Made by a program: the position numbers and the translations under genes
Shown: positions 1 to 53,025 of the stretch, piece after piece
Position numbering within the stretch: position 1 is the stretch's first letter
Layout of the letters: each line of letters opens with the position of its first letter
Notes under the pieces: generated by a model
Told to the model about the DNA's origin: nothing
The model's input: the letters and a program-made list of their open reading frames with translations, nothing else
Databases searched by the model: none
Assembly: GCA_964413715.1 (NCBI GenBank)
Contig: CAYPSN010000002.1
Coordinates: forward strand, 66,850 to 119,874
Direction of reading: 5' to 3'
DNA from: an uncultured Candidatus Saccharibacteria bacterium
Lineage (GTDB): Bacteria > Patescibacteriota > Saccharimonadia > CAILAD01 > JADZBC01
DNA length: 53,025 nt

Positions 1-156
1 GATTCACGTGCGATTGGGCCAGACCCTCCAAGTGGCAACGCGTAACGGCCCGTTGGTTCTCGAACCAAGCGACCGTTACGGCGAGTGTCTTCATGGCCGA
101 TGGGTGCTTACAGCGCACCGAGGAATGGTGTTGCGTGTGATGGGCATCGCCAACTA

Positions 157-203
157 GCCCACGAGAGAATCCTACGATTCATTCGTGGGCTTCTCTCATT
201 TTT
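157..203 (+). terminator. Intrinsic-terminator-like hairpin
   Basis: GCCCACGA (157-164) pairs with TCGTGGGC (183-190), with an inner GAATC/GATTC helix, followed by TTCTCTCATTTTT. Confidence 0.5.
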
Positions 204-204
204 A

Positions 205-245
205 TGTCAATAATACTTGACATTTTCCATTATTTATGATAGTAT
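205..245 (+). promoter_or_regulatory. Sigma70-type promoter embedded in a TGTCAA-N6-TTGACA inverted repeat
   Basis: TTGACA 217-222, 17-nt spacer, TAGTAT 240-245. Perfect inverted repeat TGTCAA (205-210) / TTGACA (217-222). AT-rich block abutting GC-rich DNA. Confidence 0.6.
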
Positions 246-307
246 TCTTCTGATCTTCGGAAAGCCCGAAGGTAGTAAGTTGAGAACAAGGAAAGGGGGT
301 GATACGG

Positions 308-517
308 ATGGCAGACTCGAAGAGCAAGGACCCGACCGTTTGGCTGGTCTCCTACTTCGTAGCGGCGATCATCACGATCGTGCTACTAGGAGCAGCGCTG
401 AACATGCTGATGGCTGCATTGCCGGTCACGGTGATGCTGATCATCATCGGCGTCCTGGCCTGGCTGTACATCCGCGAGCGTCGCAACTTCGCGGAGTACC
501 GGCGCAACCACCCGTAG
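308..517 (+). CDS. Small hydrophobic protein (69 aa), GC-rich cassette, no recognisable family
   Basis: ATG 308 preceded by AAGGAAAGGGGG. Two hydrophobic stretches (VWLVSYFVAAIITIVLLGAAL, LPVTVMLIIIGVLAWLYI). High GC3. Confidence 0.55.
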   Translation: MADSKSKDPTVWLVSYFVAAIITIVLLGAALNMLMAALPVTVMLIIIGVLAWLYIRERRNFAEYRRNHP

Positions 518-649
518 CGAACGCTACCCAACAGTCAGCCTCGGCTGACAGATTGGAGGCGCCTATGCGCTTTCGAGGGTTGTGCGAGTGATCGTGCAGC
601 CCTGCGGCTGGCCTGATTCGGCCAACCCACTGCCCTTTCCTTCTCAACC

Positions 650-700
650 CACGTCATCAAATGTGTATTTGATCTGAAGAGTTCAAAAGAACGAAACGTG
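650..700 (+). ncRNA. Type III hammerhead ribozyme (HH8)
   Basis: CACGU-C (cleavage predicted after C655), stem I AUCAAA-UGUGUA-UUUGAU, CUGAAGA, stem II GUUC-AAAA-GAAC, GAAA, CGUG. All invariant core positions present. Small hairpin UGGCC/GGCCA at 609-624. Confidence 0.8.
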
Positions 701-711
701 AAAAGAAGAAT

Positions 712-1281
712 CTAGAGAGACTCAATAAACTGCTTAAACTGCGTAAAGCCTGTATACGTGTACCCTTGCATGCCAGACTCTATCGCCCCATCTACATTGC
801 GCTGCCTGTCATCAACAAATAAGATTTCTTCGGCCGGTACAGATACCGACGAAAGTATCTGAGCATAAAAACCCGGCTGGGGCTTAATTACACCCATCTC
901 CGAAGACACAAACACATATTCGAATATGCCAGTAAAATGTTCTTTTTGCAGCAACTCACGCAGCAAATGTGCGCTGGCATTACTTGCAATATAGAGCTGG
1001 TACCGAGGGGCGAGTTGGTTTTTAATATAGCTAAACAACATAGGCTCAATTGGGCTCACGCCATGCTCTCTAGCCCGCAAGACCTCTGCGTCTACGTCAG
1101 CAATCTTGCTTACTTGCTCGTAATACTCATCATCGTTGGCGAGTTCGCCTATGTCTCGCTTACGAAATAACTCATGCAACTTAGCCTTCACGTCTGGCGA
1201 CAGATCGGACTCATTTACCCAATTATGACCATAGTCATCTAACAGCACCCCAAAGCAGTCGAAGGCAATGGCACGAATCAT
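712..1281 (-). CDS. HAD-superfamily hydrolase
   Basis: N-terminal IAFDCFGVL motif I and FVDDRQRNVDGA motif IV-like. 189 aa. 4-nt overlap with polA stop. Confidence 0.7.
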   Translation of the reverse strand: MIRAIAFDCFGVLLDDYGHNWVNESDLSPDVKAKLHELFRKRDIGELANDDEYYEQVSKIADVDAEVLRAREHGVSPIEPMLFSYIKNQLAPRYQLYIASNASAHLLRELLQKEHFTGIFEYVFVSSEMGVIKPQPGFYAQILSSVSVPAEEILFVDDRQRNVDGAIESGMQGYTYTGFTQFKQFIESL

Positions 1282-4037
1282 AATTCCTTAAGACTCCCCC
1301 AGCTTTTGCCGCTGGATATATTCACTTCAATTGGAACCTCAAAAGTATGCACCCCAAGCATATCTTTCCTGAGCACTTCTGCGACTTCGCGAACTTGATC
1401 CTCGCCACACTCCACGATAAGTTCGTCATGAATTTGCAAAAGCATTTGCGCGCCACTGGGCAGAGTTTGGTGGATTTTAATCATGGCTAGCTTCATCATA
1501 TCGGCCGCCGTACCCTGCAGGGGCATGTTAACGGCTGCGCGTTCGGCCGCCGAGCGCACTATGTAGTTGCTGGACTTTACGTCTGGGCATGGCCTGCGGC
1601 GTCCAAAGAGCGTCTCGGTATAGCCCTGCTCGTGCGCCTGTTTCTTAATCCGATCAATGTAATCAGCAACACCTTTGCGCAACTCAAAATAGCGATCAAT
1701 AAAGGCTCGGGCCTCGTGGAAGTCCATGCCAGTAGCCTGGCTCAGGCCGTGGGGGTTCATGCCATACAGCACACCAAAATTAATGGTTTTGGCACTCGAA
1801 CGCTGGTCTTTAGTAACTTCGCTGGGGTCAATGCTGTACATTTCTGCAGCAGTAAGCAAATGAATGTCTACACCACTCTTAAACGCCTCTATCATCGGTT
1901 TGTCTTGGGCCAGTTCGGCAGCCAGGCGTAGTTCTATCTGGCTATAATCGGCCGAAACCAGCACTTTGCCATCTGCAGCCACAAAAGCCTTGCGAATTTC
2001 TCGCCCTAATTCCGTACGTGCTGGGATATTTTGCAAGTTCGGGTTCGTAGAACTCAAACGCCCAGTCTGCGCAATCGTTTGATTATAGCTGGTGTGTACT
2101 CGGCCGGTCTTTTCGTTGACCAACAATGGCAAGGCATCTACGTAGGTACTTTTGAGCTTGGCTGACTCACGATACTCGAACAGCAAATCGATGATTGGGT
2201 GTGTACCCCGTAGCTTTTCAAGCTCTTTGGCGGCGGTTGAAACACCAGTTTTGATCTTCTTCAAGTCTGCCGATTGAATCTTGAGCTTGTCGAACAAAAT
2301 CACCTTTAGCTGCTGCGTAGAAGCAATGTTAAACTTCTCGCCCGCAAGATCCCAAATTTCTTCTTCTATCTTCGTGAGGCGCGCATTGATTTGCTTGGCA
2401 AAGGCGTGCAAGAACTTGGTGTCGAGCTCTACGCCGACATACTCCATATCGCCCAAAACAGAAATGAGTGGCCACTCCATAGTTTCGGCTACTTCTTCTA
2501 CTTTGCCGTAGTCGTGGAGCTGCCTACCCAGCAAGTTGTACAGGCGCCAGCTCATGTCGGCGTCCTCGGCAGCATAGGTTGTGGCGTCGGAGATTGCTAC
2601 TTCGGCAAACGTTTTTTGTCCTTTACCCTTTGGGCCAATCAATTCAGTAATTTCGACCATTTCTACGCCCAGCTCGCCATATGCCAAAGCGCCTAGAGTT
2701 TGTGCACGCCCCATTGGATTAAGCAAAAACGCTGCCACCATAGTGTCGAAGCTAATTGGGCAGAGTACAACGCCATGTTGCTTCATAACTTGGTAGTCAA
2801 ACTTTATGTTGTGGCCAACTTTACCAATAGCAGTGTCCTCCAAGACAGGCTTAAGCGCCGAAAGTGCGGTGTCGATACTAAGCTGCTTGCCGTCACTGTG
2901 CCCTACCGGCACATAGTAAGCCTCGCCTTCCTGCCAGCTAAAGCTCATGCCGACCAAATTGGCATTCAATACGTCCAAACTATCTGTTTCGGTGTCGAAG
3001 GCAAATAACTTTTGCTTTTTAAGGTTACTCGCTAGTTCTTCGAGTTTTTCGGCCGTATCTACACATACATACTTCGCATTCTTCAGATGATCACGACTTG
3101 GTGCAGGCGTCTTATCACCCTCGACCGGCTGATCAAACAGGCTGTTTTGATCACTTATTGTGTTCACTGTATTGTGGCCCGGCAATTTGCTGAGCAAACT
3201 ACGGAATTCCAAGCGGTGAAATAAATCATGAACGTGTTTTTTGTCATAGTCGTGAATGTGTGCGCGACGTAAATCAAAGTCCAACTCCACATCTCGACTA
3301 ATCCGCGATAAGTCCAAGCTTAACTCGGCTAAGTCTCTGTTTTCTTCGAGCTTTTTGCGCACCGCTGGCTTCAGTTCATCCAAATGATCATAAATACCTT
3401 CAAGCGTTTTGTATTTTGACACCAGCTCGGTTGCCGTCTTATCACCTACACCAGGAACTCCAGGAATATTGTCGCTCGTATCTCCTTTGAGCGCCTTATA
3501 GACCACAAATTCTTCGGGAGTTACGCCATATTTTTCCTCAACCGCCGCGCGATCATACAGCACCGTATCACTAAATCCACGTCGCATTGTGTAGACTTTT
3601 ACATTATCATCAACCAGCTGCAGTTCATCCATGTCGCCGGTTACAATCACCACATCGAGCTCTTTAGAGTATTTATGCGCCAAAGTGCCGATCACGTCGT
3701 CGGCCTCGTAGCCCTCACGCTCCATCAGCGGCATATTAAAGGCCTCCACCACCTCGCGCGTTAAGGGCATTTGGTCGATCAATTCCTTGTCAGTTTCCTT
3801 GCGGGTACCTTTGTACTGCTCGTACATGTCGTGGCGAAACGTCTTACCGGGCAAGTCCCAGGCAACTGCCACATAATCAGGCTTGAGATCGGTCAGCGCC
3901 TTGAGCATGATGGTTACAAACCCATACACAGCGTTGGTCGGTATGCCATCCTTCGTCGACAAGTACGGAATGGCGTGATAGCCACGGTGCAATAGTGCGT
4001 GACCGTCGAACAATACGAGTTTCTTGCGTTTTTCCAT
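1278..4037 (-). CDS. polA: DNA polymerase I
   Basis: 919 aa with 5'-nuclease N-terminus, 3'-5' exonuclease region, motif A DYSQIELR, motif B RSSAKTINFGVLYG, motif C QIHDEL. Confidence 0.97.
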   Translation of the reverse strand: MEKRKKLVLFDGHALLHRGYHAIPYLSTKDGIPTNAVYGFVTIMLKALTDLKPDYVAVAWDLPGKTFRHDMYEQYKGTRKETDKELIDQMPLTREVVEAFNMPLMEREGYEADDVIGTLAHKYSKELDVVIVTGDMDELQLVDDNVKVYTMRRGFSDTVLYDRAAVEEKYGVTPEEFVVYKALKGDTSDNIPGVPGVGDKTATELVSKYKTLEGIYDHLDELKPAVRKKLEENRDLAELSLDLSRISRDVELDFDLRRAHIHDYDKKHVHDLFHRLEFRSLLSKLPGHNTVNTISDQNSLFDQPVEGDKTPAPSRDHLKNAKYVCVDTAEKLEELASNLKKQKLFAFDTETDSLDVLNANLVGMSFSWQEGEAYYVPVGHSDGKQLSIDTALSALKPVLEDTAIGKVGHNIKFDYQVMKQHGVVLCPISFDTMVAAFLLNPMGRAQTLGALAYGELGVEMVEITELIGPKGKGQKTFAEVAISDATTYAAEDADMSWRLYNLLGRQLHDYGKVEEVAETMEWPLISVLGDMEYVGVELDTKFLHAFAKQINARLTKIEEEIWDLAGEKFNIASTQQLKVILFDKLKIQSADLKKIKTGVSTAAKELEKLRGTHPIIDLLFEYRESAKLKSTYVDALPLLVNEKTGRVHTSYNQTIAQTGRLSSTNPNLQNIPARTELGREIRKAFVAADGKVLVSADYSQIELRLAAELAQDKPMIEAFKSGVDIHLLTAAEMYSIDPSEVTKDQRSSAKTINFGVLYGMNPHGLSQATGMDFHEARAFIDRYFELRKGVADYIDRIKKQAHEQGYTETLFGRRRPCPDVKSSNYIVRSAAERAAVNMPLQGTAADMMKLAMIKIHQTLPSGAQMLLQIHDELIVECGEDQVREVAEVLRKDMLGVHTFEVPIEVNISSGKSWGSLKEL

Positions 4038-4082
4038 AGCTGTATTATAGCTTATGCGAGCGCCATATGCTTTAATGTTGGT

Positions 4083-4454
4083 ATGAGCCTACAAGAGCCA
4101 ACCTTCAGGGATCCACATAGGGACGAAGGAGCACTACAGAAAGCAGCCGAAAGAAGAGCTGCGATTGAGCGCCACCTCTACCCCGTGCCCGATTTAGATC
4201 CAGACTATGGACTCGATGACGCCGCAGAAGAAGCCAGCCTTCAAGACACGACACCTGAACCAGATACTGAAGTGCAAGTTGGACAGCCCTCAGCACACGA
4301 TCAAATAGCCCAGGCTCGTGCCGCGCTCGAAGGTGCGAGGTCAAGCACCAGTGAGGGCCCAGACACCAGCAGCTCCAGTTGGGTTCCAAACGAAGATGAT
4401 TTCGATGAAAGTGGTAATTTAAAACCCGAATGGTATAACAAAAGAGCCCAATAA
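4083..4454 (+). CDS. Acidic, low-complexity hypothetical protein
   Basis: ORF-track frame 3999-4454. Internal ATG 4083 chosen because upstream codons overlap the polA start region. D/E/S-rich sequence. Confidence 0.4.
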   Translation: MSLQEPTFRDPHRDEGALQKAAERRAAIERHLYPVPDLDPDYGLDDAAEEASLQDTTPEPDTEVQVGQPSAHDQIAQARAALEGARSSTSEGPDTSSSSWVPNEDDFDESGNLKPEWYNKRAQ

Positions 4455-4464
4455 GGGCTCTTTT
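4440..4464. terminator. Bidirectional intrinsic terminator between convergent genes
   Basis: AAAAGAGCCC-AATAA-GGGCTCTTTT, flanked by A-run and T-run. Overlaps stop of 4083-4454 and lies downstream of rpoD. Confidence 0.7.
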
Positions 4465-4484
4465 GTTATTGCACTCTGTATATT

Positions 4485-5606
4485 CTAACCTAGATAGTCG
4501 CGCAACTTTTTAGCGTCTTTGTGCTTGCGAAGTTTCGCCAAGGCTTTTGCCTCAATCTGGCGAATACGCTCACGAGTAACACCAAACTCTTGGCCTACTT
4601 CTTCGAGCGTGTGGCCACGACCGGTTTCAAGACCAAAGCGCATGCGCAGAATCTTCTGCTCACGCGGTGTTAAAAGCGCCAAGGTTTCGTCAATGTGTTC
4701 TTTGAGTAGCTCGTAGGTTGCCGCTTCTTCAGGACTAACGCTGTCTTCGTCCTGAATAAAGTCACCCAAGCTAGAATCTTCATCCTCACCCACCGTAGCA
4801 TCTAAGCTAGTGGTATCTTGGGAAATCTTGATAATATGATTCACCTTATCGACATCAATTTCGAGCTCCTTGGCCAACTCTTCCGGCAACGGTTCGCGAC
4901 CAAGCTCCATAGTAAGACGGCGCTGGGTACGCACCAACTTGTTGATGGTTTCCACCATGTGAACCGGAATACGAATTACTCTTGCCTGGTCAGCAATCGC
5001 GCGGGTAATGGCCTGTCGAATCCACCACGTTGCATAAGTACTAAACTTAAAGCCCTTGGTGTAGTCGAACTTCTCTACCGCCCTTAGCAAGCCAGTGTTG
5101 CCTTCTTGGATCAAATCTAATAGGTCTAGGCCTCGACCAATGTATTTTTTAGCAATACTAACCACCAAACGCATATTGGCTTCTGCCAACGCGTCCTTGG
5201 CTGCCTTGTCGCCTTTTTCGATCCTTTTTGCTAAGGTAACTTCTTCTTCGGCCGTAATAAGCGGGATCTTACCAATTTCGCGCAAATACAAACGCACCGA
5301 GTCATCGGCAATGTCTTTGAGCGTTGCGTCATTTACGGCGTTTTCGATGTCTTCTTCGGGCTCAGTTTCCCAAATCAGCTTATCTTTCTGGTCAGTCACA
5401 TCAATGCCCTGCTCCATCAGCTTGGAATACAGCTCATCGAGTGCTTCGATGTTTTCTTCTGCATCAGGCACCGCCTGCATAACTTCTTGCTGGGTAACAA
5501 AACCCTGTTCACGACCCTTTGTTAAGAGTCGCTCCACCTCTGGTGTCAGCTCTTGCTTATCGTCCGCTGGACCAGCAGCCGACACAGGCAAATCTTTTTT
5601 TGCCAT
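4485..5606 (-). CDS. rpoD: Primary RNA polymerase sigma factor (sigma70 family)
   Basis: Region 2 [17 protein letters not shown], region 4.2 [24 protein letters not shown]. 373 aa. Confidence 0.95.
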
Positions 5607-5612
5607 ATATAT

Positions 5613-7394
5613 TCAATCCTCGTTTAGTATCGCCTGATATTCTGCCAAAAGGCGCTTTACGCTCTTTTGGTCTTGAGCGGCTTCAGCCTCAGCTATTTGC
5701 TTTGCTAACCGTCGCTTATTCAATTCTCGATTTAGTTTTTGCAATCTATGCACTTGGGTGTAGGCTTCGAGCCCAATGTCGTGCTCCGTTAAGTCGGAGT
5801 ATTCTTCTTCACCCTTTAACGCAAGAATTTTAACATCATTTTCGTGCTCTGGCAAGAGTTTTGCAAGCATGGGCAAATCGGCCTTGGGCTTTTTGCTTAT
5901 TGTTTCAAAGTATGGCCGAAAACGTTCGCTTGTTTGCGAAATACTAAGGTCACTTAATGCCACTCGCGCGGCAGGAAATGCCAAAATTAGCTTTAAAAAT
6001 GCCTCTTCGGTGCGCTCTTGCTTAGTAAGTTGCGAGGGCTTTGACTGGACTTGCGTCATGATATGCTGCTCCGAATCCACGCTATCCGAATATCGATCAA
6101 CAGCATTTGTTGGAGTTGGCTGTGTGTTAAAGCGCTCGAATTCCTCACGCAGCACTACCAGGTTACTACCCAGGAGTGGCGCTGAAAACTCAAGCGCGCG
6201 AGCTTGCTCTGCATTCGAAAGATCCTTAATAGTTTCAAAAATAAAATTCTGCTTCTTTTTGAGGTCTGCGCCGCTCGAACCTTTAAAGGTTTTGCTGGCA
6301 AATGAAATTAAATAATCAACCGCCGACTGAGCCGAAGTAACAGCCTGATCCCACAGCGCTTTGTCTTTTTTAACCAATTCATCGGGGTCTTTGGCGCCAT
6401 CAAAGCTAATTACTCGCAGCTCGATTGACTTGTCCGCCTGGTGCGCCAGAGCCAAAACCCGTTGCGTAGCTTTAATGCCAGCCACGTCTTGGTCGAAGCA
6501 AATTTTAATGTTCTTGGTAAGTCTGGCTAGAATCTTAAGTTGCTCAGCAGTAAGTGCGGTACCACTACAGGCCACAACCTGCTGAAAACCAGCATCGTGT
6601 AGAGCAACAACGTCCATATTGCCTTCGACGATCACAACCTCGTCATGTGCACGAATGGACTCTTTTGCCTGAGTGAGACCATAGATCGCCGTACTTTTGT
6701 TATAGATGGGCGTCTGAGGCGTATTAATATACTTAGCCCCAGCTTCATCACCCGGCAAGACACGCCCGCTGAATCCAACGGGTCGACCCTGACTGTCGAA
6801 TATCGGAAAAACTACTCTCCCCCGAAACATATCATAGGCGCTTGTCTTACCCTGCTTACGAGCCGCTACACCCGCTTGCACCATTTGGTCGTAGCTAAAG
6901 CCCTTTTTGCTCAAAAGACCCGTCAGGGCATCCCAGCTCTGCGGAGCATAGCCAAGTTGATAGTCCTTAATAGCTTGAGCACTCAAACCACGCTCTTGCC
7001 GCAGATAATCAAGCGCGGGCTTATTGCGCGAAAGCGAAAGGTGGTAGTACTTAACGGCAAGCTCTACGATGTCATAGAGTTTCGTTTTGCTCGGGCCTTT
7101 GCTGGACTGACCTCGTGGTTTTAACTGCACACCAGCTCGCTTGGCTAGGATCTCTAATGCTTCAGGGAAGCTGATGCCTTCCATACGCATTACAAAGGTA
7201 AAGATATCTCCGCCTTCGTCGGTAGAAAAATCATGCCATATGCCCTTTTCGGGACTCACCATAAAGCTGGGAGTTTTTTCAGCATGAAAAGGCGAGAGAG
7301 CTTTGAGGTTACGGCCAGCTGGCTTGAGCTGGATATAGCTACCGATCACATCGGCAATATCAAGTTTTTGTTTAATTTCTTGAACCTCATCCAT
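5613..7394 (-). CDS. dnaG: DNA primase
   Basis: PFHAEKTPSF primase zinc-binding-domain signature (Cys ligands substituted), TOPRIM VVIVEGNMDVVAL. Start moved to MDEVQEIK (ATG 7394). Directly upstream of rpoD. Confidence 0.9.
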   Translation of the reverse strand: MDEVQEIKQKLDIADVIGSYIQLKPAGRNLKALSPFHAEKTPSFMVSPEKGIWHDFSTDEGGDIFTFVMRMEGISFPEALEILAKRAGVQLKPRGQSSKGPSKTKLYDIVELAVKYYHLSLSRNKPALDYLRQERGLSAQAIKDYQLGYAPQSWDALTGLLSKKGFSYDQMVQAGVAARKQGKTSAYDMFRGRVVFPIFDSQGRPVGFSGRVLPGDEAGAKYINTPQTPIYNKSTAIYGLTQAKESIRAHDEVVIVEGNMDVVALHDAGFQQVVACSGTALTAEQLKILARLTKNIKICFDQDVAGIKATQRVLALAHQADKSIELRVISFDGAKDPDELVKKDKALWDQAVTSAQSAVDYLISFASKTFKGSSGADLKKKQNFIFETIKDLSNAEQARALEFSAPLLGSNLVVLREEFERFNTQPTPTNAVDRYSDSVDSEQHIMTQVQSKPSQLTKQERTEEAFLKLILAFPAARVALSDLSISQTSERFRPYFETISKKPKADLPMLAKLLPEHENDVKILALKGEEEYSDLTEHDIGLEAYTQVHRLQKLNRELNKRRLAKQIAEAEAAQDQKSVKRLLAEYQAILNED

Positions 7395-7449
7395 GAGGCC
7401 ATTATACGCCACTCCTAAGAATAAGAACAAAGTATGAATAAGAGACTAA

Positions 7450-7485
7450 GGGCCGGAGTAGAGCTTCGTTGCTCCACCCCGGCCC
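7450..7485 (-). terminator. GC-rich hairpin downstream of the 7500-7841 ORF
   Basis: GGGCCGG...CCGGCCC outer stem with inner GAGC/GCTC. Only a partly U-rich trailer. Confidence 0.45.
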
Positions 7486-7499
7486 ATTGCTGACCATGC

Positions 7500-7841
7500 T
7501 CAGACAGTAGTTGCCTGAACTCGCGTACCTCTCAGCTGACTACACTCCACATGCACCTTGCGTCGAGCAGTTCGATTCCGATTCTTGCGAGCTCGCTTCC
7601 GGCGCACCTGCCGACCAGCAAGCGAAACCGAGTTCTGCACGTACTGCATCGGCAGCCCCGCAACGATCTGCTCGATCGACCTACTGGAACCTGCTTCAAC
7701 CAGAGAGTGCACATGCGGATACATGATCCACACCGCCGCCCTGATTACCGGTTGCTTGCGGCAACCAGTTTCTTCGTACACCCTCCTTCTGAGAGCTTGG
7801 TTGATTGCCCGGGTAACGCGAGACTTTTCGCTTTTGGTCAA
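7500..7841 (-). CDS. GC-rich hypothetical basic protein with an HUH-like (PHVHSLV) segment
   Basis: 113-aa ORF, apparent TTG start, R/K-rich C-terminus. IMYPHVHSLVEAGSSRSIEQIV resembles the HUH strand-helix of Y1 (IS200/RAYT) transposases, but no catalytic Tyr region is present. Confidence 0.4.
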   Translation of the reverse strand: MTKSEKSRVTRAINQALRRRVYEETGCRKQPVIRAAVWIMYPHVHSLVEAGSSRSIEQIVAGLPMQYVQNSVSLAGRQVRRKRARKNRNRTARRKVHVECSQLRGTRVQATTV

Positions 7842-7921
7842 GGGTCGCCTTTATTAGTCGGTCACTCCGCCGCTCGGAGTGAGTAGCAAAATTCTACTCC
7901 TAACACTAAATAATTACAAGG

Positions 7922-8476
7922 CTAGATGAGTTCGTAAACGCTTTCGAGGGTGTCGCAGCCACGCAAACCAGCGAAGTGATTCTTACCTTTGTCTATGATG
8001 TTTTGTGCACCTAGTGCTATGCCAAGCTGCTCGCTCCACTCGGGTGGCACCACTCTGTCGTCATCAGAATATACACAATAAATTCTCTCTACCAATCCCC
8101 GAATGTGGTCAAAATTAACTTCAGGTAAAGCACGCTTTCCTTGTGTAGCTCGTTCGTGCCCAGCAAAACCTGCCACCAGAATAAGTTTGCCGAATTTCTT
8201 GCTGGTGGGGAGTGAATCCAGATAACGTAAGAGCACGTACACTCCCAGGCTATGTCCCACTAGCACAGTATTTTCATCAAATTCACCGATTTCTACACTC
8301 AGCTTATCAAGCCAAGCTTCTATATGTGGTTTTTCAGGGTTCGGCATGACTGGCGCTACCACGTCAATCCCCTCTTTGCGTAATTTCTCACACAACCAAG
8401 CTATCCAGCCCTGCCGTGGATCATCCGCCCAGCCGTGCACAATAATAACGCGTTTTTTTGAATTGCCGGTTTCCAT
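7922..8476 (-). CDS. Alpha/beta serine hydrolase (RBBP9/YdeN-like)
   Basis: VIIVHGW, nucleophile elbow GHSLG, YSDDDRVVP. 184 aa. Confidence 0.7.
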   Translation of the reverse strand: METGNSKKRVIIVHGWADDPRQGWIAWLCEKLRKEGIDVVAPVMPNPEKPHIEAWLDKLSVEIGEFDENTVLVGHSLGVYVLLRYLDSLPTSKKFGKLILVAGFAGHERATQGKRALPEVNFDHIRGLVERIYCVYSDDDRVVPPEWSEQLGIALGAQNIIDKGKNHFAGLRGCDTLESVYELI

Positions 8477-8505
8477 CGAATAACTATTTTATTCGAAATG
8501 GCTAT

Positions 8506-10038
8506 TTATTTCCAGGACCAGGTGCTTTCTAAGGTGGAGACGGCGTTTTTAGTAAACTCGTCGTTCGATGACATATTAATTTCAAAACTCGTTATCGTGT
8601 CGCTATCAAGCTTGTATTTACTGTTTTTCAGTACGACCACTATCATTGTTTTATTCTGTGGCGCTTCTGTAGTACCGGCATTAAAGACTACCTCTTGTGC
8701 ATCAAAGCCACCGAGAGTAATTTTGCGCTCCGACACCGTGTTGGCAGCCGTAACTTTGTTTGCCTCCTTGGAAGCCGCTACTGCTTTATCTAGACTATCA
8801 ACTTTTGTTATCGATGGCAGCACAGCAATCGTACTTACACCTTGCGAACCAAATGTAGCATCAACTTTACACGCTGAATCATCGGTAGTTACGGTATTGT
8901 CGGTCGGGAGGGCAAATTCAAAACACTTCTTTACAACCGCTACGTAGCCGTCGGGCACAGTAATAGTGGCTTCGAGATTTGCCGAGTCAGACTGCTGTTG
9001 CTCACCCGAAAGCGAATCAGCTGGTACTTCCGTAACCGGTTTTCTACCAAGAATAAGAGCCAAAATAACGATGCCAAAAATCAAAACTGCTGCGCCAATT
9101 CCGACGGCCATTAACACGCCTTTGCCACCTTTGCCGCCAGAACTAGGCGTTGCGGCCATGAGAGCAGGATCGCTATAAGGATCAACTGCAGCTGCTTGAC
9201 CAGCATTTGGATCATCAAGCATGGATTGCAAAGTTGGATCAGTAGCAGCTTGCGGCACCTGGCCATCCATTCCTGGCGCCAACGGTGCACCCGTTACAGG
9301 ATCAATTGCTGTTTGCTCAACTGCGGGCGCAGGCATGGGTTCGGGCATAGCCGGTGCAGCTGGCATAGGTGCAGACTCAGGAGCGATTGGAGCCACAACT
9401 GGCTCGGGCTGAGCTACAGGGGCTTCCGTGGCCATAGGAACGGCCGGTACTGCAGAAGCGTCCATCTCGAGAGGATTAGGAGGCAATGGCTCTGGCGCAG
9501 CTGGGTATGACGTAGCTGGAGCTCCAACGCCAGTATCTTGGCTAGGATCATATGCCTGTGTTGCAGCCGGAGCCGGCATTGCATTTGCAGCGGCATCAGG
9601 CACTACGGGTGCAGCTGGCGCTACTGGTTGGCCTGGAGTAACTGGCACAGCTGGGTCTGGCATAGTTGGCGTTGGCGCTACTGCTTGGCCCGGCATAGCC
9701 TGACTATCGCCAGCCAAAGGTGCTGCGACTGGCGCAGCTTGCACGCTAGGATTCGTAAAGCCCGCCATTGGGTCAGGATTCTCGGCAGCCATATGCGCAT
9801 CAACCACTGCATCGGCTGGATTAGCGGCAGGCGCTGCTGCAGGAGATGCTGGGGCAGCAGGTGGAGTCAATTGGGCGTTTAAAGCGTCTTGGAGGGCTGA
9901 GCCCCCAGAAGCAGCAGGCGCTGTAGGCGCTGGCGTGGCCGCATACGTTGGCGGTATTTGGGCGTCTAGATTAGCTGGCTGGCTCGCACCGTCAGCTGGA
10001 GCATTATTCAATGGAGATTGTGGATCTTGTGGAGTCAT
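8506..10038 (-). CDS. Pro/Ala-rich membrane-anchored protein
   Basis: About 300 aa of P/A low complexity, one TM (GVLMAVGIGAAVLIFGIVILALILG), then a roughly 170-aa globular C-terminal region. Confidence 0.6.
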   Translation of the reverse strand: MTPQDPQSPLNNAPADGASQPANLDAQIPPTYAATPAPTAPAASGGSALQDALNAQLTPPAAPASPAAAPAANPADAVVDAHMAAENPDPMAGFTNPSVQAAPVAAPLAGDSQAMPGQAVAPTPTMPDPAVPVTPGQPVAPAAPVVPDAAANAMPAPAATQAYDPSQDTGVGAPATSYPAAPEPLPPNPLEMDASAVPAVPMATEAPVAQPEPVVAPIAPESAPMPAAPAMPEPMPAPAVEQTAIDPVTGAPLAPGMDGQVPQAATDPTLQSMLDDPNAGQAAAVDPYSDPALMAATPSSGGKGGKGVLMAVGIGAAVLIFGIVILALILGRKPVTEVPADSLSGEQQQSDSANLEATITVPDGYVAVVKKCFEFALPTDNTVTTDDSACKVDATFGSQGVSTIAVLPSITKVDSLDKAVAASKEANKVTAANTVSERKITLGGFDAQEVVFNAGTTEAPQNKTMIVVVLKNSKYKLDSDTITSFEINMSSNDEFTKNAVSTLESTWSWK

Positions 10039-10097
10039 AATACGTAATGTTTAACCCAAGTATAGCAACTTTCGACTTCGAGTACAAAAAACTTATG

Positions 10098-10985
10098 CTA
10101 GTGCTCGAGCAAATAACGATCGTAGCGCGACCACTCTCCGCCTAACAGGTACATTGCCAGTTCTGTAGCCAAATGAACCGTCTTGAGCTGCTCATCGCGA
10201 GCAGGATTTACTTCGACTACGTCAATCGCTACAGGTTTAAGTAGAGCCAGTTTCCTACATAAATAACTCACCTCGCGAAAGCTCAAACCGCCCTGGTTAA
10301 TAATCCCGGTACCTGGTGCCTCAGTCTCATCTATAGCATCAATGTCCAGGGCCACATGTACAGGCCGGCCACCAACCAACTTATTCACCTCTTCCAGGGC
10401 GTAGGATATTCCCCGCTCAATAATTGCATCCATGCTCACTACGCGAATACCTTTGTGCTGCAGATACTCAGCCTCGTGTGCGTCAATGTCTTTTGCCCCG
10501 ATAATTATGACTTCATCTGTTCCGTAGTGCGGTCCGCCAAATTCGTCATACAACGCATCGCCCAAGACAGTACTCAATGGCATGCCGTGCAGATTGCCAG
10601 TGAGCGTTTCGTCGGGGTTCGAGCAGTCAGGATGAGCGTCGATATACACCACACAAGCATCGGCAAAGCGCTGCTTGGTAGCAAACATACTACCAAAGCC
10701 CACGGCATGGTCGCCGCCCAGCGTCAAAGCCACATCACCTGACTGAGTGTGTTGAAGAATTTGCGCACGCAATTCCTTGTTAAATTCAACGACTGCATCA
10801 TAATTACGCAGCCTACCCTTACTGGTCGGCTCGTGACGCACCTCAACTGGCTCAAGCACTTCTGCCTCTAGCGAATTGTGCTGCAGGGCATGCAGTAAAC
10901 TTTCGTGCAAAATCGCTGCTGGGCCTTGCTCTACCCCATCGCTATAACTTCCTAGTGCCAATGGTGCTGGAAATATCTTTAACAT
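10098..10985 (-). CDS. Arginase/agmatinase/formiminoglutamase family hydrolase
   Basis: Metal-binding motifs GGDHAVGFG, DAHPD, ALDIDAID. Confidence 0.8.
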   Translation of the reverse strand: MLKIFPAPLALGSYSDGVEQGPAAILHESLLHALQHNSLEAEVLEPVEVRHEPTSKGRLRNYDAVVEFNKELRAQILQHTQSGDVALTLGGDHAVGFGSMFATKQRFADACVVYIDAHPDCSNPDETLTGNLHGMPLSTVLGDALYDEFGGPHYGTDEVIIIGAKDIDAHEAEYLQHKGIRVVSMDAIIERGISYALEEVNKLVGGRPVHVALDIDAIDETEAPGTGIINQGGLSFREVSYLCRKLALLKPVAIDVVEVNPARDEQLKTVHLATELAMYLLGGEWSRYDRYLLEH

Positions 10986-11021
10986 CGCTGCTCATTATAC
11001 GCCCGTAAGCCACCATAACCA

Positions 11022-12362
11022 ATGATGTATAATACAGACATGATTAAGCAAATAAAAAACACCCTTCGCCCTCTTGTACCCCGCGAAGCACTCAACAAAT
11101 ATCACTACCCCGAAGCTCGCCTAGCCCAGTTTAAACACAAAAATCCTTCTGAAAAGATGGTGATTATTGGCGTAGTCGGCTCCAAAGGCAAAACCACAAC
11201 TGCCAACATGATTTGGGCTGCCCTCAGCGCCGACGGCAGCAAGGTTGGTCAAATCGGCACGGCCAACATTCGCATCGGCGAGCGCGAAGAACTTAACCGC
11301 CACCACATGACCATGCCTGGCGCATTTATTCTGCAGGGCTACCTCAAGCGCATGCTCGCTGCACGCTGTAAGTACGTAGTTATGGAAGTGCCGAGCGAGG
11401 GCCAAACGCAATACCGCCACGTTGGCATCAACTTCGACGTACTCGTGTTTACCAACGTAACGCGCGAAATTATGGCAGCGCACCGCAACAGTATGGAGAT
11501 TCTCCACCAGCACAACAAGCGGGTGTTTGTACAGATGGCTCGATCCAAACACAAAATCTTAGGTGGCAAAAAAATTCCCAAAATCATTGTTTTTAATGCT
11601 GATGCTCACGATGCCCCTGCCTACTCTGGCTTTAAGGCTGATCAAAAAATCAGCTACAGTGTTAAATCCAATAGTGACTATAAGGCTGTTGACGTAACGT
11701 CCAACGCGAAAGGCATCGACTTTAAAGTCAACGGCCATCCTTATCACCTGGGTATTCTCGGTACCATTAATGTTAGTAATGCTGCTGGTGCTATCGCCAC
11801 CGCTTTTGCTCTTGGCAAAGACGGCAGCGCGATAGCTAAGGGCCTCTCGGGCTTGCAGGTTATTCCGGGCCGCATGGAAGTTATTAATGAAGGCCAGGAC
11901 TTTACCGTAATCGTTGACTACGCCCACGAACAAGTCAGTATGCAAGCACTCATGGACGGTGCAGCAGCAATGAAGCCGAAGGGAGCTAAAATCATCACCC
12001 TACTCGGTGCCGAAGGTGGCGGCCGAGACGTAGAAAAACGCCCCGAAATGGGCGCAATTGCAGCAAAAGGTTCGGACAGCATAATTATTTGTAACGTCGA
12101 CCCCTACAACGACAGGCCGATGCAAATTATCGAAGATATCGCCAAGGGAGCCGAAGAAGTTGGCGCCAAAATCGGCAAGAACATGTACTGTATCGAAGAC
12201 CGCCGCAAAGCCATTGCCAAGGCACTTAAGTTAGCCAAAAAGAACGACATTGTACTGATTACCGGCAAAGGCAGCGAGCAGTCCATGGTGATCGGTAGTA
12301 AAACAATCCCCTGGGACGACCGTGATGTTGTGCGCGAAGAGCTTAAAAAACTAAGTAAATAA
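11022..12362 (+). CDS. Mur ligase family protein (MurE-like)
   Basis: P-loop GVVGSKGKTTT, VDYAHE motif, C-terminal Mur-ligase-like region. 446 aa. Confidence 0.7.
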   Translation: MMYNTDMIKQIKNTLRPLVPREALNKYHYPEARLAQFKHKNPSEKMVIIGVVGSKGKTTTANMIWAALSADGSKVGQIGTANIRIGEREELNRHHMTMPGAFILQGYLKRMLAARCKYVVMEVPSEGQTQYRHVGINFDVLVFTNVTREIMAAHRNSMEILHQHNKRVFVQMARSKHKILGGKKIPKIIVFNADAHDAPAYSGFKADQKISYSVKSNSDYKAVDVTSNAKGIDFKVNGHPYHLGILGTINVSNAAGAIATAFALGKDGSAIAKGLSGLQVIPGRMEVINEGQDFTVIVDYAHEQVSMQALMDGAAAMKPKGAKIITLLGAEGGGRDVEKRPEMGAIAAKGSDSIIICNVDPYNDRPMQIIEDIAKGAEEVGAKIGKNMYCIEDRRKAIAKALKLAKKNDIVLITGKGSEQSMVIGSKTIPWDDRDVVREELKKLSK

Positions 12363-12367
12363 ATTCT

Positions 12368-12739
12368 ATGGCATTACCCACCCCTCCTAAAGAAGCAATC
12401 TTTTACGAGGATAATTACGTTTATGCGTGCTTGGCTTCACATCCCCTAGCAGACGGCCACTCGGTAGTCGTTTGGAAGGAGCATAAACAAGACCTAAGCG
12501 AACTTAACAAAACTGAATATACGCACCTTATGAATGTCGTTGACCAAGTACGCAACGCCCTTATAAGCACCCTCGCTGTTGAGAAGGTGTATTTGATGTA
12601 CCTAGATGAGGTAAAGCATGTCCACTGGCACCTGATCCCAGCGCACAATCACGACGGCTTCAACGTGCTACAACACAAACCAGCCGAGCTTAAAGACTTT
12701 AGTATGGTTAAAGATATTTACGAGGAACTTAAGAAGTAG
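12368..12739 (+). CDS. HIT (histidine triad) family protein
   Basis: HVHWHLIP histidine triad. 123 aa. Confidence 0.85.
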   Translation: MALPTPPKEAIFYEDNYVYACLASHPLADGHSVVVWKEHKQDLSELNKTEYTHLMNVVDQVRNALISTLAVEKVYLMYLDEVKHVHWHLIPAHNHDGFNVLQHKPAELKDFSMVKDIYEELKK

Positions 12740-12822
12740 TAAATCCATAAAGCGGCAAAGCCCCAAGTCCACTATTAAGTCTATCTACAAAAGGACCGAA
12801 TCATTACTCTCGTTTTACAAGC

Positions 12823-12850
12823 TTGACATTTATATTTTTTATGCTAATAT
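12823..12850 (+). promoter_or_regulatory. Sigma70-type promoter driving a GC-rich ORF
   Basis: TTGACA 12823-12828, 16-nt spacer, TAATAT 12845-12850. AAGGAG RBS before GTG 12893. Confidence 0.6.
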
Positions 12851-12892
12851 AAATATGTTTCTAAAACCTGATCGACAACCCAAGGAGTAGCC

Positions 12893-13429
12893 GTGCCTAC
12901 CCGCACCGTCACAGACAAGACCCTCGCCACGACCTTCATCAAGGAGGTCATCGACGAGCAAGCAGGCAACCTGACTCAGCTGCATATCTGGCCGAGTGAC
13001 GCCGATCGGCGCAAGAAGCGCTGCCGTCGTCACGTCGAGACCGAACTCGTGGCGTTCGCCCGTCTCGTCGCCGCCATGGCGATGAAGGCGCCGGCGCAAC
13101 GTCCCGACTTCAACAGCCGTACCTGGCAGAACGACTGGGCCAACGGCGCAGTCGATGCCATCAAGGCAGCTGGCTACGACCAGCTCGAGGACCAGACCGT
13201 CAAGACGATCATGCGTCGCTTCCCACGTCGCGTCACCGCCGAGGCGAGCTGGATCAAGATCAGCCTCCTCAAGATCGCTTCGTACACCGCGCAGGTGGCA
13301 AGGATGATCGAGCTTGGTCTTCCGCCGGAGATGCTACTCATGAGTCACGAACAGGCTCAGCTGCACATGATGGAGATGGCCTTGTCGATCCACAACAACG
13401 GTGGAAAAGTCGCGATCGTCGCGGCTTAG
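12893..13429 (+). CDS. GC-rich hypothetical protein (178 aa)
   Basis: GTG start 6 nt after AAGGAG. High GC3. No recognisable motif. Confidence 0.55.
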   Translation: MPTRTVTDKTLATTFIKEVIDEQAGNLTQLHIWPSDADRRKKRCRRHVETELVAFARLVAAMAMKAPAQRPDFNSRTWQNDWANGAVDAIKAAGYDQLEDQTVKTIMRRFPRRVTAEASWIKISLLKIASYTAQVARMIELGLPPEMLLMSHEQAQLHMMEMALSIHNNGGKVAIVAA

Positions 13430-13436
13430 CCCCTCG

Positions 13437-13488
13437 CCCCCGTCCGGGCATCAACGCATTACAAAAATGCGAAGAGCCCGGACGGGGG
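13437..13488 (+). terminator. Long GC hairpin terminator
   Basis: CCCCCGTCCGGGC (13437-13449) pairs with GCCCGGACGGGGG (13476-13488), inner GCATT/AATGC helix, then CTCTTCGTTT. Confidence 0.6.
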
Positions 13489-13507
13489 CTCTTCGTTTAA
13501 GTGAAGA

Positions 13508-14413
13508 CTAATTGCGCTTACTTAAAGCCAACTGTGAATCCTTAACCGCGACAGGACACATACCTTCGTGCTTGGCTTCGCAATCTTCGCAGCAGATGAA
13601 TAATTGGTGACAATCTGGCTTAGTGCAATCAATGTAGCGATCGCTTGGCTTACCGCAGTGTTCGCAAGTTGCGAGTACTTTATTCCCCGCCTCGGTATCT
13701 GGGGCCAACGTCAAACGATCATCAAACACAAAGTTCTTGCCTTCGAAGTATCCATTGGGGAACTTCTCGAGGTACTTTACAATTCCACCTTCTAGCTGAT
13801 ATACGTCCTCGACGCCCTGTTCCTTCAACAAGATGCTGGCTTTTTCGCAGCGAATGCCGCCAGTGCAGTATGTGACTGCCTTGGCGCCCTTTGGAATCTT
13901 CACGTTCTTTACCTTCTCGGGCAATTCGTAAAACTTATCCGTCTTTGGCTGAATTGCATCCTTGAACCTGCCTACTTTGTACTCATAATCATTACGCATA
14001 TCGACCAGGACCATGTTCTCGCCCTTCTCAAACATCTCGTGGAGTTCTTCTGGCTTCAGATACGCAGCGGTCTTGCTCATATCCACTTCCCTACCCAGGG
14101 TAACAATCTCATCACGCTTTTTAACAATCAGCTTATGGAATGGCATACGGGGAGCTGGGCTCCACTTAAACACAATGTCGTTAAACTGTGGATGGGCATT
14201 CATGTAGCGAATGTATTCCTTCAACTGAGCGCGCGTGCCAGCTACGGTGCCATTTATGCCTTCTTCAGCTATCAAGATTCTGCCCAATATACCAATTCCC
14301 TTGCACACAAGCTTGTGTTGCGCGGCTTCGAATTCTGGATTCGGCACCTGAACAAACTTGTAGTACAAAAGTACAAAGATTGGCTTAGGATTTGGCTGTT
14401 TTTGCTTCGTCAT
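13508..14413 (-). CDS. trhO: Rhodanese-domain tRNA uridine(34) hydroxylase (UPF0176/YceA family)
   Basis: Rhodanese active-site loop CTGGIRCEKA, C-terminal Cys cluster. Start moved to MTKQKQ (ATG 14413). Confidence 0.8.
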   Translation of the reverse strand: MTKQKQPNPKPIFVLLYYKFVQVPNPEFEAAQHKLVCKGIGILGRILIAEEGINGTVAGTRAQLKEYIRYMNAHPQFNDIVFKWSPAPRMPFHKLIVKKRDEIVTLGREVDMSKTAAYLKPEELHEMFEKGENMVLVDMRNDYEYKVGRFKDAIQPKTDKFYELPEKVKNVKIPKGAKAVTYCTGGIRCEKASILLKEQGVEDVYQLEGGIVKYLEKFPNGYFEGKNFVFDDRLTLAPDTEAGNKVLATCEHCGKPSDRYIDCTKPDCHQLFICCEDCEAKHEGMCPVAVKDSQLALSKRN

Positions 14414-14500
14414 ATCAGATGAAATTATAGCCGAATCAGGGTAATATTTCCAGTCGGGTGTATAATGATAGCGCAGACACCCCGACCGAAAGGACTGCGC

Positions 14501-14752
14501 ATGAAAGTTTGGATCGACCAAGATATGTGCACCGGAGATGGCCTGTGCACCGAGATCGCACCAGAGATCTTCGTGATGGGAGACGATGGCCTGGCCTACG
14601 TCAAGGACGCCACGGGCACCTACGACGGCCACGACGAAGCTCATCCGCCCGGGCAGAAGGGCCTCGTCAACGTTCCTGCTGGCCAGGAGGATCTGGCCAT
14701 CGAGTCGTCTGAGGAGTGCCCTGGAGAGTGCATCTTCCTCGAGCCAGCCTGA
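14501..14752 (+). CDS. Small single-cluster ferredoxin, GC-rich cassette
   Basis: CTGDGLC...CPGECI cysteine pattern. ATG 14501 after GAAAGGA. TATAAT at 14461-14466. 83 aa. Confidence 0.8.
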   Translation: MKVWIDQDMCTGDGLCTEIAPEIFVMGDDGLAYVKDATGTYDGHDEAHPPGQKGLVNVPAGQEDLAIESSEECPGECIFLEPA

Positions 14753-14772
14753 ACGATCCTCTACTCCACCTA

Positions 14773-14805
14773 AGACCGATGTTCCTGCTCAGGGAACATC
14801 GGTCT
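14773..14805 (+). terminator. Intrinsic terminator after ferredoxin
   Basis: AGACCGATGTTCC-TGCTCAG-GGAACATCGGTCT followed by TTCACATTT. Confidence 0.7.
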
Positions 14806-14824
14806 TTCACATTTATTCAATTCA

Positions 14825-15256
14825 TTATCTGGAGTTTAGCGCCGCTACTACAATAATCGACAGCCACAACGCCTGAGAGAGTGTTATAGAAAATATCGAC
14901 CATGCCTTGTAACTATTCGGGGTATCCCAAAACGATTGACCGCTTAACTGCATAGTACGTTTACGCAAAGCATCTAAATTCAAGCCATTAACTGCCAGCA
15001 GTATCACCAAAGTCATCTTAACCTTAGTAAGTGGTTTAGTGAGATCAGGGCCAAGCATGGCGCCGCTTATCAGCATACCGACAAGACCTGTCCAAATAAG
15101 TGGTTGGGCCCACTTGGTAATTGCCAACATGCGCTCTCTGCCAATTTCACCTAGCAGCCAAAAGGCACCGATTAAATCAACGATCAGTACTGTGCCGTAG
15201 GCCAGTACTAGCGAGGCCATGTGGGCCAAAAAGAAAATCGTGCTCGTGCCATCCAT
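14825..15256 (-). CDS. Integral membrane protein, unknown function
   Basis: 143 aa with about four hydrophobic helices. Confidence 0.6.
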   Translation of the reverse strand: MDGTSTIFFLAHMASLVLAYGTVLIVDLIGAFWLLGEIGRERMLAITKWAQPLIWTGLVGMLISGAMLGPDLTKPLTKVKMTLVILLAVNGLNLDALRKRTMQLSGQSFWDTPNSYKAWSIFSITLSQALWLSIIVVAALNSR

Positions 15257-15300
15257 GCCTATAGTATGCTCCTTGGCTTGCGCTTATGCCAAGTAGAATT

Positions 15301-16119
15301 CTACCGAAGTCGATAGGTATTTTTTGTACGCCCCACAAAGCCTTCTTGCTCTAAGCCTGCAACGATTCTTTGTAAACGCTTCTTATCCTTCTCAAGGTGC
15401 TCTAAGTTAGCAAACAGTTTTGCTTGACTAAGTGGAGTGGCTAGCAGCTGCCTAAGCACTTCCCCGCGGATTTGCCTATCCGAGCCAGCGAACTTTGATT
15501 GCTTGGCATAGTGTTTGCTACGACGGTTGGGATTTGGCAGCTGAGTAGATAAATAACTCCCATAATCCATAAGCGCCCAATACCACTGGCGCGGCTGTTC
15601 ATGCTGCAAGGCCTGCTCAATGAGTGGCATCAGCTGCGCGTCTGCGACGTCCAGCCTGTCGGCGAAACAATGATGCAGAAACACTCTACGAATGTTGGTT
15701 TCAATGAATACAGTGGGCACATTGTAGGCAAAGGCCGCTATCGAGCCTGCTGTATTGGGGCCGATGCCTGGTAGTTTTTGCAACTGATCGGGGTCTTTAG
15801 GCAATTCACCGCCAAAGTCCTGCACAACCATATGCGCTGCACGCTGCAACCACAAGGCTCGACGGTTATATCCCAAGCCCTGCCATAGCCTCAGCACCTC
15901 GGCTTGCGGTGCTTCAGCAAGGGCTGCGAAATCAGGTAAAGCCTGCATGAATTCGCGGTATTTTGACACCACCCTATTAACTTGGGTTTGCTGCAGCATA
16001 ACCTCGCTTATAAAGATAGAATACGGGCTTGTGTCACTTCGCCATGGTAAATGATGTCGGCCATGCTCATCGTAATATAGTTGAGTAGCTTGCTTGAGCT
16101 GCTGAAGTTCCGGCTGCAT
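15301..16119 (-). CDS. HhH-GPD base-excision DNA glycosylase (MutY/EndoIII-like)
   Basis: VMLQQTQV, helix-hairpin-helix LPGIGPNTAGSIAAFA. No 4Fe-4S Cys cluster visible. Start moved to MQPELQQ (16119). Confidence 0.7.
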   Translation of the reverse strand: MQPELQQLKQATQLYYDEHGRHHLPWRSDTSPYSIFISEVMLQQTQVNRVVSKYREFMQALPDFAALAEAPQAEVLRLWQGLGYNRRALWLQRAAHMVVQDFGGELPKDPDQLQKLPGIGPNTAGSIAAFAYNVPTVFIETNIRRVFLHHCFADRLDVADAQLMPLIEQALQHEQPRQWYWALMDYGSYLSTQLPNPNRRSKHYAKQSKFAGSDRQIRGEVLRQLLATPLSQAKLFANLEHLEKDKKRLQRIVAGLEQEGFVGRTKNTYRLR

Positions 16120-16127
16120 GGCAAACC

Positions 16128-16853
16128 TTACGAATTTGTCCGCACCCGGCGCTCTTGTTTGCGCAAAAAACCTAGCCACGTCCAAAACGCCAAGTGATTT
16201 TTTGCCGAAGCCATGAAGTGACCAAGATACCTATTACGAATAACCTTGTGATGAATATGATGCGCCGCAAGCGCTTTCACAAGAATCTCTGTATTGCTTG
16301 GTAGTATGGTCGTATCTGCTTTGGAGTAGTAAAGCAGCACGGGACGCTTGCCGAGTTTATTAAGGCCTTCGGTCGCCTCGACAATTTTTAGTTCATTATA
16401 CATTCGCGCCTCTGTGTAGCTCCTTGTTTCATACAGTTTCTTAAAACCTACTGCATAAGGCGCATGCCATATGAACTCACTAGTACTACCACGAACAGTA
16501 TTGAGTACAACACCAGAAACTTCTGGCACTTGCTTTGTGACAGTCAAGGCAAGCTCCGAGCCCAAGCTATTACCAAAAGCAGCAAAATAACTAACCCCCT
16601 GCGCTTGAAAGCCAACAACATCAGACTGAACGTCTCGAATCAATTCTTTGACTTGGTCTACCAGGCCGCCATTATTACCGATTAGTATGTTATTCTCGGC
16701 CAGGCTGTATGCTACCACTCTGTATCCTGCCATGTTCATAATAAAGAACACGGGGCGATACACCCAAAAAGGCGTCTTCCATCCGCAGAAGTAAAAAACA
16801 ACCCCTCGTCTGGGTTTTCCATGGCACTGCTTAGTAAACGGGGCTGGCTGCAT
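16128..16853 (-). CDS. Alpha/beta-hydrolase-like protein
   Basis: GNSLG nucleophile-elbow-like motif. 241 aa. Confidence 0.5.
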   Translation of the reverse strand: MQPAPFTKQCHGKPRRGVVFYFCGWKTPFWVYRPVFFIMNMAGYRVVAYSLAENNILIGNNGGLVDQVKELIRDVQSDVVGFQAQGVSYFAAFGNSLGSELALTVTKQVPEVSGVVLNTVRGSTSEFIWHAPYAVGFKKLYETRSYTEARMYNELKIVEATEGLNKLGKRPVLLYYSKADTTILPSNTEILVKALAAHHIHHKVIRNRYLGHFMASAKNHLAFWTWLGFLRKQERRVRTNS

Positions 16854-16886
16854 AGCCCTATCATAGCATGAGAGTCTTAGCGGGCT

Positions 16887-17876
16887 CTAACCTTGCAATT
16901 CTGACTTTGTCCGCCAGGCAGCAACAATCGCCCGCGCAGCGTCGTGATCTTTGCAGTCCATAAGCTCAGCACGTAGTTCGGAAGCGTTTGGAAAACCATT
17001 TACGTATATTTTGAAAAACTTCTTGAGAGGCTCAAACCGCTTTGTTCCCTGCCAGGTTTTTTCGTGCAGATCTAAATGAAAACGTAAAATATCCATCAGC
17101 TCCTCACGGCTATGCGCACTCTGACCCTGCTCGAAAACAAAGATATTATGAAACACACCGCGACCTATCATAATTCCATCTACTCCCCACTGCTTAGCCA
17201 GCTGCTCGCCCTGCTTACGACTAAGCACGTCGCCATTGCCAACAATCACAGTTTCTGGCACGAGCTTATCGCGCAACTTAGCTACCTTGCCAATTTCATC
17301 CCAGTGGGCGGGCACCTTACTCATTTCTTTGGCAGTTCGGCCATGAATAGTGAGGGCCTGCAATTTATGACCCAACAGAAATTCGGCCCACTCCTCGGTC
17401 ATTATCTTCGAGATGCCAATCCGAGTCTTCACGCTAACTGGTAGCTTACCGCCACTGCCTTCCTGCACGGCACGAATAATTTCACCAGCGCGTTCATACT
17501 GGCCAATCATACCGGCGCCATTGCCACCTGCCACCACGTTGCGCTCCGGACAGCCCATGTTAATGTCGATGCCGGCAAAACCTAGCTTTACAAGCTCACC
17601 AGCCATTTTGTAATAATTCTCTGGATTCTTACCCCATATCTGCGCGATGAGTGGCTGCTCTACCTGGCTGTCCCAGCGCAATTTACGCCCCACCGAAACT
17701 TGACCAGGTGAAAAATAGCCGTCTACATTCGTAAATTCGGTAAAGAACAAATCAGGCTTCGCAGCCTTAGCAACGACTTGGCGAAACACCGTATCGCTCA
17801 CATCATCCAGTGGTGCGAGTACAAAAAAAGGCCTCACCAGCTCTGCCCATATGTTGTGTGGACTTTTTTTGTTCAT
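16887..17876 (-). CDS. dus: tRNA-dihydrouridine synthase
   Basis: APLDDVSDTVFRQ, DINMGCP (catalytic Cys), TIM-barrel FMN-type pattern. 329 aa. Confidence 0.85.
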   Translation of the reverse strand: MNKKSPHNIWAELVRPFFVLAPLDDVSDTVFRQVVAKAAKPDLFFTEFTNVDGYFSPGQVSVGRKLRWDSQVEQPLIAQIWGKNPENYYKMAGELVKLGFAGIDINMGCPERNVVAGGNGAGMIGQYERAGEIIRAVQEGSGGKLPVSVKTRIGISKIMTEEWAEFLLGHKLQALTIHGRTAKEMSKVPAHWDEIGKVAKLRDKLVPETVIVGNGDVLSRKQGEQLAKQWGVDGIMIGRGVFHNIFVFEQGQSAHSREELMDILRFHLDLHEKTWQGTKRFEPLKKFFKIYVNGFPNASELRAELMDCKDHDAARAIVAAWRTKSELQG

Positions 17877-17919
17877 AGCGCTATATTTTAGCGTTTTTAG
17901 CCTATAATGTTAAGTACTT

Positions 17920-19398
17920 ATGAACGACATTCGACCGAAAAAAGTGCCTGCACCAGGAGCGAAAAAGCCAGACATCGAGACTCCGCCGCCAGCTTTTACC
18001 TATGATCCCCTAAGTGATAAAGATGATTTAAGCAACCTAGGCGATAGCTCAAACATTCCTGAAAACCCTGCTGCACCGGCAAAAAGCCGACGAACTCGCA
18101 GTGGCAACAAAAAGCCCTTTAAGCAGCAGCGTTGGTGGAAGTGGCTCCTAGGACTAACTGTCCTTGGCGGAATCTTGATGTTCGCCTTCCTGTCTTTCCA
18201 GGTTAACAAGATAACGACCAACCCATTCAGCTGGGGCAAGCTCAAAGGTGAAAAAGAAGGCCGAGTTAATATTCTCTTACTCGGCGTTGGCGATCCTGGC
18301 CACGCAGGAGAGGGCTTGGCCGACACCAACATGGTCGTTAGCTTAAACACCAAGACCAACCAAGTTGCCATGATCAGTATTCCTCGAGATCTAAGAGTAA
18401 AGGTACCCGGCTATGGTTACCAAAAAATTAACAATGCCCATGCCGAGGGCGACATTCCGTTGGCCATCAAGACGGTCGAGAATACTCTCGACATTCCGAT
18501 TCACTACTACGTGCGTGCCAACTTTACCGGCCTAGAACAAGCCGTTGATGCCGTTGGTGGAATTACCATTGACGTTAAAGAACCGCTCTACGACCCTGAA
18601 TATCCCTGTGACAAGAACCAGTACCGTAGCTGCGGTTTTAAACTCAAAGCCGGTACTACCCGAATGGACGGCGCCCTGGCGCTAAAATACGCCCGTTGTC
18701 GCAAAGGCACCTGTGGTGACGACTTTGGTCGTGCGTTGCGCCAGCAGGAAGTCTTACAGGCCGTGCGTACCAAGGCAATGAGCATGTCTACCCTTACCAA
18801 CCCAGCTAAGCTTAACGCTTTACTTGGCTCAGCCGCGAATAACATTAAAACTGACCTCAGCATAAACAACATCATGCGCTTAAGTGATTTTTCGAAGAAA
18901 TTTGGCGATAGTAGCTCAACGATCAACGTGGTGTTTAGCCTTAAACCAAATGGCTTCTTAGAAAGTTCGGGTACCAGCAGTGACTTAGTGCCGGCCGATG
19001 GCGACTTTAGCGCAATACAAAACTTTGTAGCCAACGTATTTGTGTTGGGACTAGTCTGGAAAGAAGAACCAACTGTGATAATCGAAAACGGCACCACTAC
19101 CCCCGGCCTGGCCAAGAAGCTCACTACAACGATCGAAAATGGCAAATACCAAGACCTAATCAACATTTTAGCTATGACCAACGCGCCAACAAAAGACTAT
19201 GCTACAAGTAAGATTATTGATTACACCGGTGGCAAAAAACCAGCTACGGCCAAGTACCTGCAGAGCTTAGTAGGTGTTGAGCCAACTGACCCGGCCAAAA
19301 CAGCCGCAGGAAAACCAGAGACTTCCGTAGCAGACTTTGTGATTATCCTCGGCGCCGACTACGTAGCCAAAACAAGCACCACGCAGCAAAAACAATAA
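17920..19398 (+). CDS. LytR-CpsA-Psr (LCP) family cell-envelope protein
   Basis: N-terminal TM, NILLLGVGD...DTNMVVSLN...ISIPRDL LCP core. Confidence 0.85.
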   Translation: MNDIRPKKVPAPGAKKPDIETPPPAFTYDPLSDKDDLSNLGDSSNIPENPAAPAKSRRTRSGNKKPFKQQRWWKWLLGLTVLGGILMFAFLSFQVNKITTNPFSWGKLKGEKEGRVNILLLGVGDPGHAGEGLADTNMVVSLNTKTNQVAMISIPRDLRVKVPGYGYQKINNAHAEGDIPLAIKTVENTLDIPIHYYVRANFTGLEQAVDAVGGITIDVKEPLYDPEYPCDKNQYRSCGFKLKAGTTRMDGALALKYARCRKGTCGDDFGRALRQQEVLQAVRTKAMSMSTLTNPAKLNALLGSAANNIKTDLSINNIMRLSDFSKKFGDSSSTINVVFSLKPNGFLESSGTSSDLVPADGDFSAIQNFVANVFVLGLVWKEEPTVIIENGTTTPGLAKKLTTTIENGKYQDLINILAMTNAPTKDYATSKIIDYTGGKKPATAKYLQSLVGVEPTDPAKTAAGKPETSVADFVIILGADYVAKTSTTQQKQ

Positions 19399-19471
19399 TT
19401 ATTTCGCGGCCAAATAAAAACGCAAGGCAGGCACGCGTGACTTATCTACCAGATAAGGCTATACTATACAT

Positions 19472-19654
19472 ATGAACACTACCGGCATGACAAAAGAAGA
19501 AATCACCAAGCGTCTTGCCGAAGTCGAAGCCCAGCTCGAAAAATACTTTAATAAGGCCGATGTAACCGACCCTGCAATCGTTAAAAGCATGAGTGCGCGG
19601 GCCTTTGACGCACTCATCTCCGAACGCGACCGACTCAAGCGCTCCTTAGCCTAG
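19472..19654 (+). CDS. Small helical hypothetical protein (60 aa)
   Basis: ORF followed by hairpin CACCCA...TGGGTG. Charged helical sequence. Confidence 0.45.
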   Translation: MNTTGMTKEEITKRLAEVEAQLEKYFNKADVTDPAIVKSMSARAFDALISERDRLKRSLA

Positions 19655-19763
19655 CAATAATCACACGTAGTCACCCATACGCTCATGCTTGTGGGTGGTC
19701 TTTGATTATTGTAGTATCACCTTGTTCCTAGACATTTAAGCCAACAATGCACGGAGGTGCAGT

Positions 19764-20459
19764 GTGAAACAAGCAGCAATCGTAGCTGGCAAAGTCTTTG
19801 CGGGCTTCGTCCTGATAGCAATGGTCGCCTTCGGCTTCCACGTCGTACACCACGGCGCCAACGCCAGATGGCATGGCTATAGCCAAGCGCGTCGTGACGA
19901 GCGGGAAACGTGGATCAAGAGCCTGCAGAAGAGCAAGCTGGAAATCCTGCGCCGAGCCGACAACGAGGTGCGAACCGCCAAAGCTGGCTGGGGTGGACCC
20001 GAAAGAGTCAACGTGATCAAGCGAGGCGCCATGAGCAACATCAACGGCGTGCTCTACACCACCACCGACCTGGAAGTGATCGATCAAGGCCTGACCATCC
20101 AACGCTTGGTGCCAACCGAGATCACCGACCGATCGCCCTTCAAGTTCTGGTGGTGCAATAACAACTACCCCAAATGCAACCCAGGCATCGGCTTCAGCAC
20201 CACGATCGACGACAGTCGCAAGCCCTGGGAACAAGAGGTCAACAGGATCCTCTTCCAGCGAGACAACGACATCAAGAAATTGCCAGCGGTTGAGGAGTTC
20301 GAACGGACGCACACTGTGGACCAGCGTCCTGCCTCGCTGTGGGGAGCCGCCTTTCACTACGGGTTCATCATCTGGTGGACGGCAATGATGCTGGCTATCA
20401 GCTTTATTGCGTACCCAAGGTGGCGCAAGGGCTTCGTCGAGAACATCCTCCTCTTGTAA
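19764..20459 (+). CDS. GC-rich membrane protein with N- and C-terminal TM segments
   Basis: GTG 19764 after GGAGG. TMs AGFVLIAMVAFGF and YGFIIWWTAMMLAISFIAY. Followed by hairpin ATCGCC...GGCGAT. Confidence 0.6.
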   Translation: MKQAAIVAGKVFAGFVLIAMVAFGFHVVHHGANARWHGYSQARRDERETWIKSLQKSKLEILRRADNEVRTAKAGWGGPERVNVIKRGAMSNINGVLYTTTDLEVIDQGLTIQRLVPTEITDRSPFKFWWCNNNYPKCNPGIGFSTTIDDSRKPWEQEVNRILFQRDNDIKKLPAVEEFERTHTVDQRPASLWGAAFHYGFIIWWTAMMLAISFIAYPRWRKGFVENILLL

Positions 20460-20582
20460 CAAAATTCGCCACTTCTGGCGCGAGACTAAAAAATCGCCCC
20501 GGAGGTGGCGATTCTCGTTGAGGGTGATATTTATTGTTGCTAATTAGCGATCAGTTATACAAAAACGTATTTAAGACCAAGA

Positions 20583-20969
20583 TTACTTAAAGGAAAACTT
20601 CGTAGCACACCACTCGCCGTCTAAATCGCAGGTGGTTTTACTCACAAGTCCACTTGATTCACCGACTTCTTTTACGGAGTCTTCGCTTAGATCACCCTTT
20701 GACTCAGACTTTTGCCACGACACCCATAAAGCACCGTCTTTGTTCAAGCAGTTTTTAAGATACTCAAACTGCTGCTCTAAGTCGGCACGTGTTTCGGCAA
20801 AGTAATTAATTAGGTCGAATTCAACTTCTTCGAGGAAGTTTTCGACCCGTACAGAGTCAGGCAGATCACCGAGCTTATCTTCAAATCCTTCTGGTGGGTT
20901 GATAATAGTAATGCAATACTCGGGCTTAATGCCCAGCTTCTCGACCAATGATTTCTGTGCGCTATTCAT
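20583..20969 (-). CDS. DUF3052-like hypothetical protein
   Basis: Start moved to MNSAQK (20969). The family call is from memory and weak. Confidence 0.45.
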   Translation of the reverse strand: MNSAQKSLVEKLGIKPEYCITIINPPEGFEDKLGDLPDSVRVENFLEEVEFDLINYFAETRADLEQQFEYLKNCLNKDGALWVSWQKSESKGDLSEDSVKEVGESSGLVSKTTCDLDGEWCATKFSFK

Positions 20970-21039
20970 AGCTCTTGCCTCTTCAACCTTACTATACAAC
21001 TTTTACTGCAAGAAAGCTATTTAGACGGCGTGAACGAAG

Positions 21040-21068
21040 AAGGACCCCGAGTTTACCTCGGGGTCCTT
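21040..21068 (-). terminator. Hairpin terminator downstream of 21078-21428
   Basis: AAGGACCCCGAG-TTTAC-CTCGGGGTCCTT. Confidence 0.6.
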
Positions 21069-21077
21069 TAGGGGCTG

Positions 21078-21428
21078 TTACGACGGTCGCTGCCGCCTTG
21101 GTGAACGCCACTGCCAGAAGTAGACCAGCCTGAGCACAGGCCATGCCAGCACAGGCGCCTTGTGCGAACGCGAGCGACGAAGCACTACCACGCAGTAGTC
21201 CACCACATCTACGTCTTCCAGGTGCAGACCACGACGCTCTTCTGGCGTTAACTCACGAAGATGCTCTACCAGGAACTTGTCCTTCTTGAGCCAGCCATTC
21301 GGCTGATAGTCTTCGATCACATCGCAGCCTGCCCTGACTACTTGGCCAACTGCAAACTCAGGGGCCTGACTGGCTTCGTGTAGGCCGTAATACCTTGTCC
21401 CCACGCAGAGGACATAGCGTTTTGCCAT
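21078..21428 (-). CDS. GC-rich hypothetical protein (116 aa)
   Basis: ATG preceded by GAGGAGG. High GC3. No motif recognised. Confidence 0.5.
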   Translation of the reverse strand: MAKRYVLCVGTRYYGLHEASQAPEFAVGQVVRAGCDVIEDYQPNGWLKKDKFLVEHLRELTPEERRGLHLEDVDVVDYCVVVLRRSRSHKAPVLAWPVLRLVYFWQWRSPRRQRPS

Positions 21429-21540
21429 GATTCCTCCTCACACTTGCGATGATTTGGGATGAGTTAGTTATAAGGCAATCGCTGCGATTAATCCAGCATA
21501 AGTACTTTTTCGTAGTGCGTTCGGTAGTTATAATGAATAC

Positions 21541-22731
21541 ATGGATAGCAATACTCCCCTAGCCGAACAAATGCGCCCCAAACGTCTTGCTGATGTCATG
21601 GGGCAAAACCACTTACTCGGCGAAAACCAGTTTTTGCGAAGCGTGATAGAGCTTGGCAGGCCAACCAGCATGATTCTATGGGGGCCACCAGGCAGTGGCA
21701 AAACCACGCTAGCCCGCATTATCGCCACTGCAAGCGGATATGAATTCGAAGAAATCAGCGCGGTCACATCTGGACTGGCGGATGTCAAAAAAGTTATTGC
21801 GCGCGCCCAAGAGGCCAAGCAGGAAGATAAAAACTCCCTACTCTTTGTAGACGAGATTCATCGCTTCAATAAAGCCCAGCAAGATGCTTTTCTGCCTCAT
21901 GTAGAAAACGGCACCATCGTAATGATCGGCGCTACGACAGAGAACCCTAGCTTCGAGGTGATTGGCCCGCTGCTCAGCCGGAGTCGAGTGGTTGTACTCG
22001 AACCACTCAGTAAAGAAGATGTAGTCGCGATACTCAAGCGGGCAGCAAAGCAGTTAAAAGGCGTAAAGGTTAGCCCCAAAGCCATAGAGCTGTTGGCTTA
22101 TTTTTCAGGAGGCGATGCGCGCATGGCACTGACTGGTCTTGAAGCGGCGGCTGCGATTGAACACAAAAACATCTCGCCCGAAACCATCAAGCAAGCTATG
22201 CAGCAGAAAACAGCTCGATATGATAAAGGCGGCGAGTATCATTTCAATCTCATATCTGCCTACATTAAATCCATGCGCGGTGGTGACGCCGACGCTGCGC
22301 TATACTACCTGGCTCGCATGCTGGCTGGCGGCGAGGACCCTAAATTCATAGCTCGACGAATCGTCGTGTTTGCTAGCGAAGACATTGGCCTAGCTAGCCC
22401 TGGCGCACTCACCCTGGCGGTTTCTACCTTTCAAGCGGTAGAAAGAATCGGTATGCCCGAGTGTCAAATTGTACTCTCTCAGGCAACCATCACAATGGCA
22501 CGAAGTAAAAAGTCGCGCAGTAGTTATGACGCGATCATGGCGGCGAACCAAGCCGTACAGCAGCATCCAGACGCCCAAGTCCCATTGCATTTACGCAATG
22601 CCCCCACCAAGCTCATGAAGAATCTGGGCTACGGCAAAGACGCAAAGTGGGAAGCTGGCTACAAGCATCCAGATGGCTTCATACCCAAAGAACTTAAAAA
22701 CCAAAAAATCTACCCTGGCGAACCAGAATAG
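21541..22731 (+). CDS. rarA: Replication-associated recombination protein A (AAA+ ATPase, MgsA/RarA)
   Basis: Walker A GPPGSGKTT, Walker B LFVDEIHRFNKAQQD, MgsA C-terminal region. Confidence 0.9.
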   Translation: MDSNTPLAEQMRPKRLADVMGQNHLLGENQFLRSVIELGRPTSMILWGPPGSGKTTLARIIATASGYEFEEISAVTSGLADVKKVIARAQEAKQEDKNSLLFVDEIHRFNKAQQDAFLPHVENGTIVMIGATTENPSFEVIGPLLSRSRVVVLEPLSKEDVVAILKRAAKQLKGVKVSPKAIELLAYFSGGDARMALTGLEAAAAIEHKNISPETIKQAMQQKTARYDKGGEYHFNLISAYIKSMRGGDADAALYYLARMLAGGEDPKFIARRIVVFASEDIGLASPGALTLAVSTFQAVERIGMPECQIVLSQATITMARSKKSRSSYDAIMAANQAVQQHPDAQVPLHLRNAPTKLMKNLGYGKDAKWEAGYKHPDGFIPKELKNQKIYPGEPE

Positions 22732-22749
22732 ATTATAAGTTTTGAGCTT

Positions 22750-22772
22750 GCGGGGAGGCACTTCCTCCCCGC
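22750..22772. terminator. Bidirectional hairpin between convergent rarA and the GC-rich pair
   Basis: GCGGGGAGG-CACTT-CCTCCCCGC. Confidence 0.55.
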
Positions 22773-22782
22773 CGCTCAAGCC

Positions 22783-22902
22783 CTACTCGTTCCGAGAGAG
22801 CCACGCTTCGTGCGCCTTGGCGTCGACCCATGCCAAACCGACCACACCAGCCACAGCCCCGGCGACTGCCGTGACCAGCACAGCCACCATCCAGCGCCTC
22901 AT
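22783..22902 (-). CDS. 39-aa single-TM peptide, translationally coupled
   Basis: Not in the ORF track (too short). Its ATG overlaps the upstream stop as ATGA at 22899-22902. Sequence MRRWMVAVLVTAVAGAVAGVVGLAW. Confidence 0.4.
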   Translation of the reverse strand: MRRWMVAVLVTAVAGAVAGVVGLAWVDAKAHEAWLSRNE

Positions 22903-23498
22903 GAACTGAAGTCGCCTGGGAGGCGACCCGTCCGCCGGTACTCCTCGGCCATCCGTCGCTCAGCTGCGGCCCCGACGGCGTCGAAGTACGCACCATCCGA
23001 GAGCGGATCCCGACAGCGCCTCCCCCGACTCGGACCAATCCCGAGCACATCGTCAGCCGAAGCAGGCAAGAGCCCGGAGAACTGCCAGTCCCGTGGGCGG
23101 AATCGGTTTGCAGCAGATGGCCCGCCCCTGCCATCGAACACTTTGTGTTCGACCTGGTCGACGGCATCCCAGAACACCCAGTTGACGCCGAACAAGGTCG
23201 TCAGGCCGAACATCGCAGCCAGCCTGGGATGCCGGCGCACCACGCCGAGCAACGGCGAGAAGATCATGAACACAGCGCCCAAGATCGAACCGATGCCAAC
23301 CCAGACGCGCCTGCTGGGCTTGTCACTGCTGTAGTGACGGCCATGCCCTTCCGCCTCGCGCCTGGCAGACGCATCGGAGAACATGGCGATGAGCCAGAAC
23401 ACGACAGCCCCGATCAGGCTGCCCGCTGCAACTCGCATGAATTTCCGCACATTTCCCCCTAAGGTCTCGTTGATTGCGGTAGGCATATTTTGCACCAA
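22899..23498 (-). CDS. GC-rich membrane protein, unknown function
   Basis: 199-aa ORF with hydrophobic helices (LIGAVVFWLIAMF, VGIGSILGAVFMIF). The true start may be the internal GTG/ATG near 23450, where GC content rises. Confidence 0.5.
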   Translation of the reverse strand: MVQNMPTAINETLGGNVRKFMRVAAGSLIGAVVFWLIAMFSDASARREAEGHGRHYSSDKPSRRVWVGIGSILGAVFMIFSPLLGVVRRHPRLAAMFGLTTLFGVNWVFWDAVDQVEHKVFDGRGGPSAANRFRPRDWQFSGLLPASADDVLGIGPSRGRRCRDPLSDGAYFDAVGAAAERRMAEEYRRTGRLPGDFSS

Positions 23499-23527
23499 TA
23501 CTGCTTGTTATTCAAGCATAAGGAGAC

Positions 23528-24109
23528 TTAGGCTTGCTTGGTTAGTCGCAAGATTTGCTTGTTTGACTTGAGTAATTTTAGTTGGTCTTTCATCCAATAC
23601 GAATATACTCCAGGATCATGCGGGTCGTTTTCTACCTCCTTAAGCAGCCACCGCCAGCTTACCCACTTAAAATCAGCCACTTCGTGGGGATTAGGAGTCG
23701 GATCTTCATCAAGCACACCAGCATATATCGGACAAAATTCGTGCTCTACGATGCCATCGTAGGGCGGAGTTTTATAAATGTACTCACTCACGACGTTAAC
23801 AAGGTTTTTCACTGGCGGCAAACCAAGTTCATAGGCTAAGCGGCGAGTAATGGCGTCCTCATATGACTCCCTAGGAGCTGGGTGACCACACACACTGTTA
23901 GTCCATACGTTTGGCCAAATTTTCTTGCTGGCAGCTCTTTGTGTAATCAGCAACTCGCTCCGAGAATTAAACACGTAGCACGAAAAAGCACGGTGGAGTT
24001 TTGTATAAGCATGGTGGCTAGCAATTTTTGGGCCTGTTTCGCCCGTTGCCCTGCCATGCTCGTCAACAAAAACAATTAATTCTTTATTTAGCTGCTCAAT
24101 ACTTACCAT
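23528..24109 (-). CDS. idi: Isopentenyl-diphosphate delta-isomerase, type 1 (Nudix)
   Basis: TNSVCGHP...E...EHEFCPIY motifs. Start moved to MVSIEQ (24109). Confidence 0.85.
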   Translation of the reverse strand: MVSIEQLNKELIVFVDEHGRATGETGPKIASHHAYTKLHRAFSCYVFNSRSELLITQRAASKKIWPNVWTNSVCGHPAPRESYEDAITRRLAYELGLPPVKNLVNVVSEYIYKTPPYDGIVEHEFCPIYAGVLDEDPTPNPHEVADFKWVSWRWLLKEVENDPHDPGVYSYWMKDQLKLLKSNKQILRLTKQA

Positions 24110-24116
24110 GCTCCTA

Positions 24117-24824
24117 TTATACCTCGCCACGCAGGTAGCGCTGTCGCAACGGCTCGTCAAAACGCTCTATCGCATAACGCAGCATGGTGCGCGGCATTAC
24201 CTCGTAGTGCTGCTTCAGAAACTCCTCTTCGATTTCCTGGCCGCAGTTTTTACCTACCTCGCGCAGCATCCAGCCAACAGCTTTATGAATTAAATCATGT
24301 TTGTCATGGAGCAAAATTGTAGCAATGTCGAACGTATCTTTGCTCTGACCTAAGCTAATGAATTTTGCCGTGGCAATGATAGCAATGCGCCTCTCCCACA
24401 AGCTGCCTGACCGAGCAAGTTTACGCAAAATGCTCCGATCTTTGTCGACCAAAAAGTCCCCCACAATATGATGCGCCGAACTATCCACTAAATCCCAGTT
24501 GTTAATTCTATTCGTATGCTTTAAGTAGAAATTGTATAACTCTTTTTGCTCAATCGGTGATGCTTTTTTAAACTGGAGAACCAATATGAACAATGCCGTT
24601 AAGCGAGCTTCATGCTTGGAGTTCAATAAAAGTTCACGAATATCCTCAAGTGGCAGGTCGGCAAACTGCTTTGCGATCTTCCTTTGCACAGGAACCGTTA
24701 TCCCTAAGAACTCATCCCCTTCGCCATATTCACCTGAACCTGTTTTAAAAAACCACTCCGAACCCTTAGCTCGTGCTGGGTCGGCCTGTGCAATGAGAGC
24801 TGCTAATACATTACTGGCCTTCAT
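24117..24824 (-). CDS. DNA alkylation repair protein (AlkD-like HEAT repeat)
   Basis: INNWDLVD motif and HEAT-like repeats. 235 aa. Confidence 0.75.
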   Translation of the reverse strand: MKASNVLAALIAQADPARAKGSEWFFKTGSGEYGEGDEFLGITVPVQRKIAKQFADLPLEDIRELLLNSKHEARLTALFILVLQFKKASPIEQKELYNFYLKHTNRINNWDLVDSSAHHIVGDFLVDKDRSILRKLARSGSLWERRIAIIATAKFISLGQSKDTFDIATILLHDKHDLIHKAVGWMLREVGKNCGQEIEEEFLKQHYEVMPRTMLRYAIERFDEPLRQRYLRGEV

Positions 24825-25833
24825 GAGGTATAAAACCTTTTACTATTTCCATCAGTTGATCAGGTGGTATGCTGCTTTCTGAAGATCGAGGGCTACCACC
24901 AATGGTGTCCCCGCCACCCCAACAATCATGAGGCGGACATTGCTCTAGCTGATTGAGGTGAGCAAAAAGGCCAGGTAGGTCAAAATCTATATATGGCGAC
25001 AGCCTTCCGATAGCATATCGATACCGACCATTCGGGAGCTCTCGAACACTTACGTAGGCCTGCATTCCATCTGAAAGCATACCAACCTTTGCATGCCGAC
25101 CTGTCTCACGAACGAGCGAAACTATACCGGTTATTGCTAACGTTTCATAGCGAGTATCAAGCTCTATGGTGCCGCCTTGCCCACATAGATGATCAATAAT
25201 GCGAGCTTCAACCGCATCAATAACGGCCATGAATTCTTCGGGGTTTTTGCGCGTTAAACCACCTTCTGCCCTAAAACGATGGTATGGCTCAAACACCCAA
25301 AAGAATTCTGGTAATACCTCGTACTCCTCGGGCCAAGGGTAGAATCCCCCCGTACTATCCATCACGCCTTCCATCTCTACTAATCGATTGAGTGCTGGAT
25401 TCTCAATCTTGCGCGCAAAAGCTGGGTGTCGGAGTATAAAAACAGTGGTACAAACGTCTTCATCACAATCGTTTGCTAGAACCTTTGCAGTGGGGTTATG
25501 ATCAACCAAAAGTTTTTCGAATAAACCAATGCGGAGCTCTCGCAATGCCTGTTCGCAGGTAGCGAGTGTTGAATTGCGATCAACGCGTTCATGGTGATTA
25601 AGGTTAACCACAACTTTATGTAAGTCACGCTCAATAGGACCTTCTACACGGCCATCGATTGCAATGGTACGAGCCTCAGTAGTCGCTAGAAAGTCCTCCC
25701 ATGACGACACGACACCAGGCTCAATTTCTACGACTACGCCCTCAGCTCGTGATCGCTCGATTTCATTACGGTCGGCCAACGGAATCGATGGTTTCGGATC
25801 ATAATTTAGAGATATTTCTGGTTTAGGAGGCAT
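24811..25833 (-). CDS. Hypothetical protein (340 aa)
   Basis: Long ORF with backbone-like GC. Overlaps neighbouring genes by a few nt (operon-like). Confidence 0.55.
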   Translation of the reverse strand: MPPKPEISLNYDPKPSIPLADRNEIERSRAEGVVVEIEPGVVSSWEDFLATTEARTIAIDGRVEGPIERDLHKVVVNLNHHERVDRNSTLATCEQALRELRIGLFEKLLVDHNPTAKVLANDCDEDVCTTVFILRHPAFARKIENPALNRLVEMEGVMDSTGGFYPWPEEYEVLPEFFWVFEPYHRFRAEGGLTRKNPEEFMAVIDAVEARIIDHLCGQGGTIELDTRYETLAITGIVSLVRETGRHAKVGMLSDGMQAYVSVRELPNGRYRYAIGRLSPYIDFDLPGLFAHLNQLEQCPPHDCWGGGDTIGGSPRSSESSIPPDQLMEIVKGFIPHEGQ

Positions 25834-26066
25834 TATTTTGCTCGATGGTCAGTTCTTCCCCAGGATATGTGTGCCCAGACACGTTCATGAAGATAATAGA
25901 TGATTGTGCTTATAACGGCGGTCCAGCCCGTCAGCTGCAATGCACTATCTAGGCTATGGGTAAGTAAATATGTAACAACAAAAAGTTCTATTGAGATTAC
26001 TAACCGATAAGTAAAAGTCTTAGCTAGAGATCGATAGCTGTGTTCGTGGTGTTTGGGTCGTTGCAT
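25833..26066 (-). CDS. DUF2061-like small membrane protein
   Basis: RSLAKTFTYRLV... pattern. Start moved to MQRPKH (26066). Confidence 0.5.
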   Translation of the reverse strand: MQRPKHHEHSYRSLAKTFTYRLVISIELFVVTYLLTHSLDSALQLTGWTAVISTIIYYLHERVWAHISWGRTDHRAK

Positions 26067-26117
26067 ACACCCATTATACGCTATGCCACGCACTTCAAAA
26101 GTAGTGATGGCTGTAGA

Positions 26118-26363
26118 TTAACGGCGTTTTTTGCCAGGGAAAAACTTGGCTACCAAGTCGCCGAGAGCTATCAGCGGTGAGGCTACGTCCTTAACCGCTC
26201 CACTCACTTCACTCAAATCATCGAGTACGCCAGAGATCTGACTTGGAACTTCTTTGATGTCTTTCATGAAGCGAATAAAAAGTGTAGTCGCCACAATTGC
26301 TAGGACCAGGAATATGGCCAAAGTGACCGAAAGAATAATTACTAAGATTTCGAAAGCATTCAT
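26118..26363 (-). CDS. Small membrane protein (81 aa)
   Basis: N-terminal TM ILVIILSVTLAIFLVLAIVATTLFI. Confidence 0.5.
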   Translation of the reverse strand: MNAFEILVIILSVTLAIFLVLAIVATTLFIRFMKDIKEVPSQISGVLDDLSEVSGAVKDVASPLIALGDLVAKFFPGKKRR

Positions 26364-26468
26364 GATAATATTCTACAACTATTGTGCTAATTTGTCAATC
26401 ATGCACTTCGTTAACGATAAAGACGCCCCCTTGCGGAGCGTCTTTCTCATCCGTACTAGCAACTTTGC

Positions 26469-26870
26469 CTAGTCGACAGCCTTAACCTCGTCACCATGAA
26501 CCGTGAGAGCATAAATAACTAACACATTTATGGTAATGACGATGATCGACCAAATTGGGTAAATATTTACCGAAGCCAAGTTGGCTGCAGCACCTACAAG
26601 TGCGAGCAGAACACCAACGACTCGAGCCCAAACAGAGCCTTTCATTACACCGAACCCAGCGAGTAATACGGTGAGTCCAAGCAGCAAGTAGGTCCATCCC
26701 CACGTGCTGAAGTTGAACACCAATAGGTTCGCTTCGGTGGTTACTAGCCATTTGCTATTTAATAATACGGTAAGACCAGCGATCATCTGGAATGTACCTA
26801 GCAAGGTCATCATAAAACCTGCAAAGAACACCCAGCCTACCCAGCCGGTTACGTTGTTCTTGCTTGCCAT
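26469..26870 (-). CDS. Four-helix membrane protein, unknown function
   Basis: 133 aa with multiple hydrophobic helices. Confidence 0.55.
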   Translation of the reverse strand: MASKNNVTGWVGWVFFAGFMMTLLGTFQMIAGLTVLLNSKWLVTTEANLLVFNFSTWGWTYLLLGLTVLLAGFGVMKGSVWARVVGVLLALVGAAANLASVNIYPIWSIIVITINVLVIYALTVHGDEVKAVD

Positions 26871-26937
26871 AATACCTACTCCTTAATTACTCTTTTATTG
26901 TCCTCCTGCACCCGAACAATTGTCAATATTGAGTCAT

Positions 26938-28095
26938 TTAACGAGTGGAGCGCTGGGGAGAGGCAATAATACTCGTAAAAGCTGCGAGCCCGATAGAAGC
27001 CAGCATAACCTGCACGGCCTTAAGTGGCGTCTGGTTTGGCATAAAAGCCAAATAGAACACGGCTACAGTGCCCACTACTCCATAAATGTAAGCTCGGTTT
27101 TTTATGAGAAAACTATGTGTGGACTTAAAGAACCGCTGAACCGATTTAAACCAATGAAGTTTTCTTATATTGCGTGGAACAACTCGAGCCACAAGGCCTT
27201 TGTGCCACAAGAACGCTATAAGCATCACAATTGCAGAAACAATAATTGCCAACCGAGCGAAGTCTAAAAACGGTGGCATCAACGAGCTCCATAACGAGTT
27301 AAAGATTGGGCGATTGTTCTGATTCTCGAGCATGTTCAAGAGCGCGGGGCGCATAAAATTCACTCCCACGATAGCCAAAACGTTCACAGCTACTACACCA
27401 CCACAGATGCCCAACAAAGCAGTGTAGCGCTTTCTTGCTAAGGCCAACGCGCTCAAGAATGAGGCCATGATTGCATAGGGCAAAAGCGCATAGAGCGCAT
27501 CACTCGCTCGTACGAAAGCGCGCATTTGGTTCAGTCCAGCCCGCAAGCTAGCGTTAAACGTTTCTACACGCTCCACCTGCGTGGCGGCGTTCAAAAGCCC
27601 GGCATTATCGCTTTTTTCGGCAGCACTCTGTAACCACTGCTGAGCTTGAGATAAGTTAATTTTATAGGGTAACACCCGCGCTTGTTCCCCCTTAGCCGGC
27701 GGCATGCGCAGCACCTCAACAAGCCTTTGGTGCGCCGAACGATTAGCGCTCGTCCATAACTGCGTAAAACGATCACTCATGATCAGCTGAGTAGCCAGTG
27801 CATCGGCCTTCTCCCGCAAGAATTTACTGATTGTAGGAGCTAAGAAGACCAACTTGGGCGGTAAGACTTCTCGAATGTCGCCCGTTACATCACTGCCCTC
27901 GAACATTCTATCGACAATCTGACTACTGATAGCCTCGGCGACAGCTTTGTCTTGTGGGAGCTTAGAAACGGTAGCTACCCAATTGTCGGTATTGAGCACT
28001 TGCTGCTCGGTCCAGCGAACAATGCCAAACGTGGCAAACATTAAGCAACCTGTAACGATTAAGAACCAGCTTGTGAAACTTTTGAGCTTTTGCAT
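26938..28095 (-). CDS. Membrane protein, unknown function (385 aa)
   Basis: N-terminal TM plus a C-terminal multi-TM region. Confidence 0.55.
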   Translation of the reverse strand: MQKLKSFTSWFLIVTGCLMFATFGIVRWTEQQVLNTDNWVATVSKLPQDKAVAEAISSQIVDRMFEGSDVTGDIREVLPPKLVFLAPTISKFLREKADALATQLIMSDRFTQLWTSANRSAHQRLVEVLRMPPAKGEQARVLPYKINLSQAQQWLQSAAEKSDNAGLLNAATQVERVETFNASLRAGLNQMRAFVRASDALYALLPYAIMASFLSALALARKRYTALLGICGGVVAVNVLAIVGVNFMRPALLNMLENQNNRPIFNSLWSSLMPPFLDFARLAIIVSAIVMLIAFLWHKGLVARVVPRNIRKLHWFKSVQRFFKSTHSFLIKNRAYIYGVVGTVAVFYLAFMPNQTPLKAVQVMLASIGLAAFTSIIASPQRSTR

Positions 28096-28108
28096 GCGCT
28101 ACCTCTTT

Positions 28109-29209
28109 CTAACCCCTATTATACTCCTTACTCGTCACGACTTGCTGAGTAAAGAGGTAAAGCCAACCAAAACAAATACCAAAGCAGCCAAGTTCGAATG
28201 AAGTTAAACTCAGGTAGCCAACACGGGCATAAAGTACGTACGCACCGACGAGGCTAGCCAAAATAGCATATGACAGCACCATAAATTGCCTGGAAGCACT
28301 TGGCAGCAGCCACTTGAGCAGACCGATCATTACACCAAAACTGATGGCCACCAGACCTGCCGAAAAAACATGCATGAAAGCCTTATACGAGTCGGGCGTG
28401 TATGGAAAAAGCCCTACACCAGCCAAGCCCAGTGCAGCTATAATCATAAAAACCTGCACCGTCCGCAGTCGGTTTTTAGAAGAATCATTACTACTAACAA
28501 ACACCTCCTTGGCGTCTGAGATTACCTGGCGAGCCAGTACCACTAAGGCGAAGCCAGACAAAATAAGCGTGAGGTTAAAGATATAATATGATGCAGTCGC
28601 TTTTTGCGTAGCTTGACCGAGCGTGCTAAAGTTCGCCTGCCACCAGTCGGGTTCCTGCGTGGTTAGCATACTTACAATCACTCCACCGACCAAGAAAAGA
28701 CCTATTACATTCACGGTTTGTTTGCTAGAAATTCGAGCAGTCAATCGACTCATGACATAAGACGCAATACCGACGCTTAACCCAATTAAAAATGATGCGG
28801 TGTATTGGTCCAAACTCAGACCAATAAACGAATTAGCAAATATTCGAGCCGACCATATGCTGATTGCCCCAGCGGCCAACATATACACTATCCCCAAGCT
28901 GAGAGCATCCACAGCCACCACCCAACGACGCCGGTACATGCTGGCATCGACTCGTCGTGGACTAAATTGCCTTATGTATTGCCACACGAACATTGCAAGC
29001 ACCACCAACATAATAAGTGGTGTTACATAGAGTGCGATTGATGGGCGACCAGTGATGGCCAAGGCGGCACCGCCATTAAAAAACTGATTAAGAACTAATA
29101 CAATTATAGCCACTACAGGAGTGGCTATAAGGAGTAAATTCAATGAATTGTTTTCGGTTTTTCGACTATCAGCCGTAGTACTAACTGCTTTTTTTGCTCC
29201 TGTAGTCAC
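28109..29209 (-). CDS. Polytopic membrane protein (366 aa)
   Basis: About 10 hydrophobic helices. Confidence 0.55.
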   Translation of the reverse strand: MTTGAKKAVSTTADSRKTENNSLNLLLIATPVVAIIVLVLNQFFNGGAALAITGRPSIALYVTPLIMLVVLAMFVWQYIRQFSPRRVDASMYRRRWVVAVDALSLGIVYMLAAGAISIWSARIFANSFIGLSLDQYTASFLIGLSVGIASYVMSRLTARISSKQTVNVIGLFLVGGVIVSMLTTQEPDWWQANFSTLGQATQKATASYYIFNLTLILSGFALVVLARQVISDAKEVFVSSNDSSKNRLRTVQVFMIIAALGLAGVGLFPYTPDSYKAFMHVFSAGLVAISFGVMIGLLKWLLPSASRQFMVLSYAILASLVGAYVLYARVGYLSLTSFELGCFGICFGWLYLFTQQVVTSKEYNRG

Positions 29210-29227
29210 GGCTTCGAATCCTTTGCC

Positions 29228-29770
29228 TTACGCCTTGGCGAGCTTTTTAGCATCAAGCGACAGCGCAATGACAACTGGGCCCATAATGAGCGCGTACAAA
29301 CCTACGAGCCAAACGAAAGTCACACCTGCAGCAGCTGGTTGGAACAATAGGAAAATTCCTACTACGACACCAAGCAAACCGCCGATTATTGCCAGAGTCT
29401 TAGCACTCGCAAGCGTGTCAGAAGTTAGTGCGATCACTACTTCGGCAACACCGCGAACGATAAAGCTAAAGCCAAGCAATAGTATAAGAGTTGCGAATGT
29501 CACTTGTGGATGACGCACCAAGTAAAGGCCCAAGCCCAATTCCACTAAGCTTATCAAAAGTGCTGTGACCCAGCCTTTTTTACCCATAGACACCAGGCTC
29601 GTAACTGCCCCAACAATACCACCAACCAACAAAAATACACTAAATAAGTATACAAACGTTACGAGCGTAAGCCCTGGCCAAAACACCGCTGCTAGCCCAA
29701 AGAGCAATAAGGCCACGCCGCGGAGCGTCAAAAGCCACCAATTTGATTCTAATTTTTCTATCCCGTTCAT
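29228..29770 (-). CDS. HdeD/DUF308-like membrane protein
   Basis: WWLLTLRGVALLLFGLAAVFWPG repeat pattern. Confidence 0.6.
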   Translation of the reverse strand: MNGIEKLESNWWLLTLRGVALLLFGLAAVFWPGLTLVTFVYLFSVFLLVGGIVGAVTSLVSMGKKGWVTALLISLVELGLGLYLVRHPQVTFATLILLLGFSFIVRGVAEVVIALTSDTLASAKTLAIIGGLLGVVVGIFLLFQPAAAGVTFVWLVGLYALIMGPVVIALSLDAKKLAKA

Positions 29771-29874
29771 AATCCCTACCTCACATTATTACTACCTGCA
29801 TTCTATGCCTGAGCGAAAACCAGTGTCAAGCAAACTAATTTACATAATGATAATTACGGGTCTATAATGCGAGT

Positions 29875-30204
29875 ATGAAAGATCGCAAAACCGCAAGCAT
29901 ACTATTTGGTGTAGTCATTATCGTGTTTGGATTCATCTTCCTCCTTACCGCCCTCAACACAATTAAGACTACCTACGACCCAACCCCGTGGTGGCCAGCT
30001 CTACTCATTTTCGCTGGCGCATTATCAGCCGGTAGCGGCAACATCGCCATCCCATTCGGTATGCTGTCGGCAGGTGCAATCCTGTTAGCTCGCAACCTAG
30101 GCCTCTTTGCCTCCAACTCACCACTAAGCGGAATCTTACTTGTTCTTGTAGCGCTTGGTGTTCTTGCCATTGCCGCCTCGCCCAAAAGCAAACCTAGCGA
30201 ATAA
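29875..30204 (+). CDS. Small membrane protein (109 aa)
   Basis: Three to four hydrophobic helices. Confidence 0.5.
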   Translation: MKDRKTASILFGVVIIVFGFIFLLTALNTIKTTYDPTPWWPALLIFAGALSAGSGNIAIPFGMLSAGAILLARNLGLFASNSPLSGILLVLVALGVLAIAASPKSKPSE

Positions 30205-30657
30205 TTACTTATCTTTTTTCTTCGACTGAGCGTCTAGCTGCTCTTTACGCAAACGCAGCTTCTTGAGCTGTCGAATACTTGGCACAGGCAAATCTCGAAT
30301 ACTCAAATCAGGCTGCTCTTTCTTAGAAAGTCCCAACTGCGCCATGCCAACTGCGGCACCGATCGTCAGCCAAGTTGCTGAGTAGGCAAAACTTTTATTA
30401 AAAGCCTTACCAAGTCGCTCTGCGGTAGCCAGCGAATAAACGAAGCCAACATACGGCACCAGAGCAAAGAAAAACCACTTGCGCGGCAGGCCAACCGAAC
30501 CCATCAGTGTCATAAAGTTATAACCAGGTACAAATGCTGGCCACCAAGCAACTTGGAGCTTTTTAAAGACTAATGCTAAGCAGAAACAATACCATAGGTA
30601 CAGCAGAAACAATATGAGTACAGCACCAATGCCGGCAGTAACTATGACTTCTTTCAT
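30205..30657 (-). CDS. DUF5684-like membrane protein
   Basis: Hydrophobic N-terminal half and K-rich tail. The family call is from memory. Confidence 0.45.
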   Translation of the reverse strand: MKEVIVTAGIGAVLILFLLYLWYCFCLALVFKKLQVAWWPAFVPGYNFMTLMGSVGLPRKWFFFALVPYVGFVYSLATAERLGKAFNKSFAYSATWLTIGAAVGMAQLGLSKKEQPDLSIRDLPVPSIRQLKKLRLRKEQLDAQSKKKDK

Positions 30658-30674
30658 GCTTCTATACTAACACC

Positions 30675-31451
30675 CTAGGGGCGTAGAGTGCCAAAGAAGA
30701 CTTGCCATGCCAGTGCCGACTTGGCGACTAGGCTCAAAATAATGTAAGCGCGCTCTCCATACATATAGTCTTTCCACTTGCCAATGCCTTTGTATTGCAA
30801 AAACATGTTGAGTGCAAAGCAGTTGAAGAAGATGAAGATTGAAACGTAAATCCAATATACGAAGGTTGGAATATCGCCATTGCCGTAGGTGCTCGTAGCC
30901 CAGAACGATACTCCGACAATCACCCAAGGAATAATGCCGGCGATACAGCCAATGACGTAACTGAGCCAATTGGTTTTTTCGGTTGTTTGGTTGTGCACTT
31001 CCATAACGAGGCCAAGTAGATTCATAACCGCGACTAATCCAAATATGCCGATAAGTAATGACAGATCGTAAATTCCTACTAAAAGCGCAATCGCCACCAT
31101 CATAGTACTAGCCGAAAGCGAATATTCGATCCAGCGGGCACGATTAATTCCCGACGATAGGCCTTTGTTGTAGCGCTTGTTGTAAACCGTAGCGATAATC
31201 AAGTGAGCCAATGACGACATCGCCAAAAACGCCACCACCAAGTAGGCCAGTGGAACGTTAAAGAGAGTCTTGGTAGCCGGAATCAAGCTCTGGGTTTTAA
31301 CCTCGAAGTTTAAAAAGCTCGTTGTTACTGGTAGCGTAAAGTCCTTGCTTAAAAGCAAGATAGCCAGCGCCTGTACGGCATGCAGCGCAGCCATTTTTAG
31401 GTTAAACGACCGAAGTCCTGATTTTGTAATCTTTTTTGTTGCCACACTCAC
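30675..31451 (-). CDS. Heliorhodopsin
   Basis: 7-TM protein with RWIEYSLSAS (counterion Glu region), CIAGIIPW, and C-terminal GERAYIILSLVAKSALAWQVF carrying the Schiff-base Lys. Closely matches the heliorhodopsin family pattern. Confidence 0.85.
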   Translation of the reverse strand: MSVATKKITKSGLRSFNLKMAALHAVQALAILLLSKDFTLPVTTSFLNFEVKTQSLIPATKTLFNVPLAYLVVAFLAMSSLAHLIIATVYNKRYNKGLSSGINRARWIEYSLSASTMMVAIALLVGIYDLSLLIGIFGLVAVMNLLGLVMEVHNQTTEKTNWLSYVIGCIAGIIPWVIVGVSFWATSTYGNGDIPTFVYWIYVSIFIFFNCFALNMFLQYKGIGKWKDYMYGERAYIILSLVAKSALAWQVFFGTLRP

Positions 31452-31495
31452 CTCCTTGTTTAGGCCGATTATAACATAAGCGATGTGTAATAGGA

Positions 31496-32617
31496 TTAGC
31501 GTACGCTGTTATACGGAAGGCGGCGCTGGGGTTTTGTTAGTACTAACTGCCAGAGTTGAATGTGGCGAGCTTTAAAAGAAGCAGCGCACGAGAGCAAATA
31601 AAACTCCCACATACGATAAAATCGCTCACCATACTTGTCAGACAACTTCGGCCAAGCTTTTTTGAAGTTCTTATACCAAGCGAGTAGTGTCTTCTCATAG
31701 TCAGGGCCAAAATTATGTACATCTTCAATCACAAAGCTCTTTTCGCTCGCTTTAGCTAATTGCTTGATCGAAGGCAGCACAGCACCAGGAAATATGTAGC
31801 GATTAATCCAAGGCTCATTGGTGCTCGAAGACTTATTGTTGCCAATGGTGTGGAGCAAGAATATACCCTCGTCTTGCATAACCTCATTCACCTTGTCCAT
31901 AAAAGATTGATAGTTTTTCGGTCCAATGTGTTCCGCCATTCCAACCGACACCACCCTGTCGAATTTCTGACGCGTCGTGAATTCTCTGTAGTCCTTTTCC
32001 TCAACTTTTACTGGCATGTTCTTGGCGTGCTCTCGAATATATTTCGCCTGCTCACGCGCCGGTGTTATGCCAACTACTTCTACTCCATAGTTTTGCGCCA
32101 TGTGCATCGCCAGCCCGCCCCAGCCACAACCAATATCCAGAACTCTCATGCCTCGCTTCAGCTGAAGCTTCTGGCAGATCAATTCAAACTTAGCAACTTG
32201 CGCTTCATCAAGAGTTTTTGCATCTTTCCAGTACCCGCAGCTATATGCCATGGATGGCCCAAGCATTGGAATGTACAAATCGTTGCCAATGTCATAGTGC
32301 GCCCGAGCATTCTTGTAAGCCCGTCGCGTCGACTGTCGATTACGTAAACGCGCCCCCAGGTAGTCACGCAGTAGTTTAGCACTTGGTCGAATCCTCATGT
32401 CAGCACCAGCAGTGATAAGTCGATAAATAGTATCTTCCAGATCTTGACTCGACCACCATCCATCCATGTAGGATTCACCTACCCCGAGCGTGCCGTAGCC
32501 CAAAACCCTGCCATAGAATGCATCATTGTGCACCGTAATATCCCACTTGTTTTTGCCACCAAACTTCACGCCCGATGATCGGGTAAGTTGTTTTAGCTGT
32601 TGCTCTGCTGCCTGCAT
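31496..32617 (-). CDS. cfa: Cyclopropane-fatty-acyl-phospholipid synthase
   Basis: SAM motif VLDIGCGWGGLA. CMAS family length and C-terminal pattern. Confidence 0.85.
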   Translation of the reverse strand: MQAAEQQLKQLTRSSGVKFGGKNKWDITVHNDAFYGRVLGYGTLGVGESYMDGWWSSQDLEDTIYRLITAGADMRIRPSAKLLRDYLGARLRNRQSTRRAYKNARAHYDIGNDLYIPMLGPSMAYSCGYWKDAKTLDEAQVAKFELICQKLQLKRGMRVLDIGCGWGGLAMHMAQNYGVEVVGITPAREQAKYIREHAKNMPVKVEEKDYREFTTRQKFDRVVSVGMAEHIGPKNYQSFMDKVNEVMQDEGIFLLHTIGNNKSSSTNEPWINRYIFPGAVLPSIKQLAKASEKSFVIEDVHNFGPDYEKTLLAWYKNFKKAWPKLSDKYGERFYRMWEFYLLSCAASFKARHIQLWQLVLTKPQRRLPYNSVR

Positions 32618-32688
32618 AGCTACCTTTCATTATTGGCCATAATAATACACCCATTCTTCACGAAGAAAAAGAGCAAATTGAAGCTGGC

Positions 32689-33048
32689 TCAGCAGCGGCT
32701 GTCACCCCAAGCACTTAGGTCTTTGATCACCTTATGTAGAGAACGGCCCTTTTCTGTCAGTGTGTACTCAGCTCTTGGCGGAACTTCAGCATAAACTTTT
32801 TTTGCAATTATTCCGTCTTGTTCTAATTGAACCAATCTTGCAGTCAAAGTTCGTGGACTTACGCCTAATTCACTCTGCAATTCTCCAAACCGTTTTGTTC
32901 CACTCATAAGCCCATATAAGATCATAAGAGTCCATTTGCTACCGATAATTTCTAAAGATTTAGCCAGACCACAGTTAGCATAATCAATATTCGTAGTAGT
33001 TATAGGGGAGGATTTTGCCTGCATACTCCACATTATAGAGTGTGGCAC
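32689..33048 (-). CDS. HxlR-family winged-helix transcriptional regulator
   Basis: IIGSKWTLMILYGL...KRFGELQ...SPRTLTARLVQLEQDGII. Start uncertain (M1, M6 or M9). Confidence 0.8.
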   Translation of the reverse strand: MPHSIMWSMQAKSSPITTTNIDYANCGLAKSLEIIGSKWTLMILYGLMSGTKRFGELQSELGVSPRTLTARLVQLEQDGIIAKKVYAEVPPRAEYTLTEKGRSLHKVIKDLSAWGDSRC

Positions 33049-33114
33049 CAGCTTTTACTATCAAAAGTATACTTATGCTTATCAACCAGCCTTTGTTTAG
33101 CGTATAATACAGAT

Positions 33115-34623
33115 ATGAAACAGCCAAAATTACTCCGTGAGTTTGATGAAGCCAAAGACAAGGCACTTGAGGCCGCTCAAAAACTGAATGTGTACGCAGT
33201 AATTAGGTTCAATAAAAACGAGCGTATAGCGCTTAATTGGCAAAACGACGGCATAGAATCAGTCAGGATTAGTGCAAAAAATGGCGTTGGACTTTACGCC
33301 TTTACACCAAGCGGCCATGTCGGTTTCGCATCATCTAACGAAACATCACCAAAGAATGTTTGCAACTTAGTCAGTAGTGCCGCGGCTATTGCAAAGGCTA
33401 ACCAAAAAGCTGGCGCAGAGTCAGCCAAAGAAATGTTTGACTTGCCAGTGCAAGACAATGTCGGTGAAGACACACTGCATTATAGCGTTATCGAAGTAGC
33501 AGAGATTGATCAAGTCAGTCTGGCGAAATACGCTCGTACACTAGCCGACTTTGCCAAGAGCTGCGATACAAACATCACATCGACTGTAAATGTCAGTTAC
33601 GAGCAGGTCCAGTGGCGTATAGCCCGTAGTGATGGCACCGATGTAGACTTTGCTCTCCCCTACGCACGTGTCGCTATGAATATGACTTTACGTAAGGGTG
33701 AAACGTCTACACAGGGCTTTGTGCGACTATTTAATCCTAGCTTGAAGAAGCTTACTCAAAACATTGTAGCTGCAAAAAACGTAATCTCGCGAGAAGTAAA
33801 GATGATGAATGAACAGCTTGGAACGAAAGACGTTGCACAGCCCGGCACGGAACAGCCCATTTTAATTGCAGGTGATTTGGCGGGTACGCTTGTACACGAA
33901 GCCCTAGGTCACCCGGCTGAATCAGACGCCGTCGCAGAAAACTCTAGTGTGCTTGGCGATGAAAACAGCCGTTTCACAAAAGGAGAACAGGTTGCTGCCA
34001 AAGGCGTAACAGTGGTTGACCACGAAGAAGGCCTGAACCACGGCTTTCATCCGTACGGGGTTTTTGGCAATAAACGAGAGCCTGTGACCATTATTGATGA
34101 TGGTATTTTGCAAGAATCATTAAGTGATGTGTTTACAGCTGCTAAATCAGGTGTCAGCAACAAAAACACCGAGCGCAGCGAGGACTACAGCATGGTAGCT
34201 ATCCCACGTATGTCTACAACCTTCATCAAATTAGCACCCGAACTTCTTATAGACAAAGAGCTAGATAGTACAGAGCCTATTGCTGTTCAGAAGCTTCTAA
34301 AACAGCATGGTATTTTTAAGAAATATCCAAAGGTGCATTACCTTATTGGCTTCCGCGGCGGCTCTGTATTGCCCAAAACTGGCACTTTCATGTTTGGTTC
34401 CGGCTACACCTATGAACTCACGGCAAACAGTGTTCAGGCCGTTAAGCCAGCATCATTTAGCGGTGACGTGCTAGGCGCATTGCAAGCAATAGAGTTCGGA
34501 GCGGGCCAACTCACTACTGATGACTTTGGCTTCTGCGGCAAATCCGGCCAGCGCGCATTCGTAAGTGACGGCGGCCATGAATTGATATTCTTTAAGCCAA
34601 CAAAACATGTGGGAGTAGCTTAG
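33115..34623 (+). CDS. tldD: TldD-family metalloprotease
   Basis: HEALGHPAESD zinc motif. Start moved to MKQPKLL (ATG 33115), which lies 6 nt after TATAAT 33103-33108. Confidence 0.85.
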   Translation: MKQPKLLREFDEAKDKALEAAQKLNVYAVIRFNKNERIALNWQNDGIESVRISAKNGVGLYAFTPSGHVGFASSNETSPKNVCNLVSSAAAIAKANQKAGAESAKEMFDLPVQDNVGEDTLHYSVIEVAEIDQVSLAKYARTLADFAKSCDTNITSTVNVSYEQVQWRIARSDGTDVDFALPYARVAMNMTLRKGETSTQGFVRLFNPSLKKLTQNIVAAKNVISREVKMMNEQLGTKDVAQPGTEQPILIAGDLAGTLVHEALGHPAESDAVAENSSVLGDENSRFTKGEQVAAKGVTVVDHEEGLNHGFHPYGVFGNKREPVTIIDDGILQESLSDVFTAAKSGVSNKNTERSEDYSMVAIPRMSTTFIKLAPELLIDKELDSTEPIAVQKLLKQHGIFKKYPKVHYLIGFRGGSVLPKTGTFMFGSGYTYELTANSVQAVKPASFSGDVLGALQAIEFGAGQLTTDDFGFCGKSGQRAFVSDGGHELIFFKPTKHVGVA

Positions 34624-35906
34624 TGAAGCCGATTATTGAAACACTCTGTGAGCGTCTGGTCAAAGATACTGAAGTCCTCAAATACCAACTTAGCCATACT
34701 ACCAGCCAAGAACTGAGCGGTGGATTCTTAAACAATAAGCTAGGTGGAATTTATCGCCCAATTCAAGCACACAATGCTGCAAGGTTGGCGTATCAAATTG
34801 AGTTTAGTGACGGACAAGTTAGCAAGGGCGGTCTCCCCGCTAGTACTGAAATCGAGCAAATACTGCGGGTTATTCAGCAAGGCAAGCACTCACCTAGTGA
34901 GCCAATCGAGATTGCGCCTAAACAAAAGGTTCCTGCCGTCGAGCTCGTTGATCCAGACCTAAAGGCTAAAATACTACATGATCCGGCCTACGTTAGCACT
35001 AGCGTAAAACAGCTGCAGCAAGACACAGAGTCGAGCGCAATCGAAGACATCGAAGGTGAGATAGAACTTCGCCTTGGCACTACGCGTATCATGAATTCTC
35101 ATGGCCTCGATGTGTCATCCGAAGGCACACGTTACCATGCCTCAGTTGGCCTCAATAGCAGGGTTGGTTATTCGCACAATACGCGGCTGATTAAACAAGC
35201 GACTGGCATACTAAACTATTGTAGTCACTTTGAGCAAATCGCACTCGCTCTCGACAGCAAACCAGCTCAACTCGATTCCGGCACGTATCCAGTATTGTTT
35301 TCCGCTGGAACTGGCTGGGGAATCTTGAGTCAATTTCTGCGCCATAACCTCGACGGCTTCCAACTTAATGCCCGACAGAGTCGCTACACCTTAGACGACT
35401 TTTCTTCCAAGAAGCAAATTGCACACCCAGATTTTAGCTTACACTACGACCAAACATCCCCGATGGACTACCAAAGCTTCAAGTTCGATGGTGAAGGCGT
35501 AACAGCTCAAAAATTCACCCTTATTCAAGATGGTAAACTCACCGCACCTGTCTGCGACCTGAAGTCGGCTCGTCAATTAGGTTTCAAACCAAAATCTTTA
35601 GGTAGCCTAAAGACTAAAGTTGTTCAAGCAAAAACTTATGATGATTTCGTACACAATAATGAAACATTCTTGTTGGTTTTTGGTGTTTTGGGCCTGCATT
35701 CGGTTAACTCAGTAAGTGGTGACTATTCTCTGCCATCAGATAACGTGTTGTTGGTCAGAAATGGCAAAATTGAAGGGCCAATCAATGCAGTTCTCACAGG
35801 CAACTTTTTTGATAATCTGATGGAAACATCAACCCACTTCGTGAATGCATCGCATCTATTTGATTCGCCAGCTCTAACACTTAAGACTCAAGTAACCATA
35901 AAATAA
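34623..35906 (+). CDS. pmbA: PmbA/TldE-family protease partner
   Basis: GTG start overlapping the tldD stop by 1 nt. TldD/PmbA family length and C-terminal pattern. Confidence 0.75.
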   Translation: MKPIIETLCERLVKDTEVLKYQLSHTTSQELSGGFLNNKLGGIYRPIQAHNAARLAYQIEFSDGQVSKGGLPASTEIEQILRVIQQGKHSPSEPIEIAPKQKVPAVELVDPDLKAKILHDPAYVSTSVKQLQQDTESSAIEDIEGEIELRLGTTRIMNSHGLDVSSEGTRYHASVGLNSRVGYSHNTRLIKQATGILNYCSHFEQIALALDSKPAQLDSGTYPVLFSAGTGWGILSQFLRHNLDGFQLNARQSRYTLDDFSSKKQIAHPDFSLHYDQTSPMDYQSFKFDGEGVTAQKFTLIQDGKLTAPVCDLKSARQLGFKPKSLGSLKTKVVQAKTYDDFVHNNETFLLVFGVLGLHSVNSVSGDYSLPSDNVLLVRNGKIEGPINAVLTGNFFDNLMETSTHFVNASHLFDSPALTLKTQVTIK

Positions 35907-35918
35907 TCACAATTGGAG

Positions 35919-35946
35919 AAGGCCCAGAGTCGTAACCCTGGGCCTT
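35919..35946 (+). terminator. Hairpin after pmbA
   Basis: AAGGCCCAG...CTGGGCCTT. Weak U tract. Confidence 0.45.
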
Positions 35947-36091
35947 AAACCCTCCTGCGATGCCGGTCTACAACCAACTCAGATAGCCGTCGCATCGGCT
36001 AGTACACTATCCCCCTGTACTGGGGTCACTGCCATTATGTTGCCTGGCTGCAGTGAGGTGATTCTTTCAAATCTGCCACGGGCCAAGGCCC

Positions 36092-36409
36092 TCAGAACCG
36101 CGTGCTGCACTCCTTGGGGAGCATCAGCACGTCGCCCTTGTTGAACTTCTCCTTGCCGTAGACGCCGCTACGCTGGATGATGAGTCGCCGCCAGGCCTGG
36201 AGCGTCTCGCGCGCCGGTTTGGTCGTCTTGGCGAACTCATCGAGCGTCAGGGGCGTCTGGAGCGTCACCTTGGCCTGGCAGGCGTAGCGGTCGTTCAGCG
36301 AGTTGCCGTTCATGGCGTGGCTGACGGCTCCGCAGCTTGTCAGGACGAAGACGAGGAGCATTGCCGCAGTAACCGCGCGGCGCCGATGAGGGTTGATGTT
36401 GGTGTTCAT
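36092..36409 (-). CDS. GC-rich putative lipoprotein (105 aa)
   Basis: Start moved to MNTNINPHRRR. Signal peptide with lipobox LTSC (AAMLLVFVLTSCGA). Confidence 0.55.
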   Translation of the reverse strand: MNTNINPHRRRAVTAAMLLVFVLTSCGAVSHAMNGNSLNDRYACQAKVTLQTPLTLDEFAKTTKPARETLQAWRRLIIQRSGVYGKEKFNKGDVLMLPKECSTRF

Positions 36410-36798
36410 CTTTGAATGCACATAGATACACTCAAAGACGAACACCACTCACATGCTTCACCCCACCGCAGCACTCATCTACATAAGTGCTCTGGTAGGG
36501 CCACCGAGGATTTCTCCTCGATGGTACTCACCCTCCCGCGATACCGACTAGCTTTTTTTCACTAGTCGACTTCTGTTGCCAGGCCGTCGCTACGACCCCG
36601 GAAACCCTGTTAGGGAGTCCCCACCAAGACCGGCAGATCCGGAGTGAGTCCGAAGAGGACTCGCACCTTCTCCACCGGCGGCGGGACTGGTCCGAAGACC
36701 GTTCCAATTTCCCGTGCGTCGTCACCCGCAAGAACAAGCCAGGGATAACCCCGACTCACCCTTGGGGAACGGCCGCCCGGTGTGCGGTAGCACATCAT
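36410..36798 (-). ncRNA. Structured GC-rich non-coding segment immediately 3' of ssrA (tmRNA-related fragment?)
   Basis: No credible ORF. Many helices. 15-nt exact copy (36570-36584) of a tmRNA segment (36996-37010), flanked by a compensated helix (CGAC/GTCG versus CCGC/GCGG). Confidence 0.4.
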
Positions 36799-36799
36799 C

Positions 36800-37163
36800 G
36801 TGGAGCTGGAGGGAATCGAACCCTCGTCCACCAGGTAGCAAACTTACTCGCTACGACCATTCCTGGTTTTGAACTTTGCAGCAGTTCGAGGGCCAGGTCA
36901 CTTGTACTGTGCTTGCGCGCAGCCAGCTGCCAAGTCTTTCCTTGAAGTCACTGTACTTTCACAGTGTCAGCGGTCTATCCCTGCTGTCTTCTCCGCTTCT
37001 GTTGCCAGGCTGCGGTGAATCGGCCCCGAATCTAAGCTTTTTACGGCCCTTTTCGTAACCTTCGCTATCAGGCGGCGGTTATGAGTTTGCCCTGTTTTAC
37101 GAGTCTGAGCAACTCGGGTCGCAAGTAAGCTAGCTAGTCCCGATGTCGAAACCAGTCAGCCCC
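36800..37163 (-). ncRNA. ssrA: tmRNA (SsrA)
   Basis: 5' GGGGCUGACUGGUUUCGAC, 3' GGACGAGGGUUCGAUUCCCUCCAGCUCCA. Acceptor stem has a G3-U pair. Candidate tag frame GGC AAA CUC AUA ACC GCC GCC UGA UAG. Terminal CCA not fully encoded (CGA). Confidence 0.9.
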
Positions 37164-37172
37164 TAGGGCGCG

Positions 37173-37406
37173 TTACAGATAGCCAGCCAAGGTACGCGCA
37201 TCCTCGGCATCGTGGTGGTCCGACTGAGCGGCGGCACAGGCGTGCCCGGTCTCATGCCCGATGTCGAAACCAGCCTCGAAGATGAGGTACATCGTTTCCA
37301 TCAGCGACAGTCCCTGAGCTCGGGCTTCGACCAACAAGGCCTGAACCGTGAGCTCTACCGCTTCCTCGAAAACTTCTTCCGACATTTCCTCGGGGGTGAT
37401 GGACAT
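37173..37406 (-). CDS. Small acidic hypothetical protein (77 aa)
   Basis: ATG 37406 preceded by GGGAGGAAGG. Stop lies 9 nt before the tmRNA 5' end. Confidence 0.5.
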   Translation of the reverse strand: MSITPEEMSEEVFEEAVELTVQALLVEARAQGLSLMETMYLIFEAGFDIGHETGHACAAAQSDHHDAEDARTLAGYL

Positions 37407-37515
37407 AAGCCTTCCTCCCACGCTATGGAGTTGCGATTCAACTCCCCGGCGGGAGGCATCCGCCTCTTACCTCCGGCTGAGGAGTTGAATGGTGTGCGGC
37501 TTGTAAAAGTGCTCT

Positions 37516-37569
37516 GATAGTTTCGTCGTTTCCGACTCATCAGCCCGGACATACATCCGAGGACTATCC
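37516..37569 (-). ncRNA. Type III hammerhead ribozyme (HH6)
   Basis: Minus strand: GGAUAGU-C, stem I CUCGGA-UGUAUG-UCCGGG, CUGAUGA, stem II GUCG-GAAA-CGAC, GAAA, CUAUC. Cleavage predicted after C at 37562. Confidence 0.8.
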
Positions 37570-38733
37570 ACTCACGAACTCACAATGGAGCTCGCGAGCG
37601 ACCCTGGGGAGCCTCTGCAGGTTTTTTAAACCGTGCAAAGTCTACAACCCAGGGAAGGATTGTCCGGCTTTCACTCGATGGAGTGACCCGGAGCGGCTTA
37701 CCTTCGGCCGCGGCGTGATTGCGTTCGCTTCGGAGGGCACATTGGTTTTCAGGCCGCTGTGTCCGGGGTGACGAAACGCACTTTCAGCTAGTGAAGTTAA
37801 CCCCAGATCATTTGTTGATTTCCTACCGCTCTCGCGGTCGCGCGCCCATGTTGGGCCCAACACGTCGAGGTTTATACTCCTCGCAGGCTGATCTCTTCTC
37901 CTCTTCTGCCGTTATCCTCTTCCCGGGCTTGTTCCGGTCTACGCGGGCCTCCCCTGGGAGGCCAAAGGGCGACTTTACTAGCATCGAATCTGGGAGCTGC
38001 ACACTCGCGTGGCGCTCACCATGAGATGGGGGCTGGTAAAGCTAGGTCAGCTCTTTACCATGTCGGACTTCATACCACGCGTGCAAGCGTAGCCGACTTT
38101 GACCACAGATGCTGGTTTTACCCAGCTTAGGGGGATCCCCCCTGAGCACTCTGCAGCACCCTTATCCTCAGTCGTCTTCTTGGCATCCACCCCGGCCAGG
38201 GCTTCAACCATGCTGCGGGGCTATCCGCAGCTCCCTCTTTTCAGATTGGGCTTGCCAGGCCCAAACCTTGAGGTATGGCCCGACGGCGACTGATTTCCTG
38301 CCCTTTGCCTGAAGCACGTTTGTACGTGATCCGGACTCCCATGAATGGCGGGCAGGTGGCCTTGACTCTTAGCTTGCGGCTTCGAGCTGTACCACCATTC
38401 TTTTCCGATACACCTGCCTTGGCGGGCAGAATATACCACTAACTTCGTCAGCCCCGCCAAGGACCGCGATACTTGCTAAATGCGTTGGATCCTACCAAGA
38501 GGCACACTGTCACAAGCATGGAGATTTAAATGATGCCTATGGCATCACTCTGCAAAACACCGGGAGTAGGTGCGTTGCATATCATCCCTCGCGGGACTGT
38601 CAGGCTCTCCACAGCCAGGGTGCTGGGTGTTCTGTCTTGCTGTGATGTAAATATTTACAGAACCCAGCGCCTTGACTGTTGAGAACCTTTGACGATTATT
38701 TTGTAACGTTCTATGCAGTTGTTATCTGCACTG
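37570..38733 (-). ncRNA. Large (about 1.16 kb) GC-rich ORF-less structured RNA candidate
   Basis: Lies between promoter 38740-38768 and HH6. Only short Arg/Pro/Gly-rich ORFs. Numerous long helices, for example CCUUGGCGGG/CCCGCCAAGG (38413-38461) and CUGGGUUCUGU/ACAGAACACCCAG (38618-38663). Confidence 0.45.
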
Positions 38734-38739
38734 TTGAGT

Positions 38740-38768
38740 ACTATACACATTAGTCTATTTTTTGTCAA
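38740..38768 (-). promoter_or_regulatory. Consensus sigma70 promoter for the ssrA-containing transcript
   Basis: Minus strand TTGACA (38768-38763), 17-nt spacer, TATAGT (38745-38740). Confidence 0.6.
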
Positions 38769-38774
38769 TACTTT

Positions 38775-38803
38775 TTGTCAGTTTTTTTACACTTTTTTAT
38801 AAT
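38775..38803 (+). promoter_or_regulatory. Divergent sigma70-like promoter
   Basis: TTGTCA 38775-38780, 17-nt spacer, TATAAT 38798-38803. Would give a roughly 100-nt AT-rich transcript ending at the 38894-38913 hairpin. Confidence 0.4.
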
Positions 38804-38884
38804 TTTATCTATTGCTAACCTGTTGGAGCATTCGAAAAAGATAAGACTTAATAGCATAAGCATGATAGGTTTTGCCAACTTTTT

Positions 38885-38913
38885 ATAACAAAAAAGACCC
38901 TTAGTCGGGTCTT
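38885..38913 (-). terminator. Intrinsic terminator (strong on the minus strand)
   Basis: AAGACCC-GACUAA-GGGUCUU followed by UUUUGUUAUAAAAAG on the minus strand. Confidence 0.7.
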
Positions 38914-39346
38914 GATTGTGATGATTGCTTTGTGGGTGGTCGGGGTGGTGCGGATCCATGCGGATCCGCACCACCCTCGACCTTATCAACGAACCCCTGC
39001 TGCTTCAACTACGCTTGGACAGCGCGCGCCTAGTTGCCTTGTGGCTTGCGGCGTTTGACAGCATGGAGAGTTGGCCCTGACTTGACCAGGGCATGGGCGA
39101 CCTTGTATTCAGTAGCCCCAACTGCGTTGGTTAACCAACGTGGAGTCGTGGCCTAGATGCCATCTCCCATGTATTTACCTCCTGGTTCGCCCTGGTAAGG
39201 GCTGGATGTGGTGCCCTTCGTTGAGTTCGGGGGAGCGAGCATTGCCCGCTCCCCCTCGCTCCAGCCGCCCCCAACAGGGGGATGTTAGAAGGATTACAGA
39301 CCCTCTCCCATGACTTCCCCCTTGGGTAGATCGGCAACGATAGGCA
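38914..39346 (-). ncRNA. About 430-nt GC-rich ORF-less transcript candidate bounded by a promoter and a terminator
   Basis: Promoter 39353-39381 and terminator 38885-38913. Contains a 14-bp perfect hairpin GGTGGTGCGGATCC/GGATCCGCACCACC (38946-38977). Only spurious-looking ORFs. Confidence 0.5.
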
Positions 39347-39352
39347 CTTAAT

Positions 39353-39393
39353 ATGATATCAGATTGTTTCAAATTTGTCAAATAATATTGACT
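39353..39393 (-). promoter_or_regulatory. Sigma70 promoter within a TGTCAA-N6-TTGAC inverted repeat
   Basis: Minus strand TTGACA (39381-39376), 17-nt spacer, TATCAT (39358-39353). Inverted repeat 39376-39393 directly after the TrmB-like gene stop. Confidence 0.6.
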
Positions 39394-40155
39394 TTATTTT
39401 TTATCCTTAGTCCACGCTAGTTCAAATAGCTGCCTGAGAGCTCCTACGATTTCCTTACTCTCAATAACGATGCCTGCTGAAGATTTACCTTCGCTTCCAT
39501 AAGAAATCAGGAGAGCCCTGTCCTCGTACAAGTTGATGTCTGCCTGAACAGGGCTATTGAGGCGCATTGTTTCCCTCAATAAGCCTTTATCTGACGGCAC
39601 TTCATCCTTAAATGAGTATATAAGTTTACTAGATAGTCTTTTCTTTAAACGATTTTTAGGGCTAGTTTTTTCTATGTCAGGCACAAGACGAGTCACTTCA
39701 TCGTAATTGCTCATAGCGTATATCGTAGAGCCCACTCGAGCTTTTCTCCGAGTGTCCGAGGTGGTACTATTGATGCCCTCAAGGCCTTTGTAAAAACGAA
39801 CCACGGGAGCCTCTCCAGCAGAACCATGCTCCTGCTGCTTCAAACTCGGCATCAGGTTCTTCAGCTCGCTCTTCTTCGTTTCAATACTCGACTTTTGGCT
39901 GTCCAAGTAACGTTCGAGTGCCTCGGGTGGTTCGGCTACGAAAACAGTTTTTTTACCTTCTGTAGACTGGCTTACTAATCCCATTTCGGCTAGTTCATCT
40001 AGTATTACGTAAGTGGTAGCACGGTTAACCTCGGACTGCTGTGCGATCTTTTGTGCACTAGCTGAACCTAGAAAAAGCGCGGCCACGTACACACGTGCCT
40101 GCTTGTCGGCCAGGCCTACAGATTGTAATTTAGCTGCGAGTTCAATAATTTGCAT
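39394..40155 (-). CDS. TrmB-family transcriptional regulator (paralog 1)
   Basis: N-terminal wHTH LGLADKQARVYVAALFLGSASAQKIAQQSEVNRATTYVILDELAEMGLV, a coiled-coil linker and a C-terminal domain. Start moved to MQIIEL (40155). Confidence 0.8.
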   Translation of the reverse strand: MQIIELAAKLQSVGLADKQARVYVAALFLGSASAQKIAQQSEVNRATTYVILDELAEMGLVSQSTEGKKTVFVAEPPEALERYLDSQKSSIETKKSELKNLMPSLKQQEHGSAGEAPVVRFYKGLEGINSTTSDTRRKARVGSTIYAMSNYDEVTRLVPDIEKTSPKNRLKKRLSSKLIYSFKDEVPSDKGLLRETMRLNSPVQADINLYEDRALLISYGSEGKSSAGIVIESKEIVGALRQLFELAWTKDKK

Positions 40156-40162
40156 GTGTTTA

Positions 40163-40191
40163 AATATACTACATTTGTCAAAATTTGTCAA
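40163..40191 (-). promoter_or_regulatory. Promoter of TrmB paralog 1 (apparently leaderless)
   Basis: TTGACA (40191-40186), 17-nt spacer, TATATT (40168-40163), then 7 nt to ATG 40155. Second TGTCAA copy at 40176-40181. Confidence 0.55.
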
Positions 40192-40266
40192 CAATATATC
40201 AATTTAACCTGTACAAATACGTAATAATGTTGTAGAATAAGTTGTCTCTACCGAAAGGGGACTTCC

Positions 40267-40545
40267 GTGGCAACCAGAACATGGTCAGATTTCTTGGCCA
40301 CCACCGGTGGCCTCTACGACATCAAGGTCGACACTTCTGGCACAGAGCCACAGGTCTGCACTGATGGATTCGATTACACCAAGCTCGAGAGGCGCACCCT
40401 CGACTCTCTAGACTGCGGCATTACTCGAATCTTCATCAACAACGCGATTCAGCACGGTAAACCCCCGTCTCCCCTAGCCGGAAGACATGGACGAACCTGC
40501 ACCTCGTGCCAGACCTACATGGCAGGCGCTCAAAACGCCAATTAA
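40267..40545 (+). CDS. GC-rich hypothetical protein (92 aa)
   Basis: GTG 40267 after AAAGGGGA. High GC3. Confidence 0.45.
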   Translation: MATRTWSDFLATTGGLYDIKVDTSGTEPQVCTDGFDYTKLERRTLDSLDCGITRIFINNAIQHGKPPSPLAGRHGRTCTSCQTYMAGAQNAN

Positions 40546-40546
40546 G

Positions 40547-40580
40547 CTAGGCCGCACCCCATCCACGGGGTGCGGCCTAG
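40547..40580 (+). terminator. GC hairpin terminator
   Basis: CTAGGCCGCACCCC-ATCCAC-GGGGTGCGGCCTAG. Confidence 0.6.
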
Positions 40581-40588
40581 AATACTTT

Positions 40589-41989
40589 ATGGACAATTTC
40601 GTTCGTGGTATTATTGGTTTGATAAGCACAAGAGTAATCATGCCGCCGAAAGAACATATTGCAAGACCGCAAGAAGATGAATCAAGGAGGGTTTTTCCGA
40701 GAATATCGCCCACCGAGGATCCTCTCGATAAGCTCACCGTAAAACAGCTATCCGACCTACCTGAATCAGTTCATGACCTGACTGAAAAAGACGATTACCG
40801 GGAGACCGATGTGCCATTATACGCCGCAATTAAGGCGGAACAAAGGCTTGAGGATAGAGCCCCGACTACTGCGGATGACGAATTGACGCTAGAAGAGTTA
40901 ACGAGAATTAATGACAATATTGATGCCTTTTTGCAGATTCATAATATCGACCTAGATGAAGCACGTCACGATCCAAAATTTGTTCACTCATTAGCGAACA
41001 TGGGTCTAGCTCAGATGGAGCGCGTAGTACTTATGGGCAAGATCCTCGACACGATGCCAAACTTGCTAACGGACGATGCAACTGTACAAAGCCACAGATT
41101 CGAGTCAGCAGATGACCACGTATTTCGACTTTGCATTAATCAATTGCGAGCTTTTCGACAGCTCCCCACCAGCGGAGTAAGCCTCGCAGAAAACGAAGCT
41201 TATGACCCAGCGTGGCGCCGTAAGATTGCACTCATGGCCGATAAAATCCTAAAGGAATTACTGCTTGCAGACAAACAAGAAGGCGAGGAGAAAACACCTG
41301 ACCCCGAAATAGAAGCTGCCGCTAGAAAGTTACTCGAGATTCCTCAGAGTAACGTTGAGGCTGCATTCATTCAGCTTTTAGCGCAAGGCAACATTGAACA
41401 TATCGACTGGAGGCTACTGCCAAAAGAAGTAACCGGCAAGCCTGGCAGGGATCGAAAAGAGCTTTTACCGGAAGAGGTCACAACTCGTGTTTTCAGCCCT
41501 GAAAGAGCTCAAAATTTTATGGATTTCTACGATGCTTTTGGCGGCAAGATCGTCACAACGGAGTTCGACTCAGAAAGCACCAAATACCCATATTACGGTG
41601 TGATATTCGAGGTAGAAGGCAGCAAACAAACGTCTGAAGGGACAAGGATTCCAACAACTTTTGAAGTCGCATATTTAGAAAGAACTGCGGAGAATATGCG
41701 ATTTAGGAGGTCGAAGAATCCAAACCCACAACCTGGCGAACCATTATATAAAGTCCTCTTAGAGCGCGGTAGCCTGGAGCCTACAACCGAGGGTCATGAC
41801 GGAACGTACATTCTTGTAGCGGAGAAGCCTGGTGAATGGAAAGGAACTTTTGCCAAAGACGTTAGTCGTGCAGAAGCAAAGATGCGGAGAGCCCGTATGG
41901 TTCCCCATCGAGGTGAAGATAGGGGTCAATGGATGGATCGAGTTCTAGCAGTAATACAAGAAGAGCTGGACAAAGCAGAGAACGAATAG
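40589..41989 (+). CDS. Acidic hypothetical protein (466 aa)
   Basis: ORF-track frame 40487-41989. Start placed at the first ATG after the terminator (40589). Weak RBS, so the start is uncertain. Confidence 0.55.
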   Translation: MDNFVRGIIGLISTRVIMPPKEHIARPQEDESRRVFPRISPTEDPLDKLTVKQLSDLPESVHDLTEKDDYRETDVPLYAAIKAEQRLEDRAPTTADDELTLEELTRINDNIDAFLQIHNIDLDEARHDPKFVHSLANMGLAQMERVVLMGKILDTMPNLLTDDATVQSHRFESADDHVFRLCINQLRAFRQLPTSGVSLAENEAYDPAWRRKIALMADKILKELLLADKQEGEEKTPDPEIEAAARKLLEIPQSNVEAAFIQLLAQGNIEHIDWRLLPKEVTGKPGRDRKELLPEEVTTRVFSPERAQNFMDFYDAFGGKIVTTEFDSESTKYPYYGVIFEVEGSKQTSEGTRIPTTFEVAYLERTAENMRFRRSKNPNPQPGEPLYKVLLERGSLEPTTEGHDGTYILVAEKPGEWKGTFAKDVSRAEAKMRRARMVPHRGEDRGQWMDRVLAVIQEELDKAENE

Positions 41990-42004
41990 TCAAATCACTT
42001 AAAC

Positions 42005-42032
42005 TAAAAAACTCGAGTAATCTCGAGTTTTT
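42005..42032. terminator. Bidirectional intrinsic terminator
   Basis: AAAAAACTCGAG-TAAT-CTCGAGTTTTTT. Confidence 0.8.
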
Positions 42033-42036
42033 TAGT

Positions 42037-42126
<90 letters not shown>

Positions 42127-42156
42127 CGAACTGGTATAGTTTAGCCGAAAACCAGG

Positions 42157-42936
42157 TTATTTTCTAGACTTGCCGCTACCAGCGTTCGCGCTTGCAACTC
42201 CTGTTTTTACCAATGTAAAAATCTGCTTCATTGCCTCGGCTATCTGTGGGCTCTCTATAATCGTACCGATAACTTCTTCGCCGTATGAAATCAGTGCGGT
42301 TTTGTTGCCATACACATATAGGTTCACAGGCGCCGTAAAGGCTTCGCGCGGCGCCCAGGCCATGTCTCGGAGCATTGCTTTGTCATGTTCACGACCGTAG
42401 CGGATATTATCTTCTTCAGCCGGTTCTATACCGTGCGCTTTTATACCCAGTTTGGCCCGCTGCTCCATGTGCTTGTACAAATCTTTGCCCAACACGTTAA
42501 AGTCAGCATCCGAGCGGATAAAGTAAATGTCTTTACCCGTCCTACGCTGGTCTTCGTACATCTTTATAATCCCTTCTTTACCCTGGAAGAAGCGCACGCC
42601 AGGCTGATGCTGATAGGTGTAGAAGTAATTCAGTAGCTGCGGCATGCTGTCTCGCACCAGTTTTTCGGTAGCAAGAATCTCCTTACGTTTTTCTTCGATA
42701 AGTCGCTCTAAATTTGTGGGGTTGGCGGGATGATAACTCAGCTTTTTGCCAGATTCATCCTTCTCAACAAGACCTAGTGCGCACAACTTGTCGAGAATCA
42801 TATAACAATTTGTACGTGTTTCACCAATCTTTTCAGCCAACTCTGGGGGTGTTAAATCACCAAACTTTATAAGCGTAATATATGCTTTTGCCTGGCTTTT
42901 GGTTAAGCCTATTTGTTGTAAGAGTTCTGCATTCAT
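42157..42936 (-). CDS. TrmB-family transcriptional regulator (paralog 2)
   Basis: IGLTKSQAKAYITLIKFGDLTPPELAEKIGETRTNCYMILDKLCALGLV wHTH. 259 aa. Confidence 0.8.
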   Translation of the reverse strand: MNAELLQQIGLTKSQAKAYITLIKFGDLTPPELAEKIGETRTNCYMILDKLCALGLVEKDESGKKLSYHPANPTNLERLIEEKRKEILATEKLVRDSMPQLLNYFYTYQHQPGVRFFQGKEGIIKMYEDQRRTGKDIYFIRSDADFNVLGKDLYKHMEQRAKLGIKAHGIEPAEEDNIRYGREHDKAMLRDMAWAPREAFTAPVNLYVYGNKTALISYGEEVIGTIIESPQIAEAMKQIFTLVKTGVASANAGSGKSRK

Positions 42937-42942
42937 GCTTCA

Positions 42943-42984
42943 ATTCTACTCTCTATATTCATTTTTGTCAAGCGTATTTTGACA
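42943..42984 (-). promoter_or_regulatory. Promoter of TrmB paralog 2 (leaderless) within a TGTCAA-N7-TTGACA palindrome
   Basis: TTGACA (42971-42966), 17-nt spacer, TAGAAT (42948-42943), then 6 nt to ATG 42936. Palindrome spans 42966-42984. Confidence 0.6.
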
Positions 42985-43033
42985 TAAATGTGTTAATTTT
43001 CTATCTGTAAGGTAAGTATTTGTTTATTTTATA

Positions 43034-43062
43034 TTGACTATTTAATGCTTTTATTATATACT
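43034..43062 (+). promoter_or_regulatory. Strong sigma70 promoter of the hammerhead-punctuated operon
   Basis: TTGACT 43034-43039, 17-nt spacer, TATACT 43057-43062. GC content jumps immediately downstream. Confidence 0.65.
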
Positions 43063-43119
43063 TCCCCAGGCTCAAGCAACCCCGCTAGAGCCAGCACCTC
43101 GACACGCCTAGGAGGCGAC

Positions 43120-43272
43120 ATGCACGACGATCAAGAGTGGTTCGACAACCGGGACCTCCTCCCCCGCGGAATCATCCTCGGAGTGAGGCCGAAGCCCACG
43201 AACACGCAAAGCAACACGCTGAGCGACGCACTCGAAGACCTGCTGGAGCGGCGCTTCCTGCGCCGACTCTGA
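43120..43272 (+). CDS. Small hypothetical protein (50 aa), first ORF of the operon
   Basis: ATG 43120 follows GGAGG by 5 nt. Sequence MHDDQEWFDNRDLLPRG... Confidence 0.45.
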   Translation: MHDDQEWFDNRDLLPRGIILGVRPKPTNTQSNTLSDALEDLLERRFLRRL

Positions 43273-43316
43273 CGAGGCAACAAGGTAAACGGGGCGGTAC
43301 CTACAAACCCGCCCCC

Positions 43317-43373
43317 CTGACTCGGAGAGTAACGCGCTCTCCCTGACGATGACCGCGCACGGTCGAAAGTCAG
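43317..43373 (+). ncRNA. Type III hammerhead ribozyme (HH1) preceded by a hairpin
   Basis: CUGACU-C (cleavage after 43323), stem I GGAGAG-UAACGCG-CUCUCC, CUGACGA, one extra U, stem II GACCG-CGCA-CGGUC, GAAA, GUCAG. Hairpin GGGGCGG/CCGCCCC at 43291-43315. Confidence 0.8.
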
Positions 43374-43397
43374 CCGCACCTTGAACCAAGGAGAACA

Positions 43398-44003
43398 ATG
43401 AGCACCCCAGCCCTACTGAAAGTCGTCCTGACGGGCGGTCCCTGCGCCGGAAAGACCACGGTCTTCCGCCGCATCGAGCAAGAGTACGGACACCTGGTAA
43501 CGCTGGTGCCCGAAGTAGCCACCATGCTGCTCTCGAGCGGCTACCCCATGCCCGGACGCGACCTCGACTGGTCGCCCGGCTGGCGAGACAGCTTCCAGCG
43601 AGCCATCGCCACGGTCCAGGAAGAGGTAGAGGCGGCCTACGAAATGCGAGCTAAGGAGCGAGGTCACCGCCTCCTCCTGACCGACCGAGGCCTGATGGAC
43701 GGAGCGGCCTACTACGACAGCCGAGCTGAGTTCCTGAGCGCAACCGGAATCGACCATGGCACTGCCCTGGCTCGATACCAGGCGGTCATCCACCTCGAAT
43801 CCGTCGCCATCGCTCAGCCGGAGCTCTACTCGAAGGGCAACAACCCCTTCCGCTTCGAGACACTTGAGGAGGCCATCCCTCTCGAGGCCAAAACCCGAAG
43901 CGCTTGGGCTGGCCACCCACAGCACACCATCCTGGAGGGCGCCGACCTCGACTACAAGGTTAGCGGTACGCTCAGGGTGCTCGCGGCCTACCTGCAGGCA
44001 TGA
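43398..44003 (+). CDS. P-loop NTPase/kinase-like protein (AAA_28/NadR-kinase-like)
   Basis: Walker A GGPCAGKTT. Roughly 200-aa single-domain P-loop protein. RBS AAGGAG. Confidence 0.65.
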   Translation: MSTPALLKVVLTGGPCAGKTTVFRRIEQEYGHLVTLVPEVATMLLSSGYPMPGRDLDWSPGWRDSFQRAIATVQEEVEAAYEMRAKERGHRLLLTDRGLMDGAAYYDSRAEFLSATGIDHGTALARYQAVIHLESVAIAQPELYSKGNNPFRFETLEEAIPLEAKTRSAWAGHPQHTILEGADLDYKVSGTLRVLAAYLQA

Positions 44004-44041
44004 GCAGTGCAAGGTTCCGGGAGGTCCTTTAAAAACCTCCC

Positions 44042-44094
44042 CTGACTCGCGGAGTGAGTGCTCCGCCTGACGAGCCGGAAACGGCGAAAGTCAG
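44042..44094 (+). ncRNA. Type III hammerhead ribozyme (HH2) preceded by a hairpin
   Basis: CUGACU-C (cleavage after 44048), stem I GCGGAG-UGAGUG-CUCCGC, CUGACGA, stem II GCCG-GAAA-CGGC, GAAA, GUCAG. Hairpin GGGAGGU/ACCUCCC at 44019-44041. Confidence 0.85.
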
Positions 44095-44117
44095 TCCGCA
44101 CCTTGAAGGAGGCTTAC

Positions 44118-44696
44118 ATGCCCACTGAACCGAACAACCCTATCGACGAGATCTTCATCTCGGTCGATATCGAGTGCGACGGGGACATCCCCGGCGACTA
44201 CTCGATGCTCAGCATCGGGGCCACTACCCTCGGCAACAGGTACGATCGCGACTTCTACGTCGAACTCCGGCCCATGACCGAACGGTACAACCCCGACAGC
44301 CTGGCAGTAGCCAGCCTGGACCGCACTCGTCTGCTCCGCGAGGGAGTGCCAGCTCAGGTAGCGATGGCTCGGTTTGCAGCCTGGATCGAGGAAGTCCGCG
44401 GACTCCATGGAGACGCCAAAGCGGTGTGTGTCACTCTCAGCGAGTGGGATAACGGCTGGCTCTACTGGTACTTCGTCCACTTCCTGGGCCAAAAGCCCCT
44501 CGGCTTCACCGGCATCGACATCAAGAGCTACTTCATGGGCAAGCATGACCTGAAGGAGTTCGCGGGCACACCCCGAACCGAGATGCTGAAGCACTACCCG
44601 AGTGAGATCGAGCACACGCACAACGCGCTCGACGACGCCCGGGAGCAAGCCGAGATCTTCTGGGCAATGTACCGAGCCCAGCCTCCACAGGCCTAA
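44118..44696 (+). CDS. DEDDh 3'-5' exonuclease (DnaQ-like fold)
   Basis: ExoI SVDIECDG, ExoIII HNALDDAREQA. ATG 44118 after GAAGGAGG. Confidence 0.75.
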   Translation: MPTEPNNPIDEIFISVDIECDGDIPGDYSMLSIGATTLGNRYDRDFYVELRPMTERYNPDSLAVASLDRTRLLREGVPAQVAMARFAAWIEEVRGLHGDAKAVCVTLSEWDNGWLYWYFVHFLGQKPLGFTGIDIKSYFMGKHDLKEFAGTPRTEMLKHYPSEIEHTHNALDDAREQAEIFWAMYRAQPPQA

Positions 44697-44738
44697 GAGA
44701 CACAGAGGTAACCGGGGTGGTACCTACAAACCCGCCCC

Positions 44739-44791
44739 CTGACTCGCGGAGTGAGTGCTCCGCCTGACGAGCCGGAAACGGCGAAAGTCAG
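44739..44791 (+). ncRNA. Type III hammerhead ribozyme (HH3) preceded by a hairpin
   Basis: Ribozyme sequence identical to HH2 (cleavage after 44745). Hairpin GGGGUGG/CCGCCCC at 44714-44738. Confidence 0.85.
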
Positions 44792-44816
44792 TCCGCACCT
44801 TGAACTAAGGAGACCG

Positions 44817-45119
44817 ATGAGAATCGTTCGTCAAGGATCTATCCCGCCCGACCGCAACATCCAGCGAGGAACTTGCAGGCACTGCGGCACAGTGGTGGAA
44901 GCCAACATAACCACTGAGTGCAACCGGCGTACAACGACCAGGGACATTTACACTGATTATGACCCGGATGGACGACCGCCCTACTACTACAGCAAGACTG
45001 TCACGACCGAATACTTTGAGACGGGTTGTCCAGTCTGCTCAAGGCCAATCTGTGTATCCTCGAGGGAAATCTCGAGTACCCATCGGCCGGATGCACCAAA
45101 AGAAAAGTGGAGCATGTAG
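44817..45119 (+). CDS. Small zinc-ribbon-like protein (100 aa)
   Basis: CRHC...CPVC cysteine pairs. ATG 44817 after AAGGAG. Confidence 0.5.
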   Translation: MRIVRQGSIPPDRNIQRGTCRHCGTVVEANITTECNRRTTTRDIYTDYDPDGRPPYYYSKTVTTEYFETGCPVCSRPICVSSREISSTHRPDAPKEKWSM

Positions 45120-45161
45120 GTAGGCGCACAAGGTTCCGGGAGGTCCTTTCAAAACCTCCCC

Positions 45162-45216
45162 CGACTCGGAGAGTAATGCGCTCTCCCTGACGATGACCGC
45201 GCACGGTCGAAAGTCG
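45162..45216 (+). ncRNA. Type III hammerhead ribozyme (HH4) preceded by a hairpin
   Basis: CGACU-C (cleavage after 45167), stem I GGAGAG-UAAUGCG-CUCUCC, CUGACGA, extra U, stem II GACCG-CGCA-CGGUC, GAAA, GUCG. Hairpin GGGAGGU/ACCUCCC at 45138-45160. Confidence 0.8.
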
Positions 45217-45247
45217 GTATACTGTATAATCTACGAAAAGGAGTTGC

Positions 45248-45883
45248 ATGACCGCACAAGTTATTACCATCGATGGAGGCGCTGGCGTAGGTGGCAGCAC
45301 CACGGCCGAAGCACTAAGTAAGGCACTCGGCTGCGAACACCTCAACGTCGGTGAAATCTACCGCGCCCTCACCTTCGAACTGGTTAGCCTCGGCTGGACG
45401 AAGAAGCAGATTATGAGCTCACCCATGCTGGCGGCCGAGCTGGCGGCCGGATTCAAGCTACAGATTGCTAACGGCAGCGTGGCTAGCGTGAATGGTCAAG
45501 ATTGCCAAGGCAAGCTACACGCAGCAGAAATCAGCAAGCTGGTTCCGACTGTTGCGGCCATTCCCGAGATGCGAGCTACCGCCAAGAAGGTAGAGAAGAA
45601 CTTCATTGCAACTCGGCCACTCAGCATCATCGAGGGTCGAGCGGGCGCCTGGAGTATCCCGCAAGCAGTGCTAAAAATCTGGCTGCATTGCGATCCAGAA
45701 ATCGCCGCCAAGCGGCGCGGCTGCACCGTAGCAGAGATCCTGGAGCGCAACCTAGCGGATGCTACACGCGAGCACTCGCCTATGATCAAGCACCCAGATG
45801 CAGTCGCCATCGACACGGGCAAGCTACTCCCGGCCGAGATTGTGCAGCGCATCACGCAGCTCTACCGCGAACTGGCAGAATGA
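45248..45883 (+). CDS. Cytidylate kinase-like P-loop kinase
   Basis: ITIDGGAGVGGST...LNVGEIYRAL resembles the Cmk N-terminus (IDGPxxxGKST...DTGxxYRA). P-loop Lys replaced (GVGGST). TATAAT at 45225-45230 upstream. Confidence 0.6.
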   Translation: MTAQVITIDGGAGVGGSTTAEALSKALGCEHLNVGEIYRALTFELVSLGWTKKQIMSSPMLAAELAAGFKLQIANGSVASVNGQDCQGKLHAAEISKLVPTVAAIPEMRATAKKVEKNFIATRPLSIIEGRAGAWSIPQAVLKIWLHCDPEIAAKRRGCTVAEILERNLADATREHSPMIKHPDAVAIDTGKLLPAEIVQRITQLYRELAE

Positions 45884-45927
45884 CGCGGACAGCTAGGTTC
45901 CTGGGGAGTCCTACCAAAACTCTCCCC

Positions 45928-45977
45928 CGATTCAGCAGATTATGTCTGCTCTGATGAGCCAAGCATGGCGAAAATCG
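45928..45977 (+). ncRNA. Type III hammerhead ribozyme (HH5) preceded by a hairpin
   Basis: CGAUU-C (cleavage after 45933), stem I AGCAGA-UUAUG-UCUGCU, CUGAUGA, stem II GCCA-AGCA-UGGC, GAAA, AUCG. Hairpin GGGGAGU/ACUCUCC at 45903-45925. Confidence 0.85.
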
Positions 45978-45995
45978 GTTATAGTTAGGAGAATA

Positions 45996-46520
45996 ATGAA
46001 CGAAGTTATCGAAATTGAACGCAAGTGGGTCCTCGATGGGCTACCTGAGGGGATCGTTCCGATAAAAAGCCATGAAATCGAACAGGCATACCTAGATGTT
46101 CGTGGTCTACGTTTGCGTAAAAAAGATGAGGGATACTTAATAACCTACAAGAGCAAGGGCGACTTAGCCCGCAGTGAGTGGGAGCAAGAGATTCCCGCTT
46201 GGACTTATGATGGGCTCAAAGCAGAAGCACGTGCGGTACTTCATAAAACTCGTCACGTCTACAATGGCGGCGAGGTGGCCCTAGAGCTCGATGAATACCA
46301 TGGCGAACTCGAAGGACTCTACACAATCGAAGCCGAATGGGCACTGGAAATCCCTAGCACACTCACCCTGAAAGCAAGACAAGAGCTGATTCAAGATGCC
46401 GAGAAGGCTGCCAAAAGCTACATTCTGCCCTATCAGTTCTCTAACGCTCACGAGGTCACAGGCCTTAAAGCTTATAGCAACCGCTCATTGGCAGTTCACG
46501 GCCTACCGAAGCCTAACTAA
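45996..46520 (+). CDS. CYTH-domain (triphosphate tunnel metalloenzyme) protein
   Basis: N-terminal EIERKW signature. ATG 45996 after AGGAGA. Backbone-like GC. Confidence 0.75.
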   Translation: MNEVIEIERKWVLDGLPEGIVPIKSHEIEQAYLDVRGLRLRKKDEGYLITYKSKGDLARSEWEQEIPAWTYDGLKAEARAVLHKTRHVYNGGEVALELDEYHGELEGLYTIEAEWALEIPSTLTLKARQELIQDAEKAAKSYILPYQFSNAHEVTGLKAYSNRSLAVHGLPKPN

Positions 46521-47569
46521 CCAAGTTCCTTCTTGAACTTCTCGACTAGTTCAACTGGAGCAGGGTCGATCTCGTTTAAAATGCCCATATATGCCGAAAC
46601 GTAGTCACCGAGCATAATTGTGCTAAGTAGCTGCTGAATGTGTGTGTTTCCTACTACTTCTACTTCGACAGGCTCGTAGCCGTGCTTAGCCAGCACTTGG
46701 CGCGTCACAACAAATCGTTTTTTTATACGTTCGCCATCGAGACTAGAATGAAGTTCCACCACCTGAGCATGCTTGTTTTCAGGAAACAGCCAACCTTGCA
46801 TTTCGTTATGATTCAGCTCAGGAAATACATTAGCGCTCGCCATTTGCTTGGCGTTTTCGTTAATATCAATCTTCCATTTATACGCCGCCGATGCCAACGT
46901 GGGGCCAGCATATATAATAGCGCCTTTGCCATGCAGTTGCTTAGCAATCTTTCGCGCCACAGAATCATCTGGTGCATCTAGATTCCACTGGGCCTTTTGT
47001 GTATCCAAATAGTCTGCTACATTTTGCAGCTCACGGCGCATGTCAACTTTGGAAGTTAAGCCAAGGTTTTCTAAAATGCATATTAACGCCTTAATGTCGG
47101 CGAAGACTCCTAGTCGAGGCTGAGAATAATGCTCGAGTTCAATATCTAAAAGCACTCTGTTTTTGGCCGACTTTTCGAGCAAGCCTCCACTCGACATAGT
47201 AATCACTTGTGAGTTATTGCGCTGTGCATCCTTTAGGCAACTTAGCGCCTCTTCTGTGTTACCTGAAGCGCTCGAAACTATTACAAGAGTTCGGTCATTC
47301 ACATAACCTGGCAAGCTATAGCCACGCACGACTTCAAGAGGAACAAGTAACTGCTCATTCAGCCAATTCTTCACAATCATGCCAGCCAAAGCTGAGCCGC
47401 CCATACCGGCAAAAATTATGTTGTGCACGCCTAATCCAAGCTCGGTACTGAGTTTGCCTCGCATGCTGTCAGCAAAGTTCAGTCGTAACTGTGCCGGTTG
47501 TGCGTCAATCGCATCGAAGATGTGGTGTTTGTCATATTTAGCTCGTTCGTCAGCCTTTACCATAACCAT
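46517..47569 (-). CDS. Bifunctional phosphoglucose/phosphomannose isomerase family (SIS domain)
   Basis: FAGMGGSALAG, VIVSSASGNTEE SIS motifs. Start moved to MVMVKADE (47569). Confidence 0.75.
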   Translation of the reverse strand: MVMVKADERAKYDKHHIFDAIDAQPAQLRLNFADSMRGKLSTELGLGVHNIIFAGMGGSALAGMIVKNWLNEQLLVPLEVVRGYSLPGYVNDRTLVIVSSASGNTEEALSCLKDAQRNNSQVITMSSGGLLEKSAKNRVLLDIELEHYSQPRLGVFADIKALICILENLGLTSKVDMRRELQNVADYLDTQKAQWNLDAPDDSVARKIAKQLHGKGAIIYAGPTLASAAYKWKIDINENAKQMASANVFPELNHNEMQGWLFPENKHAQVVELHSSLDGERIKKRFVVTRQVLAKHGYEPVEVEVVGNTHIQQLLSTIMLGDYVSAYMGILNEIDPAPVELVEKFKKELG

Positions 47570-47619
47570 ATTATACACGGTGTGTTTACTCCTGTCCGCC
47601 GTCAGATTATAATAAGTCA

Positions 47620-48480
47620 ATGAGCCCCGGCAGACCAGAAACTCAACCAAGAAACGAAACTCCTGACGCCAAGATGCAGGGCAGTGAGAAGATAGACCTT
47701 CTTCCTGGGCTAGAGGAACAAAGTCCAGAGGAGTTTGAATGGGCTGTGAGCGACTATTTTAAGGACGTGCAATCGGCAAGACAGCGTGCTATTGAAGAAA
47801 GACACCCAAACCCTTCTGCCGCTGCTAAAGAATTCGTATATAAAAAACATGTAGAGGGTGCTGAGTTCAAAGAACTAGGCAAGCTCTGTGAGATCCTTTT
47901 TCTTGCCCCCCTGGCAGCCGACATACAAGAACGCCTTGACCCTATCAATGATGAGTTAAGTAACCTAAATAACCGATATAGAGACAGAGAAAGTCGACCA
48001 CCAGAAGTTCAGCTCAGGATTGCAGAGCTTAAAAAGCTAAAGAAGCCATTATTAGATAGCATGATGCCCTTCAATCATTTACTTCGCGACTTTGTGATTG
48101 ATAACGGCGACCACATTTCTCACGAAAACCTTGAGAATTGGCTGAGTAAAGCAAATAACAATGTCCCCGGACCATTTAAGAAAATTTTATCTGGGTTCGC
48201 CGTGGAAGCAGCCTGTAACAGGTTTGTCATGCAAGGACTTGCGGGCGAAGATATCGCGTGTCGCAAAAGTACTATCGAAGAAGACAAGGCAGGTATTGAT
48301 ATGGTTATTATCTACCAAGGAAGAGAGATCAATGTAGATGTTAAGACTGGCGGCAATATTGCGGACGGACTAGGAAAAGTTAGCGAGCTAGACATCGAGA
48401 GAAATGAAGTAAGTGGTTTTGACATAAGCCCAAACGCGAGGATTGCTATAGCTAGACGTATACGTAATATGTTGACATAA
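47620..48480 (+). CDS. Hypothetical protein with a possible PD-(D/E)xK-like C-terminal motif
   Basis: 286-aa ORF (alternative start M19 at 47674). GIDMVIIYQGREINVDVK resembles D...(D/E)xK. Confidence 0.5.
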   Translation: MSPGRPETQPRNETPDAKMQGSEKIDLLPGLEEQSPEEFEWAVSDYFKDVQSARQRAIEERHPNPSAAAKEFVYKKHVEGAEFKELGKLCEILFLAPLAADIQERLDPINDELSNLNNRYRDRESRPPEVQLRIAELKKLKKPLLDSMMPFNHLLRDFVIDNGDHISHENLENWLSKANNNVPGPFKKILSGFAVEAACNRFVMQGLAGEDIACRKSTIEEDKAGIDMVIIYQGREINVDVKTGGNIADGLGKVSELDIERNEVSGFDISPNARIAIARRIRNMLT

Positions 48481-48500
48481 ATTAACAAAAGTGCTATTAT
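48472..48500 (+). promoter_or_regulatory. Sigma70 promoter overlapping the end of the upstream gene
   Basis: TTGACA 48472-48477, 17-nt spacer, TATTAT 48495-48500. Confidence 0.55.
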
Positions 48501-48527
48501 ATACTCTCATCAACCGAGGAGGTGAAG

Positions 48528-48689
48528 ATGAGCGACCGACGAGCTTGTGAGATGATCTCCGAGCACACCGTCAGTCATCCCCCGCACACAGCAGAAGCTC
48601 GCGCTGTCGTAATTGCACATATCGCTGCCTGCGATACCTGCAAGAACAAGTACGGAGCGGCAATCGCCGCATGGGACAACAACAACTGA
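48528..48689 (+). CDS. GC-rich 53-aa Cys/His-containing peptide
   Basis: Not in the ORF track (under 60 aa). ATG 48528 after GAGGAGG. Sequence MSDRRACEMISEHTVSHPPH...CDTCKNKY. Followed by 11-bp hairpin 48688-48721. Confidence 0.45.
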   Translation: MSDRRACEMISEHTVSHPPHTAEARAVVIAHIAACDTCKNKYGAAIAAWDNNN

Positions 48690-48737
48690 GGCTCCATGGA
48701 TCGCAAGGTTCATGGAGCCTCTGCTCGTTCATATAAG

Positions 48738-48764
48738 AAAAGGCCGAGTTAATCTCGGCCTTTT
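48738..48764. terminator. Bidirectional intrinsic terminator (also serves groEL)
   Basis: AAAAGGCCGAG-TTAAT-CTCGGCCTTTT. Confidence 0.8.
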
Positions 48765-48785
48765 CTTATCTAGAAGTAAGCGTGC

Positions 48786-50728
<1,943 letters not shown>

Positions 50729-50772
50729 TTCTACCTCCTTGTTAATTACACACAATTACTCTTTAGTAAGCA

Positions 50773-50799
50773 TTAGCACTCTAATGCTCTGAGTGCTAA
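50773..50799 (-). promoter_or_regulatory. CIRCE operator (HrcA binding site)
   Basis: Perfect TTAGCACTC-N9-GAGTGCTAA upstream of groES. Confidence 0.9.
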
Positions 50800-50854
50800 A
50801 CCTAGTGTACAAAAATCCCCCATTGAGCGTCAAGACCCAATTGATGGGCGTTTC

Positions 50855-50894
50855 TGTAATGAAAAGCCCGTCCCTAGATGTTAGGGACGGGCTT
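50855..50894 (-). terminator. Intrinsic terminator overlapping the stop of the SLOG-like gene
   Basis: AAGCCCGTCCCT-N7-AGGGACGGGCTT (50864-50894), followed on the minus strand by UUUUCAUUAC. Confidence 0.7.
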
Positions 50895-51356
50895 GTTGAG
50901 TACCGCCAACCAGTTGATGAGGATCTGCGACAGACGGCGCTCGGCCACTTTGCCAATGCCCGGGCTGCTGCTTTCACGACTACCTGCCACATTGAGTGTT
51001 AGGATGTCGTTCTCCACCAGCCAGCCTACCACCTCAACCGGGTCGCACTTGTGGAGCAGGTTCACTACGAGACACGGCTTGCCCTGTTCGTTGGCCACGT
51101 TACGAGTCAGCTTTGAGCCACCGCGCAGCGAACCACGAACAAGGATCAGCGTACCGTCGGACTCACACACATTCCTGCGTGTGCGCTGCCGGTAGCCCGA
51201 ACTCGGAGTCTCTTTGACAGAGTATTTGTCCGAAATCTGACCACGCTCGTTGTAGCGTCCCTTCGGCACCCAGCCGCCCGTTGGTATGCCCAGCTTGATG
51301 GCTGCATCCAGAGCCGCTTTGTCTACGCCGGTTTGAGCACCGCTAACGATCTTCAC
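50874..51356 (-). CDS. YpsA/'MoCo-carrier'-type SLOG-family protein
   Basis: IVSGAQTGVDKAALDAAIKLGIPTGGWVPKGR signature. GTG 51356 after AAGGGAGG. Overlaps the upstream ORF end by 14 nt. Confidence 0.65.
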   Translation of the reverse strand: MKIVSGAQTGVDKAALDAAIKLGIPTGGWVPKGRYNERGQISDKYSVKETPSSGYRQRTRRNVCESDGTLILVRGSLRGGSKLTRNVANEQGKPCLVVNLLHKCDPVEVVGWLVENDILTLNVAGSRESSSPGIGKVAERRLSQILINWLAVLNKPVPNI

Positions 51357-51939
51357 GGCGCCTCCCTTTGTAGAGCTGCATGTCGCCATCCTGGCCCAGC
51401 ACGTAGACTGGCAGCCCATCGTAGAACAACGAGGCCTTGGCCAACCCGACAATTACGTCGGGGTCGGGGTAGATTCTCGACCACCGAGTCGCCCTATTCT
51501 CAAGGACGAGTGGCCAGAACTCTCCCCAGTAGGCTTCCCCCTGATCCTCTTCCGCCAGCTCTTCCTCGAGCGGGTCTACGGACATGTCGTCCAAGCCTGA
51601 AAGTGCTTCGACATCGCAGTCGAACCCGGTGACACCACCTTCTTCGGCAATTCGCATCCTCAGATCGAAGAGCTCCGGGTCGTCGCCAACTACGACGGCG
51701 TAGACACGGCCTGCACCGCTCTGGATTCGTGAATCCAGGCGGCCGAACCACACACCGAACATGTCGAGCCACGACATGACACAGGCCTCGTGCGGCGCCA
51801 CCAGCTCGATGCCCTCCCCGCCGTGATCGACCGCGGGCAGAGTGACGACGGTTGGGCGCCGTTCCCGCAACTTCGCGCACAGAAACGCGAACTTCTTGAC
51901 TGGTACGTTGCCAATGACGACGATGATGTCGCGCATCAT
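51343..51939 (-). CDS. GC-rich hypothetical protein (about 198 aa)
   Basis: Start at tandem ATG ATG (51939 or 51936) after AAAGGAGGA. No motif recognised. Confidence 0.5.
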   Translation of the reverse strand: MMRDIIVVIGNVPVKKFAFLCAKLRERRPTVVTLPAVDHGGEGIELVAPHEACVMSWLDMFGVWFGRLDSRIQSGAGRVYAVVVGDDPELFDLRMRIAEEGGVTGFDCDVEALSGLDDMSVDPLEEELAEEDQGEAYWGEFWPLVLENRATRWSRIYPDPDVIVGLAKASLFYDGLPVYVLGQDGDMQLYKGRRREDR

Positions 51940-51987
51940 TCCTCCTTTGTAAAGAGCGTGAATTGGGCCTTCCAACTCAACGTGCAG

Positions 51988-52016
51988 ATTATACAAACTT
52001 TATGTATTTTTGTCAA
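51988..52016 (-). promoter_or_regulatory. Perfect-consensus sigma70 promoter for the GC-rich two-gene operon
   Basis: TTGACA (52016-52011), 17-nt spacer, TATAAT (51993-51988). Confidence 0.65.
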
Positions 52017-52052
52017 TAATATTTGTATAATTTGAAGATTTATGCTTTATTT

Positions 52053-52093
52053 TGTCAATATCTATTTTGACAAACGCTGGAATGTGCTACAAT
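52053..52093 (+). promoter_or_regulatory. Promoter of TrmB paralog 3 within a TGTCAA-N8-TTGACA palindrome
   Basis: Palindrome 52053-52072. TTGACA 52067-52072, extended -10 TGcTACAAT 52085-52093, then 6 nt to ATG 52100 (leaderless). Confidence 0.55.
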
Positions 52094-52099
52094 ATGGAT

Positions 52100-52837
52100 A
52101 TGGAAAATACCCTACACGAACTCGGCCTGTCAAAATCTCAGGCTCGCGCCTATATGATACTTATTGATAACGGAAGACTCGACCCTCTTTCGTTGGCCAA
52201 AAAAACTGGCGAGGCTAGAACGAACGCTTATATGATTATGGAGCGGCTAGCGGACTTGGGGCTTGCTGTGCGCGACGAAGTGAAGAAGAAGCGAATCTAT
52301 CGCCCATCAAGCCCGTTGGGACTCCAAAGATTGGCTGAAAGACAGAGAGCGAAAGCGCATGAGCAAGAAAGAAAAATTAAGCAAGCCATGCCAGATCTTC
52401 TCCGCTATTTTCATGAAAAGTACAGCCAACCTAGTGTTAGGTTTTTACAGGGCCATGATGGAATCAACCAAATTTACAAGGATCATTTGGCGCAAGATGG
52501 AGATATTTATGTATTTCGCACCCAAGAAGATTACAAGTACTACGGTGATGACCTAAATAGCTATTTGGAAGATAAGGCAAGAAAAGGAATAAAAACCGAA
52601 ATTATATCACCTCAATCCAAAATTGCGCTGCAAAACTTTAAAAACAACCCACTTGGACGAGAATTCACATGGGTACCAGAAGAAAGCTATACGGCTCCTG
52701 TCGAGATATCTATATATGGTAATAAAGCAGCCTTCACGTCATTTGGCGAGGAAGCAGTCGCTCTAATAGTGGAAAGTCCCCAAATCGCAAAAGCATTACG
52801 CGAGATTTTTCTTCTGGTTAAAACAAGGGGTATATAG
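52100..52837 (+). CDS. TrmB-family transcriptional regulator (paralog 3)
   Basis: LGLSKSQARAYMILIDNGRLDPLSLAKKTGEARTNAYMIMERLADLGLA wHTH. Start moved to MENTLHEL (52100). Confidence 0.8.
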   Translation: MENTLHELGLSKSQARAYMILIDNGRLDPLSLAKKTGEARTNAYMIMERLADLGLAVRDEVKKKRIYRPSSPLGLQRLAERQRAKAHEQERKIKQAMPDLLRYFHEKYSQPSVRFLQGHDGINQIYKDHLAQDGDIYVFRTQEDYKYYGDDLNSYLEDKARKGIKTEIISPQSKIALQNFKNNPLGREFTWVPEESYTAPVEISIYGNKAAFTSFGEEAVALIVESPQIAKALREIFLLVKTRGI

Positions 52838-52851
52838 CTAAATAGTGTGAT

Positions 52852-52904
52852 GCAACTTTCGTCCTTTTGGACTCATCAGAATAACCCGACAGTTATTGAG
52901 TTGC
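52852..52904 (-). ncRNA. Type III hammerhead ribozyme (HH7) preceded by a UUCG-capped hairpin
   Basis: Minus strand: GCAACU-C (C at 52898), stem I AAUAAC-UGUCGG-GUUAUU, CUGAUGA, stem II GUCC-AAAA-GGAC, GAAA, GUUGC. A 10-bp hairpin CACCCCGGGC-UUCG-GCCUGGGGUG at 52905-52928 lies immediately 5' on that strand. Confidence 0.8.
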
Positions 52905-53025
52905 CACCCCAGGCCGAAGCCCGGGGTGAGGAGTTTATGTGGCTTACTCCTGTGCCTGCGTAGCTGGGGTAGCTACTTGTTGTGTTGCGGCTTAGTTGCC
53001 GCTGCTGTCCACGATGACGGGGGTC

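Follow-up and report, generated by a model that had tools for sequence, protein, structure and literature searches.

What might eight hammerhead ribozymes be doing within 53 kb of a bacterial chromosome? The window, by which we mean the whole analysed stretch of 53,025 nt, belongs to the chromosome of a Candidatus Saccharibacteria bacterium (CPR) and is not a prophage; no phage genes lie nearby. A sequence-only reading had placed eight type III hammerheads here. A strict structural descriptor (CUGANGA, stem II, GAAA, an A15.1-U16.1 pair plus three or more further pairs in stem III, stem I, and any nucleotide but G at position 17), run on both strands, finds exactly eight complete copies at those places and returns no match in 200 dinucleotide-preserving shuffles of the window. 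The copies are:

650-700, plus strand: HH8, predicted cut 655/656; descriptor and model R1 (62.9 bits)
37516-37568, minus strand: HH6, predicted cut 37562/37561; descriptor, RF00008 and lineage model
43317-43373, plus strand: HH1, predicted cut 43323/43324; descriptor and lineage model
44042-44094, plus strand: HH2, predicted cut 44048/44049; descriptor, RF00008 and lineage model
44739-44791, plus strand: HH3, predicted cut 44745/44746; descriptor, RF00008 and lineage model
45161-45217, plus strand: HH4, predicted cut 45167/45168; descriptor and lineage model
45927-45978, plus strand: HH5, predicted cut 45933/45934; descriptor and lineage model
52852-52904, minus strand: HH7, predicted cut 52898/52897; descriptor, RF00008 and lineage model

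The cleavage-site nucleotide is C in all eight, as had been read from the letters; at N7, HH1-4 have C, HH5-7 have U and HH8 has A. The stem II sequences listed at that time (GCCG/CGGC, GACCG/CGGUC, GCCA/UGGC, GUCG/CGAC, GUCC/GGAC and GUUC/GAAC) match those found, and the GC-rich and AT-rich versions then described correspond to a G+C of 0.38 (HH8) to 0.64 (HH2 and HH3, which are identical in sequence). In HH1 and HH4 one more U is inserted next to the core, between A9 and G10.1, and stem III of HH4 (CCGACU/AGUCGG) covaries with respect to that of HH1.

With the Rfam model RF00008, HH6 reaches 43.9 bits (E=2e-6), HH2 and HH3 reach 39.6 bits (E=4e-5) and HH7 reaches 23.7 bits (E=1.2); no match with E≤10 is returned for HH1, HH4, HH5 or HH8, and none of the eight attains the curated cut-off of 48.5. 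The lineage covariance model R1, which was built from 14 hammerheads of the lineage with HH1 and HH4 left out of the seed, was run over the whole window with filters off and returns the same eight loci at 36.6-74.1 bits, against a best noise match of 9.4 bits. On this sequence evidence, we regard the eight loci as confirmed, genuine type III hammerheads. The 10 kb on either side of the window add no further copy, giving eight in ~73 kb; an IS1595 transposase lies ~3 kb outside the window.

The motif is restricted to one lineage. Scanned with the descriptor, the GroEL loci of other bacteria (904 kb) give no match, and no hammerhead was found in ~1.5 Mb of loci from other phyla. Across 80 loci (733 kb) with the same exonuclease family as the operon described below, R1 detects hammerheads in two only, both from Saccharibacteria. 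A pattern search of 185,579 species genomes gave eight matches, every one in a Saccharibacteria/Patescibacteria MAG, and the array-type pattern was not found in IMG/VR.

The accessory operon and its spacer modules

Five hammerheads (HH1-5) fill every intergenic spacer of a GC-rich six-gene operon. This operon is a present/absent accessory island beside tRNA-Ser, and is absent from the related loci L005 and L007. The region comprises:

42041-42127: tRNA-Ser, adjoining the island
42157-42936, minus strand: TrmB-family regulator (Pfam PF01978, E=6e-13), divergent from the hammerhead operon and part of the island
43034-43062, plus strand: promoter-like site TTGACT-17-TATACT in an AT-rich spacer, the region being conserved in L004
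43120-43272, plus strand: ORF1, 50 aa, called as a gene in the source assembly; no family match
43398-44003, plus strand: ORF2, AAA_28 P-loop protein (Pfam PF13521, E=6e-21)
44118-44696, plus strand: ORF3, DEDD 3'-5' exonuclease (weak Pfam matches to RNase_T and Rv2179c-like; PADLOC PDLC00753 'Effector, Exonuclease', E=2e-46)
44817-45119, plus strand: ORF4, 100 aa, Zn-ribbon protein with two CxxC pairs in its sequence; no family match
45248-45883, plus strand: ORF5, cytidylate kinase (Pfam PF02224, E=1e-30; TIGR00017 below its cut-off)
45996-46520, plus strand: ORF6, CYTH-domain protein (Pfam PF01928, E=8e-9), G+C backbone-like

The spacers share one order of parts: stop codon, 7-10 nt, H-type pseudoknot, hammerhead, conserved GCACCU, Shine-Dalgarno (SD) sequence and start codon. 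On the 3' side of HH1, for example, GCACCU and the SD precede the start of ORF2. The distance from stop codon to hammerhead is ~27-50 nt in intergenic modules, and that from hammerhead to start codon is 17-30 nt where a gene with an SD lies downstream. GCACCU is restricted to modules with an SD and a gene downstream; in predicted folds its CCU tends to pair with the SD, which misfits simple insulation. The pseudoknot consists of a GC stem of 7 bp, a 4-6 bp helix in which the 5' flank pairs with the hairpin loop, and a third loop rich in A:

43283-43315, plus strand: pseudoknot 1, S1 AGGUA/UACCU, S2 GGGGCGG/CCGCCCC, A-rich third loop; 1 nt 5' of HH1
44011-44041, plus strand: pseudoknot 2, S1 AAGG/CCUU, S2 GGGAGGU/ACCUCCC; abuts HH2
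44706-44738, plus strand: pseudoknot 3, S1 AGGUA/UACCU, S2 GGGGUGG/CCGCCCC; abuts HH3
45130-45160, plus strand: pseudoknot 4, S1 AAGG/CCUU, S2 GGGAGGU/ACCUCCC; abuts HH4
45894-45925, plus strand: pseudoknot 5, S1 UAGG/CCUA (covarying variant), S2 GGGGAGU/ACUCUCC; 1 nt 5' of HH5

Of 24 modules, 22 contain a pseudoknot, whose helices occur in 9 covarying variants, and the observed complementarity was matched by none of 1000 loop shuffles and none of 1000 between-module swaps. Each operon hammerhead is joined to a covarying H-type pseudoknot abutting stem III, which is new here. The attached pseudoknots and hairpins, like the proposed function of the ribozymes, formed no part of the earlier claims and were added by the present analysis.

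HH1-6 and five modules of relatives all show pairing between the core and the 3' strand of stem III in the predicted folds of their 3' cleavage products, with nucleotide 1 as the first paired nucleotide. This core re-pairing is absent from the predicted 3' products of HH7 and HH8, both of which lack a downstream gene. That the freed stem III strand would re-pair with the catalytic core after cleavage is a prediction from these folds, and is likewise new here.

Three further loci and conservation in relatives

The features that accompany HH8, HH6 and HH7 are:

about 215-243, plus strand: sigma70-like promoter of the 299-517 gene
299-517, plus strand: small membrane-protein gene, 69-72 aa with hydrophobic stretches, from the sequence and the ORF list of L176 (same region, another sample)
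37570-37601, minus strand: 12-bp hairpin directly next to the 5' strand of stem III of HH6 in predicted folds
37570-38740, minus strand: putative GC-rich transcript of about 1.15 kb ending at HH6
38768-38740, minus strand: promoter TTGACA-17-TATAGT of the HH6 transcript
52905-52928, minus strand: 10-bp hairpin with UUCG loop, abutting HH7 stem III in predicted folds

HH8 lies in a 3' UTR, about 130 nt past the small membrane-protein gene, and a convergent HAD gene ends 12 nt beyond it. HH6 is flanked upstream by a structured non-coding RNA and downstream by a 77-82 aa ORF and tmRNA. Compared with L006, the 37570-38740 region has 81-84% DNA identity, indels of 3, 1, 1, 1, 8 and 1 nt and double changes that preserve hairpins. 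The last 340 nt of this transcript therefore behave as structured non-coding RNA; the transcript has no Rfam match. The hairpin adjoining HH6 shows a compensatory change in L006, from CUC/GAG to CCC/GGG. HH7 sits just past the 3' end of a Band_7/SPFH gene that extends beyond the window and is seen in L002 and L178, and its adjoining hairpin changes in a compensatory manner in L005 (CCGGGC/GCCUGG to CCGAGC/GCUCGG).

Orthologous hammerheads are present across L004-L008. In relatives at 84-85% GroEL identity they occupy the same syntenic places and carry compensatory changes: stem II of HH7 goes from GUCC/GGAC to GCUC/GAGC in L006, that of HH6 from GUCG/CGAC to GUCA/UGAC (L006 orthologue at 11998-12050) and an HH2-like stem II from GCCG/CGGC to GCUC/GAGC in L004. 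HH5 has an orthologue at L004 7877-7928, and HH1 an identical copy in L006. Identity of the IG1 module reaches 97-98% across 101 nt between genomes that share 72-78% identity in core genes and have cargo genes that cannot be aligned. In an alignment of 31 distinct sequences, fitted to the model and with many members related by descent, 99.0% of stem cells are paired (31-42% with slid partners), 14 of 17 stem pairs vary on both sides, and the covariation score is 0.813 against 0.224±0.018 in shuffles. These observations bear out the suggestion that function, rather than recent duplication, keeps the stems paired. In L004, L005, L006 and L007 the HH7 orthologues have groES on one side and the upstream gene on the other (Band_7 in the source contig); two of these loci, L005 and L007, lack the GC-rich island. 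The idea that the hammerheads are part of the organism's own toolkit is supported. HH8 recurs only in near-identical contigs of other samples, and no divergent orthologue was found.

A candidate role in RNA punctuation

Our favoured explanation, held with moderate confidence, is that the eight are functional cis-acting type III hammerheads encoded by the chromosome, most likely serving as RNA punctuation. Most probably they would cut the transcript, while it is being made, into individual mRNAs protected at both the 3' and the 5' end. Each ribozyme would cut after C17 during transcription, leaving a 2',3'-cyclic phosphate on the upstream RNA and a 5'-OH on the downstream RNA. The upstream mRNA would end in the pseudoknot plus about 7-8 nt, and the pseudoknot should stop exonucleases that degrade RNA 3'-to-5'. 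On the downstream mRNA, the 3' strand of stem III, once freed, would re-pair with the core CUGAY, which we propose makes the cut effectively irreversible. This RNA would then carry a 5'-OH and be folded into two hairpins from nucleotide 1 onwards, a structured end that should be a poor entry for 5'-end-dependent RNases. Each mRNA would then stand alone, its stability and translation insulated from those of its neighbours. HH7 and HH8 may play the same role at the 3' ends of single genes facing convergent genes or the groESL promoter region, setting the 3' end behind a hairpin, and HH6 would trim the 3' end of the structured non-coding RNA, parting it from the small ORF and tmRNA. We infer that cleavage takes place in vivo, that the flanking structures protect the RNA ends and that expression is affected; the locus is an unusually clean natural case for learning what bacterial hammerheads do.

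Could the modules be conditional switches instead of constitutive cutters? The pseudoknot, the core-to-stem III helix and GCACCU would then jointly decide cutting and translation of the next cistron, coupling downstream expression to upstream translation or to a pseudoknot-binding ligand or protein. The pseudoknot begins 7-10 nt past the upstream stop, in reach of a terminating ribosome, and resembles small ligand-binding pseudoknots in general shape, but the spacers match no known riboswitch or other Rfam family and no candidate ligand or protein was identified. Minimum free energy folds of uncut spacers often favour the inactive core-to-stem III pairing, so that cleavage could be slow or conditional; the alternative helix is, however, equally explicable as the post-cleavage fold. 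Stems I and II vary freely while stem III holds to CYGAYU/ARUCRG, as expected if its 3' strand must pair with the invariant core. The confinement of GCACCU to modules with an SD and a gene, and a predicted probability of the SD being unpaired that ranges from 0.29 to 0.76 along the operon, would also suit a switch, but the gap between GCACCU and SD is often too short for a hairpin. We consider such switching unlikely as the main role.

A different reading takes the modules as gene-cassette joints, either homology anchors for cargo swaps or boundaries of RNAs that are excised, circularised and possibly copied back in a retrozyme-like manner. Between TrmB and PGI the window has six genes, L004 ~four, L006 and L008 ~two, and L005 and L007 none. 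The modules are 88-98% identical among relatives, whereas AAA_28 is only 41% and CYTH only 50% identical. The spacers combine two pseudoknot types with three ribozyme bodies in mosaic fashion, HH2 and HH3 form direct repeats around ORF3 (with a similar pair in L089), and the stem III halves are compatible among all array hammerheads. However, small coiled-coil proteins, the exonuclease, AAA_28 and CYTH recur as a set, and in much the same order, in divergent genomes; this favours a conserved operon over free cassettes. Purifying selection on compact structured RNA would also yield high module identity, the tRNA region adjoining the island being 91-96% identical between genomes. Moreover, no integrase, reverse transcriptase or RtcB gene is among the window genes scanned, the variable genes do not adjoin HH7 or HH8, and circular or spliced products of clustered hammerheads were sought and not found by Perreault et al. 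(PMC3088659). We therefore view cassette joints as improbable. As for chance matches or decaying, functionless relics of a repeat or selfish element, every copy falls under the Rfam gathering threshold, and copies with a core change (CCGAUGA, L006 12501-12554) and with a stem III mismatch (L089 6121-6176) indicate that some decay does occur. Against this stand the match-free shuffles, the clean score gap of the lineage model and the two-sided compensatory changes at orthologous positions, which together refute a chance origin, as well as the fixed placement relative to stop and start codons and a module conservation above that of neighbouring protein-coding genes; we give this explanation very little credence.

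Comparison with known systems

Clusters of hammerheads have been on record in bacteria since 2011, in Clostridium scindens, Azorhizobium caulinodans and a triple arrangement in Agrobacterium tumefaciens (PMC3088659). Clusters flanking genes cleave in vitro, one triple arrangement cleaves in E. coli, and Perreault et al. (2011, PMC3088659) suggested that the transcripts are thereby processed to gene-length mRNAs. Our copies share with these clusters several hammerheads in one transcription unit flanking single genes or short blocks, the proposed cutting of a long transcript into gene-length mRNAs, and gene identities that vary between genomes. In contrast to those prophage clusters, they are chromosomal in a CPR bacterium, occupy every spacer of a six-gene operon, five in a row, also lie behind core-genome genes, and are each joined to a conserved pseudoknot or hairpin, undescribed for the earlier cases.

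Members of RF00008 (viroid, satellite and retrozyme-type) have the same core, three-helix topology with open stem III, C17 cleavage and short stem II with a 4-nt loop. The Saccharibacteria copies differ in scoring under the family's curated cut-off, in the U between A9 and G10.1 of two copies, in a stem III constrained in sequence to complement the core, and in being single copies in bacterial mRNA spacers rather than parts of circular RNA replicons or retroelements. Retrozymes and viroid-like circular RNAs likewise have a unit between direct repeats of type III hammerheads that are identical or compatible (here HH2/HH3 around ORF3), but the units here are ordinary SD-bearing protein-coding cistrons in a bacterial chromosome, and we saw no sign that they form circular RNA, are reverse-transcribed or are dispersed in multiple copies.

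Closest in proposed working are RiboJ and other ribozyme insulators of its kind. RiboJ combines a satellite-RNA hammerhead with a 3' hairpin. This engineered insulator raises downstream gene expression (PMC6206723). In both, a hammerhead just 5' of the SD would remove upstream RNA and leave a structured 5'-OH leader, making downstream expression independent of upstream context. RiboJ is synthetic and used after promoters, whereas the natural module lies between cistrons and at 3' ends, and its added 5' pseudoknot would protect the upstream product.

Bacterial mRNAs are stabilised by 3'-terminal stem-loops or pseudoknots and by 5'-terminal hairpins such as that of the ompA leader. The flanking structures and the refolded ribozyme are similarly proposed to block exonucleases and 5'-end-dependent RNases; here, however, it is a ribozyme, and not termination or a protein RNase, that would make the ends.

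Eight type III hammerheads and their covariation

The sequence-only reading had placed eight type III hammerheads in the window. We searched both strands with a descriptor that combines CUGANGA, a stem II with a 3-11 nt loop, GAAA, a stem I hairpin, a non-G residue at position 17 and a stem III in which the A15.1-U16.1 pair is extended to at least 4 pairs, perfect pairing being demanded. Exactly eight matches were obtained, at the same eight loci, while 200 dinucleotide-preserving shuffles of the window gave none.

Hammerheads recovered by the descriptor (position in the window, strand, name)
650-700, +, HH8
37516-37568, -, HH6
43317-43373, +, HH1
44042-44094, +, HH2
44739-44791, +, HH3
45161-45217, +, HH4
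45927-45978, +, HH5
52852-52904, -, HH7

The descriptor also bore out the cleavage-site C, the C, U or A at N7 and all the stem II sequences listed earlier. HH2 and HH3 are identical in sequence. Loops I and II, whose tertiary contact is needed for activity at physiological Mg2+, are short: loop II is mostly GAAA or AAAA, and loop I mostly begins with G after a closing U-G pair. The type III core has been defined as C3 U4 G5 A6 N7 G8 A9 ... G12 A13 A14 with the A15.1-U16.1 pair and H17 at the cleavage site (PMC3088659), and in the descriptor search all eight elements agree with it. Each has three helices around the core, with stems I and II closed, stem III open and no core-adjacent mispair. 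In HH1 and HH4 one U is inserted next to the core, between A9 and G10.1. In a viroid hammerhead, an extra residue between A9 and G10.1 is tolerated. We found no statement on such an insertion in PMC3088659, and because of the extra U, HH1 and HH4 are variants under its strict criteria.

A covariance-model scan with Rfam RF00008 reported four of the eight loci, namely HH6 at 43.9 bits (E=2e-6), HH2 and HH3 at 39.6 bits each (E=4e-5) and HH7 at 23.7 bits (E=1.2), and missed HH1, HH4, HH5 and HH8. None reached the gathering threshold of 48.5 bits, which is a curated database cut-off and not a biochemical criterion. Taken alone, this outcome is ambiguous by the covariance-model test that the sequence-only reading had proposed for itself, and we therefore built a lineage model, R1, from 14 hammerheads of Saccharibacteria, with HH1 and HH4 outside the seed. 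Run over the whole window with filters off, R1 returned the same eight loci at 36.6-74.1 bits, far above the next match at 9.4 bits, so that on this model the proposal holds. The 10 kb flanking the window on each side (source contig and a second sample) contained no additional hammerhead. By sequence and structure the eight elements are type III hammerheads, though not by Rfam's curated score, and we predict them to be active.

Applied to all Saccharibacteria loci, R1 gave 37 matches, 31 of them distinct. Among the latter, standard pairs occupy 99.0% of cells (98-100% per helix), compared with 31-42% when the partners are slid by 1-3 columns, and 14 of 17 pairs have changed on both sides. Covariation scores 0.813, as against 0.224±0.018 for shuffles and about 0.1 with slid partners. 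Although the sequences are related by descent and were aligned by fitting to R1, the margin is very large. It agrees with the changes seen orthologue by orthologue. In the close relative L006, stem II of HH7 changes from GUCC/GGAC to GCUC/GAGC and that of HH6 from GUCG/CGAC to GUCA/UGAC, both compensatory; the HH7 orthologue of L005 has one additional stem III pair, and an HH2-like copy in L004 has GCUC/GAGC as stem II. Several orthologous hammerheads are independently reported by Rfam.

Chromosomal setting and placement

The window comes from a metagenomic contig of 89 kb, and the GroEL encoded in it shares 84-85% identity with the GroEL of several Candidatus Saccharibacteria/Saccharimonadia MAGs. 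Its genes are chromosomal (PolA, RpoD, DnaG, Mur ligase, Dus, LytR, MgsA, PGI, GroES/EL, tmRNA, tRNA-Ser). A prophage or viral origin was rejected, since no phage genes or prophage signature were found in the window and the array-type pattern had no match in IMG/VR. On L178, a contig that reaches beyond the right end of the window, an IS1595-family transposase, a Replic_Relax protein, a PadR regulator and a C39-like peptidase (12871-16598, 3-6 kb past the window end) sit just beyond the Band_7 gene; they may be the remnant of a mobile element and contain no hammerheads.

In 337 kb of Saccharibacteria loci the descriptor found nine hammerheads, all from the four closest relatives; the GroEL loci of 55 other bacteria, 904 kb in all, gave no match. 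The operon-type sequence pattern had eight matches in 185,579 species-representative genomes, every one in a Saccharibacteria/Patescibacteria MAG, and four in JGI metagenomes. Of 80 loci (733 kb, many phyla) with the exonuclease family of the operon's ORF3, only two, both from Saccharibacteria, have hammerheads. The ribozymes are thus a trait of a Saccharibacteria clade and not of the gene family or of phages.

Five of the eight hammerheads belong to one operon of six genes, where they occupy all five spacers.

Order of the operon (43045-46520, +)
ORF1 (50 aa)
HH1
AAA_28
HH2
DEDD exonuclease (ORF3, 44118-44696, +)
HH3
Zn-ribbon-like ORF4
HH4
cytidylate kinase
HH5
CYTH

A TrmB-family regulator is divergent from the operon, and the two together lie between PGI and tRNA-Ser. 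This unit is missing in the close relatives L005 and L007, where PGI adjoins the tRNA, and is therefore an accessory island. L004 has an array of a lipoprotein-like ORF, an 80-aa Cys-rich ORF, AAA_28 (41% identical) and CYTH (50% identical) with three hammerheads between them, whereas L006 and L008 retain one hammerhead flanked by two ORFs. In more distant Saccharibacteria, L089, L094 and L096 have four hammerheads each, and the arrays of these loci and of L091 repeatedly carry small coiled-coil proteins, an exonuclease, AAA_28 and CYTH, with a second P-loop protein as occasional cargo. The array cargo is not random. The ORF3 exonuclease matches PADLOC PDLC00753 'Effector, Exonuclease' (E=2e-46), which together with the variability of the cargo hints at a defence or accessory role. 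CYTH and AAA_28 are its conserved partners, divergence among close relatives is strong, and the operon might be a defence or nucleotide-signalling system.

The exonuclease family is widespread (Bacteroidota, Verrucomicrobiota, Planctomycetota, archaea), and the closest relatives of ORF3 are in other Saccharibacteria, followed by Thermoplasmata, Planctomycetota, Chloroflexi and Bacteroidota. Nothing among them points to Actinobacteria, and an origin of the GC-rich cargo from actinobacterial hosts was accordingly rejected. Nor are hammerheads a general feature of GC-rich genes, as the isolated ones at 12893-13429 and 50874-51996 are without a ribozyme. Four isolated genes, 12893-13429 (+), 22899-23498 (-), 36092-36448 (-) and 51343-51996 (-), have a GC3 of 0.72-0.86 versus about 0.45-0.55 for the genome, and a Pfam search of the four gave no convincing match. 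Native-looking AT-rich sigma70 promoters and ordinary terminators accompany 12893-13429 and 51996-50874. The product of 36092-36448 is lipoprotein-like, and its homologue (37% identical) is the first array gene in L004 and L008. Three TrmB-family paralogues, 24-44% identical, are encoded at 39394-40194 (-), 42157-42936 (-) and 52052-52837 (+); each adjoins a GC-rich unit that some close relatives have and others lack, and the unit of TrmB, 51343-51996 and a cpYpsA-like gene is absent from L004-L007.

Outside the operon, HH7 lies directly 3' of the end of the Band_7 gene. Its orthologue in L004-L007 is found on the same strand between the orthologous upstream gene and groES; in the window, a second TrmB and GC-rich unit is inserted between HH7 and groES. 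HH8 lies about 130 nt past a gene that has its own promoter and a product of 69-72 aa with hydrophobic stretches; a convergent HAD gene ends 12 nt beyond HH8. HH6 is the end of a GC-rich transcript of about 1.15 kb with the promoter TTGACA-17-TATAGT (37570-38768, -), a stretch with no convincing ORF. The first 132 nt and last 340 nt of this transcript are 81-84% identical to L006, which has 374 nt in place of the middle 700 nt. Over the last 340 nt the differences are mostly non-triplet indels and hairpin-preserving double substitutions, which suggests a structured non-coding RNA. An Rfam search of the RNA upstream of HH6 gave no match; 37570-38768 (-) looks like an unclassified structured RNA.

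A small ORF and tmRNA lie 3' of HH6 in the window and are absent at that place in L006, which does have the HH6 orthologue; a functional link between HH6 and tmRNA was rejected on this ground. The tmRNA and the 77-82 aa ORF directly upstream of it (36798-37421, -) are inside a variable GC-rich stretch. The L006 counterpart (12143-12320 region), without tmRNA and ORF, has a second hammerhead instead, with the core change CCGAUGA (12501-12554). The roughly 350 nt 3' of the tmRNA (36449-36797) appear highly structured. A second candidate non-coding RNA of about 450 nt, GC-rich and partly conserved in L008, is found at 38890-39381 (-), with the promoter TTGACA-17-TATCAT, an extended -10 TG and a clear intrinsic terminator at 38913-38894. 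Across 35900-53025, promoter-like sites are enriched (28 versus 12.6±3.5 in shuffles) and terminator-like sites are not (18 versus 16.7±3.4). The genome may have few intrinsic terminators, as would be expected if ribozymes form 3' ends.

Attached structures and the proposed mechanism

In seven of the eight hammerheads a stable hairpin abuts the 5' strand of stem III; the exception is HH8, where the closest one is about 20 nt upstream. The hairpins of HH6 and HH7 show compensatory changes in orthologues. In the operon-type modules the attached element is a predicted H-type pseudoknot, whose helix S1 pairs a motif 5' of the hairpin (mostly AAGG) with the start of the hairpin loop (CCUU). S1 covaries (AGGUA/UACCU, UAGG/CCUA, CAGGU/ACCUG, AAAGG/CCUUU, CAAG/CUUG, CGGGGU/ACCUCG, GAGGC/GCCUC, UGAGGC/GCCUCA); the first loop is 3-5 nt, the stem 7 bp and GC-rich, and the third loop A-rich, (U/C)CAAA(A). 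Because loop lengths vary, a MAFFT alignment is out of structural register, and the pseudoknot was assessed module by module with controls. It fits 22 of 24 modules, and the observed complementarity was reached by 0 of 1000 loop shuffles and 0 of 1000 between-module flank swaps. An outer helix suggested by MFE folds (CAAGGU before the hairpin with ACCUUG after the ribozyme) was rejected, as swaps match its complementarity in 168 of 1000 cases; the 5' CAAGGU motif pairs with the hairpin loop rather than with ACCUUG.

A conserved GCACCU stands 1-5 nt 3' of the hammerhead, in the window and also in relatives, but solely in modules that are followed by an SD and a gene. The motif is similar to the anti-SD end of 16S rRNA, and its partial pairing with the SD is predicted.

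GCACCU in the window
43376-43381, +
44098-44103, +
44795-44800, +

The spacing of the modules is regular, with about 27-50 nt from stop codon to hammerhead and 17-30 nt from hammerhead to start codon. For the first operon spacer module (IG1), identity over 101 nt is 97-98% in genomes that share 72-78% DNA identity in their core genes and have unalignable cargo genes. When the 3' products are folded in silico, the stem III 3' strand released by the predicted cut is paired with the core CUGAY in HH1-6 and in five relatives' modules, and the refolded product has two adjacent hairpins from nucleotide 1. This refolding is absent from the predicted folds of HH7 and HH8, which have no downstream gene. 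Operon-type copies keep CYGAYU/ARUCRG in stem III while stems I and II vary freely, a retention that would be explained by the re-pairing of the 3' strand with the core.

From motif, covariation, placement and accessory structures we infer cleavage in vivo and protection of the resulting ends. Constitutive cis-cleaving ribozymes would punctuate transcripts, splitting cistrons or trimming a 3' UTR or a non-coding RNA. The new 3' end would be guarded by the pseudoknot or hairpin and a tail of about 7-8 nt with a cyclic phosphate, and the new 5' end by the refolded ribozyme body and a 5'-OH, so that re-ligation is prevented. Every cistron would then have its own stability and an SD context independent of upstream sequence. 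We consider this explanation as a whole probable.

Could cleavage or translation instead be conditional, controlled by the pseudoknot, a competing helix and the anti-SD-like GCACCU? MFE folds of uncut spacers contain the same core-stem III pairing, so that it may also serve as an inactive, competing fold, and an Rfam search of the spacers at E<=10 returned only RF00008 matches and no known pseudoknot riboswitch (e.g. preQ1 classes). We hold such control to be rather unlikely. The motifs might also be relics or products of chance; all of them fall below the RF00008 threshold, but the shuffled windows are empty and the stems covary, and we give this reading hardly any credence.

An unlikely alternative in our judgement is that the modules are cassette joints for recombination or RNA circularisation. 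A scan of window genes turned up no reverse transcriptase. The ends of released cistrons could be joined by the reverse ribozyme reaction or an RtcB-type ligase into circular, exonuclease-proof mRNAs, perhaps exchangeable cassettes, and would come together because the stem III halves of the array are compatible and HH2 equals HH3. If true, this reading would add a bacterial, protein-coding equivalent to the retrozymes and explain why the cargo varies between joints that are conserved; we regard it as quite improbable.

Significance and comparison with known systems

To our knowledge, the processing of polycistronic transcripts by hammerheads has been suggested and never established. Thousands of hammerheads are present in bacterial and phage DNA, and a 2019 review lists their function as unresolved (PMC6765202). 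This lineage is a clean test case, with ribozymes in every operon spacer and behind core genes, in a fixed position with respect to stop and start codons. The accessory structures yield specific, falsifiable predictions: the 3' pseudoknot should stabilise the upstream mRNA, and the core-complementary stem III should make the cut final and fold into a hairpin at the 5' end; the anti-SD-like GCACCU is a third conserved feature. The range of hammerheads is extended to the Candidate Phyla Radiation, whose members have very small genomes; there, an RNA-only processing device may replace protein RNases or terminators. In the limited literature searched, we found no paper combining 'hammerhead ribozyme' and 'Saccharibacteria', no earlier description of a fused pseudoknot or core-complementary stem III, and no earlier use of a hammerhead behind core genes and non-coding RNA.

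The array has a direct repeat of a hammerhead (HH2 and HH3), and in retrozymes and viroid-like circular RNAs such repeats bound a unit that is excised and circularised. The units of the array are single-copy protein-coding cistrons, unlike the non-coding, multi-copy units of those RNAs, which a reverse transcriptase mobilises. Integron cassettes are promoterless and bounded by attC recombination sites, with an IntI integrase; here a TrmB regulator and no integrase adjoins the array, ribozyme modules form the junctions, and similar gene orders recur. Clustered prophage hammerheads cleave in vitro, and one cluster does so in E. coli; Perreault et al. proposed that they punctuate transcripts (PMC3088659). 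As in those clusters, several hammerheads flank individual genes of one transcription unit, here in five spacers, whereas the context here is chromosomal and CPR, with PolA, RpoD, DnaG, GroEL/ES, PGI and tmRNA as neighbours. The engineered insulator RiboJ works in the way proposed here, freeing the SD context from upstream sequence (PMC6206723); the module is a natural analogue of such ribozyme insulators and might itself be a useful part.

Follow-up and report, generated by a model that had tools for sequence, protein, structure and literature searches.

Small GC-rich transcription units and type III hammerhead ribozymes in a Saccharibacteria genome segment: a probable two-compartment chromosome

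In eukaryotic retrozymes, type III hammerhead repeats flank units of about 0.6-1 kb. RiboJ-type synthetic insulators place a hammerhead-derived self-cleaving element between promoter and ribosome-binding site (RBS), and from its position directly upstream of the RBS this element defines the 5' end of the mRNA whatever lies upstream. Clustered hammerheads are already known from bacterial prophages, where several occur at close spacing around individual genes or short blocks in one direction of transcription; the flanked genes vary, and long transcripts were proposed, and in three cases shown in vitro, to be processed into gene-length RNAs (Perreault et al. 2011, PMC3088659).

The DNA described here, a stretch of 53,025 nt from an uncultured Saccharibacterium (henceforth the window), carries eight hammerheads that differ from the prophage clusters in several respects. 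They belong to operons on the chromosome of a CPR bacterium, where their positions are conserved across the family and no integrase or phage genes are near; all are type III, lie within a conserved pseudoknot-ribozyme-Shine-Dalgarno module and always follow GC-rich cistrons. Like RiboJ-type parts, they are predicted to cleave themselves just upstream of an RBS, yet they are natural and conserved, and they come with an upstream pseudoknot that would act as a 3' cap for the message before it. As in retrozymes, type III hammerheads recur in direct orientation at intervals of a few hundred bases, whereas the units between them are protein-coding, have an RBS, lack reverse-transcription features and belong to a bacterial operon. 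In the literature searched, no mention was found of hammerheads together with Saccharibacteria or CPR.

Two further systems invite comparison. The window shares with integron cassettes one-orientation arrays of single ORFs behind one promoter, variable content and order, and structured repeats between ORFs; in contrast, it has no IntI integrase and no attI or attC sites, its separators are catalytic RNA motifs, and the free-standing cassette has its own promoter and terminator. Classical genomic islands, in which horizontal transfer is followed by amelioration, likewise have an unusual composition with sharp edges, hold accessory or unknown genes and differ in part between relatives by presence or absence. 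However, the blocks of the window are tiny (0.2-3 kb) and without integrases or flanking repeats, a tmRNA gene lies inside one block rather than at an edge, many blocks have same-position orthologues in relatives, and their composition has not ameliorated despite synonymous divergence of native order. Moreover, the blocks are GC-rich within an AT-richer genome, while acquired DNA is more often AT-rich.

The window contains polA, rpoD, dnaG, murE and groESL, and its GroEL is 84-85% identical to that of Saccharibacteria MAGs, which confirms the supposition of a preliminary description that the organism is a Saccharibacterium. That description had listed abruptly bounded GC-rich blocks, taken all of them as genes and interpreted them as repeatedly captured from a high-GC donor, plausibly actinobacterial, into expression-ready slots with native promoters. 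The blocks themselves are real: the 14 listed have 55.5-64.4% GC each and 58.8% when pooled (11,798 nt), against 46.9% for the window minus the blocks and 49.6% for the full window. Earlier hand counts were right as well (65.0% at 43398-43457, 48.3% at 33121-33180). At least 57% GC is reached in 48 of 352 overlapping 300-nt windows, whereas shuffling in 30-nt blocks yields 4.7 such windows on average and never more than 13. The composition switches as sharply as claimed, from 0.22-0.49 GC in the outer 100 nt at block edges to 0.52-0.64 in the inner 100 nt, and a tetranucleotide check sets the blocks apart as a distinct class (r = 0.35 with native DNA, 0.90 with the islands of relatives). The units are as follows.

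Block 1, 217-700, plus strand: promoter-like site (217-245), ORF of a 69-aa membrane protein (308-517, GC3 0.86), structured 3' region, hammerhead (650-700, predicted cleavage after C655)
Block 2, 7440-7919, minus strand: candidate structured RNA, promoter-like site (7919-7891), terminal hairpin (about 7483-7447)
Block 3, 12820-13497, plus strand: promoter (12823-12850), 178-aa ORF (12893-13429, GC3 0.80, a rare family), terminator hairpin (13436-13489)
Block 4, 14465-14752, plus strand: 4Fe-4S ferredoxin (Fer4_15)
Block 5, 19764-20459, plus strand: 231-aa ORF with an N-terminal membrane helix (GC3 0.74)
Block 6, 21078-21428, minus strand: 116-aa ORF (GC3 0.62)
Block 7, 22899-23498, minus strand: 199-aa membrane protein (GC3 0.74)
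Block 8, 35920-38768, minus strand: composite GC-rich unit with, in transcription order, promoter (38768-38740), about 1.16 kb without ORF or periodicity (38730-37569), hammerhead (37568-37516, predicted cleavage after C37562), 77-aa ORF (37406-37173), tmRNA (37163-36798), spacer, lipoprotein ORF (36412-36092, GC3 0.86), structured tail, terminator
Block 9, 38895-39381, minus strand: promoter (39381-39353), highly structured RNA of about 430 nt, terminator (38913-38894)
Block 10, 40210-40580, plus strand: promoter-like site (40210-40238), GC-rich unit of about 330 nt, terminator (14-bp stem, 40547-40580)
Block 11, 43034-46520, plus strand: promoter (43034-43062) and six ORFs, namely a 50-aa ORF (43120-43272), AAA_28 ATPase (43398-44003), DEDD exonuclease (44118-44696), Cys-rich 100-aa ORF (44817-45119), cytidylate kinase (45248-45883) and CYTH (45996-46520), with five hammerheads between them (43317-43373, 44042-44094, 44739-44791, 45161-45217, 45927-45978)
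Block 12, 48472-48730, plus strand: promoter (48472-48500), RBS, 53-aa ORF (48528-48689), hairpin
Block 13 with its regulator, 50864-52837, both strands: lineage-specific segment of about 2 kb with a low-GC TrmB-like gene (52052-52837, plus) and an operon (minus) of promoter (52016-51988), 198-aa ORF of no assigned family (51939-51343), cpYpsA/SLOG (51356-50874) and terminator (50894-50864)
Block 14, 52852-53025, minus strand: 3' end of a GC-rich membrane-protein gene, then hammerhead (52904-52852, predicted cleavage after C52898)

Positions 1-154 hold the 3' end of a separate GC-rich ORF of 132 aa. An additional GC-rich stretch at 9150-10050, absent from the earlier list, is formed by the low-complexity, Ala/Pro-rich half of ORF 8506-10038 and has high GC1 and GC2 at a GC3 of 0.39.

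Blocks 1, 3, 8, 9, 11, 12 and 13 are adjoined by strong promoter-like sites, which match at 10-12 of 12 positions and bear out the promoters described at block edges. The described hairpins are present as well. Other proposed hallmarks hold in part. GC3 bias is strong in coding blocks (0.62-0.86, native genes about 0.4-0.55), yet in about five blocks codon periodicity is absent; these probably represent RNA genes rather than ORFs, so that the blocks are not all genes for proteins. GGAGG-type RBSs are present but do not discriminate, because native-composition genes such as CYTH at 45996 have them too. Pfam and NCBIfam scans of 59 ORFs (those of at least 100 aa taken as genes, plus smaller island ORFs) returned no integrase, transposase or reverse transcriptase, in agreement with the earlier reading as to the first two. 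The accompanying statement that the blocks share no flanking repeats fails: four of them have in common the eight hammerheads and repeated hairpin/RBS modules.

The structured RNA genes comprise the tmRNA and at least three unannotated candidates. The block 2 candidate (z = -4.4), a GC-rich transcript of about 430 nt, is without codon periodicity. The block 9 RNA, at z = -9.0, has no Rfam match and is conserved in L005, one of the related loci. In block 10, which is divergent to a TrmB-like gene (39394-40194), periodicity is weak, an ORF of 92 aa is possible (40267-40545) and z is -6.1.

A complete catalytic core, three helices and C17 are present in all eight hammerheads, which lie in blocks 1, 8, 11 and 14; in two copies an additional U separates A9 from G10.1. 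An Rfam search listed four of them at 36.8-43.9 bits, below the gathering threshold of 48.5 bits, and did not list the remaining four. In an alignment of 30 copies from nine related loci, 98.8% of cells are paired and 14 of the 16 pairs have undergone compensatory change, while sliding the partners by 1-3 columns reduces pairing to 32-42%; U16.1-A15.1 and G10.1-C11.1 are invariant. Judged by complete cores and covarying pairs, the motifs are real. The 300 nt upstream are GC-rich in every copy (0.54-0.66), and a Shine-Dalgarno site and start codon follow 8-22 nt beyond most of the 30. Each ribozyme belongs to a conserved module of about 110 nt at the end of a GC-rich cistron, in which a hairpin or H-type pseudoknot precedes the type III hammerhead and the Shine-Dalgarno site, as in every spacer of block 11. 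In 17 of 18 modules the upstream element could form a pseudoknot stem of 4-5 bp, in which AAGG/CCUU gives way to UAGG/CCUA. Since hammerheads occur in just four of the 14 blocks, the ribozymes cannot account for the whole GC-rich compartment.

Block 11 is the fullest example, and CYTH alone among its genes has native GC. The TrmB-adjacent operon of exonuclease, AAA_28 and CYTH, with a hammerhead before each gene, is also present in L081 and L083 and, on this comparison, is vertically inherited. Cistron order varies among genomes: exonuclease and AAA_28 are swapped between the window and L081, and cmk is part of the operon in L081 and missing from L083. The latter shares a contig with L009, whose GroEL is 78% identical.

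The comparison with relatives took in about ten of the 14 blocks, blocks 1, 2, 10 and 12 lying outside it. Equally GC-rich orthologues occupy the same position for the largest coding block (43065-45890), for blocks 4 (the ferredoxin), 6, 7 and 14 and, in L003, for part of block 8. The ferredoxin is present in the colinear relatives L118 and L119 (83-90% identity) and missing in L120. The block 5 slot holds different GC-rich ORFs of 228-233 aa in L118 and L120 (21-24% identity) and none in L119, and block 6 has a 64% orthologue in L119 and similar-sized ORFs at that position in L118 and L120. The block 7 membrane protein evolves fast relative to its neighbours, with same-position orthologues in all three relatives at 24-50% identity against 61-86%. 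The block 14 protein (572-611 aa in relatives) is conserved, and the pair of gene and hammerhead lies immediately upstream of groES in six relatives.

Most island orthologues differ by 0.47-0.73 at four-fold sites, exceptions being the exonuclease (against L081) and the lipoprotein (against L003) with 0.28 each; native genes differ by 0.37-0.82, mostly 0.47-0.82, the 0.37 being GroES. GC4 in the window is 0.62-0.88 for islands and 0.41-0.58 for native genes, and even in the deepest relative sampled, L083, exonuclease and AAA_28 at 38-59% protein identity retain a GC4 of 0.68-0.88. Because four-fold sites are heavily diverged yet GC-rich, the composition appears to be maintained rather than left by a donor, as judged from 30-90 sites per gene and orthology inferred from position. 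Most blocks, by the same comparison, are not recent foreign inserts, for relatives carry GC-rich units too; the best matches of the traceable islands lie in their own lineage, with the same composition.

Lateral movement, also part of the preliminary description, is borne out for block 3. The segment 12855-13495 is missing in L118-L120, and a copy in the unrelated locus L121 matches over 676 nt including the promoter (88.6% identity) between unrelated flanks. Its four-fold difference is 0.23, against 0.37 for GroES and 0.47-0.82 for the other native pairs compared, and in tetranucleotide signature the L121 contig is Saccharibacteria-like (r = 0.76). Block 3 is thus, on the comparison of its two copies, a self-contained promoter-ORF-terminator cassette of about 680 bp that recently moved between genomes. 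Since the L121 copy matches over the AT-rich promoter too, this promoter travels with the cassette, and the only cassette with mappable borders thereby speaks against resident expression-ready slots. Presence/absence differences extend to the segment of about 2 kb around 50870-51960, which is missing in six relatives and which, with a low-GC TrmB regulator divergent from a high-GC two-gene operon, is itself of mixed composition. Blocks 3 and 13 are thus genuine lineage-specific insertions.

We consider it somewhat probable, taking the reading as a whole, that the family shares a two-compartment chromosome with hammerhead-punctuated operons. Fairly recent, repeated capture from a high-GC donor, such as an actinobacterial host or its phages, into pre-existing promoter/terminator slots, the GC being donor residue, is unlikely as the general explanation and is already contradicted for the conserved blocks: at least six have same-position orthologues that are GC-rich though most are heavily diverged synonymously. 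The probable RNA genes in about five blocks, the mobile promoter and the mixed 2-kb module count against it as well. In its favour, Saccharibacteria are naturally competent epibionts of Actinobacteria, the k-mer signature of the blocks is nearer to a 69%-GC planctomycete (r = 0.73) than to native DNA, and presence/absence differences affect block 3, the 2-kb segment and, in L120, the ferredoxin. A foreign origin is indeed likely, from their matches, for some islands: cpYpsA has no close Saccharibacteria homologue among its matches, which have no more than 55-61% identity and, where named, are from Planctomycetes and Proteobacteria; the ferredoxin has plasmid matches exclusively in Streptomyces, at 43-46% identity. 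No actinobacterial donor was found: in the homologue searches of island proteins no actinobacterial match exceeded 46% identity, and two islands have their nearest homologues on contigs that are Saccharibacteria-like, among them two of the best AAA_28 matches (79%, 68% and 60%). Repeated replacement of islands from an unseen GC-rich pool is possible.

Recombination hot spots, at which GC-biased gene conversion keeps the units GC-rich without RNA-level selection and high GC results incidentally from frequent exchange, rearrangement or conversion, would fit the varying island content and order, the recently exchanged cassette and a GC shift that affects all three codon positions and non-coding spacers; the 93-100% identity of hammerhead modules inside one operon likewise suggests gene conversion. 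We nevertheless regard this account as improbable: the effect would be very large (GC3 0.7-0.9 vs about 0.5), those reported in bacteria are small, and single-copy genes that stayed in place, such as the ferredoxin, are equally GC-rich. Far less probable still is a retrozyme-like mobility of hammerhead-flanked cistrons that are cut, circularised, reverse-transcribed and reinserted. It would account for shuffled cistron order, including the exonuclease/AAA_28 swap, and single ORFs are indeed bracketed by directly repeated type III ribozymes at a spacing of about 0.4-0.8 kb, with helix III sequences almost interchangeable between copies, so that a circle would rebuild a complete ribozyme. Yet the ORF scans of the window gave no reverse transcriptase, primer-binding-site and polypurine-tract features and target-site duplications are lacking, and the rearrangements are limited to one syntenic operon, for which DNA recombination between modules is simpler. 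As the source is apparently a metagenome assembly, a chimera comes to mind, but this is already contradicted and carries next to no probability: the sole stretch checked, the leftmost 11 kb, has the same arrangement in contigs of two samples (L123, L124), and the architecture recurs in MAGs and contigs obtained independently from NCBI, JGI, ENA and Logan.

In the two-compartment chromosome that we favour, small and self-contained transcription units of about 57-64% GC would lie scattered among core genes of about 47% GC. The GC-rich units would be of three kinds: structured RNA genes, small accessory protein genes and module-bearing operons. The accessory genes would each have their own AT-rich promoter and terminator, some having been in place since before the lineage split and evolving fast. 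Our guess is that selection at the RNA level holds the units GC-rich, the alternative being GC-biased gene conversion. The eight hammerheads appear, from their sequence and placement, to cut operon RNAs into single-gene messages: each would cleave itself after C17 during transcription, so that a polycistronic transcript, or one that reads through into a following gene, would be divided into mRNAs of one gene. The upstream fragment would end in a pseudoknot with a 2',3'-cyclic phosphate, and a 5'-OH, followed by the folded ribozyme body directly ahead of the RBS, would form the start of the downstream fragment; we infer that such ends, being structured, could insulate each message and make it more stable in the cell. 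The repeated modules would also supply homology for recombination, which would explain how relatives within the family came to differ in the order and content of their cistrons.

The 14 GC-rich blocks listed in the preliminary description (numbered here in order along the window) range from 55.5 to 64.4% GC and pool to 58.8% over 11.8 kb of a window with 49.6% GC overall; the remainder, termed native, stands at 46.9%. The two hand counts reported there are correct (65.0% and 48.3% on recomputation). A GC content of at least 57% occurs in 48 of 352 overlapping 300-nt windows, whereas shuffling of 30-nt blocks yields 4.7 such windows on average and at most 13; the heterogeneity is far above chance expectation. 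The claimed abruptness of the block edges holds (0.22-0.49 GC in the 100 nt outside versus 0.52-0.64 inside), as does the strong bias at third codon positions (GC3 of 0.62-0.86 in coding blocks versus approximately 0.4-0.55 in native genes), and GC1 and GC2 of the coding blocks are also raised. Promoters had likewise been proposed at the edges, and seven blocks are indeed abutted by promoter-like sites, which match 10-12 of 12 consensus positions. The tetranucleotide usage of the blocks correlates at 0.35 with native DNA and at 0.90 with GC-rich islands of related genomes. Hence, GC, GC3, edge and tetranucleotide measures all confirm the mosaic, and the blocks display the atypical composition relative to the remaining genome by which islands are recognized.

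A further GC-rich stretch, which had been overlooked, lies at 9150-10050, where GC3 is just 0.39. Its high GC content is due to an Ala/Pro-rich low-complexity protein region encoded there, and the stretch is not an island. The corresponding protein (8506-10038, minus strand, 510 aa) begins with 300 Ala/Pro-rich low-complexity residues and continues through a membrane helix into a globular domain. An 8-mer survey of the islands revealed no shared motif or uptake-like sequence besides the hammerhead modules outlined below.

The blocks were sorted into three kinds by codon periodicity, ORF content and folding. The notion that they mostly encode small membrane or unknown proteins applies to several ORFs; another part of the GC-rich units, tmRNA included, is probably non-coding structured RNA.

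Protein-coding GC-rich units (all except the six-gene operon are listed with their own promoter, RBS and terminator)
308-517: 69-aa membrane protein
12893-13429: 178-aa ORF
14465-14752: ferredoxin
19764-20459: 231-aa ORF
21078-21428: 116-aa ORF
22899-23498: 199-aa membrane protein
48528-48689: 53-aa ORF
51939-50874: two-gene operon, unknown protein and cpYpsA/SLOG
43034-46520: six-gene operon

tmRNA, candidate RNA genes and ORF-less GC-rich units
36798-37163, minus strand: tmRNA (Rfam at gathering threshold)
38730-37569, minus strand: ORF-less GC-rich stretch of ~1.16 kb, flanked by a strong promoter (38768-38740) and a hammerhead
38895-39345, minus strand: structured RNA of ~430 nt with its own promoter (11/12 match) and terminator, folding z = -9.0
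7440-7886, minus strand: unit of ~430 nt with promoter and terminator hairpin, no codon periodicity, z = -4.4
40245-40590, plus strand: possible structured RNA, z = -6.1

The unit at 38895-39345 lacks codon periodicity, is conserved in the relative L005 including promoter and 3' hairpin, and may represent a new structured RNA; RNase P, SRP and 6S RNA were weighed by eye and dropped, as no model matched. The stretch at 37569-38735 (minus strand) represents a very long leader or else a large non-coding RNA; both of its ends are 83% conserved in the relative L003, and the middle is of variable length. The 113-aa ORF within the 7440-7886 unit looks spurious. The tmRNA gene resides inside a GC-rich composite unit directly 3' of a 77-aa ORF, with no promoter match of its own in between; the syntenic stretch of L003 (12143-12609) shows no nucleotide match to tmRNA and harbours a second hammerhead instead (12501-12554). 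At gathering thresholds, Rfam recovers only tmRNA and tRNA-Ser in the window, and the units at 7440-7886, 37569-38735, 38895-39345 and 40245-40590 match no Rfam family at E values up to 1. Next to the ferredoxin gene, the mechanical ORF of a rhodanese-family gene (13508-14644, minus strand) comprises 378 aa versus 296-302 aa in its orthologues; the extra N-terminal part, which overlaps the ferredoxin gene on the opposite strand, is probably untranslated.

A permissive Rfam scan yielded sub-threshold matches to type III hammerhead ribozymes, and a structural pattern search together with a covariance model built from local copies then located eight copies.

Hammerheads in the window (pattern search and covariance model)
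650-700, plus strand
43317-43373, plus strand
44042-44094, plus strand
44739-44791, plus strand
45161-45217, plus strand
45927-45978, plus strand
37516-37568, minus strand
52852-52904, minus strand

The core (CUGANGA, GAAA), the U16.1-A15.1 pair and C17, the predicted cleavage nucleotide, are complete in all eight; for the five operon copies, the predicted cuts fall after C43323, C44048, C44745, C45167 and C45933. Covariation was assessed in 30 hammerheads from the window and related loci, 26 of them distinct; across the distinct sequences U16.1-A15.1 and G10.1-C11.1 are invariant. Pairing is observed in 98.8% of cells, and 14 of 16 pairs show compensatory changes on both sides; none of 500 shuffles attained the observed score, and partners slid by 1-3 columns pair in 32-42%. 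Helices I and II are loop-closed and helix III is open, a type III topology supported by this covariation. Against the Rfam RF00008 gathering threshold of 48.5 bits, four window copies attain just 36.8-43.9 bits and the remaining four do not appear among the matches listed, a shortfall caused by short loops and stem sequences. With the local model the six training copies reach 64-76 bits and two held-out variant copies 34-36 bits. By core and helices, the window copies are thus assigned to the type III hammerheads, and self-cleavage is predicted. The copies at 43317-43373 and 45161-45217 contain one additional U between A9 and G10.1, a variant that also occurs in their counterparts in L001, L003, L005 and L081 and, being conserved across genomes, is probably tolerated. 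The other ten blocks contain no hammerhead in a full-model scan with filters off.

In the operon at 43034-46520, every spacer consists, in order, of a stop codon, a hairpin, a hammerhead, a short conserved CCGCACCUUGAA, AGGAG and a start codon. The hairpins just 5' of the operon hammerheads (43275-43316, 44010-44041, 44697-44738, 45129-45160 and 45885-45926) belong to two conserved sequence types, each capable of forming an H-type pseudoknot with the bases immediately upstream and with an A-rich third loop. For a consensus fold of the entire spacer module, column-based counts proved unreliable because the two types were misaligned by MAFFT, and the pseudoknot was therefore checked per sequence: the second stem is 4-5 bp long in 17 of 18 modules versus approximately 2.7 in shuffled controls, and in two modules it switches from AAGG/CCUU to UAGG/CCUA. 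Within one operon the modules are 93-100% identical. The claim that shared flanking repeats are missing is accordingly wrong, since the modules form a shared repeat family, and the supposedly unique GC hairpins behind the ORFs are in part members of it. Upstream of all 30 hammerheads lies a GC-rich stretch (0.54-0.66), and about a third of them mark a step down to native composition, e.g., before CYTH or groES.

The GC-rich units also neighbour three TrmB-family regulator genes of low, native GC content (39394-40194, minus strand; 42157-42936, minus strand; 52052-52837, plus strand), which are divergent from the unit at 40250-40585, the hammerhead operon from 43065 and the operon at 51939-50874, respectively. 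The latter two of these regulators are 43-44% identical to TrmB homologues of relatives, and the promoter regions of the two operons are 73% alike (repeat D10). A look-up of the TrmB-like protein by exact sequence, aimed at extending the window to the right, returned no record. The stretch between two of the TrmB-like genes, with a tRNA-Ser(GGA) gene (42038-42127, minus strand) and a 500-aa ORF without family match (40487-41989, plus strand), differs in each of L001, L003 and L005, which marks it as a site of locally high gene turnover.

Related genomes retain many of these units in place. The window operon runs AAA_28, exonuclease, an extra Cys-rich ORF, cmk and CYTH. In the close relative L081, adjoining the same TrmB-like gene and pgi, the order is lipoprotein, exonuclease, AAA_28, cmk and CYTH with a hammerhead in each interval, and in the more distant L083, which shares a contig with L009 (GroEL 78% identical), it is small ORF, two hammerheads, exonuclease, hammerhead, AAA_28, hammerhead and CYTH. 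All cistrons of the L081 and L083 operons are GC-rich. As the order differs between the window and these two loci, the cistrons have been shuffled, with breakpoints inside the repeated modules. L001, L003 and L005 carry shorter versions in the same slot. The lipoprotein ORF was considered as a slot-hopping cassette; its L081 copy is only 36% identical and better read as a paralogue.

In the region from 10 to 32 kb, three relatives (L118-L120) are colinear with the window, with RarA proteins 82-86% identical. The ferredoxin gene occurs in two of them, GC-rich in both, and is lacking in the third; 22899-23498 has fast-evolving homologues at the same position in all three; 21078-21428 has same-position counterparts in all three, one of which (L119) is a recognisable orthologue; and in two relatives different GC-rich ORFs of 228-233 aa occupy the slot that follows the LCP gene. 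An island with a GC3 of 0.91 occurs in L118 and L119 and is absent from the window; it adjoins the heliorhodopsin gene (30675-31451, minus strand; Pfam E = 1.7e-99), which is conserved in all three. Block 14 is the end of a GC-rich gene of 572-611 aa plus a hammerhead, found upstream of groES in six relatives. Thus, counterparts at the same position exist for 43065-45890, 21078-21428, 22899-23498, 52852-53025 and parts of block 8 (35920-38768). The block at 12855-13495 (missing from three of three relatives) and the segment with 50870-51960 (six of six) are absent at the same position, as is the ferredoxin gene in one of three; the comparison covered all blocks but 1, 2, 10 and 12.

Most island orthologues differ at 0.47-0.73 of four-fold sites, at small site counts, and native genes at 0.37-0.82, mostly 0.47-0.82; values of only 0.28 are found for the exonuclease versus L081 and the lipoprotein versus L003. 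GC at four-fold sites (GC4) is 0.62-0.88 for islands of the window versus 0.41-0.58 for native genes. In relatives, island GC4 is mostly 0.64-0.89, two comparisons giving 0.49 and 0.57. Even in the comparison with L083, where protein identity of the exonuclease and AAA_28 has fallen to 38-59%, GC4 remains at 0.68-0.88, with no drift of island composition towards the host genome. Residual donor composition should have faded by then, and therefore something keeps the units GC-rich. The proposed recency of capture is not supported as a general explanation: the orthologues are in place, and their four-fold sites have diverged yet stay GC-rich. The evidence points to atypical composition as a lasting trait of one class of transcription units here.

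The proposal of foreign inserts retains its value for the two absent units, which are true insertions, and fails in that most blocks are not recent. Block 3 (12820-13497) is missing from all three colinear relatives, in which the HIT gene directly adjoins the rhodanese gene. The block encodes a member of a rare protein family (28 representatives among 1.84 billion proteins). A copy between unrelated genes in L121, a contig whose background GC is 43% and whose k-mer signature is Saccharibacteria-like, is 88.6% identical over 676 nt and differs at 0.23 of four-fold sites, against 0.37 for GroES and 0.47-0.82 for the other native pairs compared, which points to a recent lateral move of the cassette. 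The shared segment extends from the -35 box to just past the terminator, and therefore the AT-rich promoter is part of the mobile unit; since the promoter travels with the cassette, capture into resident promoter/terminator slots is not supported. Block 13 is part of a ~2-kb segment exclusive to the window's lineage among the relatives compared, which comprises a low-GC TrmB-like regulator and a divergent high-GC operon. No convincing direct or inverted repeats surround the two insertions in the window, and no integrase, transposase or reverse transcriptase is found among the window ORFs scanned. In L121 only, a 118-nt direct repeat of ~80% identity (5506-5623 and 6318-6436) flanks the cassette and may be a clue to its insertion.

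An actinobacterial donor had been suggested and finds no support: no actinobacterial match exceeds 46% identity, taxon labels being available for a minority of matches, and the closest homologues do not lie in the proposed high-GC donor. The top matches of AAA_28 are on Saccharibacteria-like contigs, the ORF at 12893 has its 89% homologue in a 43%-GC Saccharibacteria-like contig, cpYpsA matches at 55-61% only (the named ones from Planctomycetes and Proteobacteria), and the ferredoxin is 43-46% identical to Streptomyces plasmids only. Regarding phages, a PHROGs search gave weak generic matches only, and the exonuclease aligns with exonucleases of jumbo phages at 28-33%. When viral contigs were scanned with patterns for the two pseudoknot types, one type returned four related T7-like contigs without hammerheads and the other nothing, which was taken as chance. 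The conjecture of a Saccharibacterium was sound, as GroEL is 84-85% identical to several Saccharibacteria MAGs. The window carries the bacterial chromosome genes polA, rpoD, dnaG, murE, LCP transferase, rarA, tldD/pmbA, groESL and pgi, and contigs from two other samples (L123, L124) show an identical arrangement over its left 11 kb, which argues against an assembly chimera there.

Several known systems resemble parts of this arrangement. A 2011 study (PMC3088659) described hammerhead clusters that surround single genes of prophages and proposed that these clusters process long transcripts; in contrast, the window case is chromosomal, conserved in position within a family of CPR bacteria, and its ribozymes are embedded in a fixed pseudoknot-ribozyme-SD module. 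Nothing in the literature searched links hammerheads with Saccharibacteria or CPR, or describes GC-rich mini-islands within their genomes. The arrays are similar in layout to integron cassette arrays but lack the defining integrase: no recombinase domain of the IntI tyrosine type, which with attI and Pc characterizes integrons, is present in the scanned ORFs, and hammerhead modules occupy the operon spacers where attC would sit. Classical genomic islands are alike in composition; they differ in matching a donor lineage and drifting to host composition. Retrozyme-like retroelements rely on reverse transcription, with a reverse transcriptase in trans, PBS/PPT, target-site duplications and circular RNA as hallmarks; Pfam scans of the window reveal no reverse transcriptase, and no target-site duplications were seen.

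Motifs, covariation, positions, synteny, the persistence of GC and one lateral transfer are observed; the following processing scheme is inferred. The hammerheads would cut after C17 during transcription and split operon or read-through transcripts, such that the upstream message would end in a pseudoknot with a cyclic phosphate, and the downstream message would begin with a 5'-OH and a folded ribozyme body just before the Shine-Dalgarno site. Each cistron would thereby be insulated and stabilised in a manner comparable to engineered ribozyme insulators. Near-identity of the modules could also supply homology for recombination, which fits the shuffled cistron order. Translational selection for GC is unlikely, because untranslated parts and RNA genes are GC-rich too; ~60% GC might instead be maintained by selection acting on the structure or stability of the RNA or, where units are prone to recombination, by GC-biased gene conversion. 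A far bolder reading, which we consider very improbable, is that the GC-rich units, many of them hammerhead-bounded, constitute a separate RNA-level gene compartment, whose composition is actively maintained and whose transcripts lead a life unlike that of core mRNAs. The data are compatible with two versions: the transcripts might be made to withstand a decay regime directed at A/U-rich RNA or to work in a GC-rich actinobacterial host after export, or the cassettes might spread as ribozyme-processed RNAs. If either were true, ultra-small epibiotic bacteria would have a new way of organising and exchanging accessory genes.

The most useful result is an unannotated family of hammerhead modules, together with composition as a stable unit property. 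The role of bacterial hammerheads has been a standing question since the 2011 prophage finding, and the window offers a conserved chromosomal setting: an operon of nucleotide-handling genes (ATPase, exonuclease, cytidylate kinase, CYTH) with a ribozyme in every spacer across a Saccharibacteria family. The fixed module makes concrete predictions on RNA end positions and the survival time of each message. All eight copies fall below the Rfam threshold and are therefore missed by standard annotation; hammerheads in candidate-phyla bacteria may be under-counted. As the GC-rich compartment persists despite heavy synonymous divergence, atypical composition is an unsafe sign of recent transfer in these genomes, in which some force appears to hold part of the transcription units at or above 60% GC against a genomic level of 47%.

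What the first reader, a model, noticed from the sequence alone, without database searches (positions are those of the whole stretch)
36092..38768. tmRNA has no room for its own promoter and sits inside a long composite transcript
The tmRNA 5' end (37163) lies 9 nt after the stop codon of a 77-aa ORF, so there is no room for a dedicated promoter. The nearest consensus promoter on that strand is TTGACA-N17-TATAGT at 38768-38740. The implied primary transcript reads: about 1.16 kb of ORF-less structured RNA, hammerhead HH6, about 110 nt of structured leader, the small ORF, tmRNA, another 390 nt of structured RNA, and a lipoprotein ORF. A housekeeping RNA that must be processed out of an mRNA-like precursor carrying a self-cleaving ribozyme is an unusual arrangement. 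The whole block is GC-rich relative to the backbone.
Basis: partly seen in the sequence, partly recalled or inferred. Interest (0 to 1): 0.75.

Follow-up and report, generated by a model that had tools for sequence, protein, structure and literature searches.

The report
Tag-poor tmRNA inside ribozyme-punctuated operon
In this Saccharibacteria genome the ribosome-rescue RNA (tmRNA) has no promoter of its own, sits wedged between small genes downstream of a self-cleaving hammerhead ribozyme, and has only two tag codons, while relatives carry stripped-down or missing versions at the same spot.

Summary
Rfam finds a tmRNA at 36798-37163 (-). It starts 9 nt after the stop of a 77-aa ORF. A type III hammerhead lies at 37515-37569. 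The only strong promoter on that strand is TTGACA-N17-TATAGT at 38768-38740, and no terminator-like site lies between.

Ten related Saccharibacteria loci show one conserved unit: promoter, large structured RNA, hammerhead, leader, small ORF-A, tmRNA, small ORF-B, lipoprotein gene, 3' hairpin. The promoter is conserved. The hammerhead shows compensatory changes. ORF-B begins 2 nt after the tmRNA's discriminator base. Co-transcription is therefore strongly implied, but not shown by RNA data.

Three points change the picture:
- The "390 nt of structured RNA" contains a conserved ORF.
- The 77-aa ORF belongs to a real, rare family with an HExxH motif.
- The tmRNA is atypical. Its tag frame is GCC GCC UGA. 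Relatives carry an 80-nt tRNA-like-domain-only version, a 5' stub, or nothing.

So "housekeeping" is doubtful. I could not determine whether a second ssrA exists elsewhere in the genome. The hammerhead is probably not needed for tmRNA maturation.

The parts
38740..38768 (-). Sigma-70-type promoter, TTGACA-N17-TATAGT, for the whole unit
   Evidence: It matches 11 of 12 positions. The -35 hexamer is invariant and the -10 is TATAGT, TAATAT or TAACAT in L206, L204, L210, L203, L230 and L233. The window encodes an RpoD-type sigma factor at 4485-5606.
37563..38733 (-). Large structured RNA of about 1.17 kb and unknown function. It has a conserved 5' domain (about 38733-38600), a variable middle (about 38600-37990) and a conserved 3' domain (about 37990-37570).
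   Evidence: No Rfam match even at E 10. The 5' and 3' domains align across five lineages. The middle is absent in L203 and different in L204 and L210. In the RNAalifold consensus of the 3' domain, 9 of 115 pairs show compensatory changes among four sequences. Positions 38720-37737 are 100% identical to L206.
37515..37569 (-). Type III hammerhead ribozyme (HH-A). The predicted cut follows GUC, between 37562 and 37561.
   Evidence: RF00008, 43.9 bits, E 2e-6. Covariation across seven lineages: 99.1% of cells paired, 5 pairs changed on both sides, and 0 of 500 shuffles reach the covariation score.
37407..37514 (-). Conserved leader with a long hairpin and the Shine-Dalgarno sequence (GGGAGG) of ORF-A. 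An alternative fold can mask the SD.
   Evidence: Conserved in L206, L204, L210, L230, L232 and L233. Fold shown.
37173..37406 (-). ORF-A, a 77-aa protein predicted to form a two-helix hairpin. It has a conserved G-H-E-x-G-H-x-C-A motif and the C-terminus AGYL.
   Evidence: GC at codon positions 1/2/3 is .67/.38/.71. It has two 79-aa homologues at 46-48% identity, E 2e-9 and 3e-8. Both homologues sit at the same place in their loci. The model has pLDDT 79 and no PDB match. No Pfam family.
36798..37163 (-). tmRNA gene. It has an intact tRNA-like domain (G3:U70, T arm) and PK1-PK4. CCA is not encoded (the 3' end reads ...CUCCA-CG).
   Evidence: RF00023, 104.6 bits. It is 91.6% identical to the L206 copy. 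The structure is kept through many G-C to A-U double changes relative to Actinomycetota-type tmRNAs.
37065..37076 (-). Tag reading frame at the canonical resume position: GCC GCC UGA UAG, which is Ala-Ala-stop-stop.
   Evidence: Alignment with six tmRNAs whose tags ARAGORN calls (9-10 codons) shows the same PK1 3' strand and the same roughly 10-nt spacer, then only two sense codons. The frame is 24 nt shorter. ARAGORN makes no call in the window or in L206.
36610..36798 (-). ORF-B, 62 aa (MMCYRTPGG...PDLPVLVGTP). Its ATG starts 2 nt after the tmRNA discriminator base and no SD precedes it.
   Evidence: Homologous ORFs follow the mini-tmRNA in L231 and the 5' stub in L233. In L230 another small ORF also starts 2 nt after the discriminator base.
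36413..36609 (-). Spacer with a conserved segment (GTCGTAGCGACGGCCTGGCAACAGAAGT). In relatives it ends in a second hammerhead (HH-B), which the window lacks.
36092..36412 (-). ORF-C, a predicted lipoprotein of 106 aa (signal peptide plus lipobox LTSC) with GC3 of 0.89.
   Evidence: Homologues at 60-88% identity occur only in syntenic loci. No Pfam family.
35919..36091 (-). Conserved 3' element ending in the hairpin AAGGCCCAG...CTGGGCCTT (35946-35919). This is the likely end of the unit, convergent with the PmbA-like gene.
   Evidence: Conserved in L204, L206, L210, L203 and L230. The terminator scan does not call it, because no T run directly follows the stem.
37257..37273 (-). A 17-nt exact copy of tmRNA positions 9-25 (CTGGTTTCGACATCGGG) inside ORF-A. 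The other copy is at 37139-37155.
   Evidence: Two matches where 0 are expected. Its origin is unexplained. The segment encodes AGFDIG, which fits the ORF-A family pattern.

Best explanation
The tmRNA gene is an internal module of one conserved, promoter-to-hairpin transcription unit of about 2.8 kb (38733 to about 35920, minus strand). The unit occurs in one clade of Saccharibacteria.

Proposed sequence of events:
1. RNA polymerase starts at the conserved TTGACA-N17-TATAGT promoter.
2. It reads through a 1.17-kb structured RNA.
3. The type III hammerhead cuts after GUC at 37562. This releases the large RNA with a 2',3'-cyclic phosphate end. The downstream RNA is left with a 5'-OH end capped by the ribozyme fold and the leader hairpin.
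4. The downstream RNA carries ORF-A, the tmRNA, ORF-B and the lipoprotein gene.
5. The tmRNA acts as a tRNA-like punctuation mark. RNase P cuts at its 5' end, 9 nt after the ORF-A stop.
6. A 3' endonuclease or exonuclease plus the CCA-adding enzyme finish its 3' end. This leaves ORF-B almost leaderless.

The released tmRNA has a tRNA-like domain and pseudoknots under purifying selection, but only a two-codon (Ala-Ala) tag frame. If it works in ribosome rescue, it rescues with essentially no degradation tag.

Shown here: the anatomy, conservation, covariation, tight junctions and lack of internal promoter or terminator motifs.
Inferred: co-transcription, ribozyme cleavage in vivo, RNase P and 3' processing, and tmRNA activity.
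For: - The tmRNA, hammerhead, promoter and ORFs lie at the stated coordinates.
- The same module order is seen in L206, L204/L205, L210, L203, L222, L228, L230, L231/L232 and L233, with the same 11/12 promoter where the contig reaches it.
- No promoter-like site lies between that promoter and the tmRNA or its tRNA-like-domain version in the window, L206 or L230.
- No terminator-like site lies on that strand inside the unit.
- In L206 the hammerhead leader abuts the tmRNA with 13 non-homologous nt.
- The gap from the ORF-A stop to the tmRNA or tRNA-like-domain 5' end is 9, 10, 8 and 8 nt in the window, L231, L233 and L230.
- The next ORF starts 2 nt after the discriminator base in the window and in L230.
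- Hammerhead covariation.
- tmRNA structural covariation, including double changes specific to the window and L206.
- The arrangement is identical in three independent assemblies.
- Precedent: clustered hammerheads cut polycistronic bacterial RNAs into gene-length pieces in vitro (PMC3088659).
Against: - There are no transcript data of any kind.
- The hammerhead scores below Rfam's gathering threshold (43.9 vs 48.5 bits).
- The L206 copy has CCGAUGA instead of CUGAUGA. A change at this conserved core position is expected to reduce cleavage (inference from mutational studies summarised in PMC3088659). Cleavage therefore cannot be essential for tmRNA expression there.
- Absence of a consensus promoter in GC-rich DNA is weak negative evidence.
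- The two-codon tag and the decay series in relatives leave open that this tmRNA is no longer functional.
- The terminal hairpin has no adjacent T run.
Confidence: 0.62

Rival explanations
1. The tmRNA copy in this unit is a decaying relic, or serves only as a processing signal. The working ssrA, if any, lies elsewhere in the genome. Its tRNA-like shape merely provides RNase P and 3'-processing sites that separate the ORF-A and ORF-B mRNAs.
For: - The tag frame is reduced to two codons and ARAGORN makes no call.
- Helix 5 around the tag end is broken in the window and in L206.
- Relatives show a series: an 80-nt version with an intact acceptor stem and only the tRNA-like domain (L231/L232); an 82-nt version with a degenerate acceptor GAAGCUG (L230); a 23-nt 5' stub (L233); and nothing (L204, L210, L222, L228, L203).
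- No smpB is present in the 53-kb window or in any related locus held.
Against: - The window and L206 tmRNAs keep nearly all helices through many compensatory G-C to A-U changes. That indicates purifying selection on the full RNA after it diverged from its nearest relatives.
- G3:U70, the T arm and PK1 are intact.
- No second tmRNA is seen, although only 53 kb of the genome was available.
Confidence: 0.3
2. The tmRNA has its own unrecognised promoter, for example inside ORF-A. It is transcribed independently of the upstream RNA and hammerhead.
For: - Promoters can lie inside ORFs.
- The scan only detects near-consensus sigma-70 sites.
- The 273-nt segment holding ORF-A is absent in L206 and could have brought its own signals.
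Against: - No site of at least 9/12 lies between 38740 and 37163 on the minus strand.
- In L206 the 90 nt between the hammerhead and the tmRNA are the same conserved leader found in loci without a tmRNA, and they contain no promoter-like site.
- L230 likewise has none.
- Genuine promoters in this locus are near-perfect consensus and sit in AT-rich DNA.
Confidence: 0.12
3. The GC-rich block, tmRNA included, is foreign DNA taken from an actinobacterial host or a mobile element that uses ssrA as an integration site.
For: - The tmRNA is 61-69% identical to 26 Actinomycetota-type tmRNAs but only 37-51% identical to Bacteroidota ones.
- A 35-nt PK1 segment is identical to L136 and L161.
- ORFs in the block have GC3 of 0.71-0.89, against 0.43-0.49 for native genes.
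- A 984-nt tract is identical between two lineages whose flanking genes are 65-69% identical.
- Saccharibacteria live on Actinomycetota (general knowledge).
Against: - The unit sits at the same chromosomal position in about ten lineages, and the tmRNA or its remnants occur in both subclades. It is therefore old in this clade.
- The tmRNA branches outside the sampled Actinomycetota cluster, not within it.
- There is no integrase, and no direct repeat of the ssrA 3' end. The only repeat is a 17-mer from the 5' part.
- There are no matches in phage or viral collections.
- I obtained no ordinary Saccharibacteria tmRNA for comparison, so the resemblance may simply be vertical.
Confidence: 0.15
4. 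The arrangement is a metagenome assembly artefact, a chimeric join through shared sequence.
For: Two related genomes coexist in sample ERZ27309396. The contig of the second genome breaks just after PmbA (L208). The shared 984-nt identical tract could confuse an assembler.
Against: - The same 3.7-kb region is 99.97-100% identical in contigs from three assemblies, including a different study.
- Module order is reproduced in independent lineages from NCBI, JGI, ENA and Logan data.
Confidence: 0.02

Closest known systems
Clustered hammerhead ribozymes flanking genes in bacterial and prophage polycistronic transcripts (Perreault et al. 2011, PMC3088659)
   Same: Type III hammerheads lie between cistrons in the same orientation. 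They are expected to cut a long RNA into gene-length pieces. Relatives have two per unit (HH-A and HH-B). The window has a second array of five such modules at 43.3-46.0 kb.
   Different: - The locus is a conserved chromosomal site of a Saccharibacteria clade, with no integrase or prophage context.
- The first product is a 1.17-kb non-coding RNA.
- A tmRNA is one of the downstream modules, which I have not seen described (two literature searches found nothing).
tRNA or tmRNA genes co-transcribed with mRNAs and released by RNase P: the E. coli thrU-tufB type operons, smpB-ssrA neighbours, and the mitochondrial tRNA punctuation model (own knowledge)
   Same: A tRNA-shaped RNA without its own promoter is flanked within a few nt by coding sequence. 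Release of the RNA also defines the mRNA ends. In the Actinomycetota loci fetched here, smpB lies roughly 100-400 nt upstream of ssrA in the same orientation.
   Different: - The upstream gene is not smpB but a 77-aa HExxH protein.
- The downstream ORF starts 2 nt after the discriminator base.
- The transcript also carries a self-cleaving ribozyme and a large ncRNA.
Reduced tmRNAs lacking the mRNA-like domain, as in the jakobid Reclinomonas americana mitochondrion (mentioned in PMC1168896)
   Same: The tRNA-like domain is retained and the tag frame is lost or minimal.
   Different: Those are organellar. Here the series (two-codon tag, tRNA-like domain only, stub, none) lies in free-standing bacterial genomes. 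I do not know whether another ssrA exists in them.
Synthetic ribozyme insulators such as RiboJ (own knowledge)
   Same: A hammerhead plus a hairpin is placed just upstream of a ribosome-binding site, so the mRNA 5' end does not depend on what is transcribed upstream.
   Different: This is a natural, conserved version that follows a long structured RNA.

Membership tests
tmRNA (Rfam RF00023) | tRNA-like domain: 7-bp acceptor stem with G3:U70, a T arm and a discriminator A | tested here: met
   Rfam alignment. The pairs at columns 15-21/417-423 include GU in all eight sequences, and the T stem is intact.
tmRNA (Rfam RF00023) | Score above the curated threshold, with pseudoknot and helix-2 architecture kept | tested here: met
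   104.6 bits against a gathering score of 47. 39 of 99 consensus pairs show compensatory changes across eight sequences, and the window and L206 keep them.
tmRNA (Rfam RF00023) | Tag reading frame of about 8 or more codons starting about 10-12 nt after PK1 and ending in hydrophobic residues | tested here: not met
   At the homologous resume position the sequence reads GCC GCC UGA UAG. ARAGORN calls tags in eight of nine comparison loci scanned, but calls no tmRNA in the window or L206.
tmRNA (Rfam RF00023) | Partner protein SmpB encoded in the genome; alanylation and trans-translation activity | not testable with these tools
   No smpB in the 53-kb window or in related loci. The rest of the genome was not available.
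Hammerhead ribozyme type III (Rfam RF00008) | Catalytic core CUGAUGA...GAAA with a cleavage triplet NUH, three helices, and stem III open | tested here: met
   Alignment to the model over positions 1-54 with GUC at the cleavage site. All three helices are supported by covariation.
Hammerhead ribozyme type III (Rfam RF00008) | Score at or above the curated gathering threshold | tested here: not met
   43.9 bits against 48.5. Homologues score 37.6-48.1 bits.
Hammerhead ribozyme type III (Rfam RF00008) | Self-cleavage | not testable with these tools
   Requires in vitro transcription or capture of 5'-OH and 2',3'-cyclic-phosphate ends.
Genomic island integrated at ssrA | An integrase gene and a direct repeat of the ssrA 3' end bounding the island | tested here: not met
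   No integrase in the unit. The only repeat is a 17-mer from the 5' part of the tmRNA. The flanks are conserved in relatives that lack a tmRNA.
Stand-alone ssrA gene with its own promoter | A promoter within about 100 nt upstream and a terminator downstream | tested here: not met
   No promoter-like or terminator-like site adjoins the gene. ORFs abut both ends.
Bacterial lipoprotein (ORF-C) | Signal peptide followed by a lipobox [LVI][ASTVI][GAS]C | tested here: inconclusive
   By eye: MNTNINPHRRR-AVTAAMLLVFV-LTSC in the window and LAGC in L204. No dedicated predictor was run.

The most novel reading that the evidence does not exclude
A clade of Saccharibacteria keeps its only ssrA gene inside a hammerhead-punctuated operon, next to a small HExxH protein. 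The clade is shedding the tagging function of trans-translation step by step: a two-codon tag, then a tmRNA with only the tRNA-like domain, then loss. This would be a natural series of tag-less bacterial tmRNAs. The tmRNA would also double as an RNase P punctuation mark for the flanking mRNAs.
Probability: 0.3. Interest if true: 0.85.

Novelty: new variant of a known kind. Interest (0 to 1): 0.72.

Why it matters
- **Tagging versus rescue.** tmRNA is regarded as nearly universal in bacteria, and its tag frame is a defining feature. A bacterial lineage with a structurally conserved tmRNA carrying only Ala-Ala, and relatives carrying bare tRNA-like domains, would give a natural test of whether ribosome rescue without tagging is enough.
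- **Roles of self-cleaving ribozymes.** The locus places a self-cleaving ribozyme, a kilobase-sized unknown structured RNA, a tmRNA and three small genes in one conserved unit of a tiny genome. This extends the known roles of bacterial hammerheads from prophage mRNAs to a chromosomal operon mixing non-coding and coding RNA. It also offers a natural counterpart of synthetic ribozyme insulators.
- **Annotation.** Standard tmRNA finders miss this gene.

Tried and rejected
- **Orphan ORF.** A word-indexed protein search suggested the 77-aa ORF was an orphan. A full HMMER scan overturned this.
- **"Decayed ORF" after the tmRNA.** I first read the stretch after the tmRNA as a decayed remnant of the small ORF seen in L204. 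Homologues in L231 and L233 showed it is an intact ORF in another frame variant.
- **tmRNA-derived ORF-A.** I suspected ORF-A arose from a duplicated tmRNA fragment because of the 17-nt repeat. The family alignment shows the segment fits the protein pattern, so I dropped this. The repeat remains unexplained.
- **Recent insertion of the tmRNA.** I rejected this once remnants of the tRNA-like domain turned up in the distant subclade.
- **Searches that found nothing useful:**
  - PmbA patterns in GTDB genomes.
  - The leader 20-mer in GTDB, which hit only L204's contig.
  - The short-tag pattern in GTDB, two chance hits.
  - The leader 19-mer in JGI metagenomes, six unrelated hits.
  - Viral contigs and phage records.
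  - Rfam at E 10 for the large RNA.
  - Pfam for ORF-A and ORF-C.
  - PDB sequence and fold searches for ORF-A.
  - Literature searches for hammerhead with Saccharibacteria or with tmRNA.
- **Missing comparison.** I could not obtain an ordinary Saccharibacteria ssrA for comparison.
Full report
**The observation**

Rfam places a tmRNA at 36798-37163 on the minus strand (104.6 bits, E 7e-40). ARAGORN does not call it. On that strand a 77-aa ORF (ATG 37406, TAA 37175-37173) ends 9 nt before the tmRNA's first G. A type III hammerhead lies at 37515-37569. It scores 43.9 bits, below the curated 48.5, with E 2e-6. The nearest upstream promoter-like site is TTGACA-N17-TATAGT at 38768-38740, matching 11 of 12 positions. 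No terminator-like site lies on that strand down to 35800. The block is 56-59% GC in a roughly 46% GC backbone.

**Organism and relatives**

GroEL is 84-85% identical to Candidatus Saccharimonadia MAGs. The window also encodes PolA, RpoD and DnaG, so this is a cellular Saccharibacteria chromosome. Contigs carrying the 77-aa protein come from three assemblies and are 99.97-100% identical to the window. That rules out a one-off misassembly but gives no variation.

I reached relatives through homologues of three proteins:
- The adjacent PmbA-like protein.
- The lipoprotein.
- ORF-A.

This gave about ten lineages with the same neighbourhood (TldD/PmbA on one side, TrmB on the other).

**One conserved unit**

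All lineages share a module order, as far as their contigs reach:
1. A near-consensus promoter embedded in a conserved AT-rich stretch.
2. A large RNA with conserved 5' and 3' domains and a variable middle. The middle is absent in L203, about 370 nt in L204 and L210, and about 620 nt in the window and L206.
3. Hammerhead HH-A.
4. A conserved leader hairpin.
5. Optional ORF-A.
6. An optional tmRNA or a remnant of it.
7. A small ORF-B.
8. A spacer.
9. An optional second hammerhead, HH-B.
10. The lipoprotein gene.
11. A conserved 3' element ending in a hairpin.

Supporting evidence for the RNA modules:
- HH-A in seven lineages has 99.1% of cells paired. Five of 16 pairs changed on both sides. No shuffle out of 500 reaches the covariation score.
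- The 3' domain of the large RNA has 9 of 115 predicted pairs with compensatory changes among four sequences. One example is CCGG/CCGG changing to CUAG/CUAG.
- The large RNA has no Rfam match even at E 10.

**Does the tmRNA have its own promoter?**

No site of at least 9/12 lies between the conserved promoter and the tmRNA in the window. The same holds for L206 and, for the tRNA-like-domain version, L230. This negative result is weak by itself, because GC-rich DNA rarely matches AT-rich hexamers. The junctions are the stronger argument:
- In L206 the conserved 90-nt leader runs straight into the tmRNA.
- The ORF-A stop lies 9, 10, 8 and 8 nt before the tmRNA or tRNA-like-domain 5' end in the window, L231, L233 and L230. 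The spacer motif (CGCGC.C) is conserved in three of the four (window, L231, L233).
- In the window and in L230 the next ORF's ATG starts 2 nt after the discriminator base.

There is no room for a promoter or terminator on either side. Co-transcription from the promoter at 38768 is therefore the simplest reading. It is inferred, not shown.

**What the hammerhead does**

The predicted cut (GUC, between 37562 and 37561) lies about 400 nt upstream of the tmRNA. It would release the large RNA with a cyclic-phosphate 3' end. The downstream RNA would begin with a 5'-OH, the ribozyme fold and the leader hairpin. The tmRNA 5' end would still need RNase P, as for all tmRNAs (established knowledge).

The L206 copy has CCGAUGA instead of CUGAUGA. 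Core changes generally reduce activity (PMC3088659). The ribozyme is therefore not a tmRNA maturation device. It more likely uncouples the fates of the large RNA and the downstream messages, and standardises the 5' end of those messages.

The same design recurs elsewhere. A hammerhead directly upstream of a ribosome-binding site is seen at HH-B and in five modules at 43.3-46.0 kb. It matches the clustered hammerheads described for prophage transcripts.

**The tmRNA is atypical**

I aligned it with six Actinomycetota-type tmRNAs whose tags ARAGORN reads, such as ANSDDLALAV and AKTDDLALAA. The window and L206 share the PK1 3' strand (GGGCAA) and the roughly 10-nt spacer. They then read GCC GCC UGA UAG, which is two sense codons and 24 nt shorter than the others.

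The rest of the molecule is under selection:
- The acceptor stem with G3:U70, the T arm and PK1-PK4 are kept.
- Many pairs differ from the Actinomycetota type by G-C to A-U double changes shared by the window and L206.
- CCA is not encoded.

**A reduction series in relatives**

- L231/L232 carry, after an ORF-A homologue, an 80-nt RNA that folds as a clean tRNA-like domain: acceptor GGGGCUG/CAGCUCC, helix 2 closed by a hairpin, and a T arm.
- L230 has the same mini form with a degenerate acceptor. Rfam scores it at 52.1 bits spanning model positions 1-374 in 82 nt.
- L233 keeps only a 23-nt 5' stub between ORF-A and ORF-B.
- L204/L205, L210, L222, L228 and L203 have nothing at this position.

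The tmRNA or its remnants occur in both subclades defined by lipoprotein similarity. The full tmRNA is therefore probably ancestral in the unit and has been reduced or lost several times.

I could not settle whether these genomes hold another ssrA. No smpB is present in the window or the related loci, but only a small part of each genome was available.

**The ORFs**

- ORF-A is not an orphan. Two 79-aa homologues (E 2e-9 and 3e-8) share G-H-E-x-G-H-x-C-A and the C-terminus AGYL. They sit at the same position in their loci. The model is a two-helix hairpin (pLDDT 79) with no significant PDB match.
- ORF-B (36798-36610) has homologues in L231 and L233.
- The lipoprotein family is confined to these loci.
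- All ORFs in the unit have GC3 of 0.71-0.89, against 0.43-0.49 for native genes.

**Origin**

The tmRNA is 61-69% identical to 26 Actinomycetota-type tmRNAs and 37-51% identical to Bacteroidota ones. It branches as a long sister to the Actinomycetota cluster, not within it. Without an ordinary Saccharibacteria tmRNA for comparison, I cannot separate ancient transfer from vertical descent.

There is evidence of recent exchange within the clade. Positions 38720-37737 are 100% identical to L206, while flanking protein genes are 65-69% identical. L204 and L206 are closer to each other (77%) than either is to the window.

**Verdict**

Three points need correcting:
- The stretch after the tmRNA holds a conserved ORF.
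- The hammerhead is unlikely to serve tmRNA maturation.
- The tmRNA is a tag-poor variant whose housekeeping status is open.

The combination appears undescribed: a large unknown RNA, a hammerhead, a tmRNA acting as tRNA-like punctuation between small genes, and a reduction series in relatives.

Noticed in passing
window 43275-45990 (+): Five intergenic modules of about 100 nt lie between GC3-rich ORFs (AAA_28, an unknown ORF, a 122-aa ORF, cytidylate kinase, CYTH). Each module is an upstream hairpin, a type III hammerhead, and the SD/ATG of the next ORF. 44039-44107 and 44736-44804 are identical. The array is absent at this position in L204 and L206.
   Followed up: partly
window 642-704 (+) and 52849-52911 (-); L206 21075-21137 (-): Two more hammerhead-like motifs. 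The first has the core CUGAAGAG. The second is conserved in L206, where it lies upstream of groES.
   Followed up: no
window 38894-39381 (-): A separate sRNA-like unit of about 450 nt with its own 11/12 promoter (TTGACA-17-TATCAT) and intrinsic terminator. It holds two SD-preceded five-codon ORFs: 39311-39294 (MGEGL) and 39170-39153 (MGDGI). Similar units with tiny ORFs precede the large RNA in L230 and L233. No Rfam match.
   Followed up: partly
window 37737-38720 (-) vs L206: A 984-nt tract is 100% identical between two lineages whose neighbouring protein genes are 65-69% identical. Either DNA was exchanged recently between co-occurring Saccharibacteria, or the assembler collapsed near-identical sequence. 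Both genome types occur in sample ERZ27309396.
   Followed up: partly
window 37257-37273 and 37139-37155 (-): An exact 17-nt direct repeat (CTGGTTTCGACATCGGG). One copy is inside ORF-A and the other in the 5' part of the tmRNA. None is expected by chance, and the origin is unexplained.
   Followed up: partly
window 37407-37514 (-): The leader can fold in two mutually exclusive ways: CAACUCC...GGAGUUG, or GGAGUUG...CAACUCC. In the second fold CCUCCCGCC pairs with the SD of ORF-A. This may be a translational switch.
   Followed up: no
window 35919-36091 (-); L206 12068-12220: The conserved 3' element after the lipoprotein gene is retained in L206 even though that gene is missing there. It shares the motif GGUUGUAGAC with the 3' domain of the large RNA.
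   Followed up: no
L206 11300-12060 (-): L206 has two further promoter-driven GC-rich structured units between the 3' element and PmbA. Each ends in a similar hairpin (GGCCGAGAAUACAAUUCUCGGCC). The window has no counterpart.
   Followed up: no
window 42037-42170 (-): tRNA-Ser(GGA) plus 47 nt of flank is 100% identical to L206. The surrounding genes are about 75% identical.
   Followed up: no
window 9500-10000, 13000-13500, 22500-23500, 51000-52000: Further GC-rich islands (58-62% GC) in the 46% GC backbone. ORFs there had no Pfam match where tested (8506-10038, 12893-13429, 22899-23498).
   Followed up: no
Actinomycetota loci L096, L102, L113, L132, L151 and others: smpB lies roughly 100-400 nt upstream of ssrA in the same orientation in many of the Actinomycetota genomes fetched. 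This is a natural precedent for a tmRNA sitting just downstream of a protein gene.
   Followed up: no

What the first reader, a model, noticed from the sequence alone, without database searches (positions are those of the whole stretch)
37570..38733. About 1.16 kb of GC-rich, ORF-poor, helix-dense sequence: candidate large structured RNA of unknown class
In a genome where genes are otherwise packed within tens of nucleotides of each other, this stretch has only short ORFs rich in Arg, Pro and Gly. None has an RBS, and they occur on both strands, which is typical of non-coding GC-rich DNA. On the minus strand it forms many long helices. Examples are CCUUGGCGGG/CCCGCCAAGG, CUGGGUUCUGU/ACAGAACACCCAG, GAUGCC/GGCAUC and ACCGC-GAGA-GCGGU. 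It runs from a consensus promoter to a hammerhead. By eye I could not match it to RNase P, group I or II introns, or a riboswitch. Size and context next to a tRNA-like gene recall the large ornate RNAs GOLLD and ROOL, but I cannot establish homology without a search.
Basis: partly seen in the sequence, partly recalled or inferred. Interest (0 to 1): 0.75.

Follow-up and report, generated by a model that had tools for sequence, protein, structure and literature searches.

The report
New large structured RNA in Saccharibacteria
The stretch encodes a roughly 1.17-kb non-coding RNA whose sequence and base-pairing are conserved in a small clade of Saccharibacteria, which matches no known RNA family, ends at a self-cleaving hammerhead ribozyme, and therefore looks like a new class of large bacterial RNA with unknown function.

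Summary
Window 37562-38739 (minus strand) has no conserved ORF. It runs from a near-consensus, conserved promoter to a type III hammerhead, and it folds far better than shuffled sequence (z -6.5; opposite strand -3.9).

Syntenic homologues turned up in seven other Saccharibacteria/Patescibacteria lineages. They share:
- the promoter;
- a 5' hairpin domain of about 135 nt;
- a 3' multi-helix core of about 420 nt, with invariant blocks and a hammerhead at its end (truncated in L018).

A central domain is swapped between lineages: 2, about 226, about 280 or 613 nt.

Base-pair covariation exceeds the controls in the 3' core (21 of 106 pairs compensatory, against 9.6 in shuffles and 3-7 in slid controls) and in both central-domain types. 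At the nucleotide level the RNA is more conserved than GroEL or tmRNA.

Rfam 15 gives no hit apart from the hammerhead and the neighbouring tmRNA. In particular there is no hit to GOLLD, ROOL, OLE, RNase P or group I/II introns. The adjacent tmRNA is present in only 2 of 8 lineages.

My reading is a new, lineage-restricted large structured RNA. It is the first element of a hammerhead-punctuated operon and is released by ribozyme cleavage after C37562. Its function is unknown. The main rival reading is a cis-acting leader.

The parts
38740..38781 (-). Promoter. The -35 TTGACA is at 38768-38763 and the -10 TATAGT at 38745-38740. It is preceded by the direct repeat GACAAAAA-n5-GACAAAAA. The TSS is inferred at about 38734.
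   Evidence: The promoter scan scores 11 of 12. The block GACAAAAAGTATTGACAAAAAAT is invariant in the first four lineages aligned. The TTGACA -35 and a TA-rich -10 are also visible in L018 and L028.
38603..38739 (-). 5' domain: a small hairpin (GUGC..GCAU) followed by a long irregular hairpin, CAGUCAAGGCGCUGGGUUCUGU ... ACAGAAC.CCCAGCACCCUGGCUG.
   Evidence: Alignment A4 of 8 lineages is almost invariant. It gives 27 predicted pairs with few changes, so the structure is consistent but only weakly tested.
37990..38602 (-). Central domain, type A (613 nt). This is the variable module: about 280 nt of different sequence in L005/L013/L015, 226 nt in L028, and 2 nt in L004.
   Evidence: Between the window and L018 (94% identical) there are 6 compensatory pairs and 8 changes on one side that keep the pair, against 2 broken pairs out of 200. 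Type B has 16 of 60 pairs with compensatory change, against 7.4 in shuffles. Window and L007 are 100% identical here.
37562..37989 (-). 3' core domain: a multi-helix junction with long-range helices GCUAGU/ACUAGC and GAAG/CUUC and a GAGA-capped hairpin. Blocks invariant in all 8 lineages are UUCGAUGCUAGUAAAGU, CACUAGCU, ACCCCGGA and GGCCUGAAAACC. GAUCAGCCUGCG, GGGGUUAAC, AAAGUGCGUUUCG and GCGAACGCA are invariant in 7 of 8.
   Evidence: Alignment A5 of 8 lineages: 94% of cells are paired, and 21 of 106 pairs show compensatory change against 9.6 +/- 2.1 in shuffles (0 of 500 reach it) and 3-7 in slid controls.
37515..37569 (-). Type III hammerhead ribozyme. Cleavage is predicted after C37562 (GAUAGUC|CUCGG), leaving only 8 nt of the ribozyme match on the large RNA.
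   Evidence: Rfam Hammerhead_3 scores 43.9 bits, E 1.3e-7. An equivalent hit sits at the same position in L004, L005, L007, L013 and L028, and the same sequence is seen in L015. Stem II covaries: GUCG/CGAC, GUCA/UGAC, GCCA/UGGC, GCCG/CGGC. The cleavage site is inferred from the standard hammerhead topology.
37436..37491 (-). Conserved hairpin downstream of the ribozyme (AUUCAACUCC...GGAGUUGAAU), with the conserved loop sequence GAGGCGG. It is followed by a Shine-Dalgarno sequence and the first small ORF.
   Evidence: It is conserved in the window, L007, L005, L013, L015 and L028, with covarying inner stems (GGAGG/CCUCC against GGGGA/UCUCC). It is absent in L004 and deleted in L018.
36092..37406 (-). 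Co-oriented downstream cistrons (context): ORF77 at 37173-37406, tmRNA at 36798-37163, a 62-aa ORF at 36610-36798, and a 105-aa lipoprotein gene at 36092-36409 that resembles LysM by eye.
   Evidence: The lipoprotein gene follows the RNA in all 8 lineages. No terminator was predicted between the RNA and these genes.

Best explanation
This is the gene for a previously undescribed large structured non-coding RNA, restricted to a small clade of Saccharibacteria (Patescibacteria).

- Transcription. It starts at a strong sigma-70-type promoter (TSS about 38734, minus strand).
- Folding. The transcript forms a conserved 5' hairpin domain, a lineage-specific central expansion (613 nt here) and a conserved 3' multi-helix core closed by long-range helices.
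- Processing. A type III hammerhead immediately downstream cleaves after C37562. That releases an RNA of about 1.17 kb with a 2',3'-cyclic phosphate end. The downstream polycistronic RNA (small ORFs, tmRNA, lipoprotein gene) is left with a 5'-OH.
- Function. The released RNA then acts on its own as a stable folded RNA. The most likely role is a scaffold or RNP component, or a self-assembling 'ornate' RNA. The invariant junction segments and the conserved purine-rich AGAGGAG loop would be the functional surface.

Shown: conservation, non-coding nature, strand, covarying structure, promoter and ribozyme motifs, and modular architecture.

Inferred: transcription itself, the cleavage position, release of the RNA, and any trans-acting role.
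For: - Conservation beyond neighbouring genes. Window against L007: the RNA is 95% identical, against 84% for GroES/EL and 91.6% for tmRNA, while PmbA is only 58% identical at the amino-acid level. Window against L005/L013/L015: the 3' core is 83-87% identical, against 69-76% for flanking genes.
- Covariation. 3' core: 21 of 106 compensatory pairs against 9.6 in shuffles (0 of 500 reach it) and 3-7 in slid controls. Type-B central domain: 16 of 60 against 7.4. Type-A central domain: 6 against 2.0, with 99.7% of cells paired.
- Test against a structure predicted from the window sequence alone. For L018, 28 changed pairs are kept and 16 broken, against 13-17 kept and 28-33 broken in slid controls.
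- Strand. Many conserved G-U pairs, a stronger z-score, and the orientation of promoter and ribozyme all point to the minus strand.
- Non-coding. No conserved ORF and no Pfam signal.
- Strain variation. The only differences between same-species contigs across 12-21 kb lie inside this RNA. They include a compensatory C-G to U-A change and keep the hairpins intact.
- Promoter and hammerhead. Both are conserved across lineages.
Against: - There is no expression data, so transcription, cleavage and release are all inferred.
- Only 8 lineages are available, all from one small clade, and the statistics are not tree-aware.
- The 5' domain and much of the type-A central domain hardly vary, so their helices are untested.
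- The RNA is always co-oriented with downstream ORFs and no terminator was predicted between them. That fits a cis-acting leader equally well.
- In L018 the hammerhead is truncated by a deletion, and in L007 a core U is a C, so release by cleavage is not universally required.
- Hammerheads precede many ORFs in this genome, so this one may serve the downstream cistron rather than the RNA.
- High nucleotide identity could partly reflect recombination between lineages rather than selection.
Confidence: 0.6

Rival explanations
1. It is a giant cis-acting leader. The structured RNA would control transcription read-through, processing or stability of the downstream small-protein and lipoprotein operon, with no independent trans function.
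For: It lies directly upstream of the lipoprotein gene and in the same orientation in all 8 lineages. In L004 the lipoprotein start codon sits about 23 nt after the end of the hammerhead. No terminator was predicted between the RNA and the ORFs. In L018 the ribozyme is lost, so the RNA stays fused to the mRNA.
Against: At 0.5-1.2 kb with a multi-junction core, it is far larger than known bacterial leaders. An intact hammerhead separates it from the mRNA in 7 of 8 lineages. The cistrons between the RNA and the lipoprotein gene are freely swapped (ORF77, tmRNA, acidic peptide) while the RNA is kept. The other hammerhead-punctuated operon in the window needs no such leader.
Confidence: 0.2
2. It is a divergent member of a known large RNA family: GOLLD, ROOL, OLE, HEARO, raiA, RNase P RNA, or a group I or II intron.
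For: Its size and ornate folding resemble these RNAs. A tmRNA lies next to it in the window and in L007. GOLLD and ROOL are often near tRNAs (PMC5737381).
Against: All 4227 Rfam 15 models were scanned. The only matches in the locus are the hammerhead and the tmRNA, even at E<=10 over 3 kb, and the same holds for six homologous loci. The tmRNA adjacency is not conserved. There are no phage genes or phage/plasmid matches. The RNA starts at a promoter and interrupts no gene, so it is not an intron.
Confidence: 0.03
3. It is non-functional DNA: a decayed pseudogene or a GC-rich fragment acquired horizontally, for example from a high-GC host.
For: The whole island 35907-38739 is GC-rich (56.8% against 49.2%), and so are its protein genes (lipoprotein gene 63%). 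The short ORFs are rich in Arg, Pro and Gly.
Against: It is more conserved than GroEL across lineages. Compensatory changes exceed the controls. There are long invariant blocks, no protein similarity, and synteny is kept in 8 lineages whose PmbA is only 56-63% identical.
Confidence: 0.03
4. It is a selfish or mobile RNA-linked element: a DNA copy of a viroid-like or Obelisk-like agent, or a cassette that spreads by recombination. The central domain would be the mobile part.
For: A 985-nt block (37737-38720) is 100% identical between the window and L007, while the flanks are about 85% identical. L002 carries L018-type SNPs. The central module is swapped between lineages. A type III hammerhead is present, and the size is about 1.16 kb.
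Against: It occupies a fixed chromosomal position between PmbA and TrmB in all lineages. There is no second ribozyme at the 5' end. The predicted fold is branched rather than rod-like. There is no ORF longer than 79 aa on the RNA strand, no repeats or extra copies, and no IMG/VR hit beyond chance matches. The identical block could also come from homologous recombination at a conserved gene, or from co-assembly of co-occurring species.
Confidence: 0.05

Closest known systems
ROOL and GOLLD RNAs (large ornate bacterial RNAs; Weinberg et al. 2017, PMC5737381; cryo-EM in PMC12286853)
   Same: It is a bacterial non-coding RNA of 500 nt or more with many helices and multistem junctions. It has its own conserved sequence blocks, an unknown function, and sometimes lies next to a tRNA-like gene.
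   Different: There is no covariance-model match. It occurs in a narrow Saccharibacteria clade rather than in several phyla or in phages, and there is no prophage context. Its 3' end is made by a hammerhead, it is the first element of a protein-coding operon, and it carries a replaceable central domain of 2-613 nt.
OLE RNA (ornate, large, extremophilic)
   Same: Its core size is comparable (about 550-600 nt), its nucleotide conservation is very high, it is lineage-restricted, and it is genetically linked to genes for small or membrane proteins.
   Different: There is no Rfam match. The phylum differs, no OapA/B/C-like partners were identified, and there is a hammerhead at the 3' end.
Type III hammerhead ribozymes in bacterial operons (Rfam RF00008)
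   Same: The 3' boundary element has the complete catalytic core (CUGAUGA ... GAAA), three stems and an open stem III. It covaries across lineages.
   Different: The score (43.9 bits) is below the curated gathering score of 48.5. Here the ribozyme delimits a large non-coding RNA, and it is one of about 8 hammerhead cores in 53 kb, which is an unusual density.
Expansion segments and intervening sequences of rRNA and RNase P RNA
   Same: A conserved core tolerates lineage-specific insertions of hundreds of nucleotides at one fixed site (between the 5' hairpin and the UUCGAUGCUAGUAAAGU junction).
   Different: The core is not rRNA or RNase P RNA by Rfam. The insertions themselves show covariation and are exchanged between lineages.

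Membership tests
GOLLD / ROOL | A match to the family covariance model (conserved junctions and pseudoknots) | tested here: not met
   There is no hit at the gathering threshold over the whole window, none at E<=10 over 36500-39500, and none in the homologous loci.
GOLLD / ROOL | Frequent location near tRNAs and in prophages | tested here: not met
   A tmRNA is adjacent only in the window and L007, and a mini tRNA-like domain in L028/L029. The neighbours are PmbA/TldD, TrmB and a lipoprotein gene, not phage genes. blastn against phage and plasmid records finds no match.
OLE, HEARO, raiA, RNase P RNA, group I and group II introns | A match to the respective Rfam covariance model | tested here: not met
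   None is listed at E<=10. The RNA also begins at a promoter and interrupts no gene, which argues against an intron.
Hammerhead ribozyme, type III (for the 3' boundary element 37515-37569) | Catalytic core C3-A9 and G12-A14, an H17 cleavage-site nucleotide, and three helices with open stem III | tested here: met
   The alignment to RF00008 spans the full model, 1-54. The core reads CUGAUGA..GAAA with C at position 17. Stems I-III covary across lineages.
Hammerhead ribozyme, type III | A score at or above Rfam's gathering threshold (48.5 bits) | tested here: not met
   The score is 43.9 bits with E 1.3e-7, and the orthologues score 37.6-44 bits. The element is accepted on E-value plus conservation, not on the curated cutoff.
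Hammerhead ribozyme, type III | Self-cleavage activity | not testable with these tools
   This needs an in vitro transcription and cleavage assay.
Viroid-like / Obelisk-like elements | A circular RNA with a rod-like fold, an Oblin-type ORF, and no chromosomal DNA copy | tested here: not met
   The RNA is chromosomally encoded, syntenic and promoter-driven. The predicted fold is branched. The longest RNA-strand ORF is 79 aa and is not conserved. Circularity itself cannot be tested here.
Protein-coding gene or pseudogene | A conserved reading frame or similarity to a protein family | tested here: not met
   There is no Pfam hit above cutoff for 9 ORFs. The longest stretch open in six lineages is 52 codons, and 34 or fewer across the most conserved block.

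The most novel reading that the evidence does not exclude
This is a new class of large 'ornate' bacterial RNA, the first reported for the candidate phyla radiation. It has a core of about 550 nt, conserved to a degree that exceeds the tmRNA and GroEL comparisons made here. It also carries a plug-in central domain that is exchanged between co-occurring Saccharibacteria. The RNA is matured by a hammerhead in a genome unusually dense in hammerheads. It would carry out a sophisticated function of its own, such as catalysis, RNP scaffolding or homo-oligomeric assembly, possibly tied to the cell envelope or the epibiotic lifestyle.
Probability: 0.5. Interest if true: 0.8.

Novelty: categorically new. 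Interest (0 to 1): 0.72.

Why it matters
Bacterial non-coding RNAs longer than 500 nt with complex conserved folds are very rare. Weinberg et al. [quoted passage not shown] Most of the well-studied examples proved to be ribozymes, RNP cores or, recently, self-assembling cages (PMC12286853).

No such RNA turned up in my literature searches for Saccharibacteria or other CPR bacteria. These organisms have tiny genomes, so 1.2 kb of conserved non-coding sequence is costly.

The locus also offers a natural experiment: a conserved core carrying four different central modules. It further shows hammerhead ribozymes used as routine operon punctuation. Both are directly testable in metatranscriptomes and in vitro.

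Tried and rejected
- blastn of 35900-39400 against phage and plasmid records found no match.
- A search for homologues of ORF77 returned only the protein itself. A homologue was later seen by eye in L035.
- A PmbA-based scan of GTDB genomes returned nothing.
- DNA pattern scans of IMG/VR and JGI metagenomes returned nothing or chance hits. L011, L012, L014 and L031-L034 are unrelated GC-rich sequences.
- The JGI-derived contig L018 matches the first pattern but was not returned by the metagenome scan. The collections are therefore incomplete, and absence from them is weak evidence.
- Literature searches for Saccharibacteria, CPR or Patescibacteria combined with hammerhead, ncRNA or structured RNA found nothing relevant.
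- I considered 5'/3' end pairing (ACUC/GAGU). It is not consistently supported across lineages, so I dropped it.
- I looked for a tetraloop-receptor motif (UAUGG/CCUAAG) in the central domain. The pieces fall inside local hairpins, so I dropped that too.
- A Pfam PDH_N hit (E 0.0055, 16.7 bits against a cutoff of 26.5) lies on a plus-strand ORF. I treated it as chance.

Full report
**What is at the coordinates**

Window 35907-39393 is an island with no long ORFs, lying between a PmbA/TldD pair and a TrmB-family regulator. Rfam 15 at gathering thresholds finds only a tmRNA (36798-37163, minus strand, 104.6 bits) and a tRNA-Ser elsewhere in the window. A permissive scan of 36500-39500 adds one credible hit, a type III hammerhead at 37569-37515 on the minus strand (43.9 bits, E 1.3e-7, below the gathering score of 48.5). 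It finds nothing for GOLLD, ROOL, OLE, HEARO, raiA, RNase P or group I/II introns, even at E<=10.

A near-consensus promoter, TTGACA-17-TATAGT, lies on the minus strand at 38768-38740. The standard type III topology places cleavage after C37562 (GAUAGUC|CUCGG), so the mature RNA would be about 38734-37562, roughly 1.17 kb. This position is inferred.

The stretch is 55.4% GC against 49.2% for the rest of the window. The RNA strand folds to -484.7 kcal/mol against -415.9 +/- 10.6 for dinucleotide shuffles (z -6.5). The opposite strand gives z -3.9.

**It does not code for protein**

All ORFs in the interval are 101 aa or shorter and occur on both strands. Nine of them give no Pfam hit above cutoff. 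Across six homologues, no frame on either strand stays open for more than 52 codons. Across the most conserved block the limit is 34 codons.

**Homologues**

The flanking PmbA protein has only five relatives in the 5.8-billion-protein collection, at 56-63% identity. Their contigs, contigs found through the downstream lipoprotein, and one DNA-pattern scan of GTDB genomes gave syntenic loci from seven further lineages:
- L007;
- L005 (= L010, titled 'Patescibacteria group bacterium');
- L013 (titled 'Candidatus Saccharibacteria');
- L015;
- L004;
- L018 (L019-L026 are fragments of the same sequence, 99.8-100% identical where compared);
- L028.

No match exists in phage or plasmid records. Pattern scans of IMG/VR and JGI metagenomes returned nothing or chance hits.

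**Architecture**

Seven of the eight lineages share all of the following; L018 lacks the intact hammerhead and the downstream hairpin:
- the promoter;
- a 5' domain of about 135 nt, dominated by a long irregular hairpin;
- a fixed junction sequence, UUCGAUGCUAGUAAAGU;
- a 3' core of about 375-435 nt, with the blocks CACUAGCU, ACCCCGGA and GGCCUGAAAACC invariant in all eight lineages, and GAUCAGCCUGCG, GGGGUUAAC, AAAGUGCGUUUCG and GCGAACGCA invariant in seven of eight;
- a type III hammerhead, usually followed by a conserved hairpin.

Between the 5' domain and the junction lies a replaceable central domain:
- 613 nt in the window, L007 and L018;
- about 280 nt of different sequence in L005, L013 and L015;
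- 226 nt in L028;
- 2 nt in L004.

The family therefore spans about 0.5 to 1.2 kb, and the window carries the largest form.

**Evidence for selected RNA structure**

- 3' core. On the 8-lineage MAFFT alignment, the RNAalifold consensus has 106 pairs and 94% of cells are paired. Twenty-one pairs show compensatory double changes, against 9.6 +/- 2.1 in column shuffles (0 of 500 reach the observed value) and 3-7 when the partners are slid by 1-3 columns. Covarying pairs include the GAGA-capped hairpin ACCGC/GCGGU (GC:4, AU:4) and the long-range helix GAAG/CUUC (AU:4, GC:4). That helix stacks next to the invariant long-range helix GCUAGU/ACUAGC.
- Type-B central domain. Sixteen of 60 pairs are compensatory, against 7.4 in shuffles.
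- Type-A central domain. The window and L018 are 94% identical. Six pairs change on both sides, eight on one side while keeping the pair, and only two break. That gives 99.7% of cells paired, with slid controls showing 0-1 compensatory pairs.
- Test against the window-only MFE structure. This structure is not informed by the homologues. For L018, 28 changed pairs are kept and 16 broken, against 13-17 kept and 28-33 broken for slid structures.
- Strand. Many conserved G-U pairs identify the minus strand as the folded one.

Caveats: only eight lineages from one clade are available, the tests are not tree-aware, and the 5' domain is too invariant to test.

**Conservation and recombination**

Between the window and L007, PmbA is 58% identical at the amino-acid level. 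GroES/EL is 84% identical at the nucleotide level and the tmRNA 91.6%, while the RNA locus is 95% over 1556 nt. Against L005, L013 and L015 the 3' core is 83-87% identical where neighbouring genes are 69-76%.

Part of this is recombination rather than selection. A 985-nt block (37737-38720) is identical between the window and L007, while both flanks are about 85% identical. Both lineages occur in the same sample, ERZ27309396.

Among same-species contigs, the only differences across 12-21 kb lie inside this RNA. The L002 cluster at 38112-38162 reproduces the L018 allele and keeps three adjacent hairpins intact. It includes a C-G to U-A compensatory pair.

Ten of the blocks holding contigs that carry the L018-type lipoprotein gene have nothing longer than 2 kb, and eight of the ten places shown are contigs shorter than 3 kb. 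Several of these short contigs break inside the RNA. Sequences shared between co-occurring genomes typically break assemblies in this way. Co-assembly could also inflate the identical block.

**Operon context**

The RNA is the first element of a co-oriented unit. After the hammerhead and hairpin come a Shine-Dalgarno sequence and a variable set of small cistrons. The unit always ends with a 105-111-aa lipoprotein gene, which resembles LysM by eye.
- In the window the intervening cistrons are ORF77, a full tmRNA and a 62-aa ORF.
- L005, L013, L015 and L018 have a 52-aa acidic peptide.
- L028 has an unrelated 82-aa ORF, an 82-nt tRNA-like fragment of tmRNA and the acidic peptide.
- In L004 the lipoprotein start codon sits about 23 nt after the end of the hammerhead.

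A second hammerhead precedes the lipoprotein gene in L013, L028, L029 and L035. tmRNA adjacency is therefore not a conserved property of the RNA.

The hammerhead is also not specific to this RNA. The window contains eight hammerhead cores against 0.54 expected by chance. In a second GC-rich operon (43.3-45.3 kb), each ORF is preceded by a cassette of hairpin, hammerhead and Shine-Dalgarno sequence.

**Interpretation**

The best-supported reading is a new, lineage-restricted large structured RNA, transcribed from its own strong promoter and released from the downstream mRNA by hammerhead cleavage (confidence about 0.6). That it is a conserved, structured, non-coding RNA is well supported. That it acts in trans, and what it does, are inferred.

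The main rival is a giant cis-acting leader of the lipoprotein operon (about 0.2). Constant linkage and the absence of a predicted terminator favour this reading. Size, the intervening ribozyme and the free turnover of the cistrons in between count against it.

Membership of GOLLD, ROOL or any other Rfam family fails the covariance-model test. Pseudogene and viroid-like or Obelisk-like readings fail on conservation, synteny, predicted fold and the absence of an ORF.

**Novelty**

Nothing in Rfam 15 or the searchable literature describes this RNA. The closest analogues in kind are ROOL, GOLLD and OLE (PMC5737381, PMC12286853). It shares size and complexity with them but has no detectable homology to any of them.

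Noticed in passing
window 674-696(+), 43343-43368(+), 44067-44089(+), 44764-44786(+), 45187-45212(+), 45951-45973(+), 52857-52879(-), plus 37521-37543(-): The 53-kb window holds eight hammerhead catalytic-core matches (CUGANGA..CGAAA) against 0.54 expected by chance. Rfam confirms 44041-44095 and 44738-44792 as Hammerhead_3 (39.6 bits). This Saccharibacteria lineage appears unusually rich in type III hammerheads.
   Followed up: partly
window 43270-45250 (+): A second GC-rich operon (about 59% GC) of small kinase-like ORFs (AAA_28, cytidylate kinase). Each ORF is preceded by a repeated cassette of about 100 nt: a hairpin, a type III hammerhead, then a Shine-Dalgarno sequence and start codon. 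This looks like ribozyme punctuation of a polycistronic transcript.
   Followed up: partly
L028 4461-4542, L029 167-248; window 36798-37163: Where the window and L007 have a full 366-nt tmRNA inside this operon, L028 and L029 have only an 82-nt piece. It matches the 5' and 3' ends of the tmRNA model (the tRNA-like domain) and sits between small ORFs. ARAGORN does not call the window tmRNA, although Rfam scores it at 104.6 bits.
   Followed up: partly
window 37173-37406 (-) and 36610-36798 (-): ORF77 has a strong Shine-Dalgarno sequence and a clear homologue in L035 (..GMDLGHEMGHFCAQ..DARALAGYL). A 62-aa ORF that starts at the last bases of the tmRNA is also conserved in L035 (..PWLVLAGDDA..). 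Both look like real small proteins with no known family.
   Followed up: partly
L005 12089-12247, L013, L015, L018 4647-4805, L007, L028; window 36569-36600: A conserved acidic peptide of 48-52 aa (..WETDEDPED..GPPNPRRR) lies between the RNA and the lipoprotein gene in most lineages. In the window only a 32-nt remnant is alignable.
   Followed up: partly
L013 1608-1663, L028 4885-4941, L029 662-718, L035 ~590-650; window ~36470-36500: A second type III hammerhead sits immediately upstream of the lipoprotein gene in four lineages. The RNA between the two ribozymes would then carry 5'-OH and 2',3'-cyclic-phosphate ends. In the window this ribozyme looks degenerate (GUAGAUGAG..).
   Followed up: partly
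L018 ~4605-4625: In the L018 lineage a deletion joins CTGATGAGTC directly to GAATCGCAAC. It removes stem II and the 3' half of the hammerhead together with the downstream hairpin, while the large RNA itself stays intact.
   Followed up: no
window 37737-38720 vs L007; window 38112-38162 vs L002/L018: A 985-nt block is 100% identical between two lineages whose PmbA is only 58% identical, and a strain variant carries the allele of a third lineage. This points to recombination between lineages at this locus, or to a co-assembly artefact.
   Followed up: partly
window 38895-39381 (-): A separate unit of about 450 nt lies between the TrmB gene and the RNA promoter. It has its own near-consensus promoter (39381-39353) and an intrinsic terminator (38913-38894), and contains a 45-nt palindrome (38938-38982). 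Only its 3' end is conserved in other lineages. It may be another non-coding RNA or a small-ORF unit.
   Followed up: no
window 52851-52995 vs L007 21077-21221: A 145-nt block is 100% identical between lineages. By eye it contains a perfect type III hammerhead on the minus strand (GCAACUC..CUGAUGAGUCCAAAAGGACGAAAGUUGC). In L007 it lies just upstream of groES-groEL. Rfam did not list it at E<=0.1.
   Followed up: partly
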